From contig CAVSOP010000009.1 in NCBI GenBank assembly GCA_963729635.1, positions 136,070 through 200,069 of the forward strand: 64,000 nucleotides of DNA, written 5' to 3'. This DNA comes from an uncultured archaeon. Its GTDB lineage: Archaea > Micrarchaeota > Micrarchaeia > Micrarchaeales > CABMGC01. Both the position numbers and the translations under genes were made by a program. Below, in pieces: positions 1 through 64,000 of the stretch (within the stretch, counting starts at the first letter, position 1; every line of letters starts with the position of its first letter). The notes under the pieces were generated by a model. That model worked only from the letters and a program-made list of their open reading frames with translations, was not told the origin of the DNA and made no database searches.

Positions 1-672
1 GTCCGCGAAGTCGATGTTGATCAGGCTAGGCTGGGTTATGGTCCAGACCAGTCCTCCGATCGCCTTGGCGAGGACGTCGTCCGCAACAGCGAACGCCTCG
101 TTCATAGGCAGGTTCGGCACCAGCTTCACCAGCCTGTTGTTGTCGACTATTATGACGCTGTCGGAGTACTTCTTGAGCTTCTGGATGCCCTCCATGGCCT
201 TTACCTTCCTGACCCTCTCCAGGTCGAAAGGAATCGTGACCATCGAGACGACGATCGCGCCCTGCTCCTTCGCTATCTGCGCTATGACAGGCAGGGAACC
301 CGTTCCGGTCCCTCCTCCCATTCCCGCGCACAGGAAGACCAGCTGGGCTCCCGAAAGCACTTCCTCGAGGAGGTGCCTGTCGACCTCGGCGGCCTTGGCC
401 CCAACTTCAGGGGTTCCTCCAGCTCCGAGTCCCCTGGTTATCGTCTTTCCGATGAGTATCTTCTTGATCCTGTCATCGATTATCTTGAAGTGCTGCACGT
501 CGGTGTTCACCGCAACCAATTCGGTTCCCTTAACGCCGACCTTCAGCAGCCTGTTGATCGTGTTATTTCCCGCGCCGCCCGCTCCTAGCGTGACAATCTT
601 TATCTGCGCGTCCATTTCCTGCCCGTTCTGTCCAGTTCCAACTCCCAAAATTTCGCTCTCGTAGTCAACCAT
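1..672 (-). CDS. ftsZ: Cell division protein FtsZ (5' part; runs off the window edge)
   Basis: Manual translation from ATG at 672 gives MVDYESEIL...KIVTLGAGGAGNNTINRL...AVNTD...GLGAGG...AGMGGGTGTG (tubulin signature)...INIDFAD. The listed ORF 14..664(+) is its antisense shadow. Confidence 0.95.
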   Translation of the reverse strand, partial: MVDYESEILGVGTGQNGQEMDAQIKIVTLGAGGAGNNTINRLLKVGVKGTELVAVNTDVQHFKIIDDRIKKILIGKTITRGLGAGGTPEVGAKAAEVDRHLLEEVLSGAQLVFLCAGMGGGTGTGSLPVIAQIAKEQGAIVVSMVTIPFDLERVRKVKAMEGIQKLKKYSDSVIIVDNNRLVKLVPNLPMNEAFAVADDVLAKAIGGLVWTITQPSLINIDFAD

Positions 673-1037
673 ACTATCTACCTGATCGCCAATAATGGCT
701 AACTCAAATAAGTTTAAATACCTTATGCCATTTTTTCGATAAACGGTCGTCCGACCCCGCACCTACCGATTTTGTTACCGAGATACAGACATTTTATCAC
801 AGTATAACCTATAGTAACGGCTGTCTGGCGCGCTTTTCGACGTCATTTCAGTTCGTTCCAAAAACGTGATATTTCCTGACTGCGAGACGTCGGAGGGTGG
901 AGAATCCAATGACCCGCAGATGGCCGCCTCGCGGGTCTGGTGAGGTAAGCTTGTTGGCCCCTGTCCTTTCCCTTGCAATCTCCTTGGCATTATGGCCGTC
1001 ACTTTCCGCGCCCTGAGCTGCCTCGGGCCCTAAGAAT

Positions 1038-1259
1038 TCAGAGATGCTTCTCGAATTCATCCCACGCTATGCCCAGATCCCTGAGCACATACCTGACCTG
1101 ATCAGGTCGCAACTCCTTCTCCTTGACAAGCGTCGTAGAGTTAAGGCTTCCTCTTACGATCTTGAGATGGCTGCCCCTTATGGATGTGAACTCGCAGCCG
1201 TAGAACTTTTTGAGCACTTTCAGGAAGTCGTCTACCTTTACTGGCCTATGCTTCGGCAT
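1038..1259 (-). CDS. hicA: HicA-family mRNA interferase toxin
   Basis: 73 aa basic protein with the HicA pattern: FLKVLKKFYG, IRGSH (catalytic His), ELRPDQVRYVLRDLGI. Confidence 0.8.
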   Translation of the reverse strand: MPKHRPVKVDDFLKVLKKFYGCEFTSIRGSHLKIVRGSLNSTTLVKEKELRPDQVRYVLRDLGIAWDEFEKHL

Positions 1260-1456
1260 ACAAGACCTTTTTTTGCTCGCTTTGCCGTTAACGAGGATTC
1301 AAGCAGGCCGCTAACCGCATTCTTAAGGTCTCCTTCCAGCTCAGTTATGCTCTTGGCGGCATCGGTTACGTGGAGTTCATCTATCCTGCCTATGAATCTC
1401 TTGCCGTCCCAGTATACCTTCGCCGCATATCCGTATATGTTCAGTTTTACTTTCAT
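1238..1456 (-). CDS. hicB: Short HicB-like antitoxin
   Basis: FIGRIDELHVTDAAKSITELEGDLKNAV resembles the HicB partial RNase H fold. It overlaps hicA. Confidence 0.6.
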   Translation of the reverse strand: MKVKLNIYGYAAKVYWDGKRFIGRIDELHVTDAAKSITELEGDLKNAVSGLLESSLTAKRAKKGLVCRSIGQ

Positions 1457-1592
1457 TCGCCCAACACTTGACACACTGTTTATGGGGCTGAACTATTATT
1501 AAAATCCTTTGCCCGCCTCTAAGAATGTCGCTTGTCTTCATTAATTTAACCGAAGGATGAACCGGTTTTGTCGTAGGTTAGCCAGAGGGATT

Positions 1593-3371
1593 TCAAGGTG
1601 CGTCCTCGACCTTGGTCTTCCTCTGCATCTTGAACATCTCGATGACCTCCTTCGTCGTGGTCGCCTCCTCCGGGGTCTTGTCCTCGCGGACGCCCTTGCT
1701 CACAATCCTCGGGAAACGGAGGGCGTAGCCCACTTCGACATCCCCTTCCTTCTGCCGGCCTGCGGTGTGCGTGGGCGACTTGGTTATCTCGTCGGCTCGA
1801 ACCGTTATGACGTATCTGGGTTCGACCCAGAAATCCGGCTCGATCACGGCGACGACCCTGGCCGGCTTCTTGGCCACCCTTATCTTCTCCAGGAGCTTCT
1901 TGAAAGCCGCCATCTCCTCCTCGGTGAAGCCCGTGCCTATCTTCGATATGGTCTCGAAGACGTCCTCCTTCTCGTTGTACACCCCCGCCAGGATCCCGCC
2001 GAAGCCGAACTCGGTGCGCGAGCCCTTGCCGGCGTAGAAGCCCAGGATGACCAGGTCGAGCGTGTCCGAGAGCTCGCCCTTGTAGCTCCTCTTCATCTTT
2101 ATCCAGCTGAACTTCCTCGCGCCCGCGATATAGGGCGCGTCGAGGTCCTTCGCTATGATTCCCTCGAGCCCGTCGGCGACAACCCTTTCGAAGTACTCCT
2201 CGATGTCCTTGGGCTTAGAGGTGACGATCCTGTCCGAGAAGCGTATCGTGCCGTTGCCCTTGACTATCTCCTCCAGCTTCTCCCTCCTCTCCGAGTAGGG
2301 CTTGGCGAGGTAGCTCTCCCCGTTGAAGTACAGCAGGTCGAACGAGAACAGGTGGAGCGGCAGGGAGAGGCTCTTCTCAGCCACGCCGTGCGTCCTCCTC
2401 CTCTGGATGGTCTCCTGGAAGGCGTGGAACTGGTCGGTCGCCTCGTCGTAGGCTATCGCCTCTCCCTCGAGTATGGCGTCCTTCGCGCTCACCTCGGCGA
2501 GCGCGGCCTTGACTATCTCGGGGAACATCTCAGTGAGCCGCTCGAGGCTCCTCGAGTAGATCTCGACCTTCCCCTTCTTCCTGTCGATGTGCACCTGCGC
2601 CCTGAGGCCGTCGTACTTGCTCTCCACCGCGCACCTGCCGCGCATCCTCTCCAATATGTCCTCTGCGGTGGGGAGCCGCTCGGCCAGCGCCGGACGTATG
2701 GGGTTGAACAGCTCGACCCTGAACTCCTCTATTCCCTTGGTGCCCTCCTTCGCGAGGACCTCGCCGACCCTGCCCAGGTCGCTGCAGATGTTGTACGCGG
2801 TCTCCAGTTTGGCCTTGAACTTCCTCTCGCCGGTCTCCATCTTGGATAGCGCCTCGAGCACGGTGGCGTCCCCTACGCCGAGACGCAGCTGGCCCATGGC
2901 GAACCGCACGACGTACTTCGCCTCCTGAGGGGTGCCGTCGCCTATCAGCGAGGCGAGCATCCTTATCTTGAGGTCCTTGCTGCCGGCGCCGGAGGTCACG
3001 GCTATCTTCTGCAGCATGGCGAAGACCTCGTTTATCTCGAGCTTCCTGCCGGCCATCCTGCCCTGCTTCTTCGACCCAGCCATCTGCTCGGCGGTCAGGC
3101 CGAGGTCTCCGGTCTTCCGAAAGCTCTCCTCTATCCTCTTCCTGTCGTTCCCGGTCGCGAGCGCGATGGCCTCCTCCACGAGCTTCTCCGCTATGCCTAT
3201 CTCGACTCCCATGAACGGGGGGGCGAGGATGCCCTGCGTCATATATATGATGTTCCTTATCTCGTTCTTCCGGGCCTTCTTGAGCATCTCGGTGAGGACG
3301 TCTATCATCTCGAGCCGGGACGATATGCCCTCAAGCCTGCCGTAGCATTCCGCGACCTCCCCGAAGAGCAT
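1593..3371 (-). CDS. lig: ATP-dependent DNA ligase
   Basis: ESKYDGLR adenylation motif, EGEAI, EGIIAK, WIKMK and LRFPR motifs. Likely start at MLFGEVAE. Confidence 0.97.
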   Translation of the reverse strand: MLFGEVAECYGRLEGISSRLEMIDVLTEMLKKARKNEIRNIIYMTQGILAPPFMGVEIGIAEKLVEEAIALATGNDRKRIEESFRKTGDLGLTAEQMAGSKKQGRMAGRKLEINEVFAMLQKIAVTSGAGSKDLKIRMLASLIGDGTPQEAKYVVRFAMGQLRLGVGDATVLEALSKMETGERKFKAKLETAYNICSDLGRVGEVLAKEGTKGIEEFRVELFNPIRPALAERLPTAEDILERMRGRCAVESKYDGLRAQVHIDRKKGKVEIYSRSLERLTEMFPEIVKAALAEVSAKDAILEGEAIAYDEATDQFHAFQETIQRRRTHGVAEKSLSLPLHLFSFDLLYFNGESYLAKPYSERREKLEEIVKGNGTIRFSDRIVTSKPKDIEEYFERVVADGLEGIIAKDLDAPYIAGARKFSWIKMKRSYKGELSDTLDLVILGFYAGKGSRTEFGFGGILAGVYNEKEDVFETISKIGTGFTEEEMAAFKKLLEKIRVAKKPARVVAVIEPDFWVEPRYVITVRADEITKSPTHTAGRQKEGDVEVGYALRFPRIVSKGVREDKTPEEATTTKEVIEMFKMQRKTKVEDAP

Positions 3372-3425
3372 CGAATCAAGTCTTCTTTCCAACTCAAGCT
3401 TATATACCATTCCCAGACGGGGGCG

Positions 3426-4007
3426 TCAGAGGGACAGGCGGACCAGCTCGATCCCGATGACGAGGAACCAGCAGGCCATAGACAGGCAGAAGGATCTCTC
3501 GACCAATCCGAAGACTGGCTTGAGCCGCGAAGTGGCGAGCCCGATTCCGGTAGCGATGGCCATAACCACGACAATCCAGCCAAGAATCGTGTCGACTGCC
3601 GTGCCCTTAAAGTACCCTGCCGCGAATGCTACGGACGCAAAGACAACTATCGCAAATACCACGTGGATGCGGCCGGTCGAAGTAGGCGGCCGTCCTTCCA
3701 AGTCGGTGGGGAATACGGAAATCAGGATGCGTGCGACGCCGGACGCGACGAGGAAACCGATGACGCTTGCCGGTTCCGGCCTGATGCCGCCCGCCGAGGA
3801 GATGGCTATGGCAAGGGCGAATGCGGCTATGGCCATGGCGACCAGCGCCGTGCCGTAGATGAACCGGTAGCGCCCGACGCCATAGTCGCTGACCGCATTC
3901 CTGACGGGGCCATACCCGGTCGGAAGCACATGTAGCAGTGAGATTAATCCAAGGTAGACCGCCGCACCCGCTACCGCGACTATGCCAAACACAATTGTAA
4001 TTAACAT
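3426..4007 (-). CDS. DUF998-like integral membrane protein
   Basis: Several TM helices; AVSDYGVG, VFPTD, GRIH and GLVER motifs. Confidence 0.7.
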   Translation of the reverse strand: MLITIVFGIVAVAGAAVYLGLISLLHVLPTGYGPVRNAVSDYGVGRYRFIYGTALVAMAIAAFALAIAISSAGGIRPEPASVIGFLVASGVARILISVFPTDLEGRPPTSTGRIHVVFAIVVFASVAFAAGYFKGTAVDTILGWIVVVMAIATGIGLATSRLKPVFGLVERSFCLSMACWFLVIGIELVRLSL

Positions 4008-4137
4008 TACGTCATCCTGTCCAAGCAGTCAACCACACAATGGAGAAGATAAATTTAAATCTTTTAAGTGCGGCCCAAAGCCAGGGTAAAGCGAAAAGAT
4101 AAATAGCCGCGCATTGAGTGTATGAAAGGGGATTGGC

Positions 4138-4710
4138 ATGGCGCAAACGGCCGAGAGCTTTCAGAAAATGCGGGTTTCAGAAATGCTGACTGAGCTGAGG
4201 AGAGGGCTGGGCGAATTCCGGGATTATGCCGGCGAGTTCTGCCCGAAGCTGGCCAGGCCGCCGGAGAGGCGCAAGGAAACGGTGTACCTGATCGACCACT
4301 GCGGCGACGTGGTCCGGCGCGCAAAGGATGCGCTCGCGGAGGGGTATACCGTGGAACTGCTGACCGGTCCTCAGCTCAAGGATAGGGAGACGAGGGAAGG
4401 GCTGGCGGACCTTGTCAGAAACTACGGCATCGGAAAGTTCCCTATTTACTCGTGCCCCTACGATTTCCGCGAGGATGCGACTCTCGTGAACGGCAACCTC
4501 GTGCGGACTGACCTGGACAGGGTCAGCACGAACCACCGCACGGTCACGGGGACAAGGCGAGCGGGCCCGCGGGATCTCGAGCAGTTCAATGCCCGCTTCG
4601 CGGCGTTGAAGGAGGGCGCGGCGTTGAAGGAGGGCATGGTGCTGATGCCGCCGGCGGAGCTGATGGCCACGCCCGACAGGATTAGGCTGATGCCCCTCCA
4701 AAACCCATAA
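4138..4710 (+). CDS. Hypothetical protein
   Basis: 190 aa ORF preceded by a GGGGA RBS-like sequence. Contains an 18-bp tandem duplication (AALKEG x2) near 4600-4635. Confidence 0.55.
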   Translation: MAQTAESFQKMRVSEMLTELRRGLGEFRDYAGEFCPKLARPPERRKETVYLIDHCGDVVRRAKDALAEGYTVELLTGPQLKDRETREGLADLVRNYGIGKFPIYSCPYDFREDATLVNGNLVRTDLDRVSTNHRTVTGTRRAGPRDLEQFNARFAALKEGAALKEGMVLMPPAELMATPDRIRLMPLQNP

Positions 4711-4746
4711 GAATGAAGGTGTGCAGTATTATTTCACGGTGGGGGC

Positions 4747-5259
4747 ATGGACGAGAATCGCATAAGAATGACTTCCGGGCAGGAAAGTACCATTAACGGG
4801 GTACGCAGGGCGCTGACGACCCGGCTGGAGGCCGCGCCGAAGCCCGTGCCGACCGTGAAGAACGACGTGAAGTCCGATTGTCGTTTCACCCCCAAAGGCA
4901 CGCTCGTCATAGATTTCACTGTCAGCGGGACAGGCCTCGCCCCGAGGGTACGCGAGGCCGACAGGCGTCATCGGTTCGTCAGGCTGGAGTTCGATATGCC
5001 GAGATGGGGCTGCACCGCGACGATCTGCCCCGCGGTGATACCGGGCCTTAAGCTGTCCAGTTCCGACGGGCGGAAGGACAACGATACTGAGAAAAGGCTG
5101 GGCGAGTGGGGCGACTGCGTAAGGAACGTCCTCCGCCAGTCGGACCTCAAGGAATTCGAGATAAACGTGGGCATGCTCCGCGACGCCTCCTTCCGCAAGA
5201 ACTGCCCGTTCCAAGCGAAGAGCCAGGAGGCGGCCAGGCAGCAAGTAGCTGCTAGATGA
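4747..5259 (+). CDS. Hypothetical protein
   Basis: 170 aa ORF in tandem with the previous gene, with a GGTGG RBS. Confidence 0.5.
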   Translation: MDENRIRMTSGQESTINGVRRALTTRLEAAPKPVPTVKNDVKSDCRFTPKGTLVIDFTVSGTGLAPRVREADRRHRFVRLEFDMPRWGCTATICPAVIPGLKLSSSDGRKDNDTEKRLGEWGDCVRNVLRQSDLKEFEINVGMLRDASFRKNCPFQAKSQEAARQQVAAR

Positions 5260-5289
5260 CAGTTCGAGCAGCAGGTCCTTCTTGTCCGT

Positions 5290-6330
5290 CTAGCGAATCA
5301 GCTGCTTCATGTCATTCATCACCATGCCCGTCGCGCCAAAATCACGCTTCAGCGCAGCGCTGGCTGCGGGATACATCTGCTTTGGAATTATGGTGTTGAT
5401 CGCGTAGCCTACAGCAGAACCGTTCTGGTTGCATATCTTGGAGACCGTGGGGCCCATCAGAGCGAGGCCTTCGCTCTTGATGTATTCAATCACTCCAGGC
5501 AGGCGGTCGGAGGTCACGTTGAACTTGACATCGTAGTATTTCCTTGCGACTGCTGCGCCTACGAGCTTGTCATCGATATCCTTGGCCTTCTTCCACAGCC
5601 ATTCATCTTCGTCGAGGCCCGGCCGGGCATAGAGCCCCGCCGAAGAAGTCATTATCTTGCACAGCACCCTTCCCCCCGCCCGCTTCAGCGAGTCGCCGCT
5701 CTGCAGGACGTCTACTATCGGGCCCTCCTCAAGGTACGCCTCCGTGGTGCCGCCCGAATAGATTATGCGCACCTCCTCGTTGTCGCCGCACCTGAAGCCC
5801 CGGACTTCGATGACCGGCGCCTTTCCAGAGTACAGAGCCACGTAGGAGCTGTCCCGCTGAATGAACTCCTGAGTCAGCCTCGGATACTCAGTATATATGT
5901 TGAGCGGTCCGCCTCCGCTTGGAGGGAAAAGTTCAGGCAGGGTCTTCGCCTGAGAATCGCCCTTGACCGCCATGACTATTGTGACCGTGCCGTACTCAAG
6001 GCCCGCCAGTTTCAGTGGCCCTTCCGAATCCCGCAGATTGGCGCCCAACGACCCTTCCCGGATGGCATCATCGCCGACGATTACGATGTCGAGCAGCGGT
6101 TTCTGAGACTTATCCCTGGGGCAGAGGTTGCTAAAGGCATTCTGCGCTTTGCAAAGGCAGGGCCTTATCTCGAGGTCGTTGCTTATGCTCAGGAGGTCGC
6201 TACGCTCCCTCTTTGGAGAATATCCGCTGACGATATATCCCGCGTTTCGGAGGAGTTCATATGTGTTGCCCCTTCCCTCGTCGTTGAGGCTGCCCCTTGG
6301 CAACCCGAATTTTATTTGTTTCAGAGTCAT
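5290..6330 (-). CDS. hisG: ATP phosphoribosyltransferase (long form, divergent)
   Basis: FGLPRGSL, YTEYPRLT, GTTEA, IVDVLQSGDSL (PRPP loop) and a C-terminal regulatory domain containing GPTVS. Confidence 0.8.
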   Translation of the reverse strand: MTLKQIKFGLPRGSLNDEGRGNTYELLRNAGYIVSGYSPKRERSDLLSISNDLEIRPCLCKAQNAFSNLCPRDKSQKPLLDIVIVGDDAIREGSLGANLRDSEGPLKLAGLEYGTVTIVMAVKGDSQAKTLPELFPPSGGGPLNIYTEYPRLTQEFIQRDSSYVALYSGKAPVIEVRGFRCGDNEEVRIIYSGGTTEAYLEEGPIVDVLQSGDSLKRAGGRVLCKIMTSSAGLYARPGLDEDEWLWKKAKDIDDKLVGAAVARKYYDVKFNVTSDRLPGVIEYIKSEGLALMGPTVSKICNQNGSAVGYAINTIIPKQMYPAASAALKRDFGATGMVMNDMKQLIR

Positions 6331-6410
6331 TCCCTCACCAATTTTCCATATCCCACTTTATTCCCACTCTGATATAAAAGCCTTTCGTCCAACTTATAAA
6401 ATTGCACAGG

Positions 6411-6800
6411 TCACTTCCACTGAGCCGAGAGCACTCTGGCGCCGGCCTTGGAAAGCGCTTCCTTCAGTTTGGAGACCGAGGTTCCCGAAGGGTTGCACTT
6501 GACCTCCCACACCGCCTCCTCGCCCCTCCTTGTCGAATGGGAATTAGTGGAGACCAGGTCCACTTTCAGTCTTGCAAGGACAGCGGCTGCAGCAGCGAGC
6601 GCACCCGGTTTGTCAGAAAGGGCTATCTTCAGGATGAGCAGTTTCTTCTCGTACGCGGGCTCGATCATGATTGCCCTGCCCTCGGGATCGAGCTCAAGGA
6701 GTATCTTCTCCCCTTCCTTCAGGTTGAGCGCGTCCCTCATGCCGCTCGGGATGAGCACCCTGCCTTTCCCGTCCAGGCTCGAGACCTCCTTCAATGACAT
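6411..6800 (-). CDS. AbrB/MazE/SpoVT DNA-binding domain fused to an ACT domain
   Basis: LDGKGRVLIPSGMRDALNL followed by DKPGALA...VDL. Confidence 0.8.
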   Translation of the reverse strand: MSLKEVSSLDGKGRVLIPSGMRDALNLKEGEKILLELDPEGRAIMIEPAYEKKLLILKIALSDKPGALAAAAAVLARLKVDLVSTNSHSTRRGEEAVWEVKCNPSGTSVSKLKEALSKAGARVLSAQWK

Positions 6801-6856
6801 GGTTATCAAACACACGCCATGTTAATAAAAGTGAGGTAGCGGTTGCGACTCCTTTC

Positions 6857-7516
6857 TCACCAGCTCTCGACCAGCCCTTCCAGCACGGTGTAGATGTCCT
6901 TCTGCCTGGCCTTGTCCCGGTCCGGCCTGTTGTAGATGCGCACGGACCTTATGCCCAGCCTCCTGGCTTCCCTGATGTTCTTGTAAGTGTCCTCGAGAAG
7001 CAGGAGGTCCTCGGGATTCCCTCCTGTCCTTCTGAGCAGTATTTTGTATGCCTTCTCGCACGGCTTTGCCGAGCTGCCGCAATCCAGGGTCTCGAAGCTT
7101 ATGATGTCCCTGCCGCCGATTATTCCGGCCAGGCCCAGGGCGCCCATTACCCTGTTCACCCAGATAAGCGGGCTGTTCGTGAACAGGATTATCCTCCGGG
7201 TCCTGCTGAGCCTCTGCATGAGCGACTCCAGCCTCCTGTCCCTCCTTATGCCGAGGGACCTAGGTTGGACGTCGTAGGCGTAGTTCGCGAACTCGAGGGC
7301 GTCGAGGCCGTACTTCTCCGACAGGGCGCTCACCGCGAAGTTTATCTTCAGGTCGTTTATGTGCTCCCTGGTGATCCTCGAAACGCACTTCTCGGGTATG
7401 CCGAACCTGGCCGCGTACGCGTAAAGCCTCTTCGCCATCTTCGTCCTGGCCGCTTCTTCGTTGCGCTTGCGGTAGAGCGTCCCGTCCATGTCCACTATCA
7501 GGTATTTCTCAGCCAC
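6857..7516 (-). CDS. HAD-superfamily hydrolase
   Basis: DMDGTLY (motif I), FTNS, AKP and LEDTYKN motifs. Confidence 0.85.
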   Translation of the reverse strand: MAEKYLIVDMDGTLYRKRNEEAARTKMAKRLYAYAARFGIPEKCVSRITREHINDLKINFAVSALSEKYGLDALEFANYAYDVQPRSLGIRRDRRLESLMQRLSRTRRIILFTNSPLIWVNRVMGALGLAGIIGGRDIISFETLDCGSSAKPCEKAYKILLRRTGGNPEDLLLLEDTYKNIREARRLGIRSVRIYNRPDRDKARQKDIYTVLEGLVESW

Positions 7517-7574
7517 GCTAGCACTCGCATCTCGTTTTTCCTTTCCCGGCCGCCTCAAGAAGGCGCATCGCGGG

Positions 7575-7590
7575 GCGGGCTTCCGCCCGC
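7575..7590. terminator. GC-rich hairpin between cutA and the HAD gene
   Basis: GCGGGC-TTCC-GCCCGC perfect 6-bp stem. Function not established. Confidence 0.3.
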
Positions 7591-7597
7591 TCGATAT

Positions 7598-7918
7598 CTA
7601 TCCTATTTGTCCCGAAATCCATTTAAGGTATTCCAGACTCCCCGCCGCGTAACGCACCGCGACGATCTCCGGAAGCTCGTAGGGATGGATCGCCTTGAGC
7701 TTCCTTTCCAGCTTCTTGTAGTGCGTCTTCTCAGTCTTGATCATGCAGAGCCACTCTCTTGACCGGACGATCTTTCCCTTCCACCGGTATGTGCTGCGCA
7801 CCGAAATGATTTGGACGCAAGCCGCCAGCCTCTCCCCGACCAGTGCAGTAGCAATCTTGTCTGCGTCGGTCCTCTTTCCTACCGTAGTGAATACTTGGAG
7901 GTACTCCATGCCTTTCAC
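7598..7918 (-). CDS. cutA: Divalent-cation tolerance protein CutA
   Basis: LVGERLAACVQI, STYRWKG and HPYELPEI motifs. Confidence 0.95.
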   Translation of the reverse strand: MKGMEYLQVFTTVGKRTDADKIATALVGERLAACVQIISVRSTYRWKGKIVRSREWLCMIKTEKTHYKKLERKLKAIHPYELPEIVAVRYAAGSLEYLKWISGQIG

Positions 7919-9162
7919 TTCAGTCTCAGGATCTTTCTTACCTTTCCGATTGCGGCGATCGCCCTGTCTATCTCCGCTTTCGTGTTGTACAGGTAGAAGC
8001 TCATCCTCGGCACGCCCTGCTGGTGGAGTATGTTCTTCACGAGAGGCATCGCGCAGTGGTGGCCCGAGCGGATGGCAATGCCCTCGCTGTCGAATATCGC
8101 GGCGACGTCATGCGCCGGCGCGCCCTCGATGTTGAAAGCGATTACGCCTGCCTTTCTGCGCACTTTGTCCGCGCCGGGCCCATACACCGTTACGCCTTTC
8201 TCGTCAGCGAGCCTTTTCAGCGCGTATCTCGTAAGTTCAATCTCGTGGTTCCTGACGTTCTTGAGTCCCGCCTTCTCCAGATAGCCGATCGCGGCGCCGA
8301 AGCCTATGGCCCCCTCGATGTTCTGCGTCCCGGCCTCGAACTTCCACGGCAGCTCGTTCCACGTCGACTCCTGGAAGCCCACCGTCCTTATCATGTCGCC
8401 GCCTCCGAGGAACGGCGGCATCCCCTCCAGAAGTTCTTCCTTGCCGTATAGAACTCCCACGCCTGAAGGGCCCTAGCATCTTGTGGCTTGAGAAAGCCAT
8501 GAAGTCGCAGCCGATTTCCTTTACGTCCACGCGCATGTGAGGCACGGACTGCGCCGCGTCGAGAAGGACTACCGCGCCCGCCTTGTGCGCGAGCCGGGTC
8601 ATCTCCTTCGCGTCGTTTATCGTCCCGAGAACGTTGGAGACGTGGGTGAAAGATACCAGTTTCGGGCGCAACTTGAGCTTCTCCTTGTAATCGTCCATGT
8701 CGACGAATTTCTCGTCCTCCAGCCCGACGTAGTCGAGCTTCACGCCCTTCCTCTTCGCGAGCATCTGCCACGGCACTATGTTGCTGTGGTGCTCCATCTC
8801 GGTTATGAGGACGCGGTCGCCCCTGCGCAGGTTCTCCTCGGCCCAGGTCCTCGCCACGAGGTTTATCGCCTCGGTGGTGTTCCGCAGATAGACGATGCTC
8901 CTGTAGGAGTCGGCGTTTATCAGCCCGGCTGCGAGCCGTCTTCGAGTCAGCGTATGCCGCCGTCGCGTCCTCGGCGATCTTGTAGATGCCCCTGTGTATG
9001 TTGGCGTTGTAGTTCTCGTAGTAGCCGGTCACGGCGTCTATGACCTGCCTGGGTTTCTGGGAGGTGGCGGCGTTGTCAAGGTAGGCCAGCCTCTTGCCGT
9101 TAACCCATTTCTCCAAGTATCGGGAAATCCTTCCTTATCCTGTTGACGTCCAATCCAGGCAT
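7915..9162 (-). CDS. sufS: SufS cysteine desulfurase, split by three +1 frameshifts (near 9116, 8938, 8470) that are probably sequencing errors
   Basis: The pieces join to give MPGLDVNRIRKDFPIL / YLDNAATSQKP / EMEHHSN / DAAQSVPH / FSSHKMLGP / RSGHHCA. Confidence 0.9.
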
Positions 9163-9170
9163 GTGACCAC

Positions 9171-9893
9171 TCAAACCTCGTATCCCTTCCTCTCTATCTC
9201 ATCAGCGAGCCTGCCTCCGCCCTCCTTGACGATCCTGCCGTCCACCATCACGTGGACGTAGCGCGGTTTCATGTATTTCAGTATCCTTGCATAGTGCGTT
9301 ATCAGCAGCATTCCCGCCTTCGTCTCCTTCTGGAACTCCGTTATGTTCCTGGCGACAGTCTTCACCGCGTCGACGTCGAGTCCGGAGTCGGGCTCGTCGA
9401 GTATGACCATCCTGGGCCTGAGCAGCCTCATCTGGAGTATCTCCATCTTCTTCTTCTCCCCGCCGGAGAGGCCGTAGTTGAGCGACCTGCCGACTATCTC
9501 CTCCTTGACGTGCAGCTTCTTCGCCGTGCTGCCTATCTCCTCCATGAAGTCCTTGAAGGAGCTGCTCACAGCGAGCGAAGACCTCGCGCTGTTGAGGAAG
9601 TTGACGACGCCGAGCCCCTCTATCTCGACCGGGTTCTGGAACTCGAGGAAGAGGCCGAGCTTCGCCCGCCTGTCGGTGGACAGGCCGAGTATGCTCTTGC
9701 CGTCAACGCGTATGTCCCCCTCCGTGACCTTCGTCCTCGGATGGCCCATTATCGCCTTCGAGAGGGTCGTCTTCCCGGAGCCGTTGGGGCCCATGAGCAC
9801 GTGGAACTCGCCCGGGCCTATCGAGAGGCTCATTCCCTTTATGACCTCCTTGCCGTCGATGGCGACGTGCAGGTCCCTTATCTCAAGCTTCAT
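9171..9893 (-). CDS. sufC: Fe-S assembly ATPase SufC
   Basis: GPNGSGKT, LSGGEKKKMEILQ, LDEPDSGLDVDA and ITHY motifs. Confidence 0.95.
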   Translation of the reverse strand: MKLEIRDLHVAIDGKEVIKGMSLSIGPGEFHVLMGPNGSGKTTLSKAIMGHPRTKVTEGDIRVDGKSILGLSTDRRAKLGLFLEFQNPVEIEGLGVVNFLNSARSSLAVSSSFKDFMEEIGSTAKKLHVKEEIVGRSLNYGLSGGEKKKMEILQMRLLRPRMVILDEPDSGLDVDAVKTVARNITEFQKETKAGMLLITHYARILKYMKPRYVHVMVDGRIVKEGGGRLADEIERKGYEV

Positions 9894-11115
9894 TCTTCTC
9901 ACTCCTCGCCGCGGGAACGGTCCAGCGGTCCCGCGCGTTCATCCTCGGGACTCCGGACAGCCCGTCGCTGTCGAACTTGTCGAGCATTATTGACATTGCA
10001 ATCTCTTTAACGGTATCGTTGCCGATCCCGGCCAGGTACTTCGACATGAAGCCAGCCACGAAGGCGCGCCTGGCGCGCTCCATCGGCATGCCCCGCGACA
10101 TCAGGTAGAACAGGTCCTCCTCTCCGATTGGCGCGACGGAGGCGCTGTGCGACGCCGAAGCGACGTCCCTGCACTCCACGGACATGTCCGGTAGGAGCTG
10201 CGCCTTGGAGGCGGAGTCGAGCAACAGGCCCCTCTGCTCCACGCTAGAGGCGGAGCCCGCGGCCCCCCCGGAGACCTTCGAGTAGCCCTTGAGCATGCCG
10301 TGCGAGCCGCCCCCCAGCACAAGGCCGGACCTGATTGACGTCCTGCTCCGCGCCCCCGAGTTGAGCATGAAGGCGCCCAGATCGAACGCCTGGCCCACGT
10401 TCCCGAGTACGATCTCGTTCAATGACACTTCGCTCCCAGCGCCCGCGGCCTCGGCGAAGAGGGAGGTCTTCGTGGTGCTTCCCCCGTTGTAGATTACGTT
10501 AAGCCTCACGCTCGCGCCCTCCCGCGCTATGATCCTCCTCAGGTTGCCGACTGAGGTGTTGCCGTTCTCGTTGTGGAGCAGGTTTATCTCGGAGCGGGAG
10601 TCCCTCTCCGCGTGGACCACGTGCAGCGGGGCGATGAGGGTCTTGTTCTCCGACACGGAGCCCCACCACTCGAAGAGGTCGAGCCGCGCGCCCTCCCCGA
10701 CGTTCACGATCACCTCGACCGGCAGGTCCATGCTCCCGCAGACCACGAGGAAGTCGAGCTTCGCGCTCTGGCCCCTGGGCACGTCCACGACTATCTTCTG
10801 CCTGGACGCCTTGAGCATGTAGTGGCCGAGCGACTCCGCTATGGCGTCGTGCCTCCTCTTCCCTGTGTTCCTGATTATCCTCACGAACGGGCTCCCGGAT
10901 TTCAGCCCGCCACCGCCATTGGTCAGGTCGAATCTCAGCCCGGTTTCCTTGGTTATGGCATTCACGAGCCCGTCGATCGCCTTCCTTGCGGTCTCGGTCT
11001 TCGCGCCCCCGGGCATACCCTGGCTCAGCGAGTGCCTGGCGTAGAGCCCGTCGGTCTCCATCGAGACCCTCGCGTGGTCCCCGACCGACCTTTCCGCGAG
11101 TTTCTCGTATGTCAT
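9883..11115 (-). CDS. sufD: SufD-like protein
   Basis: SufBD beta-helix; C-terminal ASHSASVAPIGEEDLFYLMSRG; operon context. Confidence 0.85.
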   Translation of the reverse strand: MTYEKLAERSVGDHARVSMETDGLYARHSLSQGMPGGAKTETARKAIDGLVNAITKETGLRFDLTNGGGGLKSGSPFVRIIRNTGKRRHDAIAESLGHYMLKASRQKIVVDVPRGQSAKLDFLVVCGSMDLPVEVIVNVGEGARLDLFEWWGSVSENKTLIAPLHVVHAERDSRSEINLLHNENGNTSVGNLRRIIAREGASVRLNVIYNGGSTTKTSLFAEAAGAGSEVSLNEIVLGNVGQAFDLGAFMLNSGARSRTSIRSGLVLGGGSHGMLKGYSKVSGGAAGSASSVEQRGLLLDSASKAQLLPDMSVECRDVASASHSASVAPIGEEDLFYLMSRGMPMERARRAFVAGFMSKYLAGIGNDTVKEIAMSIMLDKFDSDGLSGVPRMNARDRWTVPAARSEKNEA

Positions 11116-11127
11116 GATGCCGCCCCT

Positions 11128-12537
11128 TCATCCTACGCCGGACTCGATGTCCAGCTTTATGAGCCTCCTCAGCTCCAGCGAGTATTCCATCGGGAGCGCC
11201 TTCGCCAGGTCGCTTATGAATCCCATTATTATCATCGCCGTGGCGTCCGCCTCCGATATGCCCCGCGACATCAGGTAGAACAGGTCGTCGTCGCTTATCC
11301 GCCCGACGCGGGCCTCGTGGCTGACGAGCGCGTCGTCGCGCCCGACGTCCACGTAAGGGTAGGTGTTCGCACGCGCCCGACTGTCGAGCAGCAGCGAGTT
11401 GCAGGACATGCTCGAGCGGGCGTTGGCGGCGTCCTTGCCGACGTGCGAGAGGCCCCTGAACGTCGAGAGGCCGCTGCCCTTGGAGACGCTCTTCGAGACG
11501 ATTCGCGAAGTGGTGTCCGGCGCGAGGTGGTAGACCTTTCCGCCGCTGTCCTGCTCCTGGCCCTCGCCCGCGAGGGCGATGGAGAGTATCTCGCCCTTTG
11601 AGCGACGGCCCTTGAGGACGACGGATGGGTACTTCATGTTGACCTTGCTGCCGATGTTCGCGTCGATCCACTCGACGTGGGCGTCCTCGTAGGCGTGCGC
11701 CCTCTGTGTCACGAGGTTGTATATGTTCTTGGACCAGTTCTGCACGGTCGCGTACCTTACGTGCGAGCCCTTGAGCGCCACCACCTCCACGACGCCGGAG
11801 TGCAGTGAATCTGTCGAGTAAACCGGAGCAGTGCAACCTTCTAAATAAGTAACTTCCGATCCCTCATCGGCGATTATCAGTGTCCGCTCGAACTGGCCGA
11901 AGTGCTCGGAGTTTATCCTGAAGTACGCGTTGAGGGGCATCGACACTTTGACTCCCTTCGGTATGTAGACGAAGCTGCCGCCGGACCAGACGGCGGTGTT
12001 CAGGGCAGCGAACTTGTTGTCGGTAGGGGGGATCACCGTGCCGAAGTATTTCTTCACAAGGTCGGGATGCTCCTTCACTGCCGTATCAGTATCCACGAAG
12101 ATGACACCGAGGTCGTCAAGCATCTTCTTCGCCCCGGAATAGACCACGCCGGAGTCGAACTGCGCCTCCACTCCCGCGAAGAACCTGCGCTCCGCCTCTG
12201 GGACGCCCAGTTTCTCGAACGTCCTCTTTATCTCCGCCGGCACCTTATTCCAGTCATTGGTTCCCTTGGCGTTTGTCATCTTGTAATAGCTCAGCCCCTC
12301 GAGATCTATGCCGCCGAGGTCCGGGCCCCACTTGGGTATGGGCTTGCCTTCGAATACCTTATACGCGAGGAGCCTCTTCTCGAGCATCCATTCTGGCTCC
12401 CCCTTCAGCTCGGATATCTTCCTGACGACATCTGCAGAGAGCCCCTTGCCGAACTCGCGGTATTTGGCTCGCGTCGAGAACCCGTACTTCTGGTGATAGG
12501 TTCCCGTTTCGAAGGGCCTCTGCTTTTCCTTGACCAT
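11128..12537 (-). CDS. sufB: Fe-S assembly scaffold SufB
   Basis: DNKFAALNTAVWSGGSF, GQFERTLII, YLEGCTAP and FYLMSRG motifs. Confidence 0.97.
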   Translation of the reverse strand: MVKEKQRPFETGTYHQKYGFSTRAKYREFGKGLSADVVRKISELKGEPEWMLEKRLLAYKVFEGKPIPKWGPDLGGIDLEGLSYYKMTNAKGTNDWNKVPAEIKRTFEKLGVPEAERRFFAGVEAQFDSGVVYSGAKKMLDDLGVIFVDTDTAVKEHPDLVKKYFGTVIPPTDNKFAALNTAVWSGGSFVYIPKGVKVSMPLNAYFRINSEHFGQFERTLIIADEGSEVTYLEGCTAPVYSTDSLHSGVVEVVALKGSHVRYATVQNWSKNIYNLVTQRAHAYEDAHVEWIDANIGSKVNMKYPSVVLKGRRSKGEILSIALAGEGQEQDSGGKVYHLAPDTTSRIVSKSVSKGSGLSTFRGLSHVGKDAANARSSMSCNSLLLDSRARANTYPYVDVGRDDALVSHEARVGRISDDDLFYLMSRGISEADATAMIIMGFISDLAKALPMEYSLELRRLIKLDIESGVG

Positions 12538-12545
12538 ACGGATCC

Positions 12546-12905
12546 TCACACCATGGCTGCCGCGTCGCCCGCCTTGGAGAACTTGCACGGGAAGCCGTTT
12601 ATGGCTTTGCACAGGGTGCAGACGCAGACGTCCACGTACTCCTTCCTGCCCTCCGAGATCTGCTCTATGTACTGGTCGATCTGCTTTCTGTGGTTCTCTA
12701 TCTCGGCCTCTATCTCGCCGATCCTCTCGTTGAGGCGCGCGGAGTACTTCCTGCGCACGTAATTGCTTATGGCTGCCTGCGCGACGCCGAGGTAGCCGGC
12801 GACCTCCGTCTCGGTGAGCCTGTACTTTTCTATGAGCTCCCGGGCGATTATCGACCGCGCGATGGGCACGGCCTCGTCGGAAGCGGTCTCGTACTTGCTG
12901 GGCAA
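12546..12905 (-). CDS. HTH transcriptional regulator with C-terminal Cys cluster (COG2522-like), first gene of the suf operon
   Basis: TETEVAGYLGVAQAAISNY HTH; C-terminal CVCTLC...C. Confidence 0.75.
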   Translation of the reverse strand: MPSKYETASDEAVPIARSIIARELIEKYRLTETEVAGYLGVAQAAISNYVRRKYSARLNERIGEIEAEIENHRKQIDQYIEQISEGRKEYVDVCVCTLCKAINGFPCKFSKAGDAAAMV

Positions 12906-13316
12906 GGTATCACCTATAACTCAGTTATGAATAGCGGCACGAACGTATTTAAGGGAGCATGGGCGAAATAATAACATAATCAGTCAGCTAACGAATTTAT
13001 CAGATATATTTATAAATAGTCAGAATTAAGGAACTATGAAATTACTAACTTATTGGGTGCGATTGTGACAAGTGAACCGAAAGGAGAATATAGCAGAGGT
13101 CAGTTCCCCACGATGAAGGTCACGGCAGATGGAGGCGGAGGAAGCTAGTCTAATTTAATTACTATCCAATTTTTGGGAGGACTGCCGACAGGTATCGTGG
13201 CCAATTGCAGATATTGCCAAAGTTTATGTAAACACGTTCTCATATATTCTAATTGGTGCTGGAAGAACAAGACGATGAGCTAAGGATTATGAGCTATCCT
13301 TTCCATAGGGGTATGG

Positions 13317-13838
13317 ATGAGAATTAGTATAAGAAAAGTGGCACGCAATGACTTCGACGGCGTGCTCAGTCTCAACAGAAGTATGTACAAGGAGGTAAGT
13401 TCCAATCGCGATTTTGGAGACTGGGCGTTCTTGAAGAGGCCGTCAAGAAGCAATATGCTCAAGTGGTTCAAGACATTGCTAGCTGAGGCCAAGAAAGGCA
13501 ACGCCATATATCTTGTTGCCAATGTCGATGGGCAAATCGCAGGACATTGCTTCGTTAGGAGCGAACCGCCTAACTCTGAATTGGCCCACGTCGGTGTGCT
13601 ATCTATGCTAGTTAGGAGCGACTATAGGGGCAAAGGCATAGGGGGAAAACTGCTCGATTCTGCAATCAAACAATCCAGAGGGAAGTTTAAGATACTACAC
13701 CTCAGAGTTATGGCTACGAATGAGATTGCTAAAAAGCTCTACATAAACAGAGGTTTCAAGTGCTTCGGTACGGCGCCAAGATTTTACAAAAGAGATACAA
13801 AGTACGTCGACAGAGAATACTATTATCTCAATCTCTGA
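13317..13838 (+). CDS. GNAT-family N-acetyltransferase
   Basis: VRSDYRGKGIGGKLL acetyl-CoA motif; NEIAKKLYINRGF. Confidence 0.9.
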   Translation: MRISIRKVARNDFDGVLSLNRSMYKEVSSNRDFGDWAFLKRPSRSNMLKWFKTLLAEAKKGNAIYLVANVDGQIAGHCFVRSEPPNSELAHVGVLSMLVRSDYRGKGIGGKLLDSAIKQSRGKFKILHLRVMATNEIAKKLYINRGFKCFGTAPRFYKRDTKYVDREYYYLNL

Positions 13839-13861
13839 AAATTCCTTATACGCCTAACATC

Positions 13862-15250
13862 CTATGTCCTATTCTTCCGTAACTGATCTGATGTCTCGGC
13901 CAATATACTTTGTTGCCTGGAATGAGTGTTATCGAACCTCCTGTAACACAGATTTCCTACAAGCACATTCGTAATCATTAACGCGGATGCCTTGACACCC
14001 TTGATCTTTCTGCCAATTTCCTCAAGTGTCCTATCCAACTCATCCCCCTCCATTGCGGGCATGAAAAGCACTATGCTCTCAGGCGCACCTATGTCGCCCA
14101 CATAGGCATATTTGTTGATAAAATTACCATAAGTTATGACTTCCTTCAACAGTTCCGCACGGGTGCCCAAATATTCCCTGCCGTTCTCATATCTGAGTAG
14201 GAGTATGCTCAAATACTTTATCGGAAGTTTCTCCATTGTGATTGTTATTCTGTGTATTATCTCCTTTTCATCTTTAAGGCGGTAATAAGTATACCTCGAA
14301 GTGTTAGGCGACATATGGCTATCCCTATCAATCTCTGAGAAATCTCTCGCGCCATTCATATTGAGTGCCCTCAAGACGTCAAATTCTCGTTGTGTAATCT
14401 GGTTTGGACCTAGCGTTGGTGTCTTCTCGCTCCTCTCCCATATCTTGTTCTTTAGTACCTTCTCGAAGAATTCATCCCTGAAGGGCACGAAGCCATAGTT
14501 CACAGATATTGGCGACAGCCACCAAGTCGCTTCGTACGCGCCAAGCGCGCTCTGTGACCTGAGTCTCCACAAGGTATCCATTGCCGTTCCGCTTTTTTCG
14601 TCGAAGATATACATCACTAAGTCATAGTCTCCTTTCGCCATTGCCGCGAACTGAACTTTTGGCTCATCAGACACTGTTTTCTTCAGCTCTTCTAGAGAGG
14701 GATGCTGCTCTGTGAACTTGGCAAAAACTATGAACTCTATGAAGCCCAGCTTGTGCATCCCTATCTCGGCCAGATACCTTATTCCATACTTCTTCTCCAG
14801 CTTCTTGACCCTGGCGTAGGCCGCCGAGGGGCTCAGGCCCACTAACTTGCCACTGTGCGCGAAGCTGGTCCTCGCGTTCATGCTAAGGGCCATGAGAAGC
14901 TTGGTGTCTATCTCACTGGCTTCGATGGGTGCCGGCTCTGGCAGTTTAGCCCCCCCCTCACCTTCCTTTCTCTCGGGCCACACTATGCTCCCGCCCTTCT
15001 CCAGGATGAGGGCCTTGGCCCTATCGAGCTCGTCAGCATAGGCGGCGATTTTCTTGATGTAGGTGCCGTTATCTAGTATCCTTCCAAGGTACTCCGACTT
15101 CACCCTAGTCTTCTTCCTCTCCTTGTCCCAGGTGCCCGACTCCTTGTAGACGTAGTACCTGCCACCTATGGCCTTCAGGTAGATCTTGCCGGCGCTCTCT
15201 CCTCTGAGCTTCCCGAAGGCCTTTGCCACTTCCGACGGTACTTTTACCAT
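13862..15250 (-). CDS. Large tandem Lrp/AsnC-type regulator with a transposase-like N-terminal segment
   Basis: Two HTH+RAM units (DTKLLMALSMNARTSF...ARVKKLE; EFDVLRALNMNGARDFSEI). N-terminus YYVYKESGTWDKERKKTRVKSEYLGRI. Confidence 0.75.
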   Translation of the reverse strand: MVKVPSEVAKAFGKLRGESAGKIYLKAIGGRYYVYKESGTWDKERKKTRVKSEYLGRILDNGTYIKKIAAYADELDRAKALILEKGGSIVWPERKEGEGGAKLPEPAPIEASEIDTKLLMALSMNARTSFAHSGKLVGLSPSAAYARVKKLEKKYGIRYLAEIGMHKLGFIEFIVFAKFTEQHPSLEELKKTVSDEPKVQFAAMAKGDYDLVMYIFDEKSGTAMDTLWRLRSQSALGAYEATWWLSPISVNYGFVPFRDEFFEKVLKNKIWERSEKTPTLGPNQITQREFDVLRALNMNGARDFSEIDRDSHMSPNTSRYTYYRLKDEKEIIHRITITMEKLPIKYLSILLLRYENGREYLGTRAELLKEVITYGNFINKYAYVGDIGAPESIVLFMPAMEGDELDRTLEEIGRKIKGVKASALMITNVLVGNLCYRRFDNTHSRQQSILAETSDQLRKNRT

Positions 15251-15448
15251 AGTTATATAGTGACTGTAATGATTATTTAACCTTTTGTTATATTATATGT
15301 CGGATAACTATTGTATAATATATAAAAATACAAATTATAGACATTTAATAGGGTATGGTGGGCGTTTTTCTAGAGATAACTAGGTCATGATTATATAGGA
15401 AGCCTGCGTTAAGGGTTATCAGGGAATACCAGACAGTCGATTAGGTGC

Positions 15449-15832
15449 GTGGAACATTTTTTGAGAATGCCCATTCTTGAAAGTCCATCCCTCCGCGCAC
15501 CTAGTCATTCATGCTTTACAGGCGGTTCCGTGGTGAGGAGAACGAGCAAAATAACGTGTAGTGGCAACGTGGTCAGGAACTCCACAAGGAGCAATTTTAT
15601 CCTGATCCGGCCTAGGGCGCTGGGCAATGCGGATTTGACCGCGAAGGCCATAGCGATCTGCAAGGGGGTAAGGAAGGTTTTCGTGACCAGCGGTGCCTAC
15701 GGCTTCATAGTATCCACCAACAAGGAGGAGAGCTCGGACGAGATACGCGCGGTGGTGGGGAAGACGGCAGGAAGCCAGAGGACCAAGGTAGCAAGGGGAC
15801 ATTACGTTTACGCCTGCAGGGCGAGGGGATGA
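15449..15832 (+). CDS. Probable stand-alone Lrp/AsnC ligand-binding (RAM) domain protein; start uncertain
   Basis: FILIRP...AKAIAICKGVRKVFVTSGAYGFIV resembles the RAM consensus. Confidence 0.5.
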   Translation: MEHFLRMPILESPSLRAPSHSCFTGGSVVRRTSKITCSGNVVRNSTRSNFILIRPRALGNADLTAKAIAICKGVRKVFVTSGAYGFIVSTNKEESSDEIRAVVGKTAGSQRTKVARGHYVYACRARG

Positions 15833-16008
15833 ACATGAGGAATTCCAAATTGCAAACGATACAGATAATGGTCAACGTATACGGCAAGGCAAGGCCCGCG
15901 GCGAAGAAGTACTCTTGCTGGCTCTGCGACAAGGAGTGCAAGGGAACTACCGAATATCTCATGCATCTCCAGGAGCATAAGGAGGCTATAGAGAGACAGA
16001 ATATCTAG
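15829..16008 (+). CDS. C2H2 zinc-finger microprotein (59 aa; below the ORF-track cutoff)
   Basis: MNMRNSK...YSCWLCDKECKGTTEYLMHLQEH = C-x2-C-x12-H-x3-H. ATGA overlap with the upstream stop. Confidence 0.7.
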   Translation: MNMRNSKLQTIQIMVNVYGKARPAAKKYSCWLCDKECKGTTEYLMHLQEHKEAIERQNI

Positions 16009-16355
16009 AAGTCCATGAGGGCTTCGGAAACGCCATGACCATCGAAGCAAAGATAGTACACGATGCCGACGTGTTGGACAAAATGGGTCATCTTGGAGTG
16101 ATTAGGCAGACTTGGAAGAAAGCCAATTCCGGAGTCGTGACGGAGACGATAGCGGAAGAACTGGAACCCCATTTAGATAGGAGGGAGAAAAGGCTGTACA
16201 CTGAAACGGCAAAGGAGGCGGGATCGGAACTCAATCGCAACCTCGGGCCGTTCTTCACGATGCTGCGCAAGCAGCTCAAGGATGGGCCTTTCTATAGGTG
16301 GAGGCCTGCTAAGGCCCTCCGCACCCCCTATAGACTGCTGTTGGATAAACTCTAG
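16005..16355 (+). pseudogene. C-terminal fragment of an HD-domain phosphohydrolase
   Basis: EVHEGFGNAMTIEAKIVHDADVLDKMG. The N-terminal H...HD half is missing, and there is an in-frame stop at 15978. Confidence 0.65.
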
Positions 16356-16366
16356 TCTAATTGAAG

Positions 16367-16810
16367 TTAGATGAACTCGGTCTTAAGCTGCTTCAGGGAA
16401 CTGAGAGAGGTCGTCTTCATGATGCCCTTCTTCGAAAGCACGTTCTTCACGAACTGGTAGTATTCGTCGATGTCCTTCGTTCGCACTTTTATCAGCATCT
16501 CCCAGCCACCGGTGATTATGTCTATGCTCTCGATCTGGGGGTAGCCCAGGAGCTCCTTCCCGATCCTCTCCGGGTTGCCGTACTCGTCTGGCGCCAGATT
16601 CAGGAGCACGAAGCAGCAGAAACCCTCGTCTATCCTCTTGTAGTCGAAGACAGCCTTGTAACCCTTCACGACTCCTTCCTTCTCCATCTGCTTCAGATTG
16701 TAGTGTATCGTGGTCGAAGGCTCCTTGAGTTTCTTCGCTAACTCGACAATCCGGGGCGCGCAGTACCCTGTCTTCAACAGGCTGACAATCTCCCGCCTTA
16801 TGTTCTTCAT
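16367..16810 (-). CDS. Lrp/AsnC family transcriptional regulator
   Basis: ELAKKLKEPSTTIHYNLKQMEKEGVVKGY...IITGGWEMLIKV. Divergent from the ligase gene. Confidence 0.9.
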   Translation of the reverse strand: MKNIRREIVSLLKTGYCAPRIVELAKKLKEPSTTIHYNLKQMEKEGVVKGYKAVFDYKRIDEGFCCFVLLNLAPDEYGNPERIGKELLGYPQIESIDIITGGWEMLIKVRTKDIDEYYQFVKNVLSKKGIMKTTSLSSLKQLKTEFI

Positions 16811-16920
16811 GATTATTGAATATTACGCAATATTTATACCTTTTTTGGTCTATAATTCGAATTTTATTAGACAACCTAGTTATTGAGCCTACACCAAAAG
16901 CATTACTATACGAAAGCACG

Positions 16921-18342
16921 ATGGCGAGAAACATGAAAGAACGACATTTGAAGCCTGCTTCGGCCAAGGGCATACGGGAATGCCTGAATTCTCCCCTGGA
17001 GATAGGGATGCACAACAGTTTCGCGATGCAGGCCAGCGCCGTGCTGCGCGACGAGGGACGCTTCTCCAAGGACTACCACAAGGTGATTGTCGGCTTCGAG
17101 ACGGAGCACGGTCTCGTAGACAAGAACATGGAACAGGTCACAGAGGAGGCGCGGAACCGGATAATTGCGGGCCTGGAGTTCGCAGACGTGGAGCTCGGCG
17201 CATCGCAGCTGGAGCTGCGCACCGATAAGTTCGAGCTCAGGGGAATAAACGACATAGCGATCCGGCTCTGGAGGAACGACTGCGCAATACTCGAGCGCAT
17301 CGAGGAAGAGCAGGCCAAGCTCGTCCGCGGAGGCACGAACCCCTTCATACCCCTTCAGGAGATAAGAAGGACCACGAACCTGAAGTACACCCTGGTCCCC
17401 GATTTCCATGACAGACATAAGAGCGCCTTCGTGCCCGACAGGTTCGGGAGTGCACAGGATATGATAGACCCTAGGCCGGCGAAGATAATCTCTCTGTTCA
17501 ATTCGATACAGTGCAACATGGAAGCGAAGGGCTTCGGAGACGCGATTGAGAAGGCCAACTACTCGTACATGATAGCACCTTTTGCGATCGCCCTAGGCAA
17601 CAACGCACGGTTCATGGACTGCAAGGACCTGCACTTCGGCGACGTAAGGATGCCTTTGTGGGAAATAAGTCACGATACGAGGAGCATGGAGGAGACGCTC
17701 GTGGACAAGGCGACGCGTGTGGGCAGGTACGACTCGTACTTAAAATCGATGCGAGATTACTTCGCAAGAGCTGCCGCTAACCCTCTCATAATCGACAAAC
17801 CGCAGGACGCGCTAAAGATAGGCATCGGACTGTTCTGGAAGGACGTTAGGATAAAGGTGATTGGCGACTCCTGTGTCGTGGAGTTCAGGCCTATCTCTAC
17901 GCAGCCGACTCCAATTGAAGACGCGGCCATGCATGCCTTCTACTTAGGTAGGTTGGCATTTGCCCAAGAGACGCGAGAGCCACTGATGAAGATATGGTTC
18001 GTTAACGCGAACAGAACGATGACCATGAAGTCTGGCCTAGACACATGGCTCTGCTACTCTGGCGAGGGCGGCGATACCTACGTGGGACCCGCCAGAGTTG
18101 TCTTGGCAGAGGAGCTCAAAAAGGCCAAGGAGGGCCTGAAGTTCATGAACATACGGGAGGACGGCTTCCTTAATCTCCTGAGGAACAGGCTGCGGGAGGG
18201 TACGCCTTCGGACAGGCTGGCGTCTCTCTTCAAGAAATCCAGAGGCAAAGGCACGGCGCGCAAGGAGGCCCTCGCGGAGAGCCTGAGGCAGGTGAGGGAG
18301 ATTGCAGGTATGGACACAAAGCACGAAGAGGCGCACGTCTAG
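16921..18342 (+). CDS. Glutamate-cysteine ligase (GCS2)-like carboxylate-amine ligase
   Basis: VGFETEHGLVD, ELGASQLEL, NSIQCN, WKDVR and VEFRPISTQPT correspond to GCS2 motifs. Confidence 0.7.
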   Translation: MARNMKERHLKPASAKGIRECLNSPLEIGMHNSFAMQASAVLRDEGRFSKDYHKVIVGFETEHGLVDKNMEQVTEEARNRIIAGLEFADVELGASQLELRTDKFELRGINDIAIRLWRNDCAILERIEEEQAKLVRGGTNPFIPLQEIRRTTNLKYTLVPDFHDRHKSAFVPDRFGSAQDMIDPRPAKIISLFNSIQCNMEAKGFGDAIEKANYSYMIAPFAIALGNNARFMDCKDLHFGDVRMPLWEISHDTRSMEETLVDKATRVGRYDSYLKSMRDYFARAAANPLIIDKPQDALKIGIGLFWKDVRIKVIGDSCVVEFRPISTQPTPIEDAAMHAFYLGRLAFAQETREPLMKIWFVNANRTMTMKSGLDTWLCYSGEGGDTYVGPARVVLAEELKKAKEGLKFMNIREDGFLNLLRNRLREGTPSDRLASLFKKSRGKGTARKEALAESLRQVREIAGMDTKHEEAHV

Positions 18343-18413
18343 AGTGCGCGCCCCACGCGCTAGGTAGGGTATTATAAGTCCTGAAGAGTCTGGGATATGC
18401 AGAGGTGTTCAAG

Positions 18414-19091
18414 TTGTGCAGAATGTTCGCGTACGTAGGGGATTCGCGGAAGGATCTCGCGAGGCTGTACGCCGGCCTAAAGAAGGCGGCGGAATACGAC
18501 CGGACCATACCCGAATCATGGAAGGGGGGCAAGAGCCACAGGGACGGATGGGGCTGCGTAATCCTGACGAACGGCAGCCTTACGCATTACCGCTCGAAAG
18601 TTCCAATATTCAGGGACGAATTCACGATCCCCGCGATAACGGGCAAGACATACGCCATATTCCATGCAAGGAAGAGATCACCCAAGAACCCTGCAGGGAA
18701 CCCAATTTTCTCGCACCCCTTTATGGTGGAGAGCGAAAGAAAGGTGATATTCCTGGCTCATAACGGAGGGTTGAGGATAAAGGTCCCACCTGACACCGTG
18801 GATACTGAGATTGCGCTGCGGGAGATAGCAAAGCGCGGCGGGCTGAAGGAGGCGATGCCCAAGCTGCAGATGATGAAGTACACCACTCTGAATCTGCTGC
18901 TCCTTGAGATAGATAGGGAGAGCCGCAAGGCGGAGATAGAGTGCTTCAGCAAGTGGAATGACCCTAGCAGGGACGCCTATTCCCAGCTGTACATCAAGGA
19001 CATGGAAGGGGGAATAGCGGTATTCTCCTCGACCATGAACGACGGTCTGAAAGGGGAGAAGTTCGCGCAGGAAAACATACTGAAGCTATGA
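18414..19091 (+). CDS. Class II (Ntn) glutamine amidotransferase / EgtC-YafJ-like hydrolase
   Basis: A TTG start after a GAGGTG RBS gives M-C-R-M-F (N-terminal Cys nucleophile). HRDGWG, FHARK, SHPF, AHNG and DTE motifs. Confidence 0.85.
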   Translation: MCRMFAYVGDSRKDLARLYAGLKKAAEYDRTIPESWKGGKSHRDGWGCVILTNGSLTHYRSKVPIFRDEFTIPAITGKTYAIFHARKRSPKNPAGNPIFSHPFMVESERKVIFLAHNGGLRIKVPPDTVDTEIALREIAKRGGLKEAMPKLQMMKYTTLNLLLLEIDRESRKAEIECFSKWNDPSRDAYSQLYIKDMEGGIAVFSSTMNDGLKGEKFAQENILKL

Positions 19092-19247
19092 ATGGAAGTC
19101 GCGATCATGCACTCGACCCGGATATTCAGTAGCACGAGGGCGGCAGGAACCTATAGAAACGAATAAGTTAAAAATGAAGTTAAAGGAGGTAGCATCGCAA
19201 ACCAGGATTGGCATGAACTTAAGAGCACAGATCCGCGTGCAGCGCTC

Positions 19248-19712
19248 GTGGAGTTGCTGAACGAACTCCAAGTGGAATATTCCCTCATCGAGCACAGTAA
19301 GAGCGGAAAGACTTCTGAATTGGCCGCCGAGGCTATGGGGGAAGAGCGCGGCAACATAATCAAGTCCATGCTGCTTAAGAACGACAAGTCGGAGTACCTT
19401 GGTATCGTAATCGGCGGAGATCAAAAAATAGACTTCGACAAATTGCGGGAATGCGCGAGGGCCAAGGGAAAGTTCAAGTCAAACAAGTTCAGTCTCGCGC
19501 GGCCGGAGGAGATAAAAAAGATGTTGGGATTCGACGTAGGTGGCGTGCCCCCCTTCGCCTTCTACATGAATGGCATTGCGGCATTTGTCGATACGGGCGT
19601 AGAGAAGAAGGATCACGTTATCGGGGCAGGGGGTAACGAATTCAGCGGCATAAGGTTCTCTCCAGGGGAACTCTCGAAATTCGGATACCTATTCAAGGAA
19701 GTGAGCCGGTAA
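19248..19712 (+). CDS. YbaK/ProXp-type aminoacyl-tRNA deacylase; start uncertain
   Basis: IIKSMLL, GFDVGGVPPF and IGAGG motifs. Confidence 0.85.
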   Translation: MELLNELQVEYSLIEHSKSGKTSELAAEAMGEERGNIIKSMLLKNDKSEYLGIVIGGDQKIDFDKLRECARAKGKFKSNKFSLARPEEIKKMLGFDVGGVPPFAFYMNGIAAFVDTGVEKKDHVIGAGGNEFSGIRFSPGELSKFGYLFKEVSR

Positions 19713-19748
19713 GCGGATTTTGCCTCTCCTTAGTCAGGAGTTAGACAT

Positions 19749-20195
19749 TTACTGGAACTTTGGCCCCAACTGCTCCAAGAGATCCTTGTTGCCATCGAAA
19801 TAATCCCTGGCCCTTTTCAGCTTGTTTATCAGGTAGTCCGCCACATACGACTTGAGGTCAGCAGGGTGCAGTTTCTTCTCCTCGAAGAGCTTCCTCAACT
19901 CCTCCACAGAAGATATCTCGATATCGCCGCCGAACTTATTGTCCCTGCTTATGACGATGCTTCCCTCATTAGGCAGTATAAGCAGGTTCGCAATCTCCAC
20001 AATAGGATTGTCTTCCACCACCCCTACAGGGCAATACGCGCCGCGTATGGTTTTCTTTATCTCCTCGATAGAGGCGTTGACCTTTATGTTGCTGCCCTGA
20101 ACAGAGGAGCTCATCTTGACTCCGGGCCCGGCCAGAGAAGGCACGAGCGGCATCATCAGCTCGACCCTCTTCTCATAACCGATCTGGGGCAGGTA
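19749..20195 (-). pseudogene. C-terminal fragment of an archaeal tyrosyl-tRNA synthetase
   Basis: YLPQIGYEKRVELMMPLVPSLAGPGVKMSSS...GAYCP...KFGG...LHPADLK. No HIGH half; in-frame TAG immediately upstream. Confidence 0.8.
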
Positions 20196-20697
20196 CTAGG
20201 ATATTCATCCCGTTGATCGACGCCGCGTCCCTGCTCGCTATCGCCGCCGAATCCAGCTTGCCTTCCTCCTTTATCATCTTGACGCTTGCCGCGGTATTAG
20301 AATACAGAGAGGGAGACATTTCGTTCCTACGCAGGAATTCCTTGCACTGGCTGAGGGCCTGCTGGATAGAGTACACCGTCTTGACATCGCGCAGTTCTAC
20401 CCCTGGGTTAGCAATCAGGCAGTGTTCAATCTTCACCACGACCTCGCCGACTATCTTCAGGTTGCTCTTTAGGAGTAGGTCATAGACCTCGTTCACGCTG
20501 CCCTCGGTGGTATTCTCTATCGGGACCACCCCGTAGTCCACCTTCCCGCTCTCGACTGCCTTGAAGACATCGGAAAAATAAGGGAACTTGTTAATCTGGG
20601 GGTCTCCAAACTTCTTGAGTGTCGCAATATACCCGAACGCTCCTGGTTCACCTTGATAGGCTACTTTGATGCTCTTGCAAGACTCGCGATCTTGCAA
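20196..20697 (-). pseudogene. pheA: Prephenate dehydratase, truncated before the TRF motif and ACT domain
   Basis: VAYQGEPGAF, GVVPIENTTEGSV, QALSQC, NTAAS and AAIAS, then an abrupt join to the TyrRS fragment. Confidence 0.8.
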
Positions 20698-20972
20698 CTT
20701 ATTCCTGTAAATTGCACCACCATATACCTTGTCAATCCCAGAAGTTTATATTACTTGTGTATGAGAATGACTAAATTCGTCATTTGACTAATTTACAGAT
20801 TGTAGTATTTCTGAAGCGAGAACAATATTGCAGAATGCGTTCGGTCGGTTTTAACGTTAACACTCATATATGTCAGACTGTCAGTAGATAACATGGCATC
20901 CCAACTCCGATCAAAGGCGAGTGGCGAGGACATGTGCGAACTGAAGGGTACTTTCGACTCAACAATGTAATG

Positions 20973-21074
20973 TTATTTCTTGATGTCCACCCTGATTCTC
21001 GTTTCCGGGACGGCCATGGCGCCCTCTCCCTGCGTTATCTTCTTTATGTTCATCGCCCCCATCACGTCTTTCTC
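20973..21074 (-). repeat. Orphan diverged copy of the last 102 nt of valS
   Basis: EKDVMGAMNIKKITQGEGAMAVPETRIRVDIKK* versus valS EKDVMGAMNIRKITHGEGNLAVPETGILVNIIK*. Manual count: 83/102 nt and 25/33 aa identical. Confidence 0.9.
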
Positions 21075-21082
21075 GCTTCAGG

Positions 21083-21769
21083 TCAGGACCGCGACGCCCA
21101 CCGCGTGAGCAACTCCTTCGCCTCATCCCAGTTGATCCTCTTCTGGACGGGTATGTACGAGTTCGCGGTCTTCGGGATCCGCATGGCCCCGAGAGCGACG
21201 CCCATCGCCTTTCCGTCCGCGATCCGGAACTCCTTCGGGTATAGCCTCGCCATCCAGTACAGATCGTAGAGGTCCTTCCACTCCCTCCTTCCCTCCAGCG
21301 CGCGCTCCTTCTGGGCATTCAGTTCCCCGAAGCCGTACATCGTCACCCTCTTGGACAGCGGGAGGAAATCGGAGGCCACGCTCCGCCTCTCTGCCTTCCC
21401 CCCGGTACCGAAGGAGAGGTCCAACTTGACGACGTCCGCGACGCCTGCGTACTCGTACTTCAGGAGGAAGCCTATCGCGCTCCTAGTGAAGAACTCCCTC
21501 TTTATGCTCCATCCGAGGCTGCGCACCATCCGCGTCGCCTCCTTCCTGCCCATCAGGGTGTCATAGTCGAGGTCCTCGGAGAACCTCTGGTGTCCTTGGA
21601 GGTAGCCCTTGTTTATCGCAGTCCCTCCCTTGAGGACGAGGTCTTGTTCCGCCAGGACGTCCATCAGCTCGAAGAGGAACGCGTCCTTCACCACGAATTG
21701 GAATCCCAACCCTGCCTTTGCCGCGTAGGCCCTCAGCTCCTCCTCCCCGAACGCTATTGTCGCCACCAT
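21083..21769 (-). CDS. AbiEii/AbiGii nucleotidyltransferase toxin (type IV TA)
   Basis: VLKGGTAINKGY, RFSEDLDY, K...R...KDLYDL motifs. Start at MVATIAF. Confidence 0.9.
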   Translation of the reverse strand: MVATIAFGEEELRAYAAKAGLGFQFVVKDAFLFELMDVLAEQDLVLKGGTAINKGYLQGHQRFSEDLDYDTLMGRKEATRMVRSLGWSIKREFFTRSAIGFLLKYEYAGVADVVKLDLSFGTGGKAERRSVASDFLPLSKRVTMYGFGELNAQKERALEGRREWKDLYDLYWMARLYPKEFRIADGKAMGVALGAMRIPKTANSYIPVQKRINWDEAKELLTRWASRS

Positions 21770-22476
21770 GATAGAAGCACCTCCTTTCCCACGTTGTCCA
21801 CAATCTTCCACTCCGCGATGTACTTCCCCCCTGCCCTTCCGACGAGGTGCGCGTTGCCCCCCGCCTTGCCCCTGCAGAACCTCATGAGGCGCTCCTTCTC
21901 CTTGTCGCGCCGGGGGAGGAGGGAGAGCATATAGCCGAGCCTCTGGTAGAAGGCTCCCGTCTCGCCGCTGCAGATGTCCAGGAACTTCCCCGCGCTTATG
22001 CCGGCATCGAAGAGGGCTTTTTCCACCTTCGGGTAACCGACTAGGTCTCCGTGGCGGATCGAATCGCAGATCGCCTTCTCCACCGAGGCTGCCCGGTATC
22101 CGCCCTCTGTGTCCTCCACGCCCCTGTAATCGTGCGCCTTGAAATAGCGGAACTCGTAGCCGCCCATCTTTACCGCCCCGCGCACGTCCGAGGCCACGAA
22201 GACGGTGAACGGATACTCGTCCACCAGGTGGTGAAGGTACAGGGCCGAGGACAGCGAGACGTAGCCGGGATGGAGCGCGGTGGCGACCCAGAGCGGGTCC
22301 GCGCTCTTCGAGACGTAGATGCCTCTGACTGGGCCGTAGATCCTTCCTGCCCTGACGAGGTTGCTGAGAGTGACTCTGAGGGAATTGTCGGAGGTCCCAG
22401 CGACGCTCCGCAGGCTCCGGAAGTCGGTGAGCTTCGCAGCGTCCACATACTCCAGGAGCCTTGTTGCCAATTTCAT
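21754..22476 (-). CDS. AbiEi-like antitoxin / transcriptional regulator
   Basis: N-terminal wHTH (RGIY), GYVSLSSALYLHHL and ASVEKAICD. Overlaps the toxin gene. Confidence 0.85.
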   Translation of the reverse strand: MKLATRLLEYVDAAKLTDFRSLRSVAGTSDNSLRVTLSNLVRAGRIYGPVRGIYVSKSADPLWVATALHPGYVSLSSALYLHHLVDEYPFTVFVASDVRGAVKMGGYEFRYFKAHDYRGVEDTEGGYRAASVEKAICDSIRHGDLVGYPKVEKALFDAGISAGKFLDICSGETGAFYQRLGYMLSLLPRRDKEKERLMRFCRGKAGGNAHLVGRAGGKYIAEWKIVDNVGKEVLLSWWRQ

Positions 22477-22580
22477 GGTTAATTAATGAAACGTTAATAT
22501 TTAAATATTTTTGCAACAACGGACGCGAGCGGTGCGGATCCGTCTCCTTCTGGGGAGAGGCAATGGAGCCGTATTTCAAA

Positions 22581-24941
22581 CTATTTTATTATGTTCACTA
22601 GAATTCCAGTCTCCGGGACGGCCAAGTTGCCCTCCCCGTGCGTTATCTTCCTTATGTTCATCGCTCCCATCACGTCTTTCTCCGCCTCTCCGAGATCAAC
22701 GTTCACCACTATCTCCTGAAGCTCGGCGTTCAGCGCCATCGCGTTGTCGTGCTTCCACTTCCTTATGAAAAGTATCAGCTTGACGGCGTCCTCGGCCCTC
22801 TTGAATTTCTCCTCGTCGAACTCGTTACCTACCGGCCACGCGCTCAGATGAATCGATTTTGCGTTCGCGTCGTTAACCCTGCCCTCGAAGACGTTCTTGT
22901 AGATCTCCTCCGTTGCGAACGGCATGAACGGGGCGAACATCTTCAGTATCGAGAACATCGTATTGTTGACTGTGGGATTCGCACTCGCATCCTTGTTGTA
23001 GACCCTGTACTTGATGAATTCCAGGTAGTCGTTGGCGAAGGACCAGAACAGCTCCTCCGCAGCGACCCTCGCCTTGAAGTAGTCGTATCGCTCGAAGCTC
23101 TCGGTCGCCTTCTGCACTGCTGCGGAGAGCCTGCAGGATATCCAGTAGTCCATGGGATTCTCGCTCTTCGCCTCCGACTTGTCGGAGCAGGTCATGCTTA
23201 TGAACCTGGCGACGTTCCACATCTTGTTTATGGTGCGCGCGCCGGTCACTATCTCCTTCTCCTGGAAGGAGCAGTCCTCCCCGAGCGATGACGACGCGGC
23301 CCAATACCTCACCGCGTCGGCCCCGTACTTCTCCACATAGGGCATCGGAGCGACCACGTTGCCGGCCGACTTGTGCATCGGTTTGCTCTTCGAGTCCAGC
23401 CCCTGCCCTGAGACCATTATCTCGCTCCATGGTATGGTGCCCTTGTGTAGGTAAGCCTTGACTATCGTGGTGAACGTCCAGAAGGAGATTATGTCGTTCG
23501 CCTGGACCCGCAGGCTCATCGGGAAGATCAGGTCCATGTACTTCCCGTCGAGGCCCCACCGGGCGTTTATCAGCGGCGTGAGCGATGAAGTGGCCCACGT
23601 ATCGAATATGTCCGTCTCGGGGTCGAACTCCTTGCCGCCGCACTTCGTGCAGGCGCCCCCCGGCTTGTTGATCAGGGGGTCCACCGGGAGGTCTTCCTCC
23701 CGGGCGAACTTGGGCTCGCCGCACTTCTTGCAGTACCAGACCGGGAAAGGTATCCCGAAGTACCTCTGCCTGGATATGCTCCAATCCCACTTCAGGCCGT
23801 TGACCCAGTTCTCGTACCTTACTATCATGAACTCCGGGTGCCACTTCACCTGGCGGCCCAGCTCTATGAACTTCCCCTTGAGGTCGAGGTACCTTATGTA
23901 CCACTGCTTCTTGACTATGAGCTCTATCTCGGTCTTGCAGCGCTCGTGCACGTTGACGCTGTGCTCGATGTCCTCCTCCTTGATGACGTAGCCCCCTTCC
24001 TTGAGCGCCGCGATCACCTTCTCCCTGGCATCGGGTATCTTCATGCCCTTGAAGAATTTGTGCGTCATCCTGCCGCCCTCGTCCAGTATCATCCTGAGCG
24101 GAAGGTCGTACTGCTTGTACCATTCCATGTCCGTCTGGTCCCCGAAGGTGCAGCACATGACCACGCCCGTCCCGAAGGCCGGGTCGACCTTCGCGTCGCC
24201 TATGACCTCCACTTCCTGCCCGAAGATAGGGACCTTCACCTTCCTGCCTATGAGGTGCATGTGCTTTCCATCGGTCGGATTAACGAATATGGCCACGCAG
24301 GCCGGCAGGAACTCCGCCCTAGTCGTGGCGATCTCGATGTCGTCCGAGAACCTGACGTAGACCAGCTTGGACTTGACGCTCCTGTCTTCGAGCTCCATCT
24401 GGGAGACTGTGGTCTTGCACTTGGGGCAGTACAGCACAGGGGCCTCCTTCCTGTACGTCCTGTCCATCTTGCAGAGCTCCAGGAAGGACTTCTGGGATAT
24501 CTTCTGCACCTCCGGCGATATCGTCTCGTAGAGCAGGCTCCAGTCGGCGGAGACGCCCATGCTCTTGAAGACCTGGATGTAGTTGGCAACGTACGAGCGG
24601 ATCTCCTTCTGCACCAGGGCCACGAACTTCTCCCGGCCGAGGTGCTCGGCCGTGGTGTTGAACTTCTTCTCAATCAGAAGCTCCGTAGGCAGGCCGTTGT
24701 CGTCCAGTCCGAACGGGTAGAAGACGTCGAATCCCCTCATGCGCTTGTACCTAGCTATGAATTCGGCCTGAGAATAGGACATGACGTGACCTAGGTGGAT
24801 CTCCCCAGAGATGGTCGGCGGGGGCGTGTCCATGGAGAAGACCTTGTCGCGATCATTGCCGCGGAACTTGTATATCTCGTCCTTGGCCCAGAAATCTGCG
24901 ATCTTGCCTTCGACCAGCTTGTGGTCGTACTTGCTTTCCAT
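22581..24941 (-). CDS. valS: Valine-tRNA ligase
   Basis: DTPPPTISGEIHLGH, GTGVVMCCTFGD, DWSISRQRYFG and PMHKS (KMSKS equivalent); archaeal ValRS layout. Confidence 0.93.
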   Translation of the reverse strand: MESKYDHKLVEGKIADFWAKDEIYKFRGNDRDKVFSMDTPPPTISGEIHLGHVMSYSQAEFIARYKRMRGFDVFYPFGLDDNGLPTELLIEKKFNTTAEHLGREKFVALVQKEIRSYVANYIQVFKSMGVSADWSLLYETISPEVQKISQKSFLELCKMDRTYRKEAPVLYCPKCKTTVSQMELEDRSVKSKLVYVRFSDDIEIATTRAEFLPACVAIFVNPTDGKHMHLIGRKVKVPIFGQEVEVIGDAKVDPAFGTGVVMCCTFGDQTDMEWYKQYDLPLRMILDEGGRMTHKFFKGMKIPDAREKVIAALKEGGYVIKEEDIEHSVNVHERCKTEIELIVKKQWYIRYLDLKGKFIELGRQVKWHPEFMIVRYENWVNGLKWDWSISRQRYFGIPFPVWYCKKCGEPKFAREEDLPVDPLINKPGGACTKCGGKEFDPETDIFDTWATSSLTPLINARWGLDGKYMDLIFPMSLRVQANDIISFWTFTTIVKAYLHKGTIPWSEIMVSGQGLDSKSKPMHKSAGNVVAPMPYVEKYGADAVRYWAASSSLGEDCSFQEKEIVTGARTINKMWNVARFISMTCSDKSEAKSENPMDYWISCRLSAAVQKATESFERYDYFKARVAAEELFWSFANDYLEFIKYRVYNKDASANPTVNNTMFSILKMFAPFMPFATEEIYKNVFEGRVNDANAKSIHLSAWPVGNEFDEEKFKRAEDAVKLILFIRKWKHDNAMALNAELQEIVVNVDLGEAEKDVMGAMNIRKITHGEGNLAVPETGILVNIIK

Positions 24942-25235
24942 CTGCTATACCTATGGTTAGGCATCGCTTCTAAGCAATAAAAGGCTTTCCGGGTGCACCT
25001 GAAGGTTGCTTGAAATCACATTCACCCAGCAACGACGCGCCCGAGTGTGTTAACGTCCAAAATTCAATTCATAATATGAGAAATTGTATAAAAATTCCTA
25101 TTACGATATGAAGTAATGTGTAAAAATAGACAGAATCGACCTCGCTGCGCGTTTCGCTGAACCGGATGCCTTCTAAGAAACATTACCTAAGTTATGATGT
25201 GATATGAACTTCGGTAACGCAAGCAGATACCCGAT

Positions 25236-25439
25236 AACGCTGGTTATGGAATAATATAACTAAGGGATTTCAATTGATTTGCGCTTAATTTAGATAGGAC
25301 GCCATATCTGGCTTTCTAATACTCTGAAGATTTTTCGTAGTCTAGACGAGAATCGTACCGATCCTTCCTGCGAAGTCAATTCCATGCAAAGGCATAAATA
25401 AACGCCGGTTATAGAATAATATAACTAAGGGATTTCAAT
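25236..25439 (+). repeat. Direct repeat (25236-25274 / 25401-25439) of the AbiEii promoter/start region, containing the palindrome GTTATA-N6-TATAAC
   Basis: AACGCyGGTTATrGAATAATATAACTAAGGGATTTCAAT occurs twice with 2 mismatches in 39 nt. Confidence 0.85.
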
Positions 25440-26085
25440 GGAATTGCCACTTACGAACATCCTCAAGAGGAGGAGCGAGCTCGACACCGCGAAACTGGAG
25501 GACGACGTGGTGGACGCGATGTTCAGCGCCACTGGAAAAATAGCCCTGCACGGAGGCACTGCGGTGTGGCGCTGCTACGGAGGCAAGCGCTTCTCTAAGG
25601 ACATCGACATCTACCTCTGGGACAGGGACTTCAAGGAGATCTTCTTCGATGCTATGGGGAAGGCGGGTATAGAAGTCACGAAGTACAGGGAGAAGGGGGT
25701 TACGTTCATACACGTCAGAAAGGGGAGCACGGAGATCAAGGTCGAGCCAAGAAGTGTGGAAAAGGAGGCCATACTAGTCCCGTACGAGCGCATAGACGGC
25801 ACCAGGAGGAACATACTCGCGCTCTCGCCGGAGGACATCGTGCTCGAGAAGATAGAGGCGTACTGGGACAGGAGGGCGTACAAGGACCTCTACGACATAA
25901 CCGTGCTGCTGAACGCGGTAAAATATCCCGCGAGGGTGAAGGCGCACCTGCGGAAGTTCGCGAGGGACGCGCCGCATCCCGACGAGGGTTTCCAGACCCA
26001 CGCGGAACTGAAGGCACTCATATATTCAGGGGCGGTGCCGGCGTTCGGGGCCATGGTCGAGATGATAGCGAGGTGGGCCGTATGA
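25438..26085 (+). CDS. AbiEii/AbiGii nucleotidyltransferase toxin
   Basis: ALHGGTAVWRCYGGKRFSKDIDIY and EKIEAYWDRRAYKDLYDI. Confidence 0.9.
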   Translation: MELPLTNILKRRSELDTAKLEDDVVDAMFSATGKIALHGGTAVWRCYGGKRFSKDIDIYLWDRDFKEIFFDAMGKAGIEVTKYREKGVTFIHVRKGSTEIKVEPRSVEKEAILVPYERIDGTRRNILALSPEDIVLEKIEAYWDRRAYKDLYDITVLLNAVKYPARVKAHLRKFARDAPHPDEGFQTHAELKALIYSGAVPAFGAMVEMIARWAV

Positions 26086-26726
26086 AATACGTAGACCGGT
26101 TCCTGGAGTACTTCAAAGGGTTCCCGATTTTCACCTCCGGCGACGTGAGGCTGTTCCTGGACAGGAGCGGCGCGGGGAAGGGATACTACAAGGTGTTCAT
26201 GCACAACCTTGTGGGCAGCTGGAGGGCGTTCCAGATAAAGAGGGGCTACTACACCCTGCACGACGACCCGATGGCGGCGGGCTTCGCCTTCGCGCCCTTC
26301 TATTACGGCATGGAGACCGCCCTGACCCACTACGACCTGTGGGACTACGTGACCCCCATCAGCATAATCACGGCCAGGAGCGTAAGGAGCGGGACCAGGA
26401 GCGTGTTCGGAAGGAACGTGACCGTCAGGAGGATACCCAAGGAGATGCTCTTCGGCTACTCCCTGGTCAAGTACGAGGACCTGTTCTACATACCCATGGC
26501 AGACATGGAGAAGACGCTCATAGACTCGGTGTACTTCCGCTCGCCCTTCGGCGGAGAGGTGTACGGGAGGATGCTTGATAGGGTGGACATGGGGAAGCTC
26601 AGGAAGTATCTCGATCGCTGCCCTGGGAAGGTCAGGGCGGGGGTGGATGCACTGATAGGCAGGTACGGGAGCGCATCGCTGTCCGTTAAGGCCAAAACGG
26701 CCAAAGTCATGGAAAACGCGCATTAG
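26082..26726 (+). CDS. AbiEi-like antitoxin
   Basis: IKRGYY, PFYYGMETALTHYDL, FGY and MADMEKTLIDSVY. ATGA coupling with the toxin gene. Confidence 0.85.
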   Translation: MKYVDRFLEYFKGFPIFTSGDVRLFLDRSGAGKGYYKVFMHNLVGSWRAFQIKRGYYTLHDDPMAAGFAFAPFYYGMETALTHYDLWDYVTPISIITARSVRSGTRSVFGRNVTVRRIPKEMLFGYSLVKYEDLFYIPMADMEKTLIDSVYFRSPFGGEVYGRMLDRVDMGKLRKYLDRCPGKVRAGVDALIGRYGSASLSVKAKTAKVMENAH

Positions 26727-26786
26727 AAGCAACATAATGCACGAAAATAGGGACTTTCGGGCGTTACAGTGCCTTACTCTAGCATC

Positions 26787-26879
26787 CTCCACTAGCTCAG
26801 CCGTCTTCCTCACGTTCCCGATCCTGGGAAATATGAACTTCAGGGTGTGGTCGTGCTACTCCTTTGACATGGCAGTGAG
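26787..26879 (-). pseudogene. Remnant 3' end of an isochorismatase-family hydrolase (copy B)
   Basis: LTAMSKE*HDHTLKFIFPRIGNVRKTAELVE; has an internal stop and no head. Confidence 0.55.
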
Positions 26880-26892
26880 GTATCCGGACTCT

Positions 26893-28139
26893 TCAGCTTC
26901 TCTTTCCTGACCATGTGCCCGTGAGCGACCAGGTGACCGCACCGCCAAGGGAGTCTACCTCGTTGCAGTTCATGTTGTAGGTCCCGCTGACAGAGGTCGC
27001 GCCGGGGAAATTGCCGTTGGCCTTGCCAGTCGCAGAACCCAGGCATTGTGCGTTCGAGCCGGCCACGGTGCCGAAGCCTGTGAAATCCCACGTATCGCCG
27101 GGGCTGTTGTGGAATATGTTGCCTCCGATGTTGAGAGGGTAGGTGTTGCCGTCAGGCGCGCTTATCACCCATCCAGAGGTGCCTGTCAGGTCGAACGGGC
27201 CGCTGTTGGTGAACGGCTGCACCACGACCGTCGAGATGCCTGAGTCGAACGAGTACCAGTCCACTGCGCCGGGATCGTCTGTCGTGATCGCGCCTGAGTC
27301 GAACGAGAGCTTCCAGACCTGGGCTCCCGAGGACTTGCTTGGCGAAGGACCCGCCGCTGTAGGGTTCGGAGGGGGAATCGCAGGGCCCTTGGACGAGGCC
27401 GCCGCGCCGGAGGAGCTGGACGCGCCCGTCGCTGCGCCGGAGGCCGATTGGGATTCCGGTGCGCCGTTGCCGAACTCTATCGGGTCGGTTGCAGTCACCG
27501 TGTCCACGGAGGCGCCAGGATAGTAGAACGCCAGGACATAGCTCCCTGGCAGGAGGTGCACGTCGAAGCTCGCGCTCGCGTTGTAGACGTAGTAATCGTA
27601 GGTGGAGGGAGAGGGCCCGCCCGATTCTGAGAGGTTCGCGAACTGCGCGGAGTGAGCACCGCCATCGCAGTGGCGTTCTGCGAGCTGAACGAGCCGGTCA
27701 GGTTCGCGCCGCCCGCGGCCCGAGGCACCGTGAAATTCTCGGTCCACACCTGCGCGCAGTCGTATCCTGCGCACTGCACTGAAGAGTTCGACAGCCGAAT
27801 CGGGCGCTCTGGGCGAAGAGCGTCTCGGGGGCCAGCTGGTAGGTTGCGGTCGTAGAGTTCGCGCCAGTCGGTGCGACAGACGAGCCTGCGATGATCGCCA
27901 GCACTATGAAAATCGCGAGCACGGCCATGGCCGCCTTGGCCCACATGGGAATGGGATCCTTGCGCGCCGGGGCGGAAATCGGCGACGCCTTACCTGCCCG
28001 TTCTAGCCCCGGAAGGGGACTGGGTGGACTTCCCATCGCCCGCCAGGTCCCCCTTCATCTCCAGGTATTGCTTCCTAGTGATCTCCCCGTTGGCGTACCT
28101 GCGCCTTAGTATCGCAATTCCGTCCTCGTCAGCCGCCAT
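26893..28139 (-). CDS. SHOCT-domain membrane-anchored surface protein (frameshifted in this assembly)
   Basis: Pieces: DGIAILRRRYANGEITRKQYLEMK (SHOCT); TM helix; NFTVP...LTGSFSS...PGSYVLAFYYPG; Ser/Pro linker; IGGNIFHNSPGDTWDF...QCLG...KANGNFP. Paralog of 47061-48429. Confidence 0.7.
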
Positions 28140-28215
28140 GCGTTCAACACGCATACTGAGGAACGAAGGGTTAAGAGCCTTTCCAAGGCGCATCGGACCC
28201 AACGGCCTTGGTATG

Positions 28216-28263
28216 TTATTTCTTCATCTCCAGTATCTCCTCCGTCTTCCTCACGATCCCTAG
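28216..28263 (-). pseudogene. Remnant 3' end of an isochorismatase-family hydrolase (copy A)
   Basis: LGIVRKTEEILEMKK*. 28/33 nt match to copy B over G-x-VRKT-x-E-x-x-E. Begins at a CTAG. Confidence 0.5.
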
Positions 28264-28366
28264 GGTAAGAGTGCAAGAGAAGAAGCTAAGGAGGCCTAGA
28301 AAATCCCCCTCTTAAAACCCTTAAGCGTCTGTCGAGGGCGGTCTTATTGACTGGAAAACGGACGTT

Positions 28367-28579
28367 TTATTTGTTTCTGAATGTTACCACTCTTCCATCA
28401 CTAAACTGAACGGTTTTGCCTCCTCCGCCTCTTCCATTTTCCAATCCTCCTGATAATTTAAGGAGAAGAGCTAGCAAAGCCCCCAAAGGAGCAGATATCA
28501 GTCCGTCTATTACTTCATTAATAATGACATTTTGAAGTTCTATCGCTTGTCCAGTGATTTGGTTAGTTAGTTGAGTCAT
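28367..28579 (-). CDS. Small membrane protein
   Basis: 70 aa with one hydrophobic helix and a Gly-rich tail. Confidence 0.45.
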   Translation of the reverse strand: MTQLTNQITGQAIELQNVIINEVIDGLISAPLGALLALLLKLSGGLENGRGGGGKTVQFSDGRVVTFRNK

Positions 28580-28730
28580 ATTTGTGGTGGGTTTGTATGA
28601 AAGATAATTGAGATAGGAAAGAAGGTCGGGTATTCCTGACTAAAGGCTCTAAGACATTAAGTATTACGAAGATAAAGACAGCCAAAAGTGCAATGAATTC
28701 TTCTCCTTCTCTGGGTATATGCTCACCCAT
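28563..28730 (-). CDS. Small membrane protein
   Basis: MGEHIPREGEEFIALLAVFIFVILNVL; overlaps both neighbours. Confidence 0.35.
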   Translation of the reverse strand: MGEHIPREGEEFIALLAVFIFVILNVLEPLVRNTRPSFLSQLSFIQTHHKYDSTN

Positions 28731-28992
28731 ATCTCCTAACGGCACGCTGTGTCTGCAGCAATACAGCAACTATCATCGAAGTTACTACATCAGTCATAGC
28801 ATATATTACGACGAAATAGATGAGTGCTATGAATCCCGCTGTCGAAGTTGCAATAGAAGAACTTGCAACTGAAGGGAGCAATCCCACTACAGCTGTGATA
28901 GTTTGTGGATCAGGAAGTAGCATTAAGTCTATCAGTACTGATATCGGAATTGAAAGTAGTGACCCTATAGCAACAGCATCCTTAGTTCTCAT
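28723..28992 (-). CDS. Small membrane protein
   Basis: 89 aa, 2-3 hydrophobic segments. Confidence 0.5.
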   Translation of the reverse strand: MRTKDAVAIGSLLSIPISVLIDLMLLPDPQTITAVVGLLPSVASSSIATSTAGFIALIYFVVIYAMTDVVTSMIVAVLLQTQRAVRRYG

Positions 28993-29089
28993 GCAAACAC
29001 TACTCTTTCTCAGGGTATTTATTTATATGTGAGAAAACGAGGGAACGTGTCTAAAAATAGGAACATCTACAAGTGAAAAATGGACGTTT

Positions 29090-31910
29090 TTAGAAGGTTA
29101 AACTATCTTCAATTACTTTCTTTTCATCATCAGTTATGTTGTAAATATCATAAACTAATTCGTCAATTACTCCTTCTGTATAATTAATTTCTTTTTCTAT
29201 AGAATGTCTTTCATCCGTCATTTTTTGATTAATCACTTCAAGTTTTTTGTACAAAGTTATCGTCTTGTTTACCAGTATTGCAACTTTGTCTTCGATGTTC
29301 TTATCACAAGTGGCTATCGGAAATAGCTCTACATATTGATACCGGTAGTCATAATACCCACCTCTCAACAGCGAACAAATGCGTTCTGCATAATATTGCA
29401 TTAGCTTACAATTCAGTATACCAAGAACATAACGCGAAGAAGTTGGAATAAAGAATGCGCTGTCCTGGATGAAATATCTCTGCTCGTCTATTGTAAAATT
29501 AGGACGTATATTTATTCTAGGATAAATAATCTTAGGTTGGTCAAATTGAGAATAGTAAGAGCATCCTCTTAGTTCGTACCAAGGATGTTTGTGATTTTTG
29601 ACTTCCCATACCTTATCAAGTTGAGTTTTGAACTGCAGAAGATAATCTCTAACTGCAGAATAGTTGTCTATATCTATCCCTGTATAAGAGTAAATCAGAT
29701 AACGGCTATTGAACTTTATCGAGTATCTCTTAATGTCTTTACCTGTGAGGAATGGTCTAATTATTTCTTTAGATTTTGGGTCTTTTCTAATCAACTCATT
29801 CTTAGTTTCTTCGTCGATGATGAAGGCATCATTATATCCTGTTGTTATGCCGCGGTATAGTTTTTGCTTTATGAATTTCTTAAGAGGTAAGCCTTTATCT
29901 TCTATTTTCTTTTTTAGTGATAAACTAATTTCGTTCTCCATGCTCCAGGGTTCATCTGTCAAATGCGATTGTGATATTGAAAATGAGTCCGCCTTTATTT
30001 CTTCATCGAGCGAGTTAAATTTCAGACTACGAATTTTGGAAACAGTTATTTTGTTTTTAAGATTATTCTTTGGATTGGTTGACTTCTCTAGAATTATGAT
30101 GCAAGGGTAGGTTGTAGCCTCGGCGAAGACGGGCAAATCTCCAAAATCTATGAATCTTACGATTTTGGAATTGTCGAGTATGAATTGTCTTAATTCTCTT
30201 CCATAATTGGTCTTCGTAAATTTACTTGAAACTATGAAACCGAACAATCCCTTTTCTTTCAGCAGGTTCAGTCCTCTCTCGAAGAAATACGCGTAGAGGT
30301 CGTTTGAGCCATTGTAGATTTTATAATTCTGCAATGCGTCCTTTATTGGCAACAACTCTTCTTGACGGACATATGGAGGATTTCCAATAACTGCGTCAAA
30401 GCCTCCTTCCGCCATGACCTCTCTAAACTCACTTTTCCACTCAAAGGGCTTCTTTTCTATAAAAGCAGGGTCGTCAATTATGGAATTCCCATTCTTGATA
30501 TTTTGTTGCAGTGTAGGTAATCTTTCCTTCTGTTCTGCTACCTTTAGCAATAGATTAAGTTGAGCTATGTCAACTGCTTGCCTGTCAAGATCAACTCCGA
30601 ATATGTTATTTGTCAGAATGCTAAGTTTAGTGAATATGTGGAACAAGTACCTGTCGTATCTAACTTATTTTGGCTATATCCCTCTTTATTGCTATAATAT
30701 TCGTCTAGCACATCAAACGTCTTGATTAGGAAGGAACCTGAACCACAAGCGGGGTCTAGCACCTTAATCTTCGACACGTCAATTTTTTTGTTATTTATCA
30801 ATTCTCCAACTGTGTTTCTAACTATGTATTCTACAATGTATGTAGGAGTAGTAGTATATGCCCTCTGATTTTCTCTTAGCTTTGCTCTCAGTTAGCTTAG
30901 CTCTTTCTTTAGTTTTGCTTAGAATATGCCCTAAATACTGTTCGTAAATATTACCTAGAATGTCGGCATCAATCAAGGAAAAATCATAAGGTATTGTACC
31001 ATCTTCCGTAGTATAAAGACCATCTATGACTCTACTCAAAGCCTCGTCACTAATCTCTACTTGATCGCAGAGATGCTTTTCGAATATTTTACTATCATAA
31101 GTTGTATTAAAATTAGTAAACAGTTGGTGTAATGAGTTAAGTAGACTGCCTTTCTTAGTTAGTTTCCATTGTCTTATCAATGATAGTAATTCAGGAGCTT
31201 TCCATCTCTCTGTCTTCGCAGTTTCTAATGAAAATCAATCTGTCGAAAAGTCGTTGTATTGCTTCATCTAAGTCGTCTTCGCTCATGTTTTTATTTTTGT
31301 TTAGTTTGTAAACGTCCTTTGACAATAACGCTCTGAATTTTGTAAAGTCCAAGAGTAATTGTTCCCCAATAGGTTTCTTTCTCGATTTCATCTCGTATTT
31401 CTTATCTAGCAATGCAGATTGAAATGCTTCTTTCGACAAAAGATATAGTCCGTCTTCAAAATCCTCTAGAAATACCTTGAATCGTAGTGTTATGCGATGG
31501 CTCTGCAAGGGATTTGTATTCCAGAACGCATCATAGACTCTTACCTCTTTAAAATTAGTCAATACTGCCCAATTACACCCCCGATAGTAAGCGTAATTTA
31601 TAGCTTGCTCCGCAAAAGTACATTTTTTCTCCATTCACAGTCCGGTATCCATCTAGATTTTCACCTAGTGATTTTGCTTCCAAAAAGAACTTAGGTATTC
31701 CTCCTATCTTTAGCGCATAGTCTACGCGTTTCTTTGATACTTTATCTTCTGGAGCAACTTCATTCCAATTTGTAAAATCCCATCCTAGAGCAGTAAAAAG
31801 AGGTTTTATGAAGCCGTCTTTGTTGCTTCTTCATTATAATGCTCATCTTTCTCTTTGTCATACTTCTTGATTAAATCCGAAATGAGTTCTTCTACTCTGT
31901 CTGTATCCAT
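29090..31910 (-). CDS. Type IIG restriction-modification enzyme (Eco57I/TaqI-like N6-adenine MTase fused to a REase), broken by several frameshifts
   Basis: Consecutive fragments: MDTDRVEEL.../EQAINYAY...VLTNF/DILGNIYEQYL...GIYY/VLDPACGSGSFL/VIGNPPY/TaqI-like TRD. Confidence 0.85.
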
Positions 31911-31973
31911 GAAATTGGATAGGAATAGAAGCCTTAAAACCTTAAGCTAGACCATCTTATCTATCTTCTTCAA

Positions 31974-32765
31974 GCTCATTTTCGTCTTTTCAGTATCTTG
32001 CCCTTAAACCATATCAACGGAGATAGCCAATACCAAAAGAATAGCCATGCAAATACGAGTAATCCTATTTGATGTAAGGTGTATGTTCCTGCAAAGGTTG
32101 GTTGTAGCTACTAAATCCAAGGTTTGTCAGTAGCATACTTCCAGCAATTCCAACTACTGGATAAATGATGAATAACGCTACTAAACACCATAACCCTGCT
32201 CCTAGCAGCCTTTTCTTTATGTTTGGTTCATTTAGGTGTACGAAGTAGTTCAGTACTACGTTTGCCAAGCAAAATACGATAATTGTAGTTACAGAGTCAA
32301 CGAAGAAGAAGGAGATGCCTGTATTATACGAACCAAACTTCCTCATAATTTGTATAATTGAATTGCATATTGCGAAACAAGTAATGCTGCGATGAAGGAA
32401 CCTACTACTTTCCATTTGTATTTCAAGCTTGCTCTGTCTTTCATTTGGATTAGATATGCAATCACTAACGCAAGAGCAATAACTAGCCCTATCGAAGTTT
32501 CTTCAACGCTAGTCCACGCATCTGCACTAGCCGCAGTAATGTTTACGGGAGAGCCGCCAACCTTCTCACTATATCCATTAAAGATGTTGGTAAATGAGCC
32601 AACAATCGAATTTCTTGGTATATCTGTCGCGTTAGTCGTTGGATAATATGTGGCATAATAGTTGGTAACTGCGATTATCGCGACTATTAAACCTAGAATA
32701 ATGACGCTCGATACAAGGTAAGGATGTTCTATAATCTTCTTTACAGTTTCCATCAACGCACTCAT
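31974..32765 (-). CDS. Multi-pass membrane protein (probably one gene split by frameshifts)
   Basis: ORFs 32343..32765 and 32065..32415 plus a downstream hydrophobic segment GLLVFAWLFFWYWLSPLIW are contiguous. Confidence 0.45.
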
Positions 32766-32766
32766 T

Positions 32767-33657
32767 CTATTGCTCGAGTAATCTTTCTATTGCAACTTTA
32801 AATCTGTTCAGTTCGGTAATTGTTCCAGATATGCCTCTGCCAAATTCACTTATTTGATACGATAGCAATTTTCTCCCTTCACTATTTATCTCACTATTAT
32901 TGAACGCTCTGAGGTTAACATTAAGTTCTTCTAGCTTAGGTAGTGTCGCAGTTAGCAATCCATAATATGTGCTGTTTCCATCTACTCTCCCTGTTTCATC
33001 TAGACCAAATATCAAGTCTCCCGTATTGATTATAGATGATTTAATGTAGCTTAAATCAATTTCAGAAATACTGCCTTGATGGGTTGGATGTATTTGCAAA
33101 CTGCCCTGATTTTTCCTTAGATTTAATTCAGTAATAAGAATCTCAACAGTATTCTTCAATACTGTTAACCTCTGGTGCTTTCCTATATTATCTGTGAACA
33201 GATTAAGTATAATTGACCTGGATGCGGGATAGGTAGCTCCATTGATTCTAACATAAAAGCCTCCAGTACTCTTCAGATTAAATGGCTTTGAGTGTGGACA
33301 ATTCTCAATTTTTAATATCATGTAAAAACTAGAGCCTTCAGGTACTTTCTGCATTGTAATTGTAGTGTTAGGGTCAACCAAAGCAGACCTCCCAGTAATT
33401 TGTTGGATAATATCATGTTCTCTGGAATTGGCTAGGGGATTCTTCTGCTCTGCCTTGTCTTTTCCGCTAATGCCTAGAACGATAAATCCACCATACGAGT
33501 TTGCAAATCCACATATGTCCTTTTCTAATTCTGAGACATCTTCCTTGAAGTCCAGGGTATCTGACTCCGGGAACTGTAATTCGATGAGTTTATCTATGAC
33601 TGCAATATTCCAACCAGCTAGATTATTTGGAATTGTAAAGACTTCGCTTTCGGTCAT
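32767..33657 (-). CDS. Schlafen/AlbA_2-domain protein
   Basis: ESDTLDFKE...DICGFANSYGGFIVLGI...FYVRING. Confidence 0.85.
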   Translation of the reverse strand: MTESEVFTIPNNLAGWNIAVIDKLIELQFPESDTLDFKEDVSELEKDICGFANSYGGFIVLGISGKDKAEQKNPLANSREHDIIQQITGRSALVDPNTTITMQKVPEGSSFYMILKIENCPHSKPFNLKSTGGFYVRINGATYPASRSIILNLFTDNIGKHQRLTVLKNTVEILITELNLRKNQGSLQIHPTHQGSISEIDLSYIKSSIINTGDLIFGLDETGRVDGNSTYYGLLTATLPKLEELNVNLRAFNNSEINSEGRKLLSYQISEFGRGISGTITELNRFKVAIERLLEQ

Positions 33658-33914
33658 GCACTCACATATTGTGTTAATATTTATCTGATATAAAGAGCGC
33701 AGTTAAGTTCTTTGACCTTATTCCGCACGTCTTTCCAGAGCCTATCCCAAGCCCTTATCGTATATATCTTAACCTGACTATTGTTAAATGCAGGGCTTCC
33801 TAGAGGCTCTTTCCAGCGGACGGGCTTAAAGGAGGCGGTAACTATTCAGAAGACCTTAAAACAAGCTTGGGTTCTTAACCCAGACGTCTCCACCCTCTCA
33901 GGGCCTTTAACCAA

Positions 33915-34971
33915 TCAAATGTTGCCCCCATAATGATGCAGACAACCCTATTGCCACCTTTAACCTTCGTCTTCCTCAGCGCCGCCAAGCTTGCCACCCC
34001 GCCGGCTCGGCGATGAGACCATACTCCTCGTAGAACCTATCTTGCTCTCTCTCCATCTCCTTGTCGGTGACCGCTATCGCGTCTCCCTTCGTCTCCCTCA
34101 GCGCCTCGAGCGCCTGGTCGCCGAAGGTCGGGAAGCCCACCGCGATCGCGTCGGCCTTGGTCTTCGGCATCACGTACTTTATCTCCTTTCCTGAGTTGAA
34201 CGCCCTGACCAGCGGATCGCTTCCTGCGGCCTGCACAGCGATTATCTTCGGGAGCCGCTTTATCCTCCCTGTGGATTTCATTTCCTTCAATGCCCTGAAG
34301 ACGCCGCTTATCAACGTGGCGTTACCGACCGGGACTATGACATGCGTCACCGACGGGAGCTGGTTGATTATCTCGTATCCCACCGTCTTCTGGCCTTCCT
34401 TCCGATAGCAGTAGTCCCCCGCGAGGAACGCGCCCGTCTTCCTCGCGTACCTCTCCGCGAGTTTCTGCGCCTTGGTGAAGTCGCCGTTCACGAAGTCCAT
34501 CGTGGAATCGTGTTCGCTCCTTATGTCCTGCACCTTGTCTCTGTTCGCTCCCTTGCTCAGGAAGACCTTGACTTTCATCTCTGCGAGATTGGCGTAGTGG
34601 GCGACCGAGTACGCCATGTTCCCTGTTGATGCCAAGGTGATCTCCTTGTATCCGTACTCCACTGCCTTGCTCACCTCTATTATCGATCCCCTGTCCTTAA
34701 ACGACCTGGTCGGGTTGTCGATCTCCAGCTTCAGGAAGACGTTGTCTTGGTCGTGGCTTTGAATCAGCCTCGTGGAGCCGATCTCGTAGTGCCTGTACTT
34801 ACAGTCGGGCAGCACTTTCTCGTAGTCCCAGAACTTTCCAGTGCCCACTATTTTAGGCATTCTCCCTTCGTAGCGCACGTCGAGTATCCCGCCGCACTTG
34901 CTGCAGACCTGCTTGTCGTAGCCGCTCGGGCGGTCCGTCCCGCACTTCAGGCACTCGAGATGGTATCGCAT
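33915..34971 (-). CDS. thrC: Threonine synthase-like PLP enzyme (3' frameshifts)
   Basis: N-terminal CxxC...CxxC, NPTRSFKDRG, ASTGN, EGQKT and VPVGN motifs. Confidence 0.85.
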
Positions 34972-35028
34972 GAGGGAAATGATTAGTTGAATTTATTAAG
35001 ACTTGGCCCGATCAGGGATGTCCGTCGC

Positions 35029-35256
35029 TCAGGGGGTTACCTTTTCCTTTATGTATACTGCCACCGCGCTTGTCACCCAGGCGATTACCAATCCGATTCC
35101 GATTCCCTTAAGGTATAGGCTTCCCGTAAGATATGACGCCAAAACGAATATCGCGCTCAGGACCAGCTCGAACAATATGAGCGTCGTATCCAACCGTTCC
35201 AGCAGCTTGCGCCTCCAAGGCGACAGTAGGATGCTTTTTTTCTCCATGTTTTTCAC
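35029..35256 (-). CDS. Small membrane protein
   Basis: 75 aa with two TM helices. Confidence 0.55.
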   Translation of the reverse strand: MKNMEKKSILLSPWRRKLLERLDTTLILFELVLSAIFVLASYLTGSLYLKGIGIGLVIAWVTSAVAVYIKEKVTP

Positions 35257-35366
35257 CTTTTATCATGTTCTGCCAATGCTTAATACCTAGTCCTTTAGAT
35301 CACATGTCAATTTCATGTCTGGTTCATTATCAAATATGATAATGAAAGACACACAAAAACAACTTT

Positions 35367-35900
35367 TTATTTCATAAGGCTTGCGAACTTCTTCTTCACC
35401 TTTGCGACCTTCGGCCCGATCTCCAGGAGGCAGTACGGCTGGAAGGGGTTCCTCTGATAGTAGTCCTTGTGGTACTCCTCCGCAGGGTAGAAGACGTCGA
35501 GCTTCTTCACTTGCGTGGCTATTGGCTTCTTGAAGTCCTTCTGCGCCCTCGCGAGGAACGCGGCTATCTCCTTCTTCTGCTCCTCGGTGCCGTAGAGTAT
35601 TATCGACCTGTACTGGTTGCCCGTGTCGGGACCCTGCCTGCCGACCGAGGTCGGGTCGTGCATCGTTACGAAGACCTCCAGCAGCGTCCTCAGCGGAAGC
35701 TTGTCGGAGTCGTACTCGATCCTCAGCACCTCCGCGTGCCCAGTCTTCCCGGTGCAGACCTGCTCGTACGTGGGGTTCTTGGTCGTCCCGCCGGCGTAGC
35801 CGGGGTAAGTGCCGACGACGCCCTTGAGCATCCTGATGACCGCCTCGGTGCACCAGAAGCAGCCGCCGCCGAGAACTATCACATCAGTTTCGCCGTTCAT
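35367..35900 (-). CDS. msrA: Peptide-methionine (S)-sulfoxide reductase
   Basis: GGGCFWCTE, GHAE and AEEYHKDY motifs. Confidence 0.97.
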   Translation of the reverse strand: MNGETDVIVLGGGCFWCTEAVIRMLKGVVGTYPGYAGGTTKNPTYEQVCTGKTGHAEVLRIEYDSDKLPLRTLLEVFVTMHDPTSVGRQGPDTGNQYRSIILYGTEEQKKEIAAFLARAQKDFKKPIATQVKKLDVFYPAEEYHKDYYQRNPFQPYCLLEIGPKVAKVKKKFASLMK

Positions 35901-36013
35901 CGTTTCCGACCCTTACGGACATGGAATCGGAATTATTTAAAATACACTGATGGTCAGTATTGGGGCCAGCATCCGCAAGGCTTATTTATATTGCCATTAG
36001 TCTGTATACATTG

Positions 36014-36196
36014 ATGCATATGGAGGGTAACGCAAAATCAATGATAGCAATCCTAATGGGAATAATAATAGCAATTGCGGACATCTACTGGACGTACACG
36101 AGTTATTATGACCCGGTATGGGTTGCGCTGGGGATCGTGATCTTCATGGCAGACGTAATATGGCTGTATATCGATTGGAGCTTCATGAAGAAATGA
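36014..36196 (+). CDS. Small membrane protein
   Basis: Two TM helices with repeated ADxxW. Confidence 0.55.
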   Translation: MHMEGNAKSMIAILMGIIIAIADIYWTYTSYYDPVWVALGIVIFMADVIWLYIDWSFMKK

Positions 36197-36202
36197 TGCC
36201 TG

Positions 36203-36730
36203 GTGCTGGCTATGGATAGGGCAATAATCATCGGGTCCGTGATGGTGGCGATAATAATCATCGCCGCCGTGGCTTTCCTTTTAACTGGAAACAAAAGCGC
36301 GGGAAACCCTGCTGGCAGCACGATCGCAACCACCGCTTACACTACAATTTCACAGCCCACCACCACTGTTTCTACAACCATGGCGACAAATTCGTCCTCT
36401 CAGACCGTAGTGCTTGAGAATAGCGCAACCTATGGAAGCCACTTGGCAAATGCCAGCGGATTCACATTGTATACATACACTAACGACGTGCCCAATAGCG
36501 GCCAGAGCGCGTGTTATTCCTCTTGCGCAGCAAACTGGCCAATATTCTACGCCACCAACATCGTCGTTTCGCAGGGCCTGAACGCGTCGAAGTTTGGCGT
36601 CATAGCGCGAACGGATGGGACAAAGCAGACCACGTATAACGGGTATCCGCTTTACTTCTTTGTGTCAGACCACAAATCGGGTGATGCGAACGGCAATAAT
36701 GTTGGCGGATTCAAAATAGCGACAGGATAG
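36203..36730 (+). CDS. Secreted repeat protein (COG4315/Lipoprotein_15-like)
   Basis: N-terminal TM helix, Thr-rich linker, GFTLYTYTND...CYSSCAANWP...QTTYNGYPLYFFVSD. Confidence 0.85.
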   Translation: MLAMDRAIIIGSVMVAIIIIAAVAFLLTGNKSAGNPAGSTIATTAYTTISQPTTTVSTTMATNSSSQTVVLENSATYGSHLANASGFTLYTYTNDVPNSGQSACYSSCAANWPIFYATNIVVSQGLNASKFGVIARTDGTKQTTYNGYPLYFFVSDHKSGDANGNNVGGFKIATG

Positions 36731-36750
36731 GCACCGGAGGCAAGATGGTT

Positions 36751-37134
36751 TCAATCCTTGGCATCCTTTGCACCCTTCTTCGGCACGAACAGCAGCGATA
36801 TGGAGTTGACGCAGTGCCTCACGTTCTTGAGCGTCATCATCTCGCCGGTGAAGACGTGGCCCAGGTGCGCGCCGCAGTTGGCGCACTGTATCTCGGTCCG
36901 CATGCCGTCCGGGTCGGGAACCCTCTTCACCGCGCCCCTTATCTCGTCGTCGAAGCTGGGCCAGCCGCACCTGGCGTCGAACTTGTCCTTGGACCTGTAG
37001 AGCGGGGCGCCGCAGCGCCTGCAGACGTAGGTGCCCTCTTCCCAGTGCTGGTCGTACTCCCCGGTGAAAGGCACCTCAGTGCCCTTGCCCACGATTACCG
37101 CCTCCTCTTCCTTGGTAAGCTTCCTTAGCTTCAT
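36751..37134 (-). CDS. msrB: Peptide-methionine (R)-sulfoxide reductase
   Basis: [20 protein letters not shown] and RHCVNS motifs. Confidence 0.97.
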
Positions 37135-37190
37135 TCCATCCCTCCCATTATGCACACGACGCCATGTCTTATAAGGTTTTTGTGGAATCC

Positions 37191-37706
37191 TTAGAGGGTG
37201 GGATTATCGGGCAAGAACTTCATGATTTCTTCAACTACCTCTTCAGGAGTCTTATTGCCCGTCTGAATTACGTTTCCGTAATCGAAGGCGGATACTAGCT
37301 TAAACACCGCTTCGGCGTTCCGCTCGCCGAGCGTATTCTTCCTTGCCCTGTCTCTCTTCACGCACTCGCTCAAATCCGCCTTCAGAGTGAATGCAACGTG
37401 AGGAAAATCCAACTTGCTTGTGATGTCATCTATCTGCTCCTTGTGATAGAAGTTTCCTTCCATCACCGCGTTCCTGCCGCTCTCCAACTCCTTCCTTACC
37501 TTCGGAAGCGTCACGTCGTCCGCCTTCAGGAACCTGTCGAGCGGGATCCATTTGTCATCCACAACCTTGCCGATTCCCAACTCCTCCAGCACCTTGTCGA
37601 AATGGGTCACCGCTGCGCCGATTCTTGACGCCAACAGTGCGCTGGCCGTTGATTTGCCGACTCCCGCGGGGCCTCTGATGAGTACATAGTAGCCCATGGG
37701 ATCCAC
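37191..37706 (-). CDS. P-loop nucleotide kinase-like (AAA_33/AAA_18) protein
   Basis: GPAGVGKST Walker A; kinase lid region. Confidence 0.8.
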
Positions 37707-37711
37707 CTGTC

Positions 37712-38281
37712 CTAGCCTCCCTTCAGCATTCTCCTCAGCTTCGGCTCGTTCTTCCCCACGACCTCCCTGAAGTTCAGCCCGTACCTCTCGTATATCTTGT
37801 GTATGGGCGTGTTGCCCACGAACTTGCCCTTTATGCCGAGCAGCCTATAAGTCTCCTTGACGCGCTCCATCGTCGGCGCCTCTATTTCCACGAGCGTCGG
37901 TATCTCCGGCCACTTGTCGATGGTGACGTGGGCGTCGCCGAGCAGGTACGCGTCCCTCTCGTTCTCCCAGTACAGGAGCTTTGACTTGGTAAGCTTGCTC
38001 ATTATCCTGACCGCGTCCTCGAAGCCGCTCGCGCTGACCTCGTACTCCTTCATCGATGTGAAGCCTGCCTTGCCCTGCGTTTCCTTCAGCGTTATCGTCG
38101 TCTCCCTGCCGTCGGTGCGCACCCTCGCCCAGGAGTGCCTCCCGTGCGTATCGCCCTCAATCAGGAACTCTATCCTCCTGAATTTATGGACGACTTCGTG
38201 CCTCGCCTTCAGCGCCCTGAGCCTGCGGACGACCTCCTTCCTGTCCACGTCAAGTATCTCTATCTCGCTCTCCCTGCCCAT
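37712..38281 (-). CDS. CYTH-domain protein (class IV adenylate cyclase-like)
   Basis: ESEIE, ARVR, TITLK, EYEV and LVEIE motifs. Confidence 0.85.
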   Translation of the reverse strand: MGRESEIEILDVDRKEVVRRLRALKARHEVVHKFRRIEFLIEGDTHGRHSWARVRTDGRETTITLKETQGKAGFTSMKEYEVSASGFEDAVRIMSKLTKSKLLYWENERDAYLLGDAHVTIDKWPEIPTLVEIEAPTMERVKETYRLLGIKGKFVGNTPIHKIYERYGLNFREVVGKNEPKLRRMLKGG

Positions 38282-38296
38282 ATAATCACGTACGAA

Positions 38297-38563
38297 TCAC
38301 TTTACTCCCAGTGCCGCCCTGATATCATCGGCTCTCCTCGGATTCAGAGACACCTGGAGGCCGTACGAAGTGGGATGCGAAAGCAGAAGGCCTTCCTTGA
38401 TGAGTGCCCCAGCGACGTCCTTCGCCGCGCCCCTCAGATGTTGCGGCAGGCCTTTGTGCAACTCATCCAGCGAGGTGTGCTTTGCGCCCCAGACGTTGTG
38501 TATCGCCAATTTCCTCAGGATGTGCGATCTGATCCCGGCAAGATCCTCTGCGGAAAGCTTCAT
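38297..38563 (-). CDS. Small winged-helix-like hypothetical protein
   Basis: WGAKHTSLDELHKGLP...LIKEGLLLSHPTSYGLQVSLNP. Confidence 0.6.
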   Translation of the reverse strand: MKLSAEDLAGIRSHILRKLAIHNVWGAKHTSLDELHKGLPQHLRGAAKDVAGALIKEGLLLSHPTSYGLQVSLNPRRADDIRAALGVK

Positions 38564-38646
38564 TATTTCACATTTTATGTTATTAACAGCAAAGTATAAA
38601 TATTTAACACTCTATACTCTTACTTACTCAGATAGTTAGTGAGTTG

Positions 38647-38979
38647 ATGGAGGGAGAATCAAAATTCGTAGAGCTGCTCGGAGGCTCGCCAATGATAAAA
38701 GTGCTGGATTTCCTGCTGGTCGACAGGGAGTTCGACTACTCGAAGAAGGAGCTCGCGGAGAACTCCAGAATCTCGTACAACACGCTGAAATCGATACTGC
38801 CGTACCTGGTCGGCAACGAGATGATGGTGAAGACAAGGAGAATCGGCAAGCAAGACATGTTCAGGCTCAACACCGGAAACAAGTACGTCAAGGACATGGT
38901 CATGCTCTTCGACTCGTTGATAAAGCACTCCATCGAGGATGCCAAGACGCATGCGAGAGCGGTGCAGATGGTGGAATGA
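38647..38979 (+). CDS. Winged-helix DNA-binding protein
   Basis: IKVLDFLL...DYSKKELAENSRISYNTL...TRRIGK...FRLN. Confidence 0.75.
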   Translation: MEGESKFVELLGGSPMIKVLDFLLVDREFDYSKKELAENSRISYNTLKSILPYLVGNEMMVKTRRIGKQDMFRLNTGNKYVKDMVMLFDSLIKHSIEDAKTHARAVQMVE

Positions 38980-39013
38980 CTTCCACTTCATGCGCGAGTT
39001 TCCGGTAATCGCA

Positions 39014-40231
39014 ATGCTATTCGGAGGAAAGGCAAAGGCGGAAGAGGTCGAACCTGGTCAGCTGCGCTCCCTCCTGAACTCGTCGTTCGACAGGAAGCTC
39101 GGCTCCTTAAGAGCCAAGACTGAGGGCATAGCCAAGGAGCTGCGCGCCGCCAGGGAGAGGTTCATCGCGGCCTGCGAGAAGTTCGAGAGGATCGACCCCG
39201 AGCCCTACACAGAGGACCTCTACTCCGTGAACGTGAACTTCATAAGGAGCCAGAAGGGCCTCTATGCCGAGGCCCTGAAGCGCCTGGCCGAGGAGCTCGT
39301 CCCGGAGCCCGCGGGCTTCGCCAACGCCTACGAGGAGTGCGAGAGCGTGGCCTCGCACGTCGGGCGCGTCTCCTCGGAGATGCTGAAGACCAACGCGACC
39401 TTCAAGCTGGTGGTGCACTGCTACCCCAACCACCTCGCTGAGTTCAAGAGGTCCTTCTCATCGATAGAGCGCCTCACGGGCGCCCTCAGGGCCGAGCTCG
39501 AGAAGCGGGCAGGCGAGTTCGCCGAGTACCGGGCCATCAACGAGAGCATCTCGCGTTTCGAGACCTACGGCCGGGAGCTCGCGGAGACGGAAGCCGAAGC
39601 CGCGGCACTCAGGGAGGGCGGGACCCCCGCAGCATCGGCGGCCCCGGACGCGGGCCACGGCGAGATTCAGGAGAGGCTGGCCGCCAAGAGGGCCGAGCTG
39701 GCCCGCGTTAGCGCCGAGAGCTCCAGCCTGCACCACAGGATAAGCCTTCTCGTCGCGCCCCTGGACAGGCCAGCCAAGAAGTTCGACCACCTCTCCGCTA
39801 GGAAGAGGCCGCTCCACGCATTCATCGAGGACCCGATCGGCGAGATCCGCGGCGGGGCGGAGCATGCGGAGTTCAGGGAGCTGGTGCAGAAGCTCGTCGA
39901 GGCCGTGAACTCCGGGGCAGTGGAGGTCAAGAACAGGGAGGAGGTCGCAGGCATCGCATCCGCGCTCCTCGGTTCGGACCTCCTGTCGCTGGCCGACGCT
40001 TTCAGGTCAACACGGCGCACCGTCTCCGACCTCGAGGGGGAGGTCAGGAGCCTGGAGAGGACGCTCGCATCGCTGAAGGAGGGCAGGACGGCATCGGAGA
40101 GCGCAGCGCACCGCATCGCAGCGCTGGAGGAGAAAGCCGCGGGGCTCGAGAGGTCGTGCGAGGCGCAGAAGGGCGCCGTGGAGAGGCTCTTCATGGAGAG
40201 CTACCGCAGGCTGATATCCGTGAGCGCGTGA
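39014..40231 (+). CDS. Coiled-coil hypothetical protein
   Basis: About 405 aa, rich in E/A/L/R heptads, host-like codon usage. Confidence 0.7.
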   Translation: MLFGGKAKAEEVEPGQLRSLLNSSFDRKLGSLRAKTEGIAKELRAARERFIAACEKFERIDPEPYTEDLYSVNVNFIRSQKGLYAEALKRLAEELVPEPAGFANAYEECESVASHVGRVSSEMLKTNATFKLVVHCYPNHLAEFKRSFSSIERLTGALRAELEKRAGEFAEYRAINESISRFETYGRELAETEAEAAALREGGTPAASAAPDAGHGEIQERLAAKRAELARVSAESSSLHHRISLLVAPLDRPAKKFDHLSARKRPLHAFIEDPIGEIRGGAEHAEFRELVQKLVEAVNSGAVEVKNREEVAGIASALLGSDLLSLADAFRSTRRTVSDLEGEVRSLERTLASLKEGRTASESAAHRIAALEEKAAGLERSCEAQKGAVERLFMESYRRLISVSA

Positions 40232-40360
40232 GCGCTGCGGCCGCAGGGAGACGGTCGGCACGGGGGAGAGAGTCGCCGGAGGAGCTCCATCCGCACGCGC
40301 GCGGGGCCTTGCCGACCCCAAGACTTTTATTCCTTGACATCAAGCTATTAGCGTGGTGGA

Positions 40361-40816
40361 ATGCGCCTCGAAAAATGGAAACCCCTGTTCTACCTGCTCA
40401 CCTGCTGGATCGCCTTGAAACTGATCGCGTTCATCTTCGGTTTCACTCCCTGGCCGGACATCGCCCAGCTGGCGCTGATGGGGGGCACCTATCCCGTCTT
40501 GATCGCGTTCGGGTTTGCGCTGTGGATTGGCGCGACATCGCACGACGCGTTCACCCTCCCGGAGACTGTTAGGAACGCCGTGATGGCCGCCTTCCTGGTG
40601 GGTTGCGCGGAACTGATGCTGACGGTCATCCTGATCAACAACTCGCAGTCCTTCGTGACCTATGCCACGGCGATCTACCCCCTGGAAACGAGCATGAGCA
40701 TTCCTTTCCTCAATCTGGTCATATCCACCTGGATAGGCGGGATATTCATAAGCATTCCTGCCTCCGCCTCCGCTTACATCATGATGGGCAAGCGCAAGAG
40801 AGGTAGTCGCCAATGA
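40361..40816 (+). CDS. Membrane protein
   Basis: Four hydrophobic helices and a basic C-terminus. Confidence 0.65.
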   Translation: MRLEKWKPLFYLLTCWIALKLIAFIFGFTPWPDIAQLALMGGTYPVLIAFGFALWIGATSHDAFTLPETVRNAVMAAFLVGCAELMLTVILINNSQSFVTYATAIYPLETSMSIPFLNLVISTWIGGIFISIPASASAYIMMGKRKRGSRQ

Positions 40817-41430
40817 GCCGACATCGCGGAGCATTCGGCCGCGGCGGGCCCGGCCAGGGAACGGGTCGGCGCGCCAAAGGGAAAGGGTTCGGCGCGCAGG
40901 CCGCGATGGAATTCCTCATGACCTACGGCTGGTCGATACTCATAATCGCGGTCGTGCTCGGCGCGCTCTACGTGATGGGGGTATTCAGCGGCTCGGCGTT
41001 CATAGGCAACTCATGCATGTCAAGCTCCGGCTACCTCTGCAAGAACCAGCAGCTCCTCACTGACGGGACGCTGACATTCAACTTCGGCCAGGTCACAGGG
41101 TCATCCCTCTACAACATGCAACTCGCGTGCGCAGCGAGCGCGGCCTCGGGAGTTCCAAATCCGATAACTGCCTTCCGCTCCATCGCCTCCAACGGCGCGG
41201 TGCTCGCGCCCTCGAGCACGGGCAACACGCTTACGAACGGGCAGATTCTGACCATATCCTCATTGCCCTGCTATGCATCCAACGGCCTGCCGCTGGGCAA
41301 CCCTGCCCTGGGGACGGGCTTCAGCGGATACGTCTGGGTCAATTACACTTTGGCTTCGAGCGCGGCCAGCGCAGCCTCCAACCCCTGGCACACGGCAAAG
41401 GCCATAACGATAAAGACCAGCGTGGTCTGA
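40813..41430 (+). CDS. Class III signal peptide (type IV pilin-like) protein
   Basis: KGKGFGA/QAAMEFLMTYGWSILIIAVVLGAL prepilin motif. Confidence 0.85.
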   Translation: MSRHRGAFGRGGPGQGTGRRAKGKGFGAQAAMEFLMTYGWSILIIAVVLGALYVMGVFSGSAFIGNSCMSSSGYLCKNQQLLTDGTLTFNFGQVTGSSLYNMQLACAASAASGVPNPITAFRSIASNGAVLAPSSTGNTLTNGQILTISSLPCYASNGLPLGNPALGTGFSGYVWVNYTLASSAASAASNPWHTAKAITIKTSVV

Positions 41431-41470
41431 GTGCGACACGAAGGCAGGCCGCGACCCCGGCCCGCCGCGT

Positions 41471-42748
41471 TCAGAACTTCCCGTCCATGAAGTCCTCGTA
41501 GCCCTTCATGTCGAAGAACCCGTGGCCGCTGAAGCTCATCACTATCGTCTTGGCCTCCTTCCTCATCTTCGCCTCGAGCGCCCTGTCCATCGTCGCCTTT
41601 ATGGCGTGCGTCGTCTCGGGCGCGGGCACTATGCCTTCGGCCCTGGCGAAGCGCACCCCGGCCTCGAAGACCTCCTTCTGTCCGTAGGCGACTCCACGGA
41701 CCAAGCCCCTGTCGACCAGCGCGCTGATTATCGGCGCCATGCCGTGGTACCGGAGCCCTCCGGCGTGGATGGACGACGGCATGAAGTCGTGCCCGAGCGT
41801 GTACATCTTCAGCAGCGGGGTCTGCATGGCCGTGTCACCGTAGTCGTACCTGTACTCGCCCTTCGTTATCGAGGGGCACGACGTCGGCTCGGCCGCGATC
41901 ATCTCGGGCCCGCTGCCCTTCAGCCGGTCCTCGACGAAGGGCAGCACCAGACCCCCGAAGTTGGAGCCGCCGCCGACGCAGCCGATGAGCACGTCGGGCC
42001 TGGCGTCGAGCGCCTCCAGCTGCGCCTTCGCCTCGAGCCCGATCACGGTCTGGTGCAGCAGCACCGCGTTGAGAACGGAGCCTAGCGCGTAGTTGGTGTC
42101 CTCGTGCTGGAGCGCGTCCTCCACCGCCTCCGAGATCGCCATGCCGAGCGAGCCCGTGCTCTTCGGGTCCTTCTTCAACACCTCGCGCCCGAACCTCGTC
42201 GTGCCGCTGGGCGATGGCCTCACCTCCGCGCCGAAGAGCCGCATCATTATCTTGCGGTAGGGCTTCTGCTCGTACGACGACTTGACCATGTACACCGTGC
42301 ACGCCAGCCCGAAGCGGCTGCAGGCGAGCGAGAGCGCTGAGCCCCACTGCCCCGCGCCCGTCTCGGTGGAGAGCCGCGCCATGCCAGCCTTCTTGGCCAG
42401 GTACGCCTGCATCAGCGCGGTGTTGAGCTTGTGGCTGCCGGTCGGGGAGACGTCCTCGCGCTTGTAGAATATCCGCACGTCCTTGGGCAGGCCGAGCTGC
42501 GCCTCCAGGCGCGACGCGCGCACCAGAGGCGTCGGCCGGTAAGTGGCCATCGCCTCGCGCACCTCCTCTGGTATGGCCACGAGCCTCTCCCTGCTCATCT
42601 CCTGCTTCAGCAGCTCCGCCGGGAATATCTTCGGGAGGTTCTTCACGTTCTCTCCCTGCGGGGGAGGCAGGTCCAAGACGCTCTGGACGTTGTAGAACTC
42701 CCGGGGTACCTCCATCTCCTGTCCTGTCTTGTTGTTCGTTCCCATCAT
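41471..42748 (-). CDS. trpB2: TrpB2 tryptophan synthase beta-like enzyme
   Basis: [36 protein letters not shown] and PAPET motifs. No trpA nearby. Confidence 0.93.
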
Positions 42749-43065
42749 TTCACCATATTATCGTCATAAATCATCGAAAGGACCGTCCTGCCGGCCTCGG
42801 TCAGCCTAGCGGGCTGGGGATCCGAGGCGCTGCCACACAAGATCAGGCCGAGGTCCCTGAGCACCCTCGCGTTGAGCTTCAGCGTGGAGAGCGGCACGCG
42901 GTGCCGCTCCGAGGCGGAGCTGAGGACGGAGCTTATGCTTCCGCAGTTGCGGGACATCTCAGAAAGGATTAGCAGCTGGTTCTGGTTGATTGCCCTGGTC
43001 AGTACCTGCCTCAGGCTGGCCCTGACCCTGTCCGAGGGTCTTGCAGCGCCGTCACTTGAATCCAT
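42745..43065 (-). CDS. Small winged-helix regulator upstream of trpB2
   Basis: [18 protein letters not shown]...ARLTEAG. Overlaps the trpB2 start. Confidence 0.6.
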
Positions 43066-43203
43066 TGGCAGGACACACCATTCACCTTACTAGTGCTTTC
43101 GAGGCCCTGATATATAAACAGTGCGGGCAGGCGCACCCGCCCGGCTCCGACCCGCCGGGCAAGTCTTATATATTTTGATTGGGAAAGTCAATCGGGGGTA
43201 CTG

Positions 43204-44427
43204 ATGGCAACCATAAATGCGAATTACGACAAGCTGAGCGCTGGATACCTGTTTCCGGAGATAGCGAAGAGGACGAACGATTTCGCCGCGAGGAACCCGG
43301 GCGTGGAGCTGCTGCGCCTCGGGATAGGCAACACGACCGAGCCGCTATCGGACCGCGTCGTCCACGGGCTCCGCCGCGGCGTCGACAAGCTGGCCGACGT
43401 GAGGACCTACACCGGCTACGGCGACGAGCAGGGGGACAGGAGGCTCAGGCAGGCGATAAAGGAGCATTACGCGGCGCGGCGCGTGGAGCTCGACGCGGGG
43501 GAGATATTCGTGAGCGACGGCGCGAAACCCGATTCCGCCAACATACAATCCCTATTCGGCACGGCCAACGTCGTGGCAGTGCAGGACCCCGCATATCCCG
43601 TGTACGTCGACAGCAACGTGATCGCGGGAAGGACGGGAATGTCGAACGGCGTGACCTACGAGGGGATCGTGTACATGCCCTGCACCGAGGAAAACGGCTT
43701 CGTCTCCAGAGTCCCGGAGATGAAGGTCGACCTGATCTACCTGTGCAGCCCCAACAACCCGACGGGCACAGTCATGACGAAGGCGCAGCTAGAGGAGTTC
43801 GTCGAGTACGCCCGCGGGAACAGGGCGGTGATAATATTCGACGCGGCGTACAGCGCCTACGTCTCTGACCCCTCGCTGCCGAGGAGCATCTACGAGGTAG
43901 ACGGCGCGCGGGAGTGCGCGATAGAGGTGAACAGCCTCTCGAAGAGCGCAGGATTCACAGGAGTGCGCCTGGGATGGTCCGTGGTGCCAAGGGCGCTCGT
44001 GACCGAGGACTCGCCAGAGGGGAAGGTCAACGCCATGTGGAATAGGAGGCAGACCACGATGTTCAACGGAGCGTCGAACATAGCGCAGGAGGGCGGGCTC
44101 GCGGCCCTCTCCGCGGAGGGCATGAGGGAGAACCAGCGGATCGTGGATTACTACATGGAGAACGCGCGCATAATAGGAAAGGGCCTCAGGGAGAAGGGCC
44201 TGAAGGTCTCCGGAGGCACAGACGCGCCCTACCTGTGGGTGCAGACCCCGGTCGGGATGGGTTCGTGGGACTTCTTCGACAAGATGCTCTCAGAGGCGCA
44301 CGTGGTCACGACCCCCGGCGCCGGATTCGGGCCATCGGGCGAGGGCTACTTCAGGGTAAGCTCATTCGGGCACCGCGAAAACGTGGTCAAGGCAGTGGAG
44401 AGCATAAGGAAGAACCTCCGGGTGTGA
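43204..44427 (+). CDS. dapL: LL-diaminopimelate aminotransferase
   Basis: YLFPEI, LGIGN, SDGAK, CSPNNPTG, SLSKSAGFTGVRLG and TPGAGFGPSGEGY motifs. Confidence 0.93.
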   Translation: MATINANYDKLSAGYLFPEIAKRTNDFAARNPGVELLRLGIGNTTEPLSDRVVHGLRRGVDKLADVRTYTGYGDEQGDRRLRQAIKEHYAARRVELDAGEIFVSDGAKPDSANIQSLFGTANVVAVQDPAYPVYVDSNVIAGRTGMSNGVTYEGIVYMPCTEENGFVSRVPEMKVDLIYLCSPNNPTGTVMTKAQLEEFVEYARGNRAVIIFDAAYSAYVSDPSLPRSIYEVDGARECAIEVNSLSKSAGFTGVRLGWSVVPRALVTEDSPEGKVNAMWNRRQTTMFNGASNIAQEGGLAALSAEGMRENQRIVDYYMENARIIGKGLREKGLKVSGGTDAPYLWVQTPVGMGSWDFFDKMLSEAHVVTTPGAGFGPSGEGYFRVSSFGHRENVVKAVESIRKNLRV

Positions 44428-44985
44428 CTAGGGCGAGCGCGGCCCGTCCCCGGCCTTCCCCAGCCCGTAGTGTTCGATGATGGTCCCGGCCGCCTCTCCC
44501 GGCGTCATCTTCGTGTTGTCCACGAGGAGGCTTCCCTCGATAATGGGTCTCCTAGGCATCTCGTACGTCTTTAGGAACTCCTTCAGCTTCTCGGGATCTG
44601 TGAACTTCCCGTATGCCTTCCGGGACTCGCCGGCCGCGCGTCTCAGCAGCTCCTCCCTGTCGCAGTAGAGATAGACGGGGCAGACCCTTCCCCCGCGGCT
44701 CTTTACCTTGTCGATGAGCGCGTAGGTGGCCTCGGTCCTTGGCCCCTCCACGTAGGCGCTCGTGAATATGACGCTCACGCCGGCCTCCGCCGCCTCCTCG
44801 AGCATCTCAGTCCTGTACCTCACCACGAGCTCGCTGAACTTCTCGGTGCCGTAGTCGAAGACGGTCCCGACGAAGTCCAGGGAGGCGTGGTTGTGGAAGA
44901 CCCTGTAGCCCGTGATCCTGGAGAGCTCCCGCGCCACGGTGAGCTTGCCGGAAGCCGGCGGCCCGTAGATGAAGACGAGGTCCAT
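44428..44985 (-). CDS. P-loop kinase-like (AAA) protein
   Basis: MDLVFIYGPPASGKLTVA...FHNH. Confidence 0.85.
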   Translation of the reverse strand: MDLVFIYGPPASGKLTVARELSRITGYRVFHNHASLDFVGTVFDYGTEKFSELVVRYRTEMLEEAAEAGVSVIFTSAYVEGPRTEATYALIDKVKSRGGRVCPVYLYCDREELLRRAAGESRKAYGKFTDPEKLKEFLKTYEMPRRPIIEGSLLVDNTKMTPGEAAGTIIEHYGLGKAGDGPRSP

Positions 44986-45749
44986 GGTCTGCTTGCTCAG
45001 GATTAGTATTAATAGGCTATGTCGGAGACGCGCCACCATGGCCTATCTGGCGGCAGTCGCTTCCTCCATGTCCTTCAGCAGCAGATCGAACCGCGTGTAA
45101 CCCGAATCCGAGTTGAAGTGTCCGGCGCCCGGCACGACCTTCAGTTCCGCGCCCAGGTTCTCCGCCACGCGCCTGCTCAGCGCCTGCGGCACGTACGGGT
45201 CGTTGTCCGAGGCGTAGACGCAGAACCTCCCGCAGTTCTTTTTTATGCGCTCCCAGTTGAAGAGCCGCATGAACGTGCCATTGACCCGGTCGAACCGCTC
45301 GATGCCCAGCCTCTCGGTGAAGGGCGCGACCAGGAAGGCGGCGGAGATGCGCACGTCCAGCCTCTCTAGCACCGCCAGTATGAAGGAGGGGCCGACGCTG
45401 TGCCCGACCATCAGGGTGCCCTCGTCGATCCCCTCGGCGTACTCGCCGAACGCGGCCAGCCAGTTGTCAAGGCTCTGCGTCGCGCCGGGCGCGCCCTGGT
45501 CCTCCCTGCCCTCGCCCATGCCTATCGGGAAGTCGGGCACCGTGGTGGGGACTCCTATGCGCTCAAGCTCGGCCTTGAGCCATGGGAACCAGTTGGACCG
45601 CGAGCTGGAGCCCGCCCCGTGGATTATGAATGCGTTGGGCACGGTGACACGCTATGGGATGCGAGGGAAAGCCTAAAAAGGTTTATGGGGTCCGCGCCCG
45701 GCTTGCCGGCGGCCCGTAGATGAAGACGAGGTCCATGGCCTGCCTGCTC
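44954..45749 (-). repeat. 45-bp direct repeat (44954-44998 / 45705-45749) covering the kinase start codon and first codons
   Basis: GCCGGCGGCCCGTAGATGAAGACGAGGTCCATGG(t/c)CTGC(t/c)TGCTC occurs twice with 2 mismatches. Confidence 0.9.
45043..45642 (-). CDS. RBBP9/YdeN-family alpha/beta hydrolase
   Basis: IIHG, NWFPWL, VGHSVG nucleophile elbow, SDNDPYV and GAGHFN motifs. Confidence 0.9.
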   Translation of the reverse strand: MPNAFIIHGAGSSSRSNWFPWLKAELERIGVPTTVPDFPIGMGEGREDQGAPGATQSLDNWLAAFGEYAEGIDEGTLMVGHSVGPSFILAVLERLDVRISAAFLVAPFTERLGIERFDRVNGTFMRLFNWERIKKNCGRFCVYASDNDPYVPQALSRRVAENLGAELKVVPGAGHFNSDSGYTRFDLLLKDMEEATAAR

Positions 45750-45797
45750 CCCCAGGCCATACATCGCCGTCGCACGTGCCCGGGTCCGATCGCGCCG

Positions 45798-46961
45798 TCA
45801 TTTCCTGCCGCGGCGGTGCACCCTGCTGCCCAGGTAGTATCCTGCGCCCGCCGCCACTATGACAACTATCGCGGCCGCCAGGAAGTATAGCCCGTTCCCC
45901 ACGGTAATCGGCTGGATCACGGGAGGCAGGGTGGTGGTTGCCGGTGCCATCGTGGTAGGCAACGTGGTCGGGACTACCGTCGTGGTGGATACGGTGGTGG
46001 TAGTCGTCGGAATAGGCTTGACGAACGACCAACTTATCTGGTCCGTGTTGGGCGTGTTGATATTCGGGGCATAGGTTATGGTATAGTTGAGGGAATTCGC
46101 GGAGACAGGAGTAACTATCAATATCACTGCCTGTTTCGTGGGCATGCCCGCCGCCTTCCAGAGCAGGTTGTTCGTGTTCATCGCCGGAATCGCGGTGTCA
46201 ATCGTATTGATTGCCGCAGCCAGCGCGGAGACCGATGTCAGGCAGTTGCCCGTCGCGTTGACGAGTGCCGAAGGCGCCAGGACGCGGCATTTGCCCGTGG
46301 TCGTGTTCGGGAAGATGTCAGGATCGAAGACCAGTACCCTGATTATGTCAGATTTGGTATATGTGCTGTTCTTGAGCGGTGACACTATGTAGTCGCGCGC
46401 CGCATTCGCCAGCACTCCCTCGGGAAGCCCGCCAACTCCCTTCGTCACTCCGATCGACCTCTCGAGCAGGCCATAGAAGGCGGAATAGAAGTAGTCCGGC
46501 TTGCCCAGGCATGCGCTCGACGAATTGCCCGTGCCGCACTGCGTCTGTATGACTGTGCCGTTATAGATGGGATATCCCATGGGCGACGTGGGATAGGAGG
46601 GCAGGCCCGCCGCCGCCACTCCAGCAAAGAGCCCGTACGCCGAAGGCCCTACGAAGCCCGGAGTCAACGCCCATATGGGGATGGCACCCGCCGTGTTAGC
46701 CGCGAACGGGCCTCCGCCGACGTCGCAGGTCGTGAATAGCGAGGCGTTCCTTGCCTCGGGCGAGGAGGTGGCGTATGCGCCCGGGCTGCACGTGACGTTG
46801 GCGTAAGTGTAGTTCACGATGTTGCCGTTCTGGAAGGCCATCGTGCTGTTGGTCCCAGTGTATGAGACAGAGACCGTGACCACCGCAGCGGCCCTGACCA
46901 TGCAGGGCACCATCAAGAACATCAGCGCCAGAAGGAGATATTTCGAATCCATGCGTAACAT
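45798..46961 (-). CDS. Secreted surface glycoprotein with C-terminal membrane anchor
   Basis: Signal peptide, Cys pairs, many N-x-S/T sites, Thr-rich stalk, TM helix and basic tail. Confidence 0.75.
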   Translation of the reverse strand: MLRMDSKYLLLALMFLMVPCMVRAAAVVTVSVSYTGTNSTMAFQNGNIVNYTYANVTCSPGAYATSSPEARNASLFTTCDVGGGPFAANTAGAIPIWALTPGFVGPSAYGLFAGVAAAGLPSYPTSPMGYPIYNGTVIQTQCGTGNSSSACLGKPDYFYSAFYGLLERSIGVTKGVGGLPEGVLANAARDYIVSPLKNSTYTKSDIIRVLVFDPDIFPNTTTGKCRVLAPSALVNATGNCLTSVSALAAAINTIDTAIPAMNTNNLLWKAAGMPTKQAVILIVTPVSANSLNYTITYAPNINTPNTDQISWSFVKPIPTTTTTVSTTTVVPTTLPTTMAPATTTLPPVIQPITVGNGLYFLAAAIVVIVAAGAGYYLGSRVHRRGRK

Positions 46962-47060
46962 CCGTTGTTAATTCAATGGTAAAACTTATAAAGATTATTA
47001 AGTTCTTTCCAAGATCGGCATGAGAATCTCATCGAGAAGGTAGATCGGTCAGGGTTTTCA

Positions 47061-48429
47061 TCACTTTCTTTGTCCATACCAAGGGTATGTGCCAACGGTC
47101 GTTCCAAGAGGAGTGGTACAAGTCAGAGTGAATGTTCCGTTGACGTAGGTTGCGTCGGGGAAATTGCCGTTCGCCTTGCCTGTTCCAGTTCCCAGGCACT
47201 GGGCGCCACCGCCTGAAGCTCCAAGATTGACAAAGTCCCAAGTATCGCCCGGACTGTTATGAAAAATGTTTCCTCCGACGGTCATGTTACCCACGCCCAC
47301 CGATCCACCACCCGGCACTGCCGGAGGTCTGGACGAATGCACCGCTATATGTGAATGGTTGAATTATTACGGTCGCGATCTCGCCTGGTGCGTAGTTCAT
47401 CAGTACCCAGACTTGGGCGCCACTGCTATGCACTGTTGTAGTCGTTGTAATGGATGATGGTGAAGGCGAAGGTGTTGGACTTGGCGAAGGGGACGGACTT
47501 GGAGATGGACTTGGCGAGGGAGACGGCTGAGCTTTATGAAGTACCATCGGCCTGGTTATTCTTATAGTATCTGTGACTCCGCCAGGATAGAAGAACACCA
47601 TTGAATGTCTTCCTGGCGTCAGGTGCGCACTTATGGAAGCAGCCTGGCCATATCTAAAATATTCGCTGTTTTCACCATTGGAAAAGACCGAAGATGCATT
47701 CTCTTGCATGAAGGCCACAAATTGGGACGGGGTAAATATTGCAAATACCACTTTATTATTTTGCGAACTGTAAGACCCATTCAGATCCATCCCTGTCGAA
47801 TTGGCGGGGACCGTGAAATTGTAATAGTAAATGCTTCCGCACGAGGGTTGCGCGCATTGCGAAGATGTGGGAGGGTGGATTGAGATGTTGATGGGGGCGA
47901 GTATTGTTTGGGCTTCAGGCAACAGAGATGCCGTCGTAGTGGCATTCGTACCTGCCAGTCCATTGGAAAAGCCCTTAAAGAGGGATATCGCTGCGAGCAA
48001 TACAATTACAACTAGGATTACTTTAAACAAAGCGGACAGGACCTGATGTGGATGTGAAGGGGTGGGATTTGGCATTGCGGGGGCGGAAGAGGTATTCCTG
48101 CTTTTTTTGATCAGAATAAATCCCAATACCCAAAAAATTAACCACAACATAATCGCAATCAGGAGCGTTCCGCCACCACTTACCAGATTGCCTAAAATAA
48201 ATATCGCACCGATCAAAATCAAGAGCAATCCTGATGCAAGTTCGATAAGGCGAACTAGCGAAGACTTGGGAGCGTGTGCTTCTTTTTTAGATTTGAGGGC
48301 AGGTCTGCCATTCTTGCCGTCTGATGCATCTTCTTCCAAGTTCTCTTTCATTCGATTATACCGCTTCTTGGTAATTTCCCCCTTTGCATAGCGCTGCTTC
48401 AGTATCTTTATGCCATCTTCGCCATCCAA
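47061..48429 (-). CDS. SHOCT-domain membrane-anchored surface protein (frameshift near 47350)
   Basis: DGIKILKQRYAKGEITKKRYNRMK; 3 TM helices; NFTVP...LNGSYSS domain; (PS)n linker; VGGNIFHNSPGDTWDF...KANGNFP. Confidence 0.75.
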
Positions 48430-48558
48430 ATGAACAACCCACAAGAGAGCATGACTGAAAGGATTTAATAATCTTTTCGAGTGTCACATCCGGAAAGTTC
48501 CGAGAGGCTTGCAGGCAGAGATAAGGCAGCCTTCCCTTATGCCTTATGATAAGTGATA

Positions 48559-48630
48559 AGCCCTGAGAGGGAATTGAACCCTCGACCTCCTGTTTACAAG
48601 ACAGGCGCTCTACCACTGAGCTACCAGGGC
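48559..48630 (-). tRNA. tRNA-Thr(UGU)
   Basis: GCCCTGGTAGCTCAGTGGTAGAGCG CCTGT CT TGT AA ACAGG AGGTC GAGGGTTCAATTCCCTC TCAGGGC T cloverleaf. Confidence 0.95.
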
Positions 48631-48797
48631 GTTTTCTAGCCATCTTCTTATGCTTTCAAACTTTTAATAAAGTATTGTAGCTTTTGGCCGCGCCACAGCT
48701 GCACCGAAGATGTTTCAAGAATTCATATGCCCGTCCCGCTTTCCCGACTCCGTTGTTTGTAGGACTCTTACGCTCTGCTTTCAGAAATGCCTCAGGT

Positions 48798-50786
48798 TCA
48801 TCCGGATCTAAACAGCGAAAGCGCGCCGAGATTGGTGTACGTCTCTTGTGTGTAAACCGAAGTGGTGTTGTCCGTCCATGTACCTGTCATGTTGTGCGTA
48901 TTCCATGTAAAGACGCCTGCCACGGGATTTTGGGTTATTATGGAGCTGAACCGCGTTGAGTATAGGGTAAGCGTCGAACCGCTGATGATGCCCGTGAAGC
49001 CTTCCGGAGGAACGTCTATTGAACAGATCCCGTTTGGATTAAGCCTGCGCGTGTTAAAGGAGACGAAGGATGCCATCACGTTCACATGACTTGAGTTGCC
49101 GGTCCTTGTTATGTTCCACGTCATCGTCCTTTCCTCCTCGGACACCACCGACATCGTCCCATTGTATTCAAAGTCGCACTTGTAGTAGAACTCCGCGGGC
49201 GAAGACGTTTTCCAGATTCCGATCAGCTCGGATGCAGGAGGAAGCACCTTTGGAACCCTGTCTCTGTTGCTGTAGAGCGTAAATGCCCATGAGGTGGAGT
49301 TGGTGACGTTCTGCGCCCTGAGCACCCCGCCAGAGTAGGTGCCAGTAAAATTGGCGATATGCCCTACGGATATATTCGCATATCCGATGAAGGAGCTGCC
49401 GGTTATTTTGCCGAAGAGCACCGGGCCCGTAAGCTCCCCGTCGCTGGCCACATACGCTGTTGCATTCCAGTCAGTGCCGCACTCCGGAGCATATCCGAAG
49501 ATGGAGTTGATGCAGAACGTCGAGTTTCCGTAGAGGGTCATGCCTCCGGCGCCAGAGACGCTTGTAGTTCCTGCTGTGCTAGAGGCGTTGGACGTCTCAG
49601 TGACGTTCGCAGCATAAGGGTAGCAGAAACTGTCGGTCGAAAGGTAGTAGCCATAAGGACACTCGAGGCACTGGTTTTGGTAGCAAGTCGAGTTGCTCGC
49701 GCAGTAGTGGTTTGCGTCGCCGCACTGGAAATGGCACTGATAATCCGCTCCGTAGACGTAACCCATTGGGCAGAGGGAAATGCCCGTGGGCGTGGTTGAC
49801 CCGCCTCGGGTTCCGTTTCCTAATGTCCCTTGGCTCAGCGTGAAAGTGGCGTTGATGCGTTTGCACTGCGATGCCTGCCTGCTGTTGTCAACAACTAGAA
49901 CTCCTGCGTGCTCCTTCTGCGCAGTCCAGACGTTCAGCGTAGAGCCGTCTAGGCAAGAGTACCGCGGGTCGTCGGTGTGGAAGCCGGTGAGATTGCCTGT
50001 GATGTGCGCGTCAGAGTACGAGCTGACTGCGTTTGCTATCAGCGACAGGCTGACGCCCTGGCCCACGTATGAACCGGTGTAGGAGTAGACCGAGAACTTT
50101 ACTACCATTGGGCTAGTTACCGTCACGTTATCTGTTCCCGAAGTCCCTGCGTCGTAGAATTCGAAGGCATAGGTTCCGGGCGCCAGGCTCGCATTTAGGG
50201 TGTCTATCGTAGCTCCTTGCGCATTCCCATAGTAATAGGTATTGTTGTTTGCTATTCCAAGGTGGTTGGAATGGAACGCCGAGTACTGCGGTGCAGACAA
50301 TATGGCCGCTTCAACTGGCCCAGTTGACGAGTATGCGCCAGTTATGCTTATTCCTGTGGCTCCGCTCGGTATCGTGAAATTCGAGTGCCATGCATAATAG
50401 GAAGTCGCAGGACCGATCGACAAGGAGAAACCCTTCTCGAAAAGCGCTTCTTTAATGTTGGTGTAATTCATCATAGTTGGCGCGCTCAGGTAGCCAGTTA
50501 TCGTTGGCTTGACGCCTTGACTGCCGGACCCCTGGCTGCCTAGGAAAGGCGACGCGTTCTTCGAGAGCATCGGGCCGAGGAAGAAGTAGGCGATTGCTAT
50601 TACGACAAGAACTGCGACGATGCCCCCGATCTTGCCGGCAGTTCTGCCCTTGGGCGCTGTTCCCCTCTGCCTCCCAGCCCCAGGCAGGATTGCATTCTTC
50701 TGCGCCTGATACGACCTCTTCGTTATCTGAGGAGAATCAAGCCTGGCCTTGAGCTTTGAAGTCTTTTTTGTGTCAGCTTCTTCCAT
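48798..50786 (-). CDS. Membrane-anchored modular surface protein
   Basis: Basic N-terminus plus TM helix; NFTIP...ITGAYSS...LAPGTYAFEFY domain; Cys-rich EGF/furin-like segment; beta-rich C-terminus. Confidence 0.75.
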   Translation of the reverse strand: MEEADTKKTSKLKARLDSPQITKRSYQAQKNAILPGAGRQRGTAPKGRTAGKIGGIVAVLVVIAIAYFFLGPMLSKNASPFLGSQGSGSQGVKPTITGYLSAPTMMNYTNIKEALFEKGFSLSIGPATSYYAWHSNFTIPSGATGISITGAYSSTGPVEAAILSAPQYSAFHSNHLGIANNNTYYYGNAQGATIDTLNASLAPGTYAFEFYDAGTSGTDNVTVTSPMVVKFSVYSYTGSYVGQGVSLSLIANAVSSYSDAHITGNLTGFHTDDPRYSCLDGSTLNVWTAQKEHAGVLVVDNSRQASQCKRINATFTLSQGTLGNGTRGGSTTPTGISLCPMGYVYGADYQCHFQCGDANHYCASNSTCYQNQCLECPYGYYLSTDSFCYPYAANVTETSNASSTAGTTSVSGAGGMTLYGNSTFCINSIFGYAPECGTDWNATAYVASDGELTGPVLFGKITGSSFIGYANISVGHIANFTGTYSGGVLRAQNVTNSTSWAFTLYSNRDRVPKVLPPASELIGIWKTSSPAEFYYKCDFEYNGTMSVVSEEERTMTWNITRTGNSSHVNVMASFVSFNTRRLNPNGICSIDVPPEGFTGIISGSTLTLYSTRFSSIITQNPVAGVFTWNTHNMTGTWTDNTTSVYTQETYTNLGALSLFRSG

Positions 50787-50871
50787 TCAATCTACGCCGG
50801 TTACGATTCTATAAAACTGTCCAATATTTATGCCCTTCCGCCAATGCAGGGAGTCGCACCTTTGCTTGGGA

Positions 50872-50943
50872 AGCCCCGAGAGGGAATTGAACCCCCGACC
50901 TACTGCTTACGAGACAGTCGCTCTACCACTGAGCTACCAGGGC
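50872..50943 (-). tRNA. tRNA-Thr(CGU), copy 1 (U5-G68 wobble)
   Basis: GCCCTGG...ACTGT CT CGT AA GCAGT...GGGGGTTCAATTCCCTC TCGGGGC T. Confidence 0.93.
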
Positions 50944-51022
50944 ATTTCTGCTGTTTTTATTTATGGCTTAAGACTTTTAATAAAGTACCGTAGGGCCCGC
51001 GCGCCAAGGAAGCGAACTCGTG

Positions 51023-52009
51023 TCAATGCGAGTTCTTCAGCCATGCTGAAAATCTTGCCGCCACGTCACGTATCCTTTCTTTCCCTTCGATTTCCCCGAT
51101 CATGAACTCTGGCAGGCTGTCCAGGCCGTACCTGCCGCCCAGGATCCCGGTGCAGACCGATGCTATTGAGTCAACGTCCCCGCCGAGGCGTATCGCGTCC
51201 TTCAGGCCGCCGAAGGCGTCCTCGGCGTGCCTCGTTATGTACAGGGCGGCCCCCGCGACCCTCATGGCCGAGTTCGGCAGCCCCATTACGACCCTGTCCT
51301 TGAAATACGGGAGCGGCTGCGGTCCGCACAACGCCTCGAAATCGGATTCGCTCATATGCTGCCGATCGGGCAGCAGCTCCACCCTGGCAAGATAATCCAG
51401 CGTCTCCGTATCTGTTATGAAATCCTTGCAGTATTCGAAGATGCCCTCCGGGTCGCCCTCCCTCGCGATCGTGTACTCGGAGGCCCTGGCCACCAGTATG
51501 CTTGCGGACCTTGCCTTCTCGGCGTAGTTGGTCGCGTCGGCATTGATGATCGCGTATTCGTTTATCAGGTCGTGGTCGACCAGGCCAAGGGGAACCGCGC
51601 GCATCGCGGAGCTGCATCCCGGCTCAGCACCCGCGGCCTGCACTGCCTTTATTTCCTCGATGGTCTTTCTTCCATCGTACCAGTCCTTGATCGTCCCGTG
51701 ACCCTGCCTGGGGAATCCCTTCGCCTTCCTGTCGTCTTCATATTCCCGTCTCCACATCCTCAGCAGCAGTTCCTGCGTAAACGGCTCCGGGCGCATGAGC
51801 GCCTTCATCAGCCCTATGCTGTGCTCGGTGTCGTCAGAATAGAATCCCGGAGCGTACCCCTCGGCGTACCTGCCCTCCCTTCTGTCGGCATACCTGGTGA
51901 AGTCTACGTTTTCCCTTATCCAGTCCCTGTCCTGGAATTCTATGCCCAGCCCGAACGCGTCCCCGACCGCGATCCCGGTCAGCATGTTCCTTATTTTTTC
52001 TTCGTCCAC
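51023..52009 (-). CDS. ADP-ribosylglycohydrolase
   Basis: AVGDAFG, YSDDTE, SAMR and GGDVDSIASVCTGILG motifs. Confidence 0.9.
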   Translation of the reverse strand: MDEEKIRNMLTGIAVGDAFGLGIEFQDRDWIRENVDFTRYADRREGRYAEGYAPGFYSDDTEHSIGLMKALMRPEPFTQELLLRMWRREYEDDRKAKGFPRQGHGTIKDWYDGRKTIEEIKAVQAAGAEPGCSSAMRAVPLGLVDHDLINEYAIINADATNYAEKARSASILVARASEYTIAREGDPEGIFEYCKDFITDTETLDYLARVELLPDRQHMSESDFEALCGPQPLPYFKDRVVMGLPNSAMRVAGAALYITRHAEDAFGGLKDAIRLGGDVDSIASVCTGILGGRYGLDSLPEFMIGEIEGKERIRDVAARFSAWLKNSH

Positions 52010-52032
52010 GTCAGGACCCCGTTTGTGAGCGT

Positions 52033-52788
52033 TCAGACGTCCCGCCATCTGTTCTTCTTCAGCGCTATGTAGAGGATTATCGCAGACAGCACTATCATCA
52101 CCGACCAGTCTATCTCGACGTTCATCGTGGAGATGGCGAGCACCCCCGCGCCGCTCTGGGCTATCTGCGCGGCGTACGTCGTAGGGCTCAGGTACGCCAG
52201 GTACCTGTACGGCAGCGGCAGGTATGTTATCGGGTAGTAGACCGGCGGTATCGTTGACAGCAGCGTCGACAGGAGCGCGCCGAAGGCGTAGCTCTGCACG
52301 ATGTCAGACGAGAGGTTGGCGAAGAGGAAGCCCACCGAGACCGAGAAGAGGAACATCATCGCGGCGGCGCCGACTATCGCGATCCAGCCCGCGGGGCCGG
52401 TGTGTATGAAGATGACCGCGAGGACGCTCAGCACGACAAGCGCGGGCAGGGCGTAGACCAGCTCCGAGAGAGCCATGCCGAGCAGGTAGACGCCCGGGCC
52501 GGTCTCCGAGCTTATGACCATGTCCTGCAGCTTCATGTCGTTCTTCAGGTGCGACAGGTCGCCCTGCATGCCTATCCCGGCCGAGATCATGCTCATCAGT
52601 ATGCCGCCGATTATGGCCACGCCGACGAGGGCGCCCTGGCTCACGAACGTTATCACGATCAGCAGCGAGAACGGCGCGAGGAAGGCATTGACCATCATGA
52701 CCGGGTAGTTTATCATGGCGTAGACGGAGTTCACTAGGATCGAGGCCAGCAGCTGGCTCCCGACGTTAATATTCCTCTTCGTTTCCAT
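52033..52788 (-). CDS. ABC-2 type transporter permease
   Basis: Six TM helices; PVYYP...LSPTTYA. Confidence 0.85.
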   Translation of the reverse strand: METKRNINVGSQLLASILVNSVYAMINYPVMMVNAFLAPFSLLIVITFVSQGALVGVAIIGGILMSMISAGIGMQGDLSHLKNDMKLQDMVISSETGPGVYLLGMALSELVYALPALVVLSVLAVIFIHTGPAGWIAIVGAAAMMFLFSVSVGFLFANLSSDIVQSYAFGALLSTLLSTIPPVYYPITYLPLPYRYLAYLSPTTYAAQIAQSGAGVLAISTMNVEIDWSVMIVLSAIILYIALKKNRWRDV

Positions 52789-53695
52789 TCGCCTCAGACT
52801 CGTTGAGCTCGCTCTTCACGTAGTGGTAGAACACGTCGTCCAGCGACACGGGGTTTATCGAGAAGCTTATTCCCTTCGCCAGGAGCCTCCTGGAGAGGCC
52901 GTACGCGCCGGCCTCGTCTATGAAGACCTGCGTGAACCCGTCCTTGCCCACGGTCTTCCTCCCGCCGACCTTCCCGAGGTCCGCCCTCCCCCTGAACCTC
53001 ACGCTGTGCGAGTACATCATGCCCTTCCGCAGAGTCTCCATGCTGCCCATCGCGAGCAGCTTCCCCTCGTGCATTATGCCGATGGTGTCGGCGAGCTTCT
53101 CCGCCTCCTCCAGGTAGTGCGTGGTCAGGAAGATGAAGTGCGTCCTCTTCAGCCTGGAGAGCACCTCCCAGAACTCCTCCCTCGCTATCGGGTCGAGGCC
53201 CGTCGTCGGCTCGTCGAGGAAGAGCATCTTCGCCCCGGACGCGATGACTGAGGCGGCCAGCACCTTCCTCTTCGTGCCCCCGGAGAGCGACATGTTCCTG
53301 GCGTCGGCGTACTTGCCTATGCCGAGCTGCGCCAGCGTCCTCTTCGCGATAGCGCGCGCCTCCCCGTAGCCGTAGCCGCGCCAGAGCAGGTAGGTCAGTA
53401 TCTGCTGCGTGGGGCTTATCCAGCCCACGGTCCTCGCCTCCTGCGGGACAACTGCGATCATCCGCCGTATCTTCTCCGGCTCCTTCATCACGTCGAAGCC
53501 GTTTATCGAGGCCGAGCCCGAGGTCAGCGCGAGCTGGGTAGCGAGTATCCTGACCAGCGTCGTCTTCCCCGCCCCGTTCCGCCCGATGAGCGCGAAGATG
53601 CCCTTCGTGGGCACGGAGAAGCTTATGGAACTCAGTGCCGGCTTCTCGCTGCCGTGGTACTTCTTGGTCAGCTTCTCGCACTTTATGACGTTCAA
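52766..53695 (-). CDS. ABC transporter ATP-binding protein
   Basis: GRNGAGKT, LSGG, LDEPTTGLDP and TTHYLEEAE motifs. Confidence 0.95.
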   Translation of the reverse strand: MNVIKCEKLTKKYHGSEKPALSSISFSVPTKGIFALIGRNGAGKTTLVRILATQLALTSGSASINGFDVMKEPEKIRRMIAVVPQEARTVGWISPTQQILTYLLWRGYGYGEARAIAKRTLAQLGIGKYADARNMSLSGGTKRKVLAASVIASGAKMLFLDEPTTGLDPIAREEFWEVLSRLKRTHFIFLTTHYLEEAEKLADTIGIMHEGKLLAMGSMETLRKGMMYSHSVRFRGRADLGKVGGRKTVGKDGFTQVFIDEAGAYGLSRRLLAKGISFSINPVSLDDVFYHYVKSELNESEANGNEEEY

Positions 53696-53786
53696 CAGGA
53701 CACCCGAGGTAACCGGTATCTATCTGAATCAAGGTATAAAAACGTGAGCGCGGAGGATTCCGCGTCAGAGTTTAGGATAAGTCATA

Positions 53787-53858
53787 AGCCCCGAGAGGGA
53801 ATTGAACCCCCGACCTACTGCTTACGAGACAGTCGCTCTACCACTGAGCTACCGGGGC
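53787..53858 (-). tRNA. tRNA-Thr(CGU), copy 2
   Basis: Identical to copy 1 except C at position 5 (GCCCCGG). Confidence 0.95.
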
Positions 53859-53922
53859 TCACTGCAGATACCTATAAATAAATATGATAGTAAGCATAAA
53901 TAAATATTCCCGATGGGTTTGG

Positions 53923-56900
53923 ATGAGCGATAGCGACACTCTGCAGCCGAATGCGCCTGGCGATGGCGGAAGCGTGACGCCAGTGTCGCCGGTCCCCGCG
54001 CCCGCGCCAGCCGCGAATGCGCCGAATATGGCGCAGCCGCCGCAGCCCCAGCCAGTCACGCCATCAGCTCCAGGACCCCTGCCGCCTCCTTCGATGCGGG
54101 GCCCTTCCAGAGCGCGCCCGGGCAAGTCCAACCAGCGCATGCTTCTCGTGCTGGCGGCCGTGATCGTGATTGCGGCGGCGGGGGGCCTCGCGGCCCTCAT
54201 GCTGTCGCACGGCGGTACGGCCACGACGACCACGATCCCCGGCGCCTCCACTACCGCTGCCACGACGTCCATCCCGCAGACGGGCGTGTCCAACATCAAC
54301 AACTGCACGACGATAACCTCGCCCGGCACCTACTTCCTTACCCACAACATAAACACCAGCATCGCCAAGGGCCCCTGCATCAGGGTCGCGTCCAGCAACG
54401 TCAGGCTCGTGGGCAACGGCAACAGCGTCACGGGCAGCGGCCCATATTCCGGAGTGGGCCCCTACACCTACGGGATACTCGTGGGCAGGTTCACGAACGT
54501 GACCGTGACCGGGTTCAGGATCCTCAGGTTCGACTACGACATCTATTTCAACGGCACATCAGGCTCCGTCGTCTCGGGCAACAACGTCACCAAGCCGACG
54601 ATATCCGGCATATACCTGAGCAACTCTGGAAACAACACCGTCATGAACAACTACGTCACCCAGTCGGACAGCGCCCAGGGCGGGATCGGGCTCCCGGCTG
54701 GGAGCAACGGCAACAAGGTGGTCAACAACACCGTCTCGGACAACGCGTACAGCGGCATCGTGGTGAACTCCACGGGCAATCTTTTCTCCAATGACAGGCT
54801 GCTCAGGAACCCCGCAGACATCGTCTGCAGCGACAGCTCCGCGCTGAGGATGGACAACTCCTTCTCCAACTCGACCTGCTCGGTCAACGCCTACTGCGAG
54901 TTCGCGCAGTGCACGACCAACCTCCAGTACAACCTGTCCAGGATAAACCTGGGGGCGGGCGGCATCAGGTCATGCGGCCAGATATCCTCCCGGGCAGGTA
55001 CACTCTCCTTCAAATCTCAGCACGTCGGCGTACCTCAACGACTCGCGGCCTTCGGAACATAACGAGGCCTGCGTGACCGTGGCCGCGCCCAACGTCAACC
55101 TCACCTGCGGAGGCAGGTCGATAACTGACTCGGGAGACGGCGTCTTCATCTCATCGACCTACAACACAACCGTCTCCGGCTGCTCGATGTCCAACGACAC
55201 CTACGGGCTGGCGTCGAAGAACTCCTTCGGCTCGTACATCAGCAACCTCAACATTTCAAGGTCGGTCTATGGAATCTACTTCCAGAACTCCACCAGTGGC
55301 ACGGTGAGCAACATCATCATGACGAACAACACCTACGGGGTCTACCTCAACCTATCCAACGGCGTCACCTTCACCAACCTGAACGCAAGGGGCAACAAGT
55401 ACGGCGTCTACGCGGCGAGCGGAGGCAGCGAGGTCTTCAGGGGAGGGGCGCTCCTGAACAACACCAAGGCCGACCTGTACTGCACCGCGCAGACGTACAA
55501 CTCCTCGTACAACCTCGTTCAGAACATGGCCTGCGGCGTGACCGACTGCTCTTGGCAGGGGACGTCCGCCTGCAAGGCACACATACTGCCGTCGCTGCTC
55601 GCGTACCCCATCGGCGCCTGCCAGGCGATAACCTCGCCGGGCAACTACACCCTGACGCAGGGCGTCCTCGCGAAGGGGACATGCTTCAGCATCCAGGCGA
55701 GCAACGTGATCTTCAGCTGCGGCGGCCACAACATCCTGGGCAACTCCGCGGGCAACGCATTCACGTTCAGCAACAGGTCCAACGTCACCATATCGAACTG
55801 CAACATAAACCAGTTCGTCACCGGAGTCAACGCCAGCAGGTCGAAGGGCGTGCGCCTGGCCTCCCTGACCATGGCCAACATAACCCAGGGCGTGCGCCTC
55901 AGCAGGGTCACTCAGGCCGACGTCGCGAACGTGACGCTGCGTTCGTACACGGTCACGGGCTTCAACTTCACGCAGGTCAACGCCAGTACCGTGACGCAGG
56001 ACTACGCCTTGAATGGCGCCGGGGGGGCGAGCGGCTTCGTCTTCACCAACGGCACCGGCGACCGGGTCGCGTTCAACAACGCAGGGCCGAACCCGGGATA
56101 CGGCTTCTCGCTTACAGGCTTCGCGGGCGACAGCTTCTACAACAACAGCGCCTTCGACAACTCCGGCTCGGACTACTACTGCTCGCCATCGTCCGCGGGA
56201 TACTACGCGAACCCTGTGGGCATAAACCTCGGGCTGACGAAGAACGCGTGCAGGTGGCTCATCGATGTGCCGCGGACCCCCAACGGTCCCGGATGCCAGG
56301 CGATAGCGTCCACCGGCGACGTGGTTTTGGGAGGCGACCTGCTGTACCCGTACGGCGGCACGTGCTTCAGCGTCTACGGCAACAACCAGACCAAGGGCAA
56401 CGGCACTGTCATAAACTGCAATGGCCACACGGTCTACGCGGGCCGCGGCGGTACGTTCGCCAACATCGTCAACTCCAGCGGAGTGACCGTGGAGAACTGC
56501 TATCTGGCCAACTTCACCACGGGCGTCACGGCATCGGGGCCCTACGCTAGCATAGTCAACGACACGATCCTGAACTCGGGCACAGCGGCGGCCCTCTCCG
56601 GTTCCAGGTTCGGCAAGGTCGCGAATGACCGGATGGAGAACGACACCTACGGCATCGTCGCGTCGAACTCAGACTACGCCACCATACTGAACAACAACCT
56701 GTACTCGACGGCGAACGCTATCAGCATCTCGGGCGGCTCCGCCGTCTCCCTCGGGAACAACACGGCGAACCTCGGCGTCTACGGCATCGTCCTGTCCAAC
56801 TCGTCGTCCCTCCTGCTGCAGAACAACCTCGTGCAGGGCATGAGCGTCAGCGGAATGTACTGCACTGGCGCGTCAGCGAGCAAGGGCGCGCAGAACCACG

Positions 56901-56974
56901 ACCTCGGCGGCAACCAGTGCTCGAGCAACAGGAACTGCACCTGGATAACCTCATCGCCCCTGTGCCCTCCCTGA
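53923..56974 (+). CDS. Large membrane-anchored beta-helix (NosD/pectin-lyase-like) surface protein; frameshifted near 54990-55060
   Basis: Pro-rich N-terminus, TM helix, and repeated C-x-x-I-x-x-PG-x-Y-x-L...C modules followed by GIYL/NNT beta-helix repeats across both ORFs. Confidence 0.8.
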
Positions 56975-56978
56975 TTCT

Positions 56979-57284
56979 ATGGCAGCGATAACCGCGAGGG
57001 AGGTCGTCCGGGCCATTAGGGAGGCGGTGGACCCCGAGATTGGCGTAAGCATAGTGGACCTCGGGCTGGTCTACGGCATCATGATCGACGGCAAGGGCGT
57101 CGTGCGCGTAGAGATGACCATGACGAGCCGGATGTGCCCGCTCGCAGACTCGATACTGGCGGACGTGGAGCTCAGGCTGAAGCGGATCAAGGGAATCGGG
57201 AAGGCGGCGGTGGACCTTGTGTGGGAGCCGGCGTGGTGCCCCGAGATGATGGACGCCGAGGCGCGAATCAATCTGGGGGTTTGA
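56979..57284 (+). CDS. DUF59/SufT-like metal-sulfur cluster assembly factor
   Basis: DPEIGVSIVDLGLVY, MTMTSRMCP and LVWEPAW motifs. Confidence 0.9.
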   Translation: MAAITAREVVRAIREAVDPEIGVSIVDLGLVYGIMIDGKGVVRVEMTMTSRMCPLADSILADVELRLKRIKGIGKAAVDLVWEPAWCPEMMDAEARINLGV

Positions 57285-57321
57285 GGGCGGCGCGCGCCCA
57301 CGAGTCCGGAGCCCGCCCTCT

Positions 57322-58086
57322 TCACATCCTGACTGTTCTCATTGTGAGGTCGGTGTAGCCGTAGTCGGCGAGCATTCCCATCGTCGCATCCGCCCTCGCC
57401 CTGACCTCGGAGATGTCCTCCCCTGGGAGGGCCACGAACGCGAGGTCCTGTATCTTCAGCGTCATCACCGCCAACTCCAGGCTCGGCGCCTTGTCGGCAT
57501 CGAGCTTGTGCATGCAGTAGCAGTTGATCGGCTTCTCACCCACGGCCTCGAACATTCCCGCATAGTCGTACGCCCACACCGGGTTCGAGATTATCAGCAT
57601 GTGCCTGTGGTGCGGAGGATCCTCGTGGAACTCGATCATCTTGGTGATTATCGTTACGTCTCCGCCGAATATGCCCCTCGCGAGGGTCATCTGCTTGCTC
57701 TCGTTATACGCGGCCAGGCCGTCTGAGCTGTCGAACCTCAGGTCGGCGTATTGCATGCCGAGGCCGTCGAACAGGCGCTCGTCCCCCGGCGTCTTGACCC
57801 CGCCGTGCAGGAGCGAGAATACCTTCTTCCACGCCCCGCACCCGTAGTGAGGGTTGTCTATCACCACGTCGACGTCGTACTCCTCGCCCAGGCGCTTCAG
57901 CGTCTTGAAGTGCGCCGTGCCGTTGAGCCCGGCGTCCCTGATGATCAGAGTGTTCTCCCTTATCTTTCCCTTCTCAATCCTGTCAAGTATCCGGGGGTTC
58001 ATCCTGCAGTCCATGCAGCTCCTATATATCTCGATTTTCTTCTTGGCCTGATCCCCCGCCCTGTTATCTCCGTGCGTAATTTCCAT
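57322..58086 (-). CDS. Beta-carbonic-anhydrase-like protein (divergent)
   Basis: SCMDCR (CxDxR), IRDAG and HYGCGA (HxxC) zinc-ligand pattern. Confidence 0.55.
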   Translation of the reverse strand: MEITHGDNRAGDQAKKKIEIYRSCMDCRMNPRILDRIEKGKIRENTLIIRDAGLNGTAHFKTLKRLGEEYDVDVVIDNPHYGCGAWKKVFSLLHGGVKTPGDERLFDGLGMQYADLRFDSSDGLAAYNESKQMTLARGIFGGDVTIITKMIEFHEDPPHHRHMLIISNPVWAYDYAGMFEAVGEKPINCYCMHKLDADKAPSLELAVMTLKIQDLAFVALPGEDISEVRARADATMGMLADYGYTDLTMRTVRM

Positions 58087-58253
58087 GATAATCCTCTTCC
58101 GCTTTTACCTATAAATAACTTGTTCATGAAATGTTCGGCATTCTGAATCTCGATGATACCTCCTGGGGTCAGGGCTTCGCAAGAAACTCTAGGCCATGCA
58201 TCCCCGCGGGGGCGACTACCCTCCTGGCGGAAGCACTCCTTTCCGGCCGCGCA

Positions 58254-58820
58254 TCAGCGGCCGAACATCGCGGCCTCGTCGGCCCGCTTGTACTCCCTTA
58301 TCTCGTTCTTGCCGAACCAGACGGAGATCTCCTTCTCGGCCGTCTCCGGGCTGTCGGAGGTGTGTATGAGGTTGCGCACCGGCCTCTTCATCTCGTCGGC
58401 GAGCTGGTACGAGTCGTTCGCGTACATGCCCCTTATGCTGGATGGTTCCGCCTTCGCCGGGGCCGTGCTTCCCACGATCTTCCTCACTATCGCCACCGCC
58501 TCGTTCCCCTCGATGACCATCGCTACCACCGGGCCGGCGGTGAGGTAGTCCATGAGGTAGCCCCTTATCTTGCGGCCTATCTGCTCGGGCCTGTCCTTCA
58601 CCTTTATCCCCTTGGCCTCGTACGACGCTATGGATTTCCTGCCGACGTCCTCGAGCCAGGCCATGTCGTCCACGTAGTGCCTCGACGCCAGCTCCTTGTC
58701 CGCCACGACCATCTTAAGGGCGACGACCTTCAGCCCGGCGTCCTCGAACCGCGCGATTATCCTGCCGATAAGAGACCTTTGCACCCCGTCAGGCTTTATC
58801 AAAACGAATGTCTTTTCCAT
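58254..58820 (-). CDS. ndk: Nucleoside diphosphate kinase
   Basis: EKTFVLIKPDGVQR, SIRG and NLIHTSDS motifs. Confidence 0.95.
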   Translation of the reverse strand: MEKTFVLIKPDGVQRSLIGRIIARFEDAGLKVVALKMVVADKELASRHYVDDMAWLEDVGRKSIASYEAKGIKVKDRPEQIGRKIRGYLMDYLTAGPVVAMVIEGNEAVAIVRKIVGSTAPAKAEPSSIRGMYANDSYQLADEMKRPVRNLIHTSDSPETAEKEISVWFGKNEIREYKRADEAAMFGR

Positions 58821-58834
58821 TTCTACACCTAATC

Positions 58835-59416
58835 CTAAACCTGTCTCTCGATCTTCTCCGCGGCGACCCTTCCGCCCTTCCACTGGCCCCCGTATGCCCT
58901 GTGCAGGTCGCCGACCACCTGCATGAAGACGACGTTCGCTATCCTGGCGCCGAGGTCCAGCTCGAACTTCGACTTCCCGAGGTTGGCCATGCCGAAAGTG
59001 AGCTCGCCGGAGTATCCTGGGTCGGTCTTGGTCGCCATCAGGTGAACGCCGCATCTCTGTAGCGTGCTCCGCGGGTAGACGTGGATCGTGAGGAACGCCG
59101 GCTTGCCGCCCTCCTCCGCGACTATCTTCTCCGAGGGCAGGCTGACGCTCTCCATGGTCTTGACAAGCACGAACTCGCCCGGCATGAGCGTGAACTTCGC
59201 GTCCCCCCTGGCTATGTCCGCGACCTTCTCTATCTCCGGGGTCTTCCTGTCCTTCACGCCGAGGTAGCCCTCGCCGCTTATCCGGTATATCTCGCCTGCG
59301 CGTATGTCGAAGCCCGTCCCCTCCGGGGAGTACTCTCTCTCGTCGAGGTTGCTGATCAGCCCGTACTTCCCGTTGAGCTCCAGTATCCTGGTGGCGGAGA
59401 CTATCAAACTAAGCAC
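58835..59416 (-). CDS. dcd: dCTP deaminase / trimeric dUTPase family
   Basis: GFDIR, PRSTLQRCG, DPGYSG and RIANVVF motifs. Confidence 0.8.
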   Translation of the reverse strand: MLSLIVSATRILELNGKYGLISNLDEREYSPEGTGFDIRAGEIYRISGEGYLGVKDRKTPEIEKVADIARGDAKFTLMPGEFVLVKTMESVSLPSEKIVAEEGGKPAFLTIHVYPRSTLQRCGVHLMATKTDPGYSGELTFGMANLGKSKFELDLGARIANVVFMQVVGDLHRAYGGQWKGGRVAAEKIERQV

Positions 59417-59514
59417 CCTGCTCAGTATATCTGTCTGACATCTTAAATAACTTTTCACCGGCCGCCATCCGAGATATTATATACTTTTAAGTAGCTCTAT
59501 TCTGGGTGCGCCCC

Positions 59515-59829
59515 ATGCGTTTTGACGAGTATCAGGAGAAGGCCAGGAGGACCGCGTTCTACCCCAGGGAGCAGGCAGTCTTCTATCCCGCGCTCGGCCT
59601 GAGCGGGGAGGTCGGCGAGCTGAACAACAAGATAAAGAAGGGCATGAGGGACAACGCGAAGCCCGACATCGAGGGCCTGAAGGGCGAGCTGGGAGACGTG
59701 CTCTGGTACCTCTCGCAGGTCGCGACGGACCTAGGGATATCGCTCGACGAGGTCGCCGAGTCGAACATAGAGAAGCTGAAGAGCAGGAAGGAGCGCGGGA
59801 CCCTCGGCGGGAGCGGGGACGACAGGTAA
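59515..59829 (+). CDS. MazG-like NTP pyrophosphohydrolase
   Basis: LGLSGEVGE, ELGDVLWY and NIEKLKSR...GSGDDR motifs. Confidence 0.9.
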   Translation: MRFDEYQEKARRTAFYPREQAVFYPALGLSGEVGELNNKIKKGMRDNAKPDIEGLKGELGDVLWYLSQVATDLGISLDEVAESNIEKLKSRKERGTLGGSGDDR

Positions 59830-59836
59830 GCGGTGC

Positions 59837-61591
59837 TTGGAGATGATAAGGCAGCCAATAATCTGCGTGATGGGTCACGTCGACCACGGCAAGACCACGC
59901 TCCTCGACCGCATAAGGAACACCACGATGGCGAAGAAGGAGGCCGGCGCGATAACCCAGCACATCGGGGCGAGCGAGGTACCTCTGGACGTCATCGAGAA
60001 GGTCTCCGGCGACGTGCTGAAGAAATTCAAGACGAGGATAACCATCCCCGGCCTGCTATTCATAGACACGCCGGGGCACGAGGTCTTCACCAACCTCAGG
60101 AGGCGCGGCGGGGCCGTCGCCGACCTGGCGATCCTGGTCGTGGACGTCTCTAAGAGCTTCGAGCCGCAGACCTTCGAGGCCATAGAGATACTCAAGGAAT
60201 ACAAGACCCCGTTCGTGGTCGCGGCCAACAAGATCGACACGATAACTGGATGGCGGGCGCAGGACACTAACAGCTTCGCCGAGTCGCTCGAGAAACAGGG
60301 CAGGGACGTGGCGGAGATGCTCGACGCCAAGATCTACGAGCTCGTCGGCAAGCTGAGCGAGCTCGGCTTCGCGAGCGAGAGGTTCGACAGGGTCACGGAC
60401 TTCAGGAAGGAAATCGTGATACTACCCGTGAGCGCGAAGACCGGGGAGGGCGTGGCCGAGCTGCTGGTCTTCACGGCCGGCATCGCGCAGAAGTTCCTGG
60501 AGATGCGGCTGGAGATAGAGGTCAACGGCCCGGGTAAGGGGAGCATACTGGAGAAGAAGGAGGAGAAGGGCCTCGGCACGACTATCGACGTCATGCTCTA
60601 CAGCGGGACGCTTAAGGTCAACGACACCATCGCCTTCGCCACCGCGGCAGGGATAGCCACGGCGAGGATAAGGGCGCTGCTCAAGCCCAAGCCCCTGCAG
60701 GAGATGAGGGACACGTCGAGCAAGTACTACTACGTCGACACGGTCGCGGCCGCGTCCGGGGTTAAGATAAGCGGGGTGGGCCTGGACGACGCGCTACCCG
60801 GCTCGCTGCTCATATCCACGGAGGACAAGGACTACGAGAAGGACATCGCCATGGAGATAAAGGACGTCTTTGCCACGGAGAAGATGGGCATAATCCTGAA
60901 GGCCGACACGATCGGGAGCCTCGAGGCGCTCTCCAGGCTGCTGAGCAACGCGGGCATAAGGACAAGCCAGAAGAAGATAGGCAACGTCTCCAGGAGGGAC
61001 GTGCTCGACGCGTTCGCGATGCGGGCCATAGACCCGTACAGCGCGGTGGTCCTGGCGTTCAACGTGAAGGTCGAGGACGACGCCGTCTCGGAGAGCGAGG
61101 CCACCGCAGTGAAGGTCATAAGCGAGAACGTCATCTACAAGATAATCGACGACTACAAGGAGTGGCTCGATGCTGAGAAGAAGAGGGAGAGGGACACCGC
61201 GGGCAAGACGCTCACGTTCCCGTGCATAGTCAAGTCCCTGCCGAACCACGTCTTCAGGATGTCGCATCCCGCCGTCTTCGGCGTGGACGTGGTCGCGGGC
61301 AGGCTGAAGTCCTCGTCGATGCTGATGAACGGGCAGGGCGACGTCATCGGGAGGGTGAAGGAGATACAGGACGCCGGGACGACCCTTCTGGAGGCGAAAA
61401 AGGGGGACAGCGTCGCGATATCCATAGACGGGATAACCTTCGGAAGGCAGCTGAGGGAGAACGACCTGCTCTACACCCACCTGAACGACGAGGAGGAGCA
61501 GATGCTCAGGTCCAAGTTCAGCTACCTGCTCACCGACGAGGAGAAGGACCTGCTCGACGCGGTGTCCAAGATAAAGAGGACGAAGAAATAG
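59837..61591 (+). CDS. infB: Translation initiation factor aIF5B/IF-2
   Basis: IRQPIICVMGHVDHGKT, ITQHIGA, DTPGHE and NKID motifs. Confidence 0.97.
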   Translation: MEMIRQPIICVMGHVDHGKTTLLDRIRNTTMAKKEAGAITQHIGASEVPLDVIEKVSGDVLKKFKTRITIPGLLFIDTPGHEVFTNLRRRGGAVADLAILVVDVSKSFEPQTFEAIEILKEYKTPFVVAANKIDTITGWRAQDTNSFAESLEKQGRDVAEMLDAKIYELVGKLSELGFASERFDRVTDFRKEIVILPVSAKTGEGVAELLVFTAGIAQKFLEMRLEIEVNGPGKGSILEKKEEKGLGTTIDVMLYSGTLKVNDTIAFATAAGIATARIRALLKPKPLQEMRDTSSKYYYVDTVAAASGVKISGVGLDDALPGSLLISTEDKDYEKDIAMEIKDVFATEKMGIILKADTIGSLEALSRLLSNAGIRTSQKKIGNVSRRDVLDAFAMRAIDPYSAVVLAFNVKVEDDAVSESEATAVKVISENVIYKIIDDYKEWLDAEKKRERDTAGKTLTFPCIVKSLPNHVFRMSHPAVFGVDVVAGRLKSSSMLMNGQGDVIGRVKEIQDAGTTLLEAKKGDSVAISIDGITFGRQLRENDLLYTHLNDEEEQMLRSKFSYLLTDEEKDLLDAVSKIKRTKK

Positions 61592-61809
61592 CGGTTTTCC
61601 TAGTCAATCGGAGTTCCCACGACAATGCATAAATAACTGGTGAGACAAATAAGCAGTAGGATAACATGGCCAGAATAGAAAAGAATACTGCGGTCAAAAC
61701 GCTTGTCAATGGAGCTACTACCGCACTGATCACCGCGGCCCGCACAAACCCGGTCCAGGTTGCGCTTCCGGCAAAGAGAGCTCGGCAGGACGATCGTTTT
61801 GATCTGGAT

Positions 61810-63669
61810 CTAATCGACTGAGCTGTCTTTCTTCTCTCCATCGAGCAGCGCCATCAGTTCCTCGCCGTCCACGCTGAGCCTGTACTTAGACATCATCTCC
61901 CTGACCAATTCTTCTTTGCCCATCTTCCCGAATTTCTTTAGGATGTCCCCAAGCTTCTTCCCGGAGATGCGCTCGAGCCCGTTCTCCTTGACGACCCGCT
62001 CGGCGTCCTCCCCGCTCTCCGGTGCGCGCTTGATTATCTCGCCGATCGCGGCCTTGGTCACCGCACCCTCCCTGTAGAGCTCGAAGATCATGACGAACGC
62101 GTCCGCGCTTATCCGGTCGACGTCGACGCCGCTCCTCCTTATCTCCTTGGTCTTCTCGAGAAGTATCGGCGCAATGACCGACCCGCTGACCTTCGTCTTC
62201 TCAACCATCTCCTTGAACAGCGGCAGGTAGGACGACCACAGCATCTGCTCGGCGAGCTGCTTGTTGCCTATCTCCTTCTCCAGCCACTTCGCCAGCTTGT
62301 CCGGGTCCACCACGCTCTTCTTCAGCGCCTCGTACTCCTTGAAATCGACAGGTATCGGGAGGACGTCGGTCTCCGGATACATCCTGGAGCCGCCAGGTAG
62401 CGGTCTCATGAATGTGGTGATGAGCTTCTTGCCGTCTACGCCCCGCGTCTCCTTTGGGACGCCCTCCAGCGCGTACTCGGCGCGCCTGAGCGCGAAGTCG
62501 ATGGCCGTGGAGGCCGTCTCCATTGGTCCGGTGACCAGGATGAACGCGTCCCCCTCCGTGATGCACAGTTTCTTGTGAAGTTCCCCGAGTTCCGCGCTGT
62601 TGAGCTCGTACCTCTCGAGGTTCTCGTCGCTGTGGATTATCCCTCCGATCCCGGCCATCTTCGCGTAGTCGCTTATCTCGCTGCCGAGCCTCCTGTCTGG
62701 GTTGACCTCGATGCCCAGGGCGCCGCCGAAGCCCTCGAGCCTGGCGCCAAATACGGACCCGCCGCCCTCCGTGCTCTGTTTCAGTATCTTTGCGTTGGTG
62801 CCCTTGAAGAGGTCCGTGACGTCCATCGCCCTGTGGACCTTCGCCTTCCTCTTGTGGAGGATTTCCTTTATCTCAAGCAGCTTGAGGTGCCTCTCGACCT
62901 CGCGCTCTATGATGGTGTCCATGCTCTCCAGCTCCTGGAAGCCCTTTATCTCGACCCTCTCGCCTCCCTTTATCGAGATGTTGACGTCCTGCCTTATCGA
63001 GCCTATGCCCCTTTGCACCTTGCCCGTAATCCGAAGTATGAGACCTATCCGCTTGGCCACCGCCTTGGCCTCCCCCGGGGTCCTTATCTCTGGCGCGGTA
63101 TCCATCTCCACTAGGGGCACGCCGAGCCGGTCCAAGTTGTAGAGGACCATCTCCCTGTCGCTGCGCTCTATGCCGCTCGACTCCTCCTCCAGGAACAGGT
63201 CCGGGATGGTTATCTCCCTCTTGCCAACGGCGAGAGTGCCCCCGTATCCGACCATCATGGTCCTCTGGAACGCGCTGGGGTCGCTGCCGTCCACTACTCC
63301 CTTGCGCATAATCTCCAGTTCGGCAGGCATCCTCATCCCCAGGGACGCCGCGATCTGCATGACGATTGCAAGGGCCTCCCTGTTGAGTTCGTGAGGCGGC
63401 TCCTCGTCTATGTCGACCAGGCATGACGACTTCCTGAAGGCGTTATAGATGAACTTCCTTTTCTTCGAACTCTCGAACGCGGCCGATGGGTCGACTTTCC
63501 CAAGTTCCCCTGAGACCGCCCTCTGCATCCTCTCTATCTCGCCTACCGAGACGTCCTGGGAGATGCTGGCGTCGCAGGAGCAGAAGAGCTTCGACTTGGT
63601 GGCGAGCCTCTGGTGGATCTCGAGCCCGCAGACGAACCCTATGCCCTCGTAGTATTTCTCGTCGTGCAT
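61810..63669 (-). CDS. gatE: Glu-tRNA(Gln) amidotransferase subunit E
   Basis: GLEIHQRL, VVDGS, LDRLGVPLVE, RGIGSIRQDVN and RPLPGGSRMYPETD motifs. Confidence 0.96.
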   Translation of the reverse strand: MHDEKYYEGIGFVCGLEIHQRLATKSKLFCSCDASISQDVSVGEIERMQRAVSGELGKVDPSAAFESSKKRKFIYNAFRKSSCLVDIDEEPPHELNREALAIVMQIAASLGMRMPAELEIMRKGVVDGSDPSAFQRTMMVGYGGTLAVGKREITIPDLFLEEESSGIERSDREMVLYNLDRLGVPLVEMDTAPEIRTPGEAKAVAKRIGLILRITGKVQRGIGSIRQDVNISIKGGERVEIKGFQELESMDTIIEREVERHLKLLEIKEILHKRKAKVHRAMDVTDLFKGTNAKILKQSTEGGGSVFGARLEGFGGALGIEVNPDRRLGSEISDYAKMAGIGGIIHSDENLERYELNSAELGELHKKLCITEGDAFILVTGPMETASTAIDFALRRAEYALEGVPKETRGVDGKKLITTFMRPLPGGSRMYPETDVLPIPVDFKEYEALKKSVVDPDKLAKWLEKEIGNKQLAEQMLWSSYLPLFKEMVEKTKVSGSVIAPILLEKTKEIRRSGVDVDRISADAFVMIFELYREGAVTKAAIGEIIKRAPESGEDAERVVKENGLERISGKKLGDILKKFGKMGKEELVREMMSKYRLSVDGEELMALLDGEKKDSSVD

Positions 63670-63673
63670 GGGC

Positions 63674-64000
63674 TCACCAGTCGACCTCCGTCCGTTCGGT
63701 TATCTCCCCAGCGATGTTCTTGTTGAGGAGGTCCGCGGCCTTCTTCCTGTCGTAGTTGCCCAGAAGGAAGCCCAGCTTCACGAGGGCAACCTCGGGGAGC
63801 ATATCCTCGCAGTACGTCGCCCCCGCATCTGATATGAGGCGCAGGTTCGTGTATACCGTCGAGCTCACCCTTCCGTTGAGGCACTGGGATGTCATACCGA
63901 CTATCGCGCCCGACCCCGTCGCGCCCCTTATGCCCTCGAGCCATGAGTACTTCTTGTCACTCGGGGTCACGGCGACGTGCCCGAGGCCGGATCCCTCTAT
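63674..64000 (-). CDS. gatD: Glu-tRNA(Gln) amidotransferase subunit D (3' end)
   Basis: GSGLGHV, MTSQCLNGRV and EDMLPEVALVKL...NIAGEI; directly upstream of gatE. Confidence 0.9.
   Translation of the reverse strand: MEGSGLGHVAVTPSDKKYSWLEGIRGATGSGAIVGMTSQCLNGRVSSTVYTNLRLISDAGATYCEDMLPEVALVKLGFLLGNYDRKKAADLLNKNIAGEITERTEVDW

Follow-up and report, generated by a model that had tools for sequence, protein, structure and literature searches.

Small accessory cassettes between duplicated gene ends in a Micrarchaeota chromosome as probable insertions with long target duplication

How do short runs of accessory genes come to lie between two copies of the end of a neighboring gene in a small archaeal chromosome? 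DPANN archaea have tiny genomes and few recognizable mobile elements. The question is raised by a 64,000-nt stretch of DNA, hereafter called the window (GCA_963729635.1, contig CAVSOP010000009.1, 136,070–200,069, forward strand), and in particular by its portion from 20,973 to 53,858. The host is a tiny, symbiotic-type, uncultured DPANN archaeon (Micrarchaeota; Micrarchaeia; Micrarchaeales; CABMGC01) with an assembly of 0.72 Mb. For comparison, we used the genomes of two congeners (G002 and G003), a further genome (G001), and G039, which was read over 800 of its 814 kb, together with independent contigs from four runs (X1–X4), of which X2 comes from another study. The original prediction held that four sites in this portion share one architecture, wherein cargo lies between duplicates of a resident gene's end.

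The first site is built around valS (22581..24941, minus strand; Pfam tRNA-synt_1 and Anticodon_1). The last 101 nt of this gene (22582–22682) recur at 20974..21074 on the same strand with 83 of 101 positions identical (82%) and the stop codon at the same place. The recurring copy is an orphan, consisting of 33 codons plus the stop codon in frame, and an upstream stop severs it from any gene body. The two copies are spaced 1507 nt apart and enclose an AbiEii-type nucleotidyltransferase toxin gene (21083..21769, minus strand; Pfam AbiEii, 60 bits against a cut-off of 22.5), preceded in the AbiEi position by a partner gene (21754..22476, minus strand) that matches no Pfam family, and by a leader (22477..22580, minus strand) in which approximately 45 nt beside the start codon form a promoter/operator-like block. 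The predicted order of valS, AbiEi/AbiEii, and an orphan valS 3′ end is confirmed by this in-frame repeat. A second AbiE-like pair nearby (AbiEii 25438..26085 and partner 26073..26726, plus strand) is devoid of long bracketing repeats; here, the promoter and first 10 nt of the AbiEii gene belong to paired 47-nt direct copies (25236..25282 and 25401..25447, plus strand) that are 91% identical. The two AbiEii matches in the window score 60.0 and 58.3 bits (Pfam cut-off 22.5), and neither partner gene in the window has a Pfam match. On contig C7, an AbiEii of 54 bits is accompanied by a partner gene whose AbiEi_4 match of 21.8 bits lies under the cut-off of 25.

The second site was predicted to consist of an orphan kinase 5′ end, a YdeN hydrolase, and the intact kinase, and this arrangement is indeed present, all on the minus strand. 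A P-loop kinase gene (AAA_18/AAA_33; 44428..44998, likely start 44985) begins with a 45-nt stretch (44954–44998) that comprises 13 nt of leader and the first 11 codons, and the orphan leader with its first 11 codons (45705..45749) matches it at 43 of 45 positions (96%). The gap of 706 nt between the copies holds a YdeN-type Ser_hydrolase gene with its own upstream region (45043..45642; PF06821, 78 bits). G003 carries a homologue of this hydrolase gene on another contig, and the similarity extends to 45696.

At the third site, the cargo is a gene for a SHOCT-domain surface protein (26893..28139, minus strand) that is frameshifted in the window and for which the run contigs have 1-nt indels at the breaks. 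It is paralogous to 47287–48444, which has a weak SHOCT match. The gene is flanked by 33-nt copies at 26787..26819 and 28228..28260 that match at 28 of 33 positions, the right copy bordering a low-GC island. Among five intergenic stretches tested, this pair is the sole significant similarity, with a score of 23 versus a shuffle maximum of 11. The repeat pair is therefore beyond chance, but its proposed identity as isochorismatase tails is unsupported. No PF00857 match in the assembled genome exceeds the cut-off, the best one (E 0.06) is located elsewhere, and neither the genome nor the fetched loci of its relatives contain a gene tail that matches the 33-nt repeat.

The fourth site, described originally as cargo between three tRNA-Thr genes, does hold three such genes and proved to be of a different nature. 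The three genes, all on the minus strand, are whole and carry promoters; none is a gene-end fragment. The first is tRNA-Thr(TGT) (48559..48630), which has a TGT-type promoter and is followed by a 3′ flank and a SHOCT gene as found after tRNA-Thr(CGT) in G003. Next is a hybrid tRNA-Thr(CGT) (50872..50943) that combines a TGT-type promoter and base 5 with a CGT-type body and a TGT-locus 3′ flank. The last is a tRNA-Thr(CGT) beside a NosD-like gene (53786..53859), whose position is conserved in G002 and G003. A gene for a 662-aa surface-type protein (48798..50786, minus strand) separates tRNA-Thr(TGT) from the first CGT copy; the parts of G002 and G003 that were compared contain no equivalent gene. 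The genes for an ADP-ribosylglycohydrolase, an ABC-2 permease, and an ABC ATPase (51023..53695, minus strand) have a counterpart in G003 with 83% DNA identity. This block likewise lies between tRNA-Thr(TGT) and tRNA-Thr(CGT) in G003 and is therefore ancestral rather than captured. To judge from these sequences, the array is a mosaic from recombination among whole paralogous tRNA genes, and it is a different case from the cassettes.

The repeats exceed chance expectation. The window holds seven direct pairs that match at 28 or more of 33 positions at spacings of 300 to 6000 nt, and each of 10 codon-block shuffles yields none. Six of the seven are the repeats of the original prediction, and the seventh represents paralogous genes near 10078. 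A genome-wide count of repeats that are 40 to 260 nt long, at least 80% identical, and 300 to 6000 nt apart returned 12 direct pairs in this genome, 10 in G002, and three in the portion of G039 that was read, with no inverted pairs in any of them. Half of the 12 direct pairs in this genome are of the cassette type, including four outside the window, and three are plain paralogue or tandem repeats.

In addition to valS with AbiE and the kinase with Ser_hydrolase, these cassettes pair a GT4 gene 5′ end with AbiE (repeat of 189 nt), the eIF6 3′ end with ParE (contig C10; 113 nt, 96%), a glycosyltransferase-like 3′ end with a B12/radical-SAM gene (50 nt), and a LamG 3′ end with an AAA_14 ATPase (168 nt). 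The glycosyltransferase-like label derives from C-terminal sequence, as the gene has no Pfam match. Repeat lengths are 101, 45, and 33 nt in the window and 50 to 189 nt elsewhere in the genome, and the inserts measure 0.6 to 2.6 kb. An AbiEii nucleotidyltransferase domain is encoded by the valS cargo and by two further cassettes, each with a partner in the AbiEi position, and the cargo is mostly of the addiction or defense type (toxin–antitoxin and defense-type genes). With at least five cassette-type cases in G002 as well, against none in a single genome from a different family, the claim that small cassettes without a recombinase of their own recur between duplicated gene ends holds.

None of the cassettes contains an integrase gene, and terminal inverted repeats are absent at all six cargo ends. 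The claim that the window lacks integrases and transposases stands for the four families scanned (PF00589, PF00239, PF07282, and PF01609), which gave no match. The proposed genome search for recombinases that could act in trans revealed two tyrosine recombinase genes, both outside the window, one of them beside tRNA-Ala at a contig end.

If cassettes are true insertions, relatives should include sites that are still empty, and this expectation was borne out in part. In G003 (contig C15), a single eIF6 end that aligns with both repeats is present without the ParE cassette. Conversely, C1:3046–3110 of the genome studied here is the single-copy site of an AbiE insertion in G002 that has 66-nt repeats. 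The search yielded no strain near enough to reveal an empty site at valS or at the kinase, and the 15 metagenome loci recovered were only 31 to 63% identical. For valS, the evidence consists of gene order: G002 and G003 have conserved neighbor genes within approximately 0.5 kb after valS and no AbiE, with flanks that do not align, and G001, whose valS is 82% identical, has a different gene downstream. In G003, the GT4 site is likewise occupied by the AbiE cassette and no orphan copy accompanies it, and so duplication and cargo may have reached this site separately.

The relatives of the AbiE cassette show that one cassette family occupies several different targets. All 26 relatives of AbiEii-1 come from Micrarchaeota-type MAGs, and among 18 adequately flanked loci in other genomes, nine are bracketed by direct repeats (26–128 nt) and none by inverted repeats. 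A 238-aa gene upstream of AbiEii is kept in eight related loci (those with open reading frames listed), and the promoter/operator-like leader block can be aligned in eight other loci and the window. The targets of the family include tRNA-Leu, valS, and at least three others. In five of the 18 loci, the cassette lies at the 3′ part of tRNA-Leu(TAG), between the whole tRNA gene and a 3′ partial copy, with brackets of 26, 37, 84, and 128 nt, and at one locus (L156), four tRNA-Leu 3′ copies are arrayed with three cargo blocks.

In our judgment, the AbiEi/AbiEii pair, the Ser_hydrolase gene, and the SHOCT surface-protein gene are very probably small accessory cassettes that were genuinely inserted, each at the very end of a resident gene. 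Each insertion would have left 33 to 101 nt of its target in duplicate, with one copy completing the resident gene and the other orphaned, and with neither a recombinase of the cassette's own nor inverted ends. The kind of event is, with the same high probability, insertion with long target duplication, found here in a Micrarchaeota (DPANN) chromosome.

How the cassettes enter is less certain. The original prediction proposed that small circles integrate by single crossover, or that illegitimate recombination is facilitated by homology, with a donor's allele of the gene end brought in. The reading that we prefer, while giving it only about an even chance, is one of entry as looped-out circles. 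A cassette between two repeat copies could loop out via recombination between those copies, and the resulting circle, carrying one copy, could enter the homologous gene end of a related chromosome by a single crossover, which either the host's homologous recombination or a trans-acting tyrosine recombinase might carry out. Donor and recipient would then each have contributed one of two diverged gene-end alleles. The tRNA-Thr array could be explained likewise, except that the repeats that recombine would be entire paralogous tRNA genes. Addiction and defense modules would prevail among the survivors because their loss by repeat–repeat recombination would be penalized. A one-repeat circle alone is insufficient, because one cassette family is found at several different targets, and for a new target to be reached, a less frequent illegitimate or replicative event would have to duplicate that site. 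The contigs of the four runs show neither a circle junction nor an empty-site joint; because rare forms are invisible in contigs, this absence is silence rather than refutation.

The main rival is de novo duplication of the target at each insertion, in which a linear cassette is captured at a break with staggered ends, or through template switching as DNA is replicated or repaired, and 30 to 190 nt are copied on both sides. No circle and no donor allele would be involved, and older pairs would merely have diverged. We regard this as rather unlikely overall, despite being consistent with the occurrence of one cassette family at many targets, with the variable repeat length (26–189 nt), with young pairs that are 94 to 100% identical, and with clean empty sites, where one copy can be aligned with each of the two repeats. 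Indeed, the young repeats of eIF6 and the kinase, at 96% each, fit plain target duplication equally well. A reading of this kind is also given for bacterial restriction–modification genes in PMC2853133.

What weighs against de novo duplication is the valS pair, in which the orphan tail is no more derived than the attached tail that is under selection. The two are equally close to relatives (79 of 101 positions for the orphan and 78 of 101 for the attached tail, each compared with G003 valS). Where the orphan encodes K, R, D, and K, the attached tail reads R, L, N, and I; the residues found in most relatives are K, K/R, D, and K. That the orphan keeps the usual residues while the attached tail appears derived is a weak hint, at the level of sequence comparison, of a donor allele. 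Between the copies, pN is 0.13 and pS is 0.38, giving a pN/pS of ~0.35 versus ~0.6 expected under neutral decay of an orphan, a comparison based on small numbers (only 18 differences). The LamG pair, as a second case for pN/pS, is ambiguous because it lies in a paralogue family. De novo duplication also leaves the frequency of the AbiE-1 cassette at tRNA-Leu (5 of 18 loci) unexplained unless those loci descend from one inherited event.

A second rival, which we consider improbable, holds that the cassettes are satellites or remnants of integrative elements whose tyrosine integrase is elsewhere or lost and whose repeats are attL and attR. The two tyrosine recombinase genes, one of them beside tRNA-Ala, would suit such a scheme, as would the AbiE-1 relatives between whole and partial tRNA-Leu(TAG) copies, the L156 array, and the tRNA-Thr array in the window. 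Against it, the cargo measures only 0.6 to 1.5 kb and is bounded within 5 to 130 nt of its genes, which leaves no space for an integrase remnant. Furthermore, at least six unrelated targets are used in one small genome, the repeats are as long as 189 nt, with promoter-bearing 5′ ends among them, and repeat length at one target spans 26–128 nt.

Local rearrangement without foreign DNA, whether by tandem duplication of a gene end followed by divergence or deletion or as the relic of a truncated paralogue, is very unlikely as a general account. It has some appeal for the LamG orphan, which lies within a tandem paralogue family, for the three plain paralogue or tandem pairs of the census, and for the 47-nt pair upstream of the second AbiE, which is a local duplication. 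However, the assembly contains no paralogue of valS, eIF6, or the kinase, cargo homologues occur in other contexts in congeners, and empty sites were found; for valS, eIF6, and the G002 AbiE site, present evidence contradicts it.

That two strain variants of one region were joined in series during assembly is scarcely credible: the assembly does have flaws (contig C11 is a self-inverted palindrome at 92%, and 1-nt indels separate the assembly from run contigs), but an X1 contig from another assembler spans both valS copies (19017–24752) with no differences from the window, X2 and X4 contigs cross the valS/AbiE junction and X2 and X3 contigs lie within the cargo, with the junctions at 100% identity in contigs from two studies, and the same architecture is present in a complete congener genome.

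Taken together, this genus holds a dozen small gene-end cassettes without a recombinase of their own, two of these events being proven insertions, and the signature recurs around one toxin–antitoxin family across Micrarchaeota. The findings extend insertion with long target duplication to archaea and to toxin–antitoxin cargo, and they provide pairs of filled and empty sites for work on mechanism. Orphan gene ends could also serve as a cheap marker of recent gene gain in metagenome-assembled genomes. More tentatively, and with some doubt on our part, the addiction and defense cassettes of Micrarchaeota, and perhaps of DPANN archaea in general, may be recombinase-free mobile units that use a gene or tRNA end as a portable homology arm, looping out, re-entering related chromosomes by host recombination, and now and then copying a new target end. 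If true, such units would rank among the chief routes by which genes flow in these reduced genomes.

Several known systems invite comparison. AbiE is a type IV toxin–antitoxin and abortive-infection system, and the AbiEii domain is common to the AbiE cargo as predicted from sequence, with partners in the window that have no Pfam match. To our knowledge, AbiE proteins do not move DNA. Insertion sequences of the IS1634 family, which have terminal inverted repeats and a DDE transposase, produce long, variable target duplications, and their long direct duplications resemble those described here; unlike them, the cassettes have no transposase in the cargo and lack terminal inverted repeats. Integrase-less elements bounded by att sites and mobilized in trans, such as streptococcal cis-mobilizable elements and satellites of tRNA-targeting islands, are similar in carrying short cargo between gene or tRNA 3′ repeats, in forming tandem arrays at one site (as at L156 and tRNA-Thr), and in the presence of recombinase genes elsewhere in the genome. 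The cassettes differ from such elements in their many unrelated targets, their promoter-bearing 5′ ends, and the varying repeat length at one target; moreover, no element bearing an att site that matches theirs was identified as a partner.

The closest precedent is the insertion of bacterial restriction–modification genes with long target duplication (Furuta, Abe and Kobayashi 2010, PMC2853133), a kind of event thus already on record for bacteria. The data set of that study comprises inserts of <20 kb between direct repeats of >30 bp, with restriction and modification genes, with no other mobility gene in or beside them, and with a related genome in which the site is empty and the repeat is present once and aligns to both copies; no archaeal case survived the screen described there. 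The present cassettes fall within these bounds of repeat length, insert size, and mobility genes. Their cargo is not restriction–modification genes but AbiE, ParE, AAA_14 ATPases, a hydrolase, and a surface protein; the restriction–modification criterion defines the data set of that study and not the mechanism. They further differ from the inserts of that study in their archaeal host and in having two pairs only 82 to 83% identical, resembling diverged alleles. In other respects, the inserts of that study are alike: both are small units free of transposase and integrase, flanked by direct repeats of >30 bp, which for two of the present events occur as one copy at an empty site in a related genome, both carry addiction or defense cargo, and in both the repeats frequently include a start or stop codon, which leaves the target gene intact.

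The last 33 codons and stop codon of valS (22582-22682) are duplicated at 20974-21074, where 83 of 101 bases are identical. This orphan tail is in frame, ends at the same stop position, and is separated from any gene body by an upstream stop codon. Between the two copies lie 1507 nt comprising an AbiEii gene (Pfam, 60 bits), a partner gene, and a 104-nt leader, and the arrangement of valS, AbiEi/AbiEii, and an orphan valS 3′ end that was originally described is present, with an in-frame copy of 101 nt. No AbiE genes are found behind valS in the relative G001, whose valS is 82% identical, or in the congeners G002 and G003. A contig produced with another assembler from the public sequencing run X1 covers 19017-24752 with 0 differences from the window, and contigs of a second study also cross the valS/AbiE junction, which makes it unlikely that this locus was stitched together from strain variants. 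Within the AbiE partner gene, a depth-3 contig of run X1 connects 22145 to 21980 through an additional 8 letters; it is either chimeric or a minor variant with a tandem duplication.

In both congeners, the common gene order is a regulator gene, valS, and a PLP-dependent (threonine synthase-type) enzyme, with approximately 0.5 kb past the valS stop codon and 1-2 kb ahead of its start. The corresponding stretches of the window are 6.5 kb and 9 kb, and by this comparison both valS flanks appear to be insertion hot spots. A metagenome scan with the C-terminal 300 residues of ValS yielded 15 loci (31-63% identity) with no valS-tail duplicate, and only two weak repeat pairs of 74% were present among them. 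Just past the orphan tail, two gene fragments of the same strand adjoin each other (19749-20697): the N-terminal part of a prephenate dehydratase (174 aa) and the C-terminal part of a TyrRS (135 aa). Both lie where the GC content is lower (13-21 kb), and the second is the sole TyrRS-like sequence of the assembled genome.

A second locus has the same design at a 5′ gene end. A P-loop kinase gene has 13 nt of its leader plus its initial 11 codons (44954-44998) duplicated at 45705-45749, with 43 of 45 positions identical, and the 706-nt insert holds a Ser_hydrolase gene with its own upstream region. This agrees with the original description of an orphan kinase 5′ end, a YdeN hydrolase, and the intact kinase. 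In G003, the Ser_hydrolase gene resides on another contig and the kinase has different neighbors.

The third proposed instance was upheld only in part. A 33-nt pair (26787-26819 and 28228-28260; 28 of 33 identical) does bracket the SHOCT surface gene, and is the sole similarity exceeding shuffles among five intergenic stretches, in which no other such similarity was detected near the second AbiE pair or beside the adjacent low-GC island. However, its description as an isochorismatase tail was rejected, because the assembled genome contains no isochorismatase gene and no gene tail matches the repeat. Near the second AbiE pair, a 47-nt direct repeat (25236-25282 and 25401-25447; 91%) is a duplication of that pair's AbiEii promoter along with the initial 10 nt of the gene; its first copy has lost the start codon, and the repeat may be the scar of a replaced cassette.

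The low-GC island (28300-33900) has a G+C content of 33-40% versus about 58%, and carries genes for an Eco57I/TaqI_C-type methylase (29090-30646) and a Schlafen/AlbA_2 protein (32767-33657). Its depth in X1 is about half that of its flanks and it is nearly missing from the contigs of the three other runs (X2-X4), so it may be carried by only part of the population. Run contigs also differ from the window by indels of 1-2 nt at 27651, 27716, 27723, 27801, 27996, 30851, 32100, 32342, 33930, and 33997. Indels of 1 nt fall where the SHOCT gene and a PLP-dependent (threonine synthase-type) gene (33976-34971) look frameshifted, and therefore the SHOCT frameshifts and the short C-terminus of the latter gene are probably assembly errors. 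Elsewhere in the assembly, an entire contig (C11:174-11514) aligns with itself in reverse complement, with 92% identity, and is most likely an artefact of long-read assembly.

The tRNA-Thr array does contain three tRNA-Thr genes as proposed, all complete, but its reading as cassette capture by gene-end fragments was not sustained. Alignment with G002 and G003 reveals that the middle gene (50872-50943) has a promoter, base 5, and 3′ flank all of the TGT type around a CGT body, and that tRNA-Thr(TGT) carries the 3′ flank and SHOCT gene found after the CGT gene in G003. An ADP-ribosylglycohydrolase/ABC block lies between the same two tRNA-Thr genes in G003 (83% identity), where other genes occupy the place of the 662-aa gene of the window. 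The array is thus a mosaic of whole paralogous tRNA genes formed by recombination between them at a variable locus.

The original observation was largely right, and the recurrence of cassettes between duplicated gene ends is real and extends well beyond the window. The window holds seven direct pairs with at least 28 of 33 matches spaced 300-6000 nt apart, whereas none occurred in any of 10 codon-block shuffles. We searched the whole assembly (722,810 bases in 11 contigs, about 58% G+C), of which the window is C9:136070-200069, by self-comparison, tblastn of gene termini, open reading frames, and Pfam, and recovered four further bracketed cassettes. On contig C7, an AbiEii/AbiEi pair lies between 189-nt repeats (95%) that comprise the promoter of a GT4 glycosyltransferase gene and its initial 44 codons; on C10, a ParE-type toxin pair lies between 113-nt repeats (96%) of the eIF6 3′ end; on C4, a B12/radical-SAM gene lies between 50-nt repeats (90%) of the 3′ end of a glycosyltransferase-like gene, named from its C-terminal sequence with no Pfam hit; and on C6, an AAA_14/DUF4143 ATPase gene lies between 168-nt repeats (83%) of a LamG surface-protein 3′ end. 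Exact direct repeats of at least 16 nt formed no bracket around the AAA_14 gene at C6:74193-75467, in a crude test that imperfect repeats would escape.

When repeats of 40-260 nt, at least 80% identical and 300-6000 nt apart, were counted, this genome yielded 12 direct pairs and no inverted ones (six cassette-type, three from the tRNA-Thr array, and three paralogues). In the complete congener G002 the count is 10 direct pairs and none inverted; at least five are cassette-type, with AbiE pairs in two and an ATPase in one. A single genome served as a thin control: G039, from another family and read over 800 of its 814 kb, has three direct and 0 inverted pairs, none cassette-type.

Empty sites, as anticipated, exist in both directions of comparison. 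In G003, the eIF6 end is single copy and leads directly into the sequence that follows the orphan copy in our genome, with the 603-nt ParE cassette absent. Conversely, a C7-type AbiE cassette resides at a different place in G002, flanked by two 66-nt copies (94%) of a small gene's 3′ end, and this target is single copy in our genome (C1:3046-3110). These comparisons indicate that the cassettes are insertions. At the GT4 site, G003 carries the AbiE cassette but no orphan copy, so cargo and duplication are not always tied. The DNA identity to G003 is itself a mosaic: valS is at approximately 70%, the NosD region at 73%, and eIF6, the kinase, the GT4/AbiE region, and the ADP-ribosylglycohydrolase/ABC block at 81-86%, which suggests exchange between lineages or very uneven constraint.

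Two of the three AbiEii genes of this genome are bracketed. Relatives of the AbiEii gene between the two valS tails (54-64% identical) occur at 26 loci, all but one in genomes titled as Micrarchaeota-type. At 18 loci both flanks were long enough for comparison; nine of these are bracketed by direct repeats of 26-128 nt and none by inverted repeats. For five of the bracketed loci, the repeat on the left consists of the 3′ part of tRNA-Leu(TAG). A block of approximately 45 nt ahead of the partner gene is kept in all aligned loci and the window, and the right-hand repeat begins 5-20 nt past the AbiEii stop codon in most aligned loci; thus the moving unit comprises just the promoter, the partner gene, and AbiEii. 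At one locus in a relative (L156:1090-5852), four tRNA-Leu(TAG) 3′ copies separate three blocks of cargo, one with three small genes, one with an ATPase, and one with an AbiE pair, in a tandem array that resembles the tRNA-Thr locus of the window.

For cassette entry, we prefer a sequence of events in which a bracketed cassette would loop out and then enter a related chromosome by a single crossover in the corresponding homologous gene end, with rare events copying a new target. Losing an addiction module is penalised, so such modules would make up a disproportionate share of the survivors. Comparison of the two valS tails hints that they are two alleles: they are equally near relatives (78 and 79 of 101 positions shared with G003), and where they differ the orphan keeps the relatives' common residues at four positions and the attached tail at about two. 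The pN of 0.13 versus pS of 0.38, from 18 differences, is only suggestive of two alleles, and we rejected this ratio as an arbiter between models since neutral decay is not rejected by the valS pair alone. It would be rejected if the LamG pair were pooled with it, but the LamG repeats may be left over from a paralogue and are hence not relied on. Contigs of the four runs on 18500-38499, in which rare forms are invisible, include no joint that skips the AbiE cassette or joins its ends, an absence that counts neither for nor against circles, and the joints listed have short sides or are located elsewhere.

The main rival to loop-out and crossover is de novo duplication of the target at each insertion, which fits the young repeat pairs (94-100% identical). 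An integrase acting in trans ranks third. The window, originally described as integrase-free, has no profile match to tyrosine recombinase, serine recombinase, TnpB, or DDE_Tnp_1, and cargo ends lack terminal inverted repeats in six of six cases (best match 5-8 nt net score, at chance level). Two tyrosine recombinases, one TnpB-like gene, and one DDE transposase occur elsewhere in the genome. One of these recombinases (C7:137-1303; 388 aa with a C-terminal zinc ribbon) adjoins tRNA-Ala(TGC) (1366-1437) at a contig end, likely the edge of a classical integrated element.

Our literature search found nothing on Micrarchaeota with integrase and direct repeats, and no published link between long target duplication and either toxin-antitoxin cargo or Micrarchaeota. 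The closest description (PMC2853133) concerns restriction-modification units that show "insertion with long target duplication". No archaeal case passed the screen of that study. The units share with the cassettes described here repeats of more than 30 bp that often span start or stop codons, the lack of a mobility gene, empty sites in relatives, and an unexplained mechanism. The kind of event is already known, and its archaeal, toxin-antitoxin-rich form is new.
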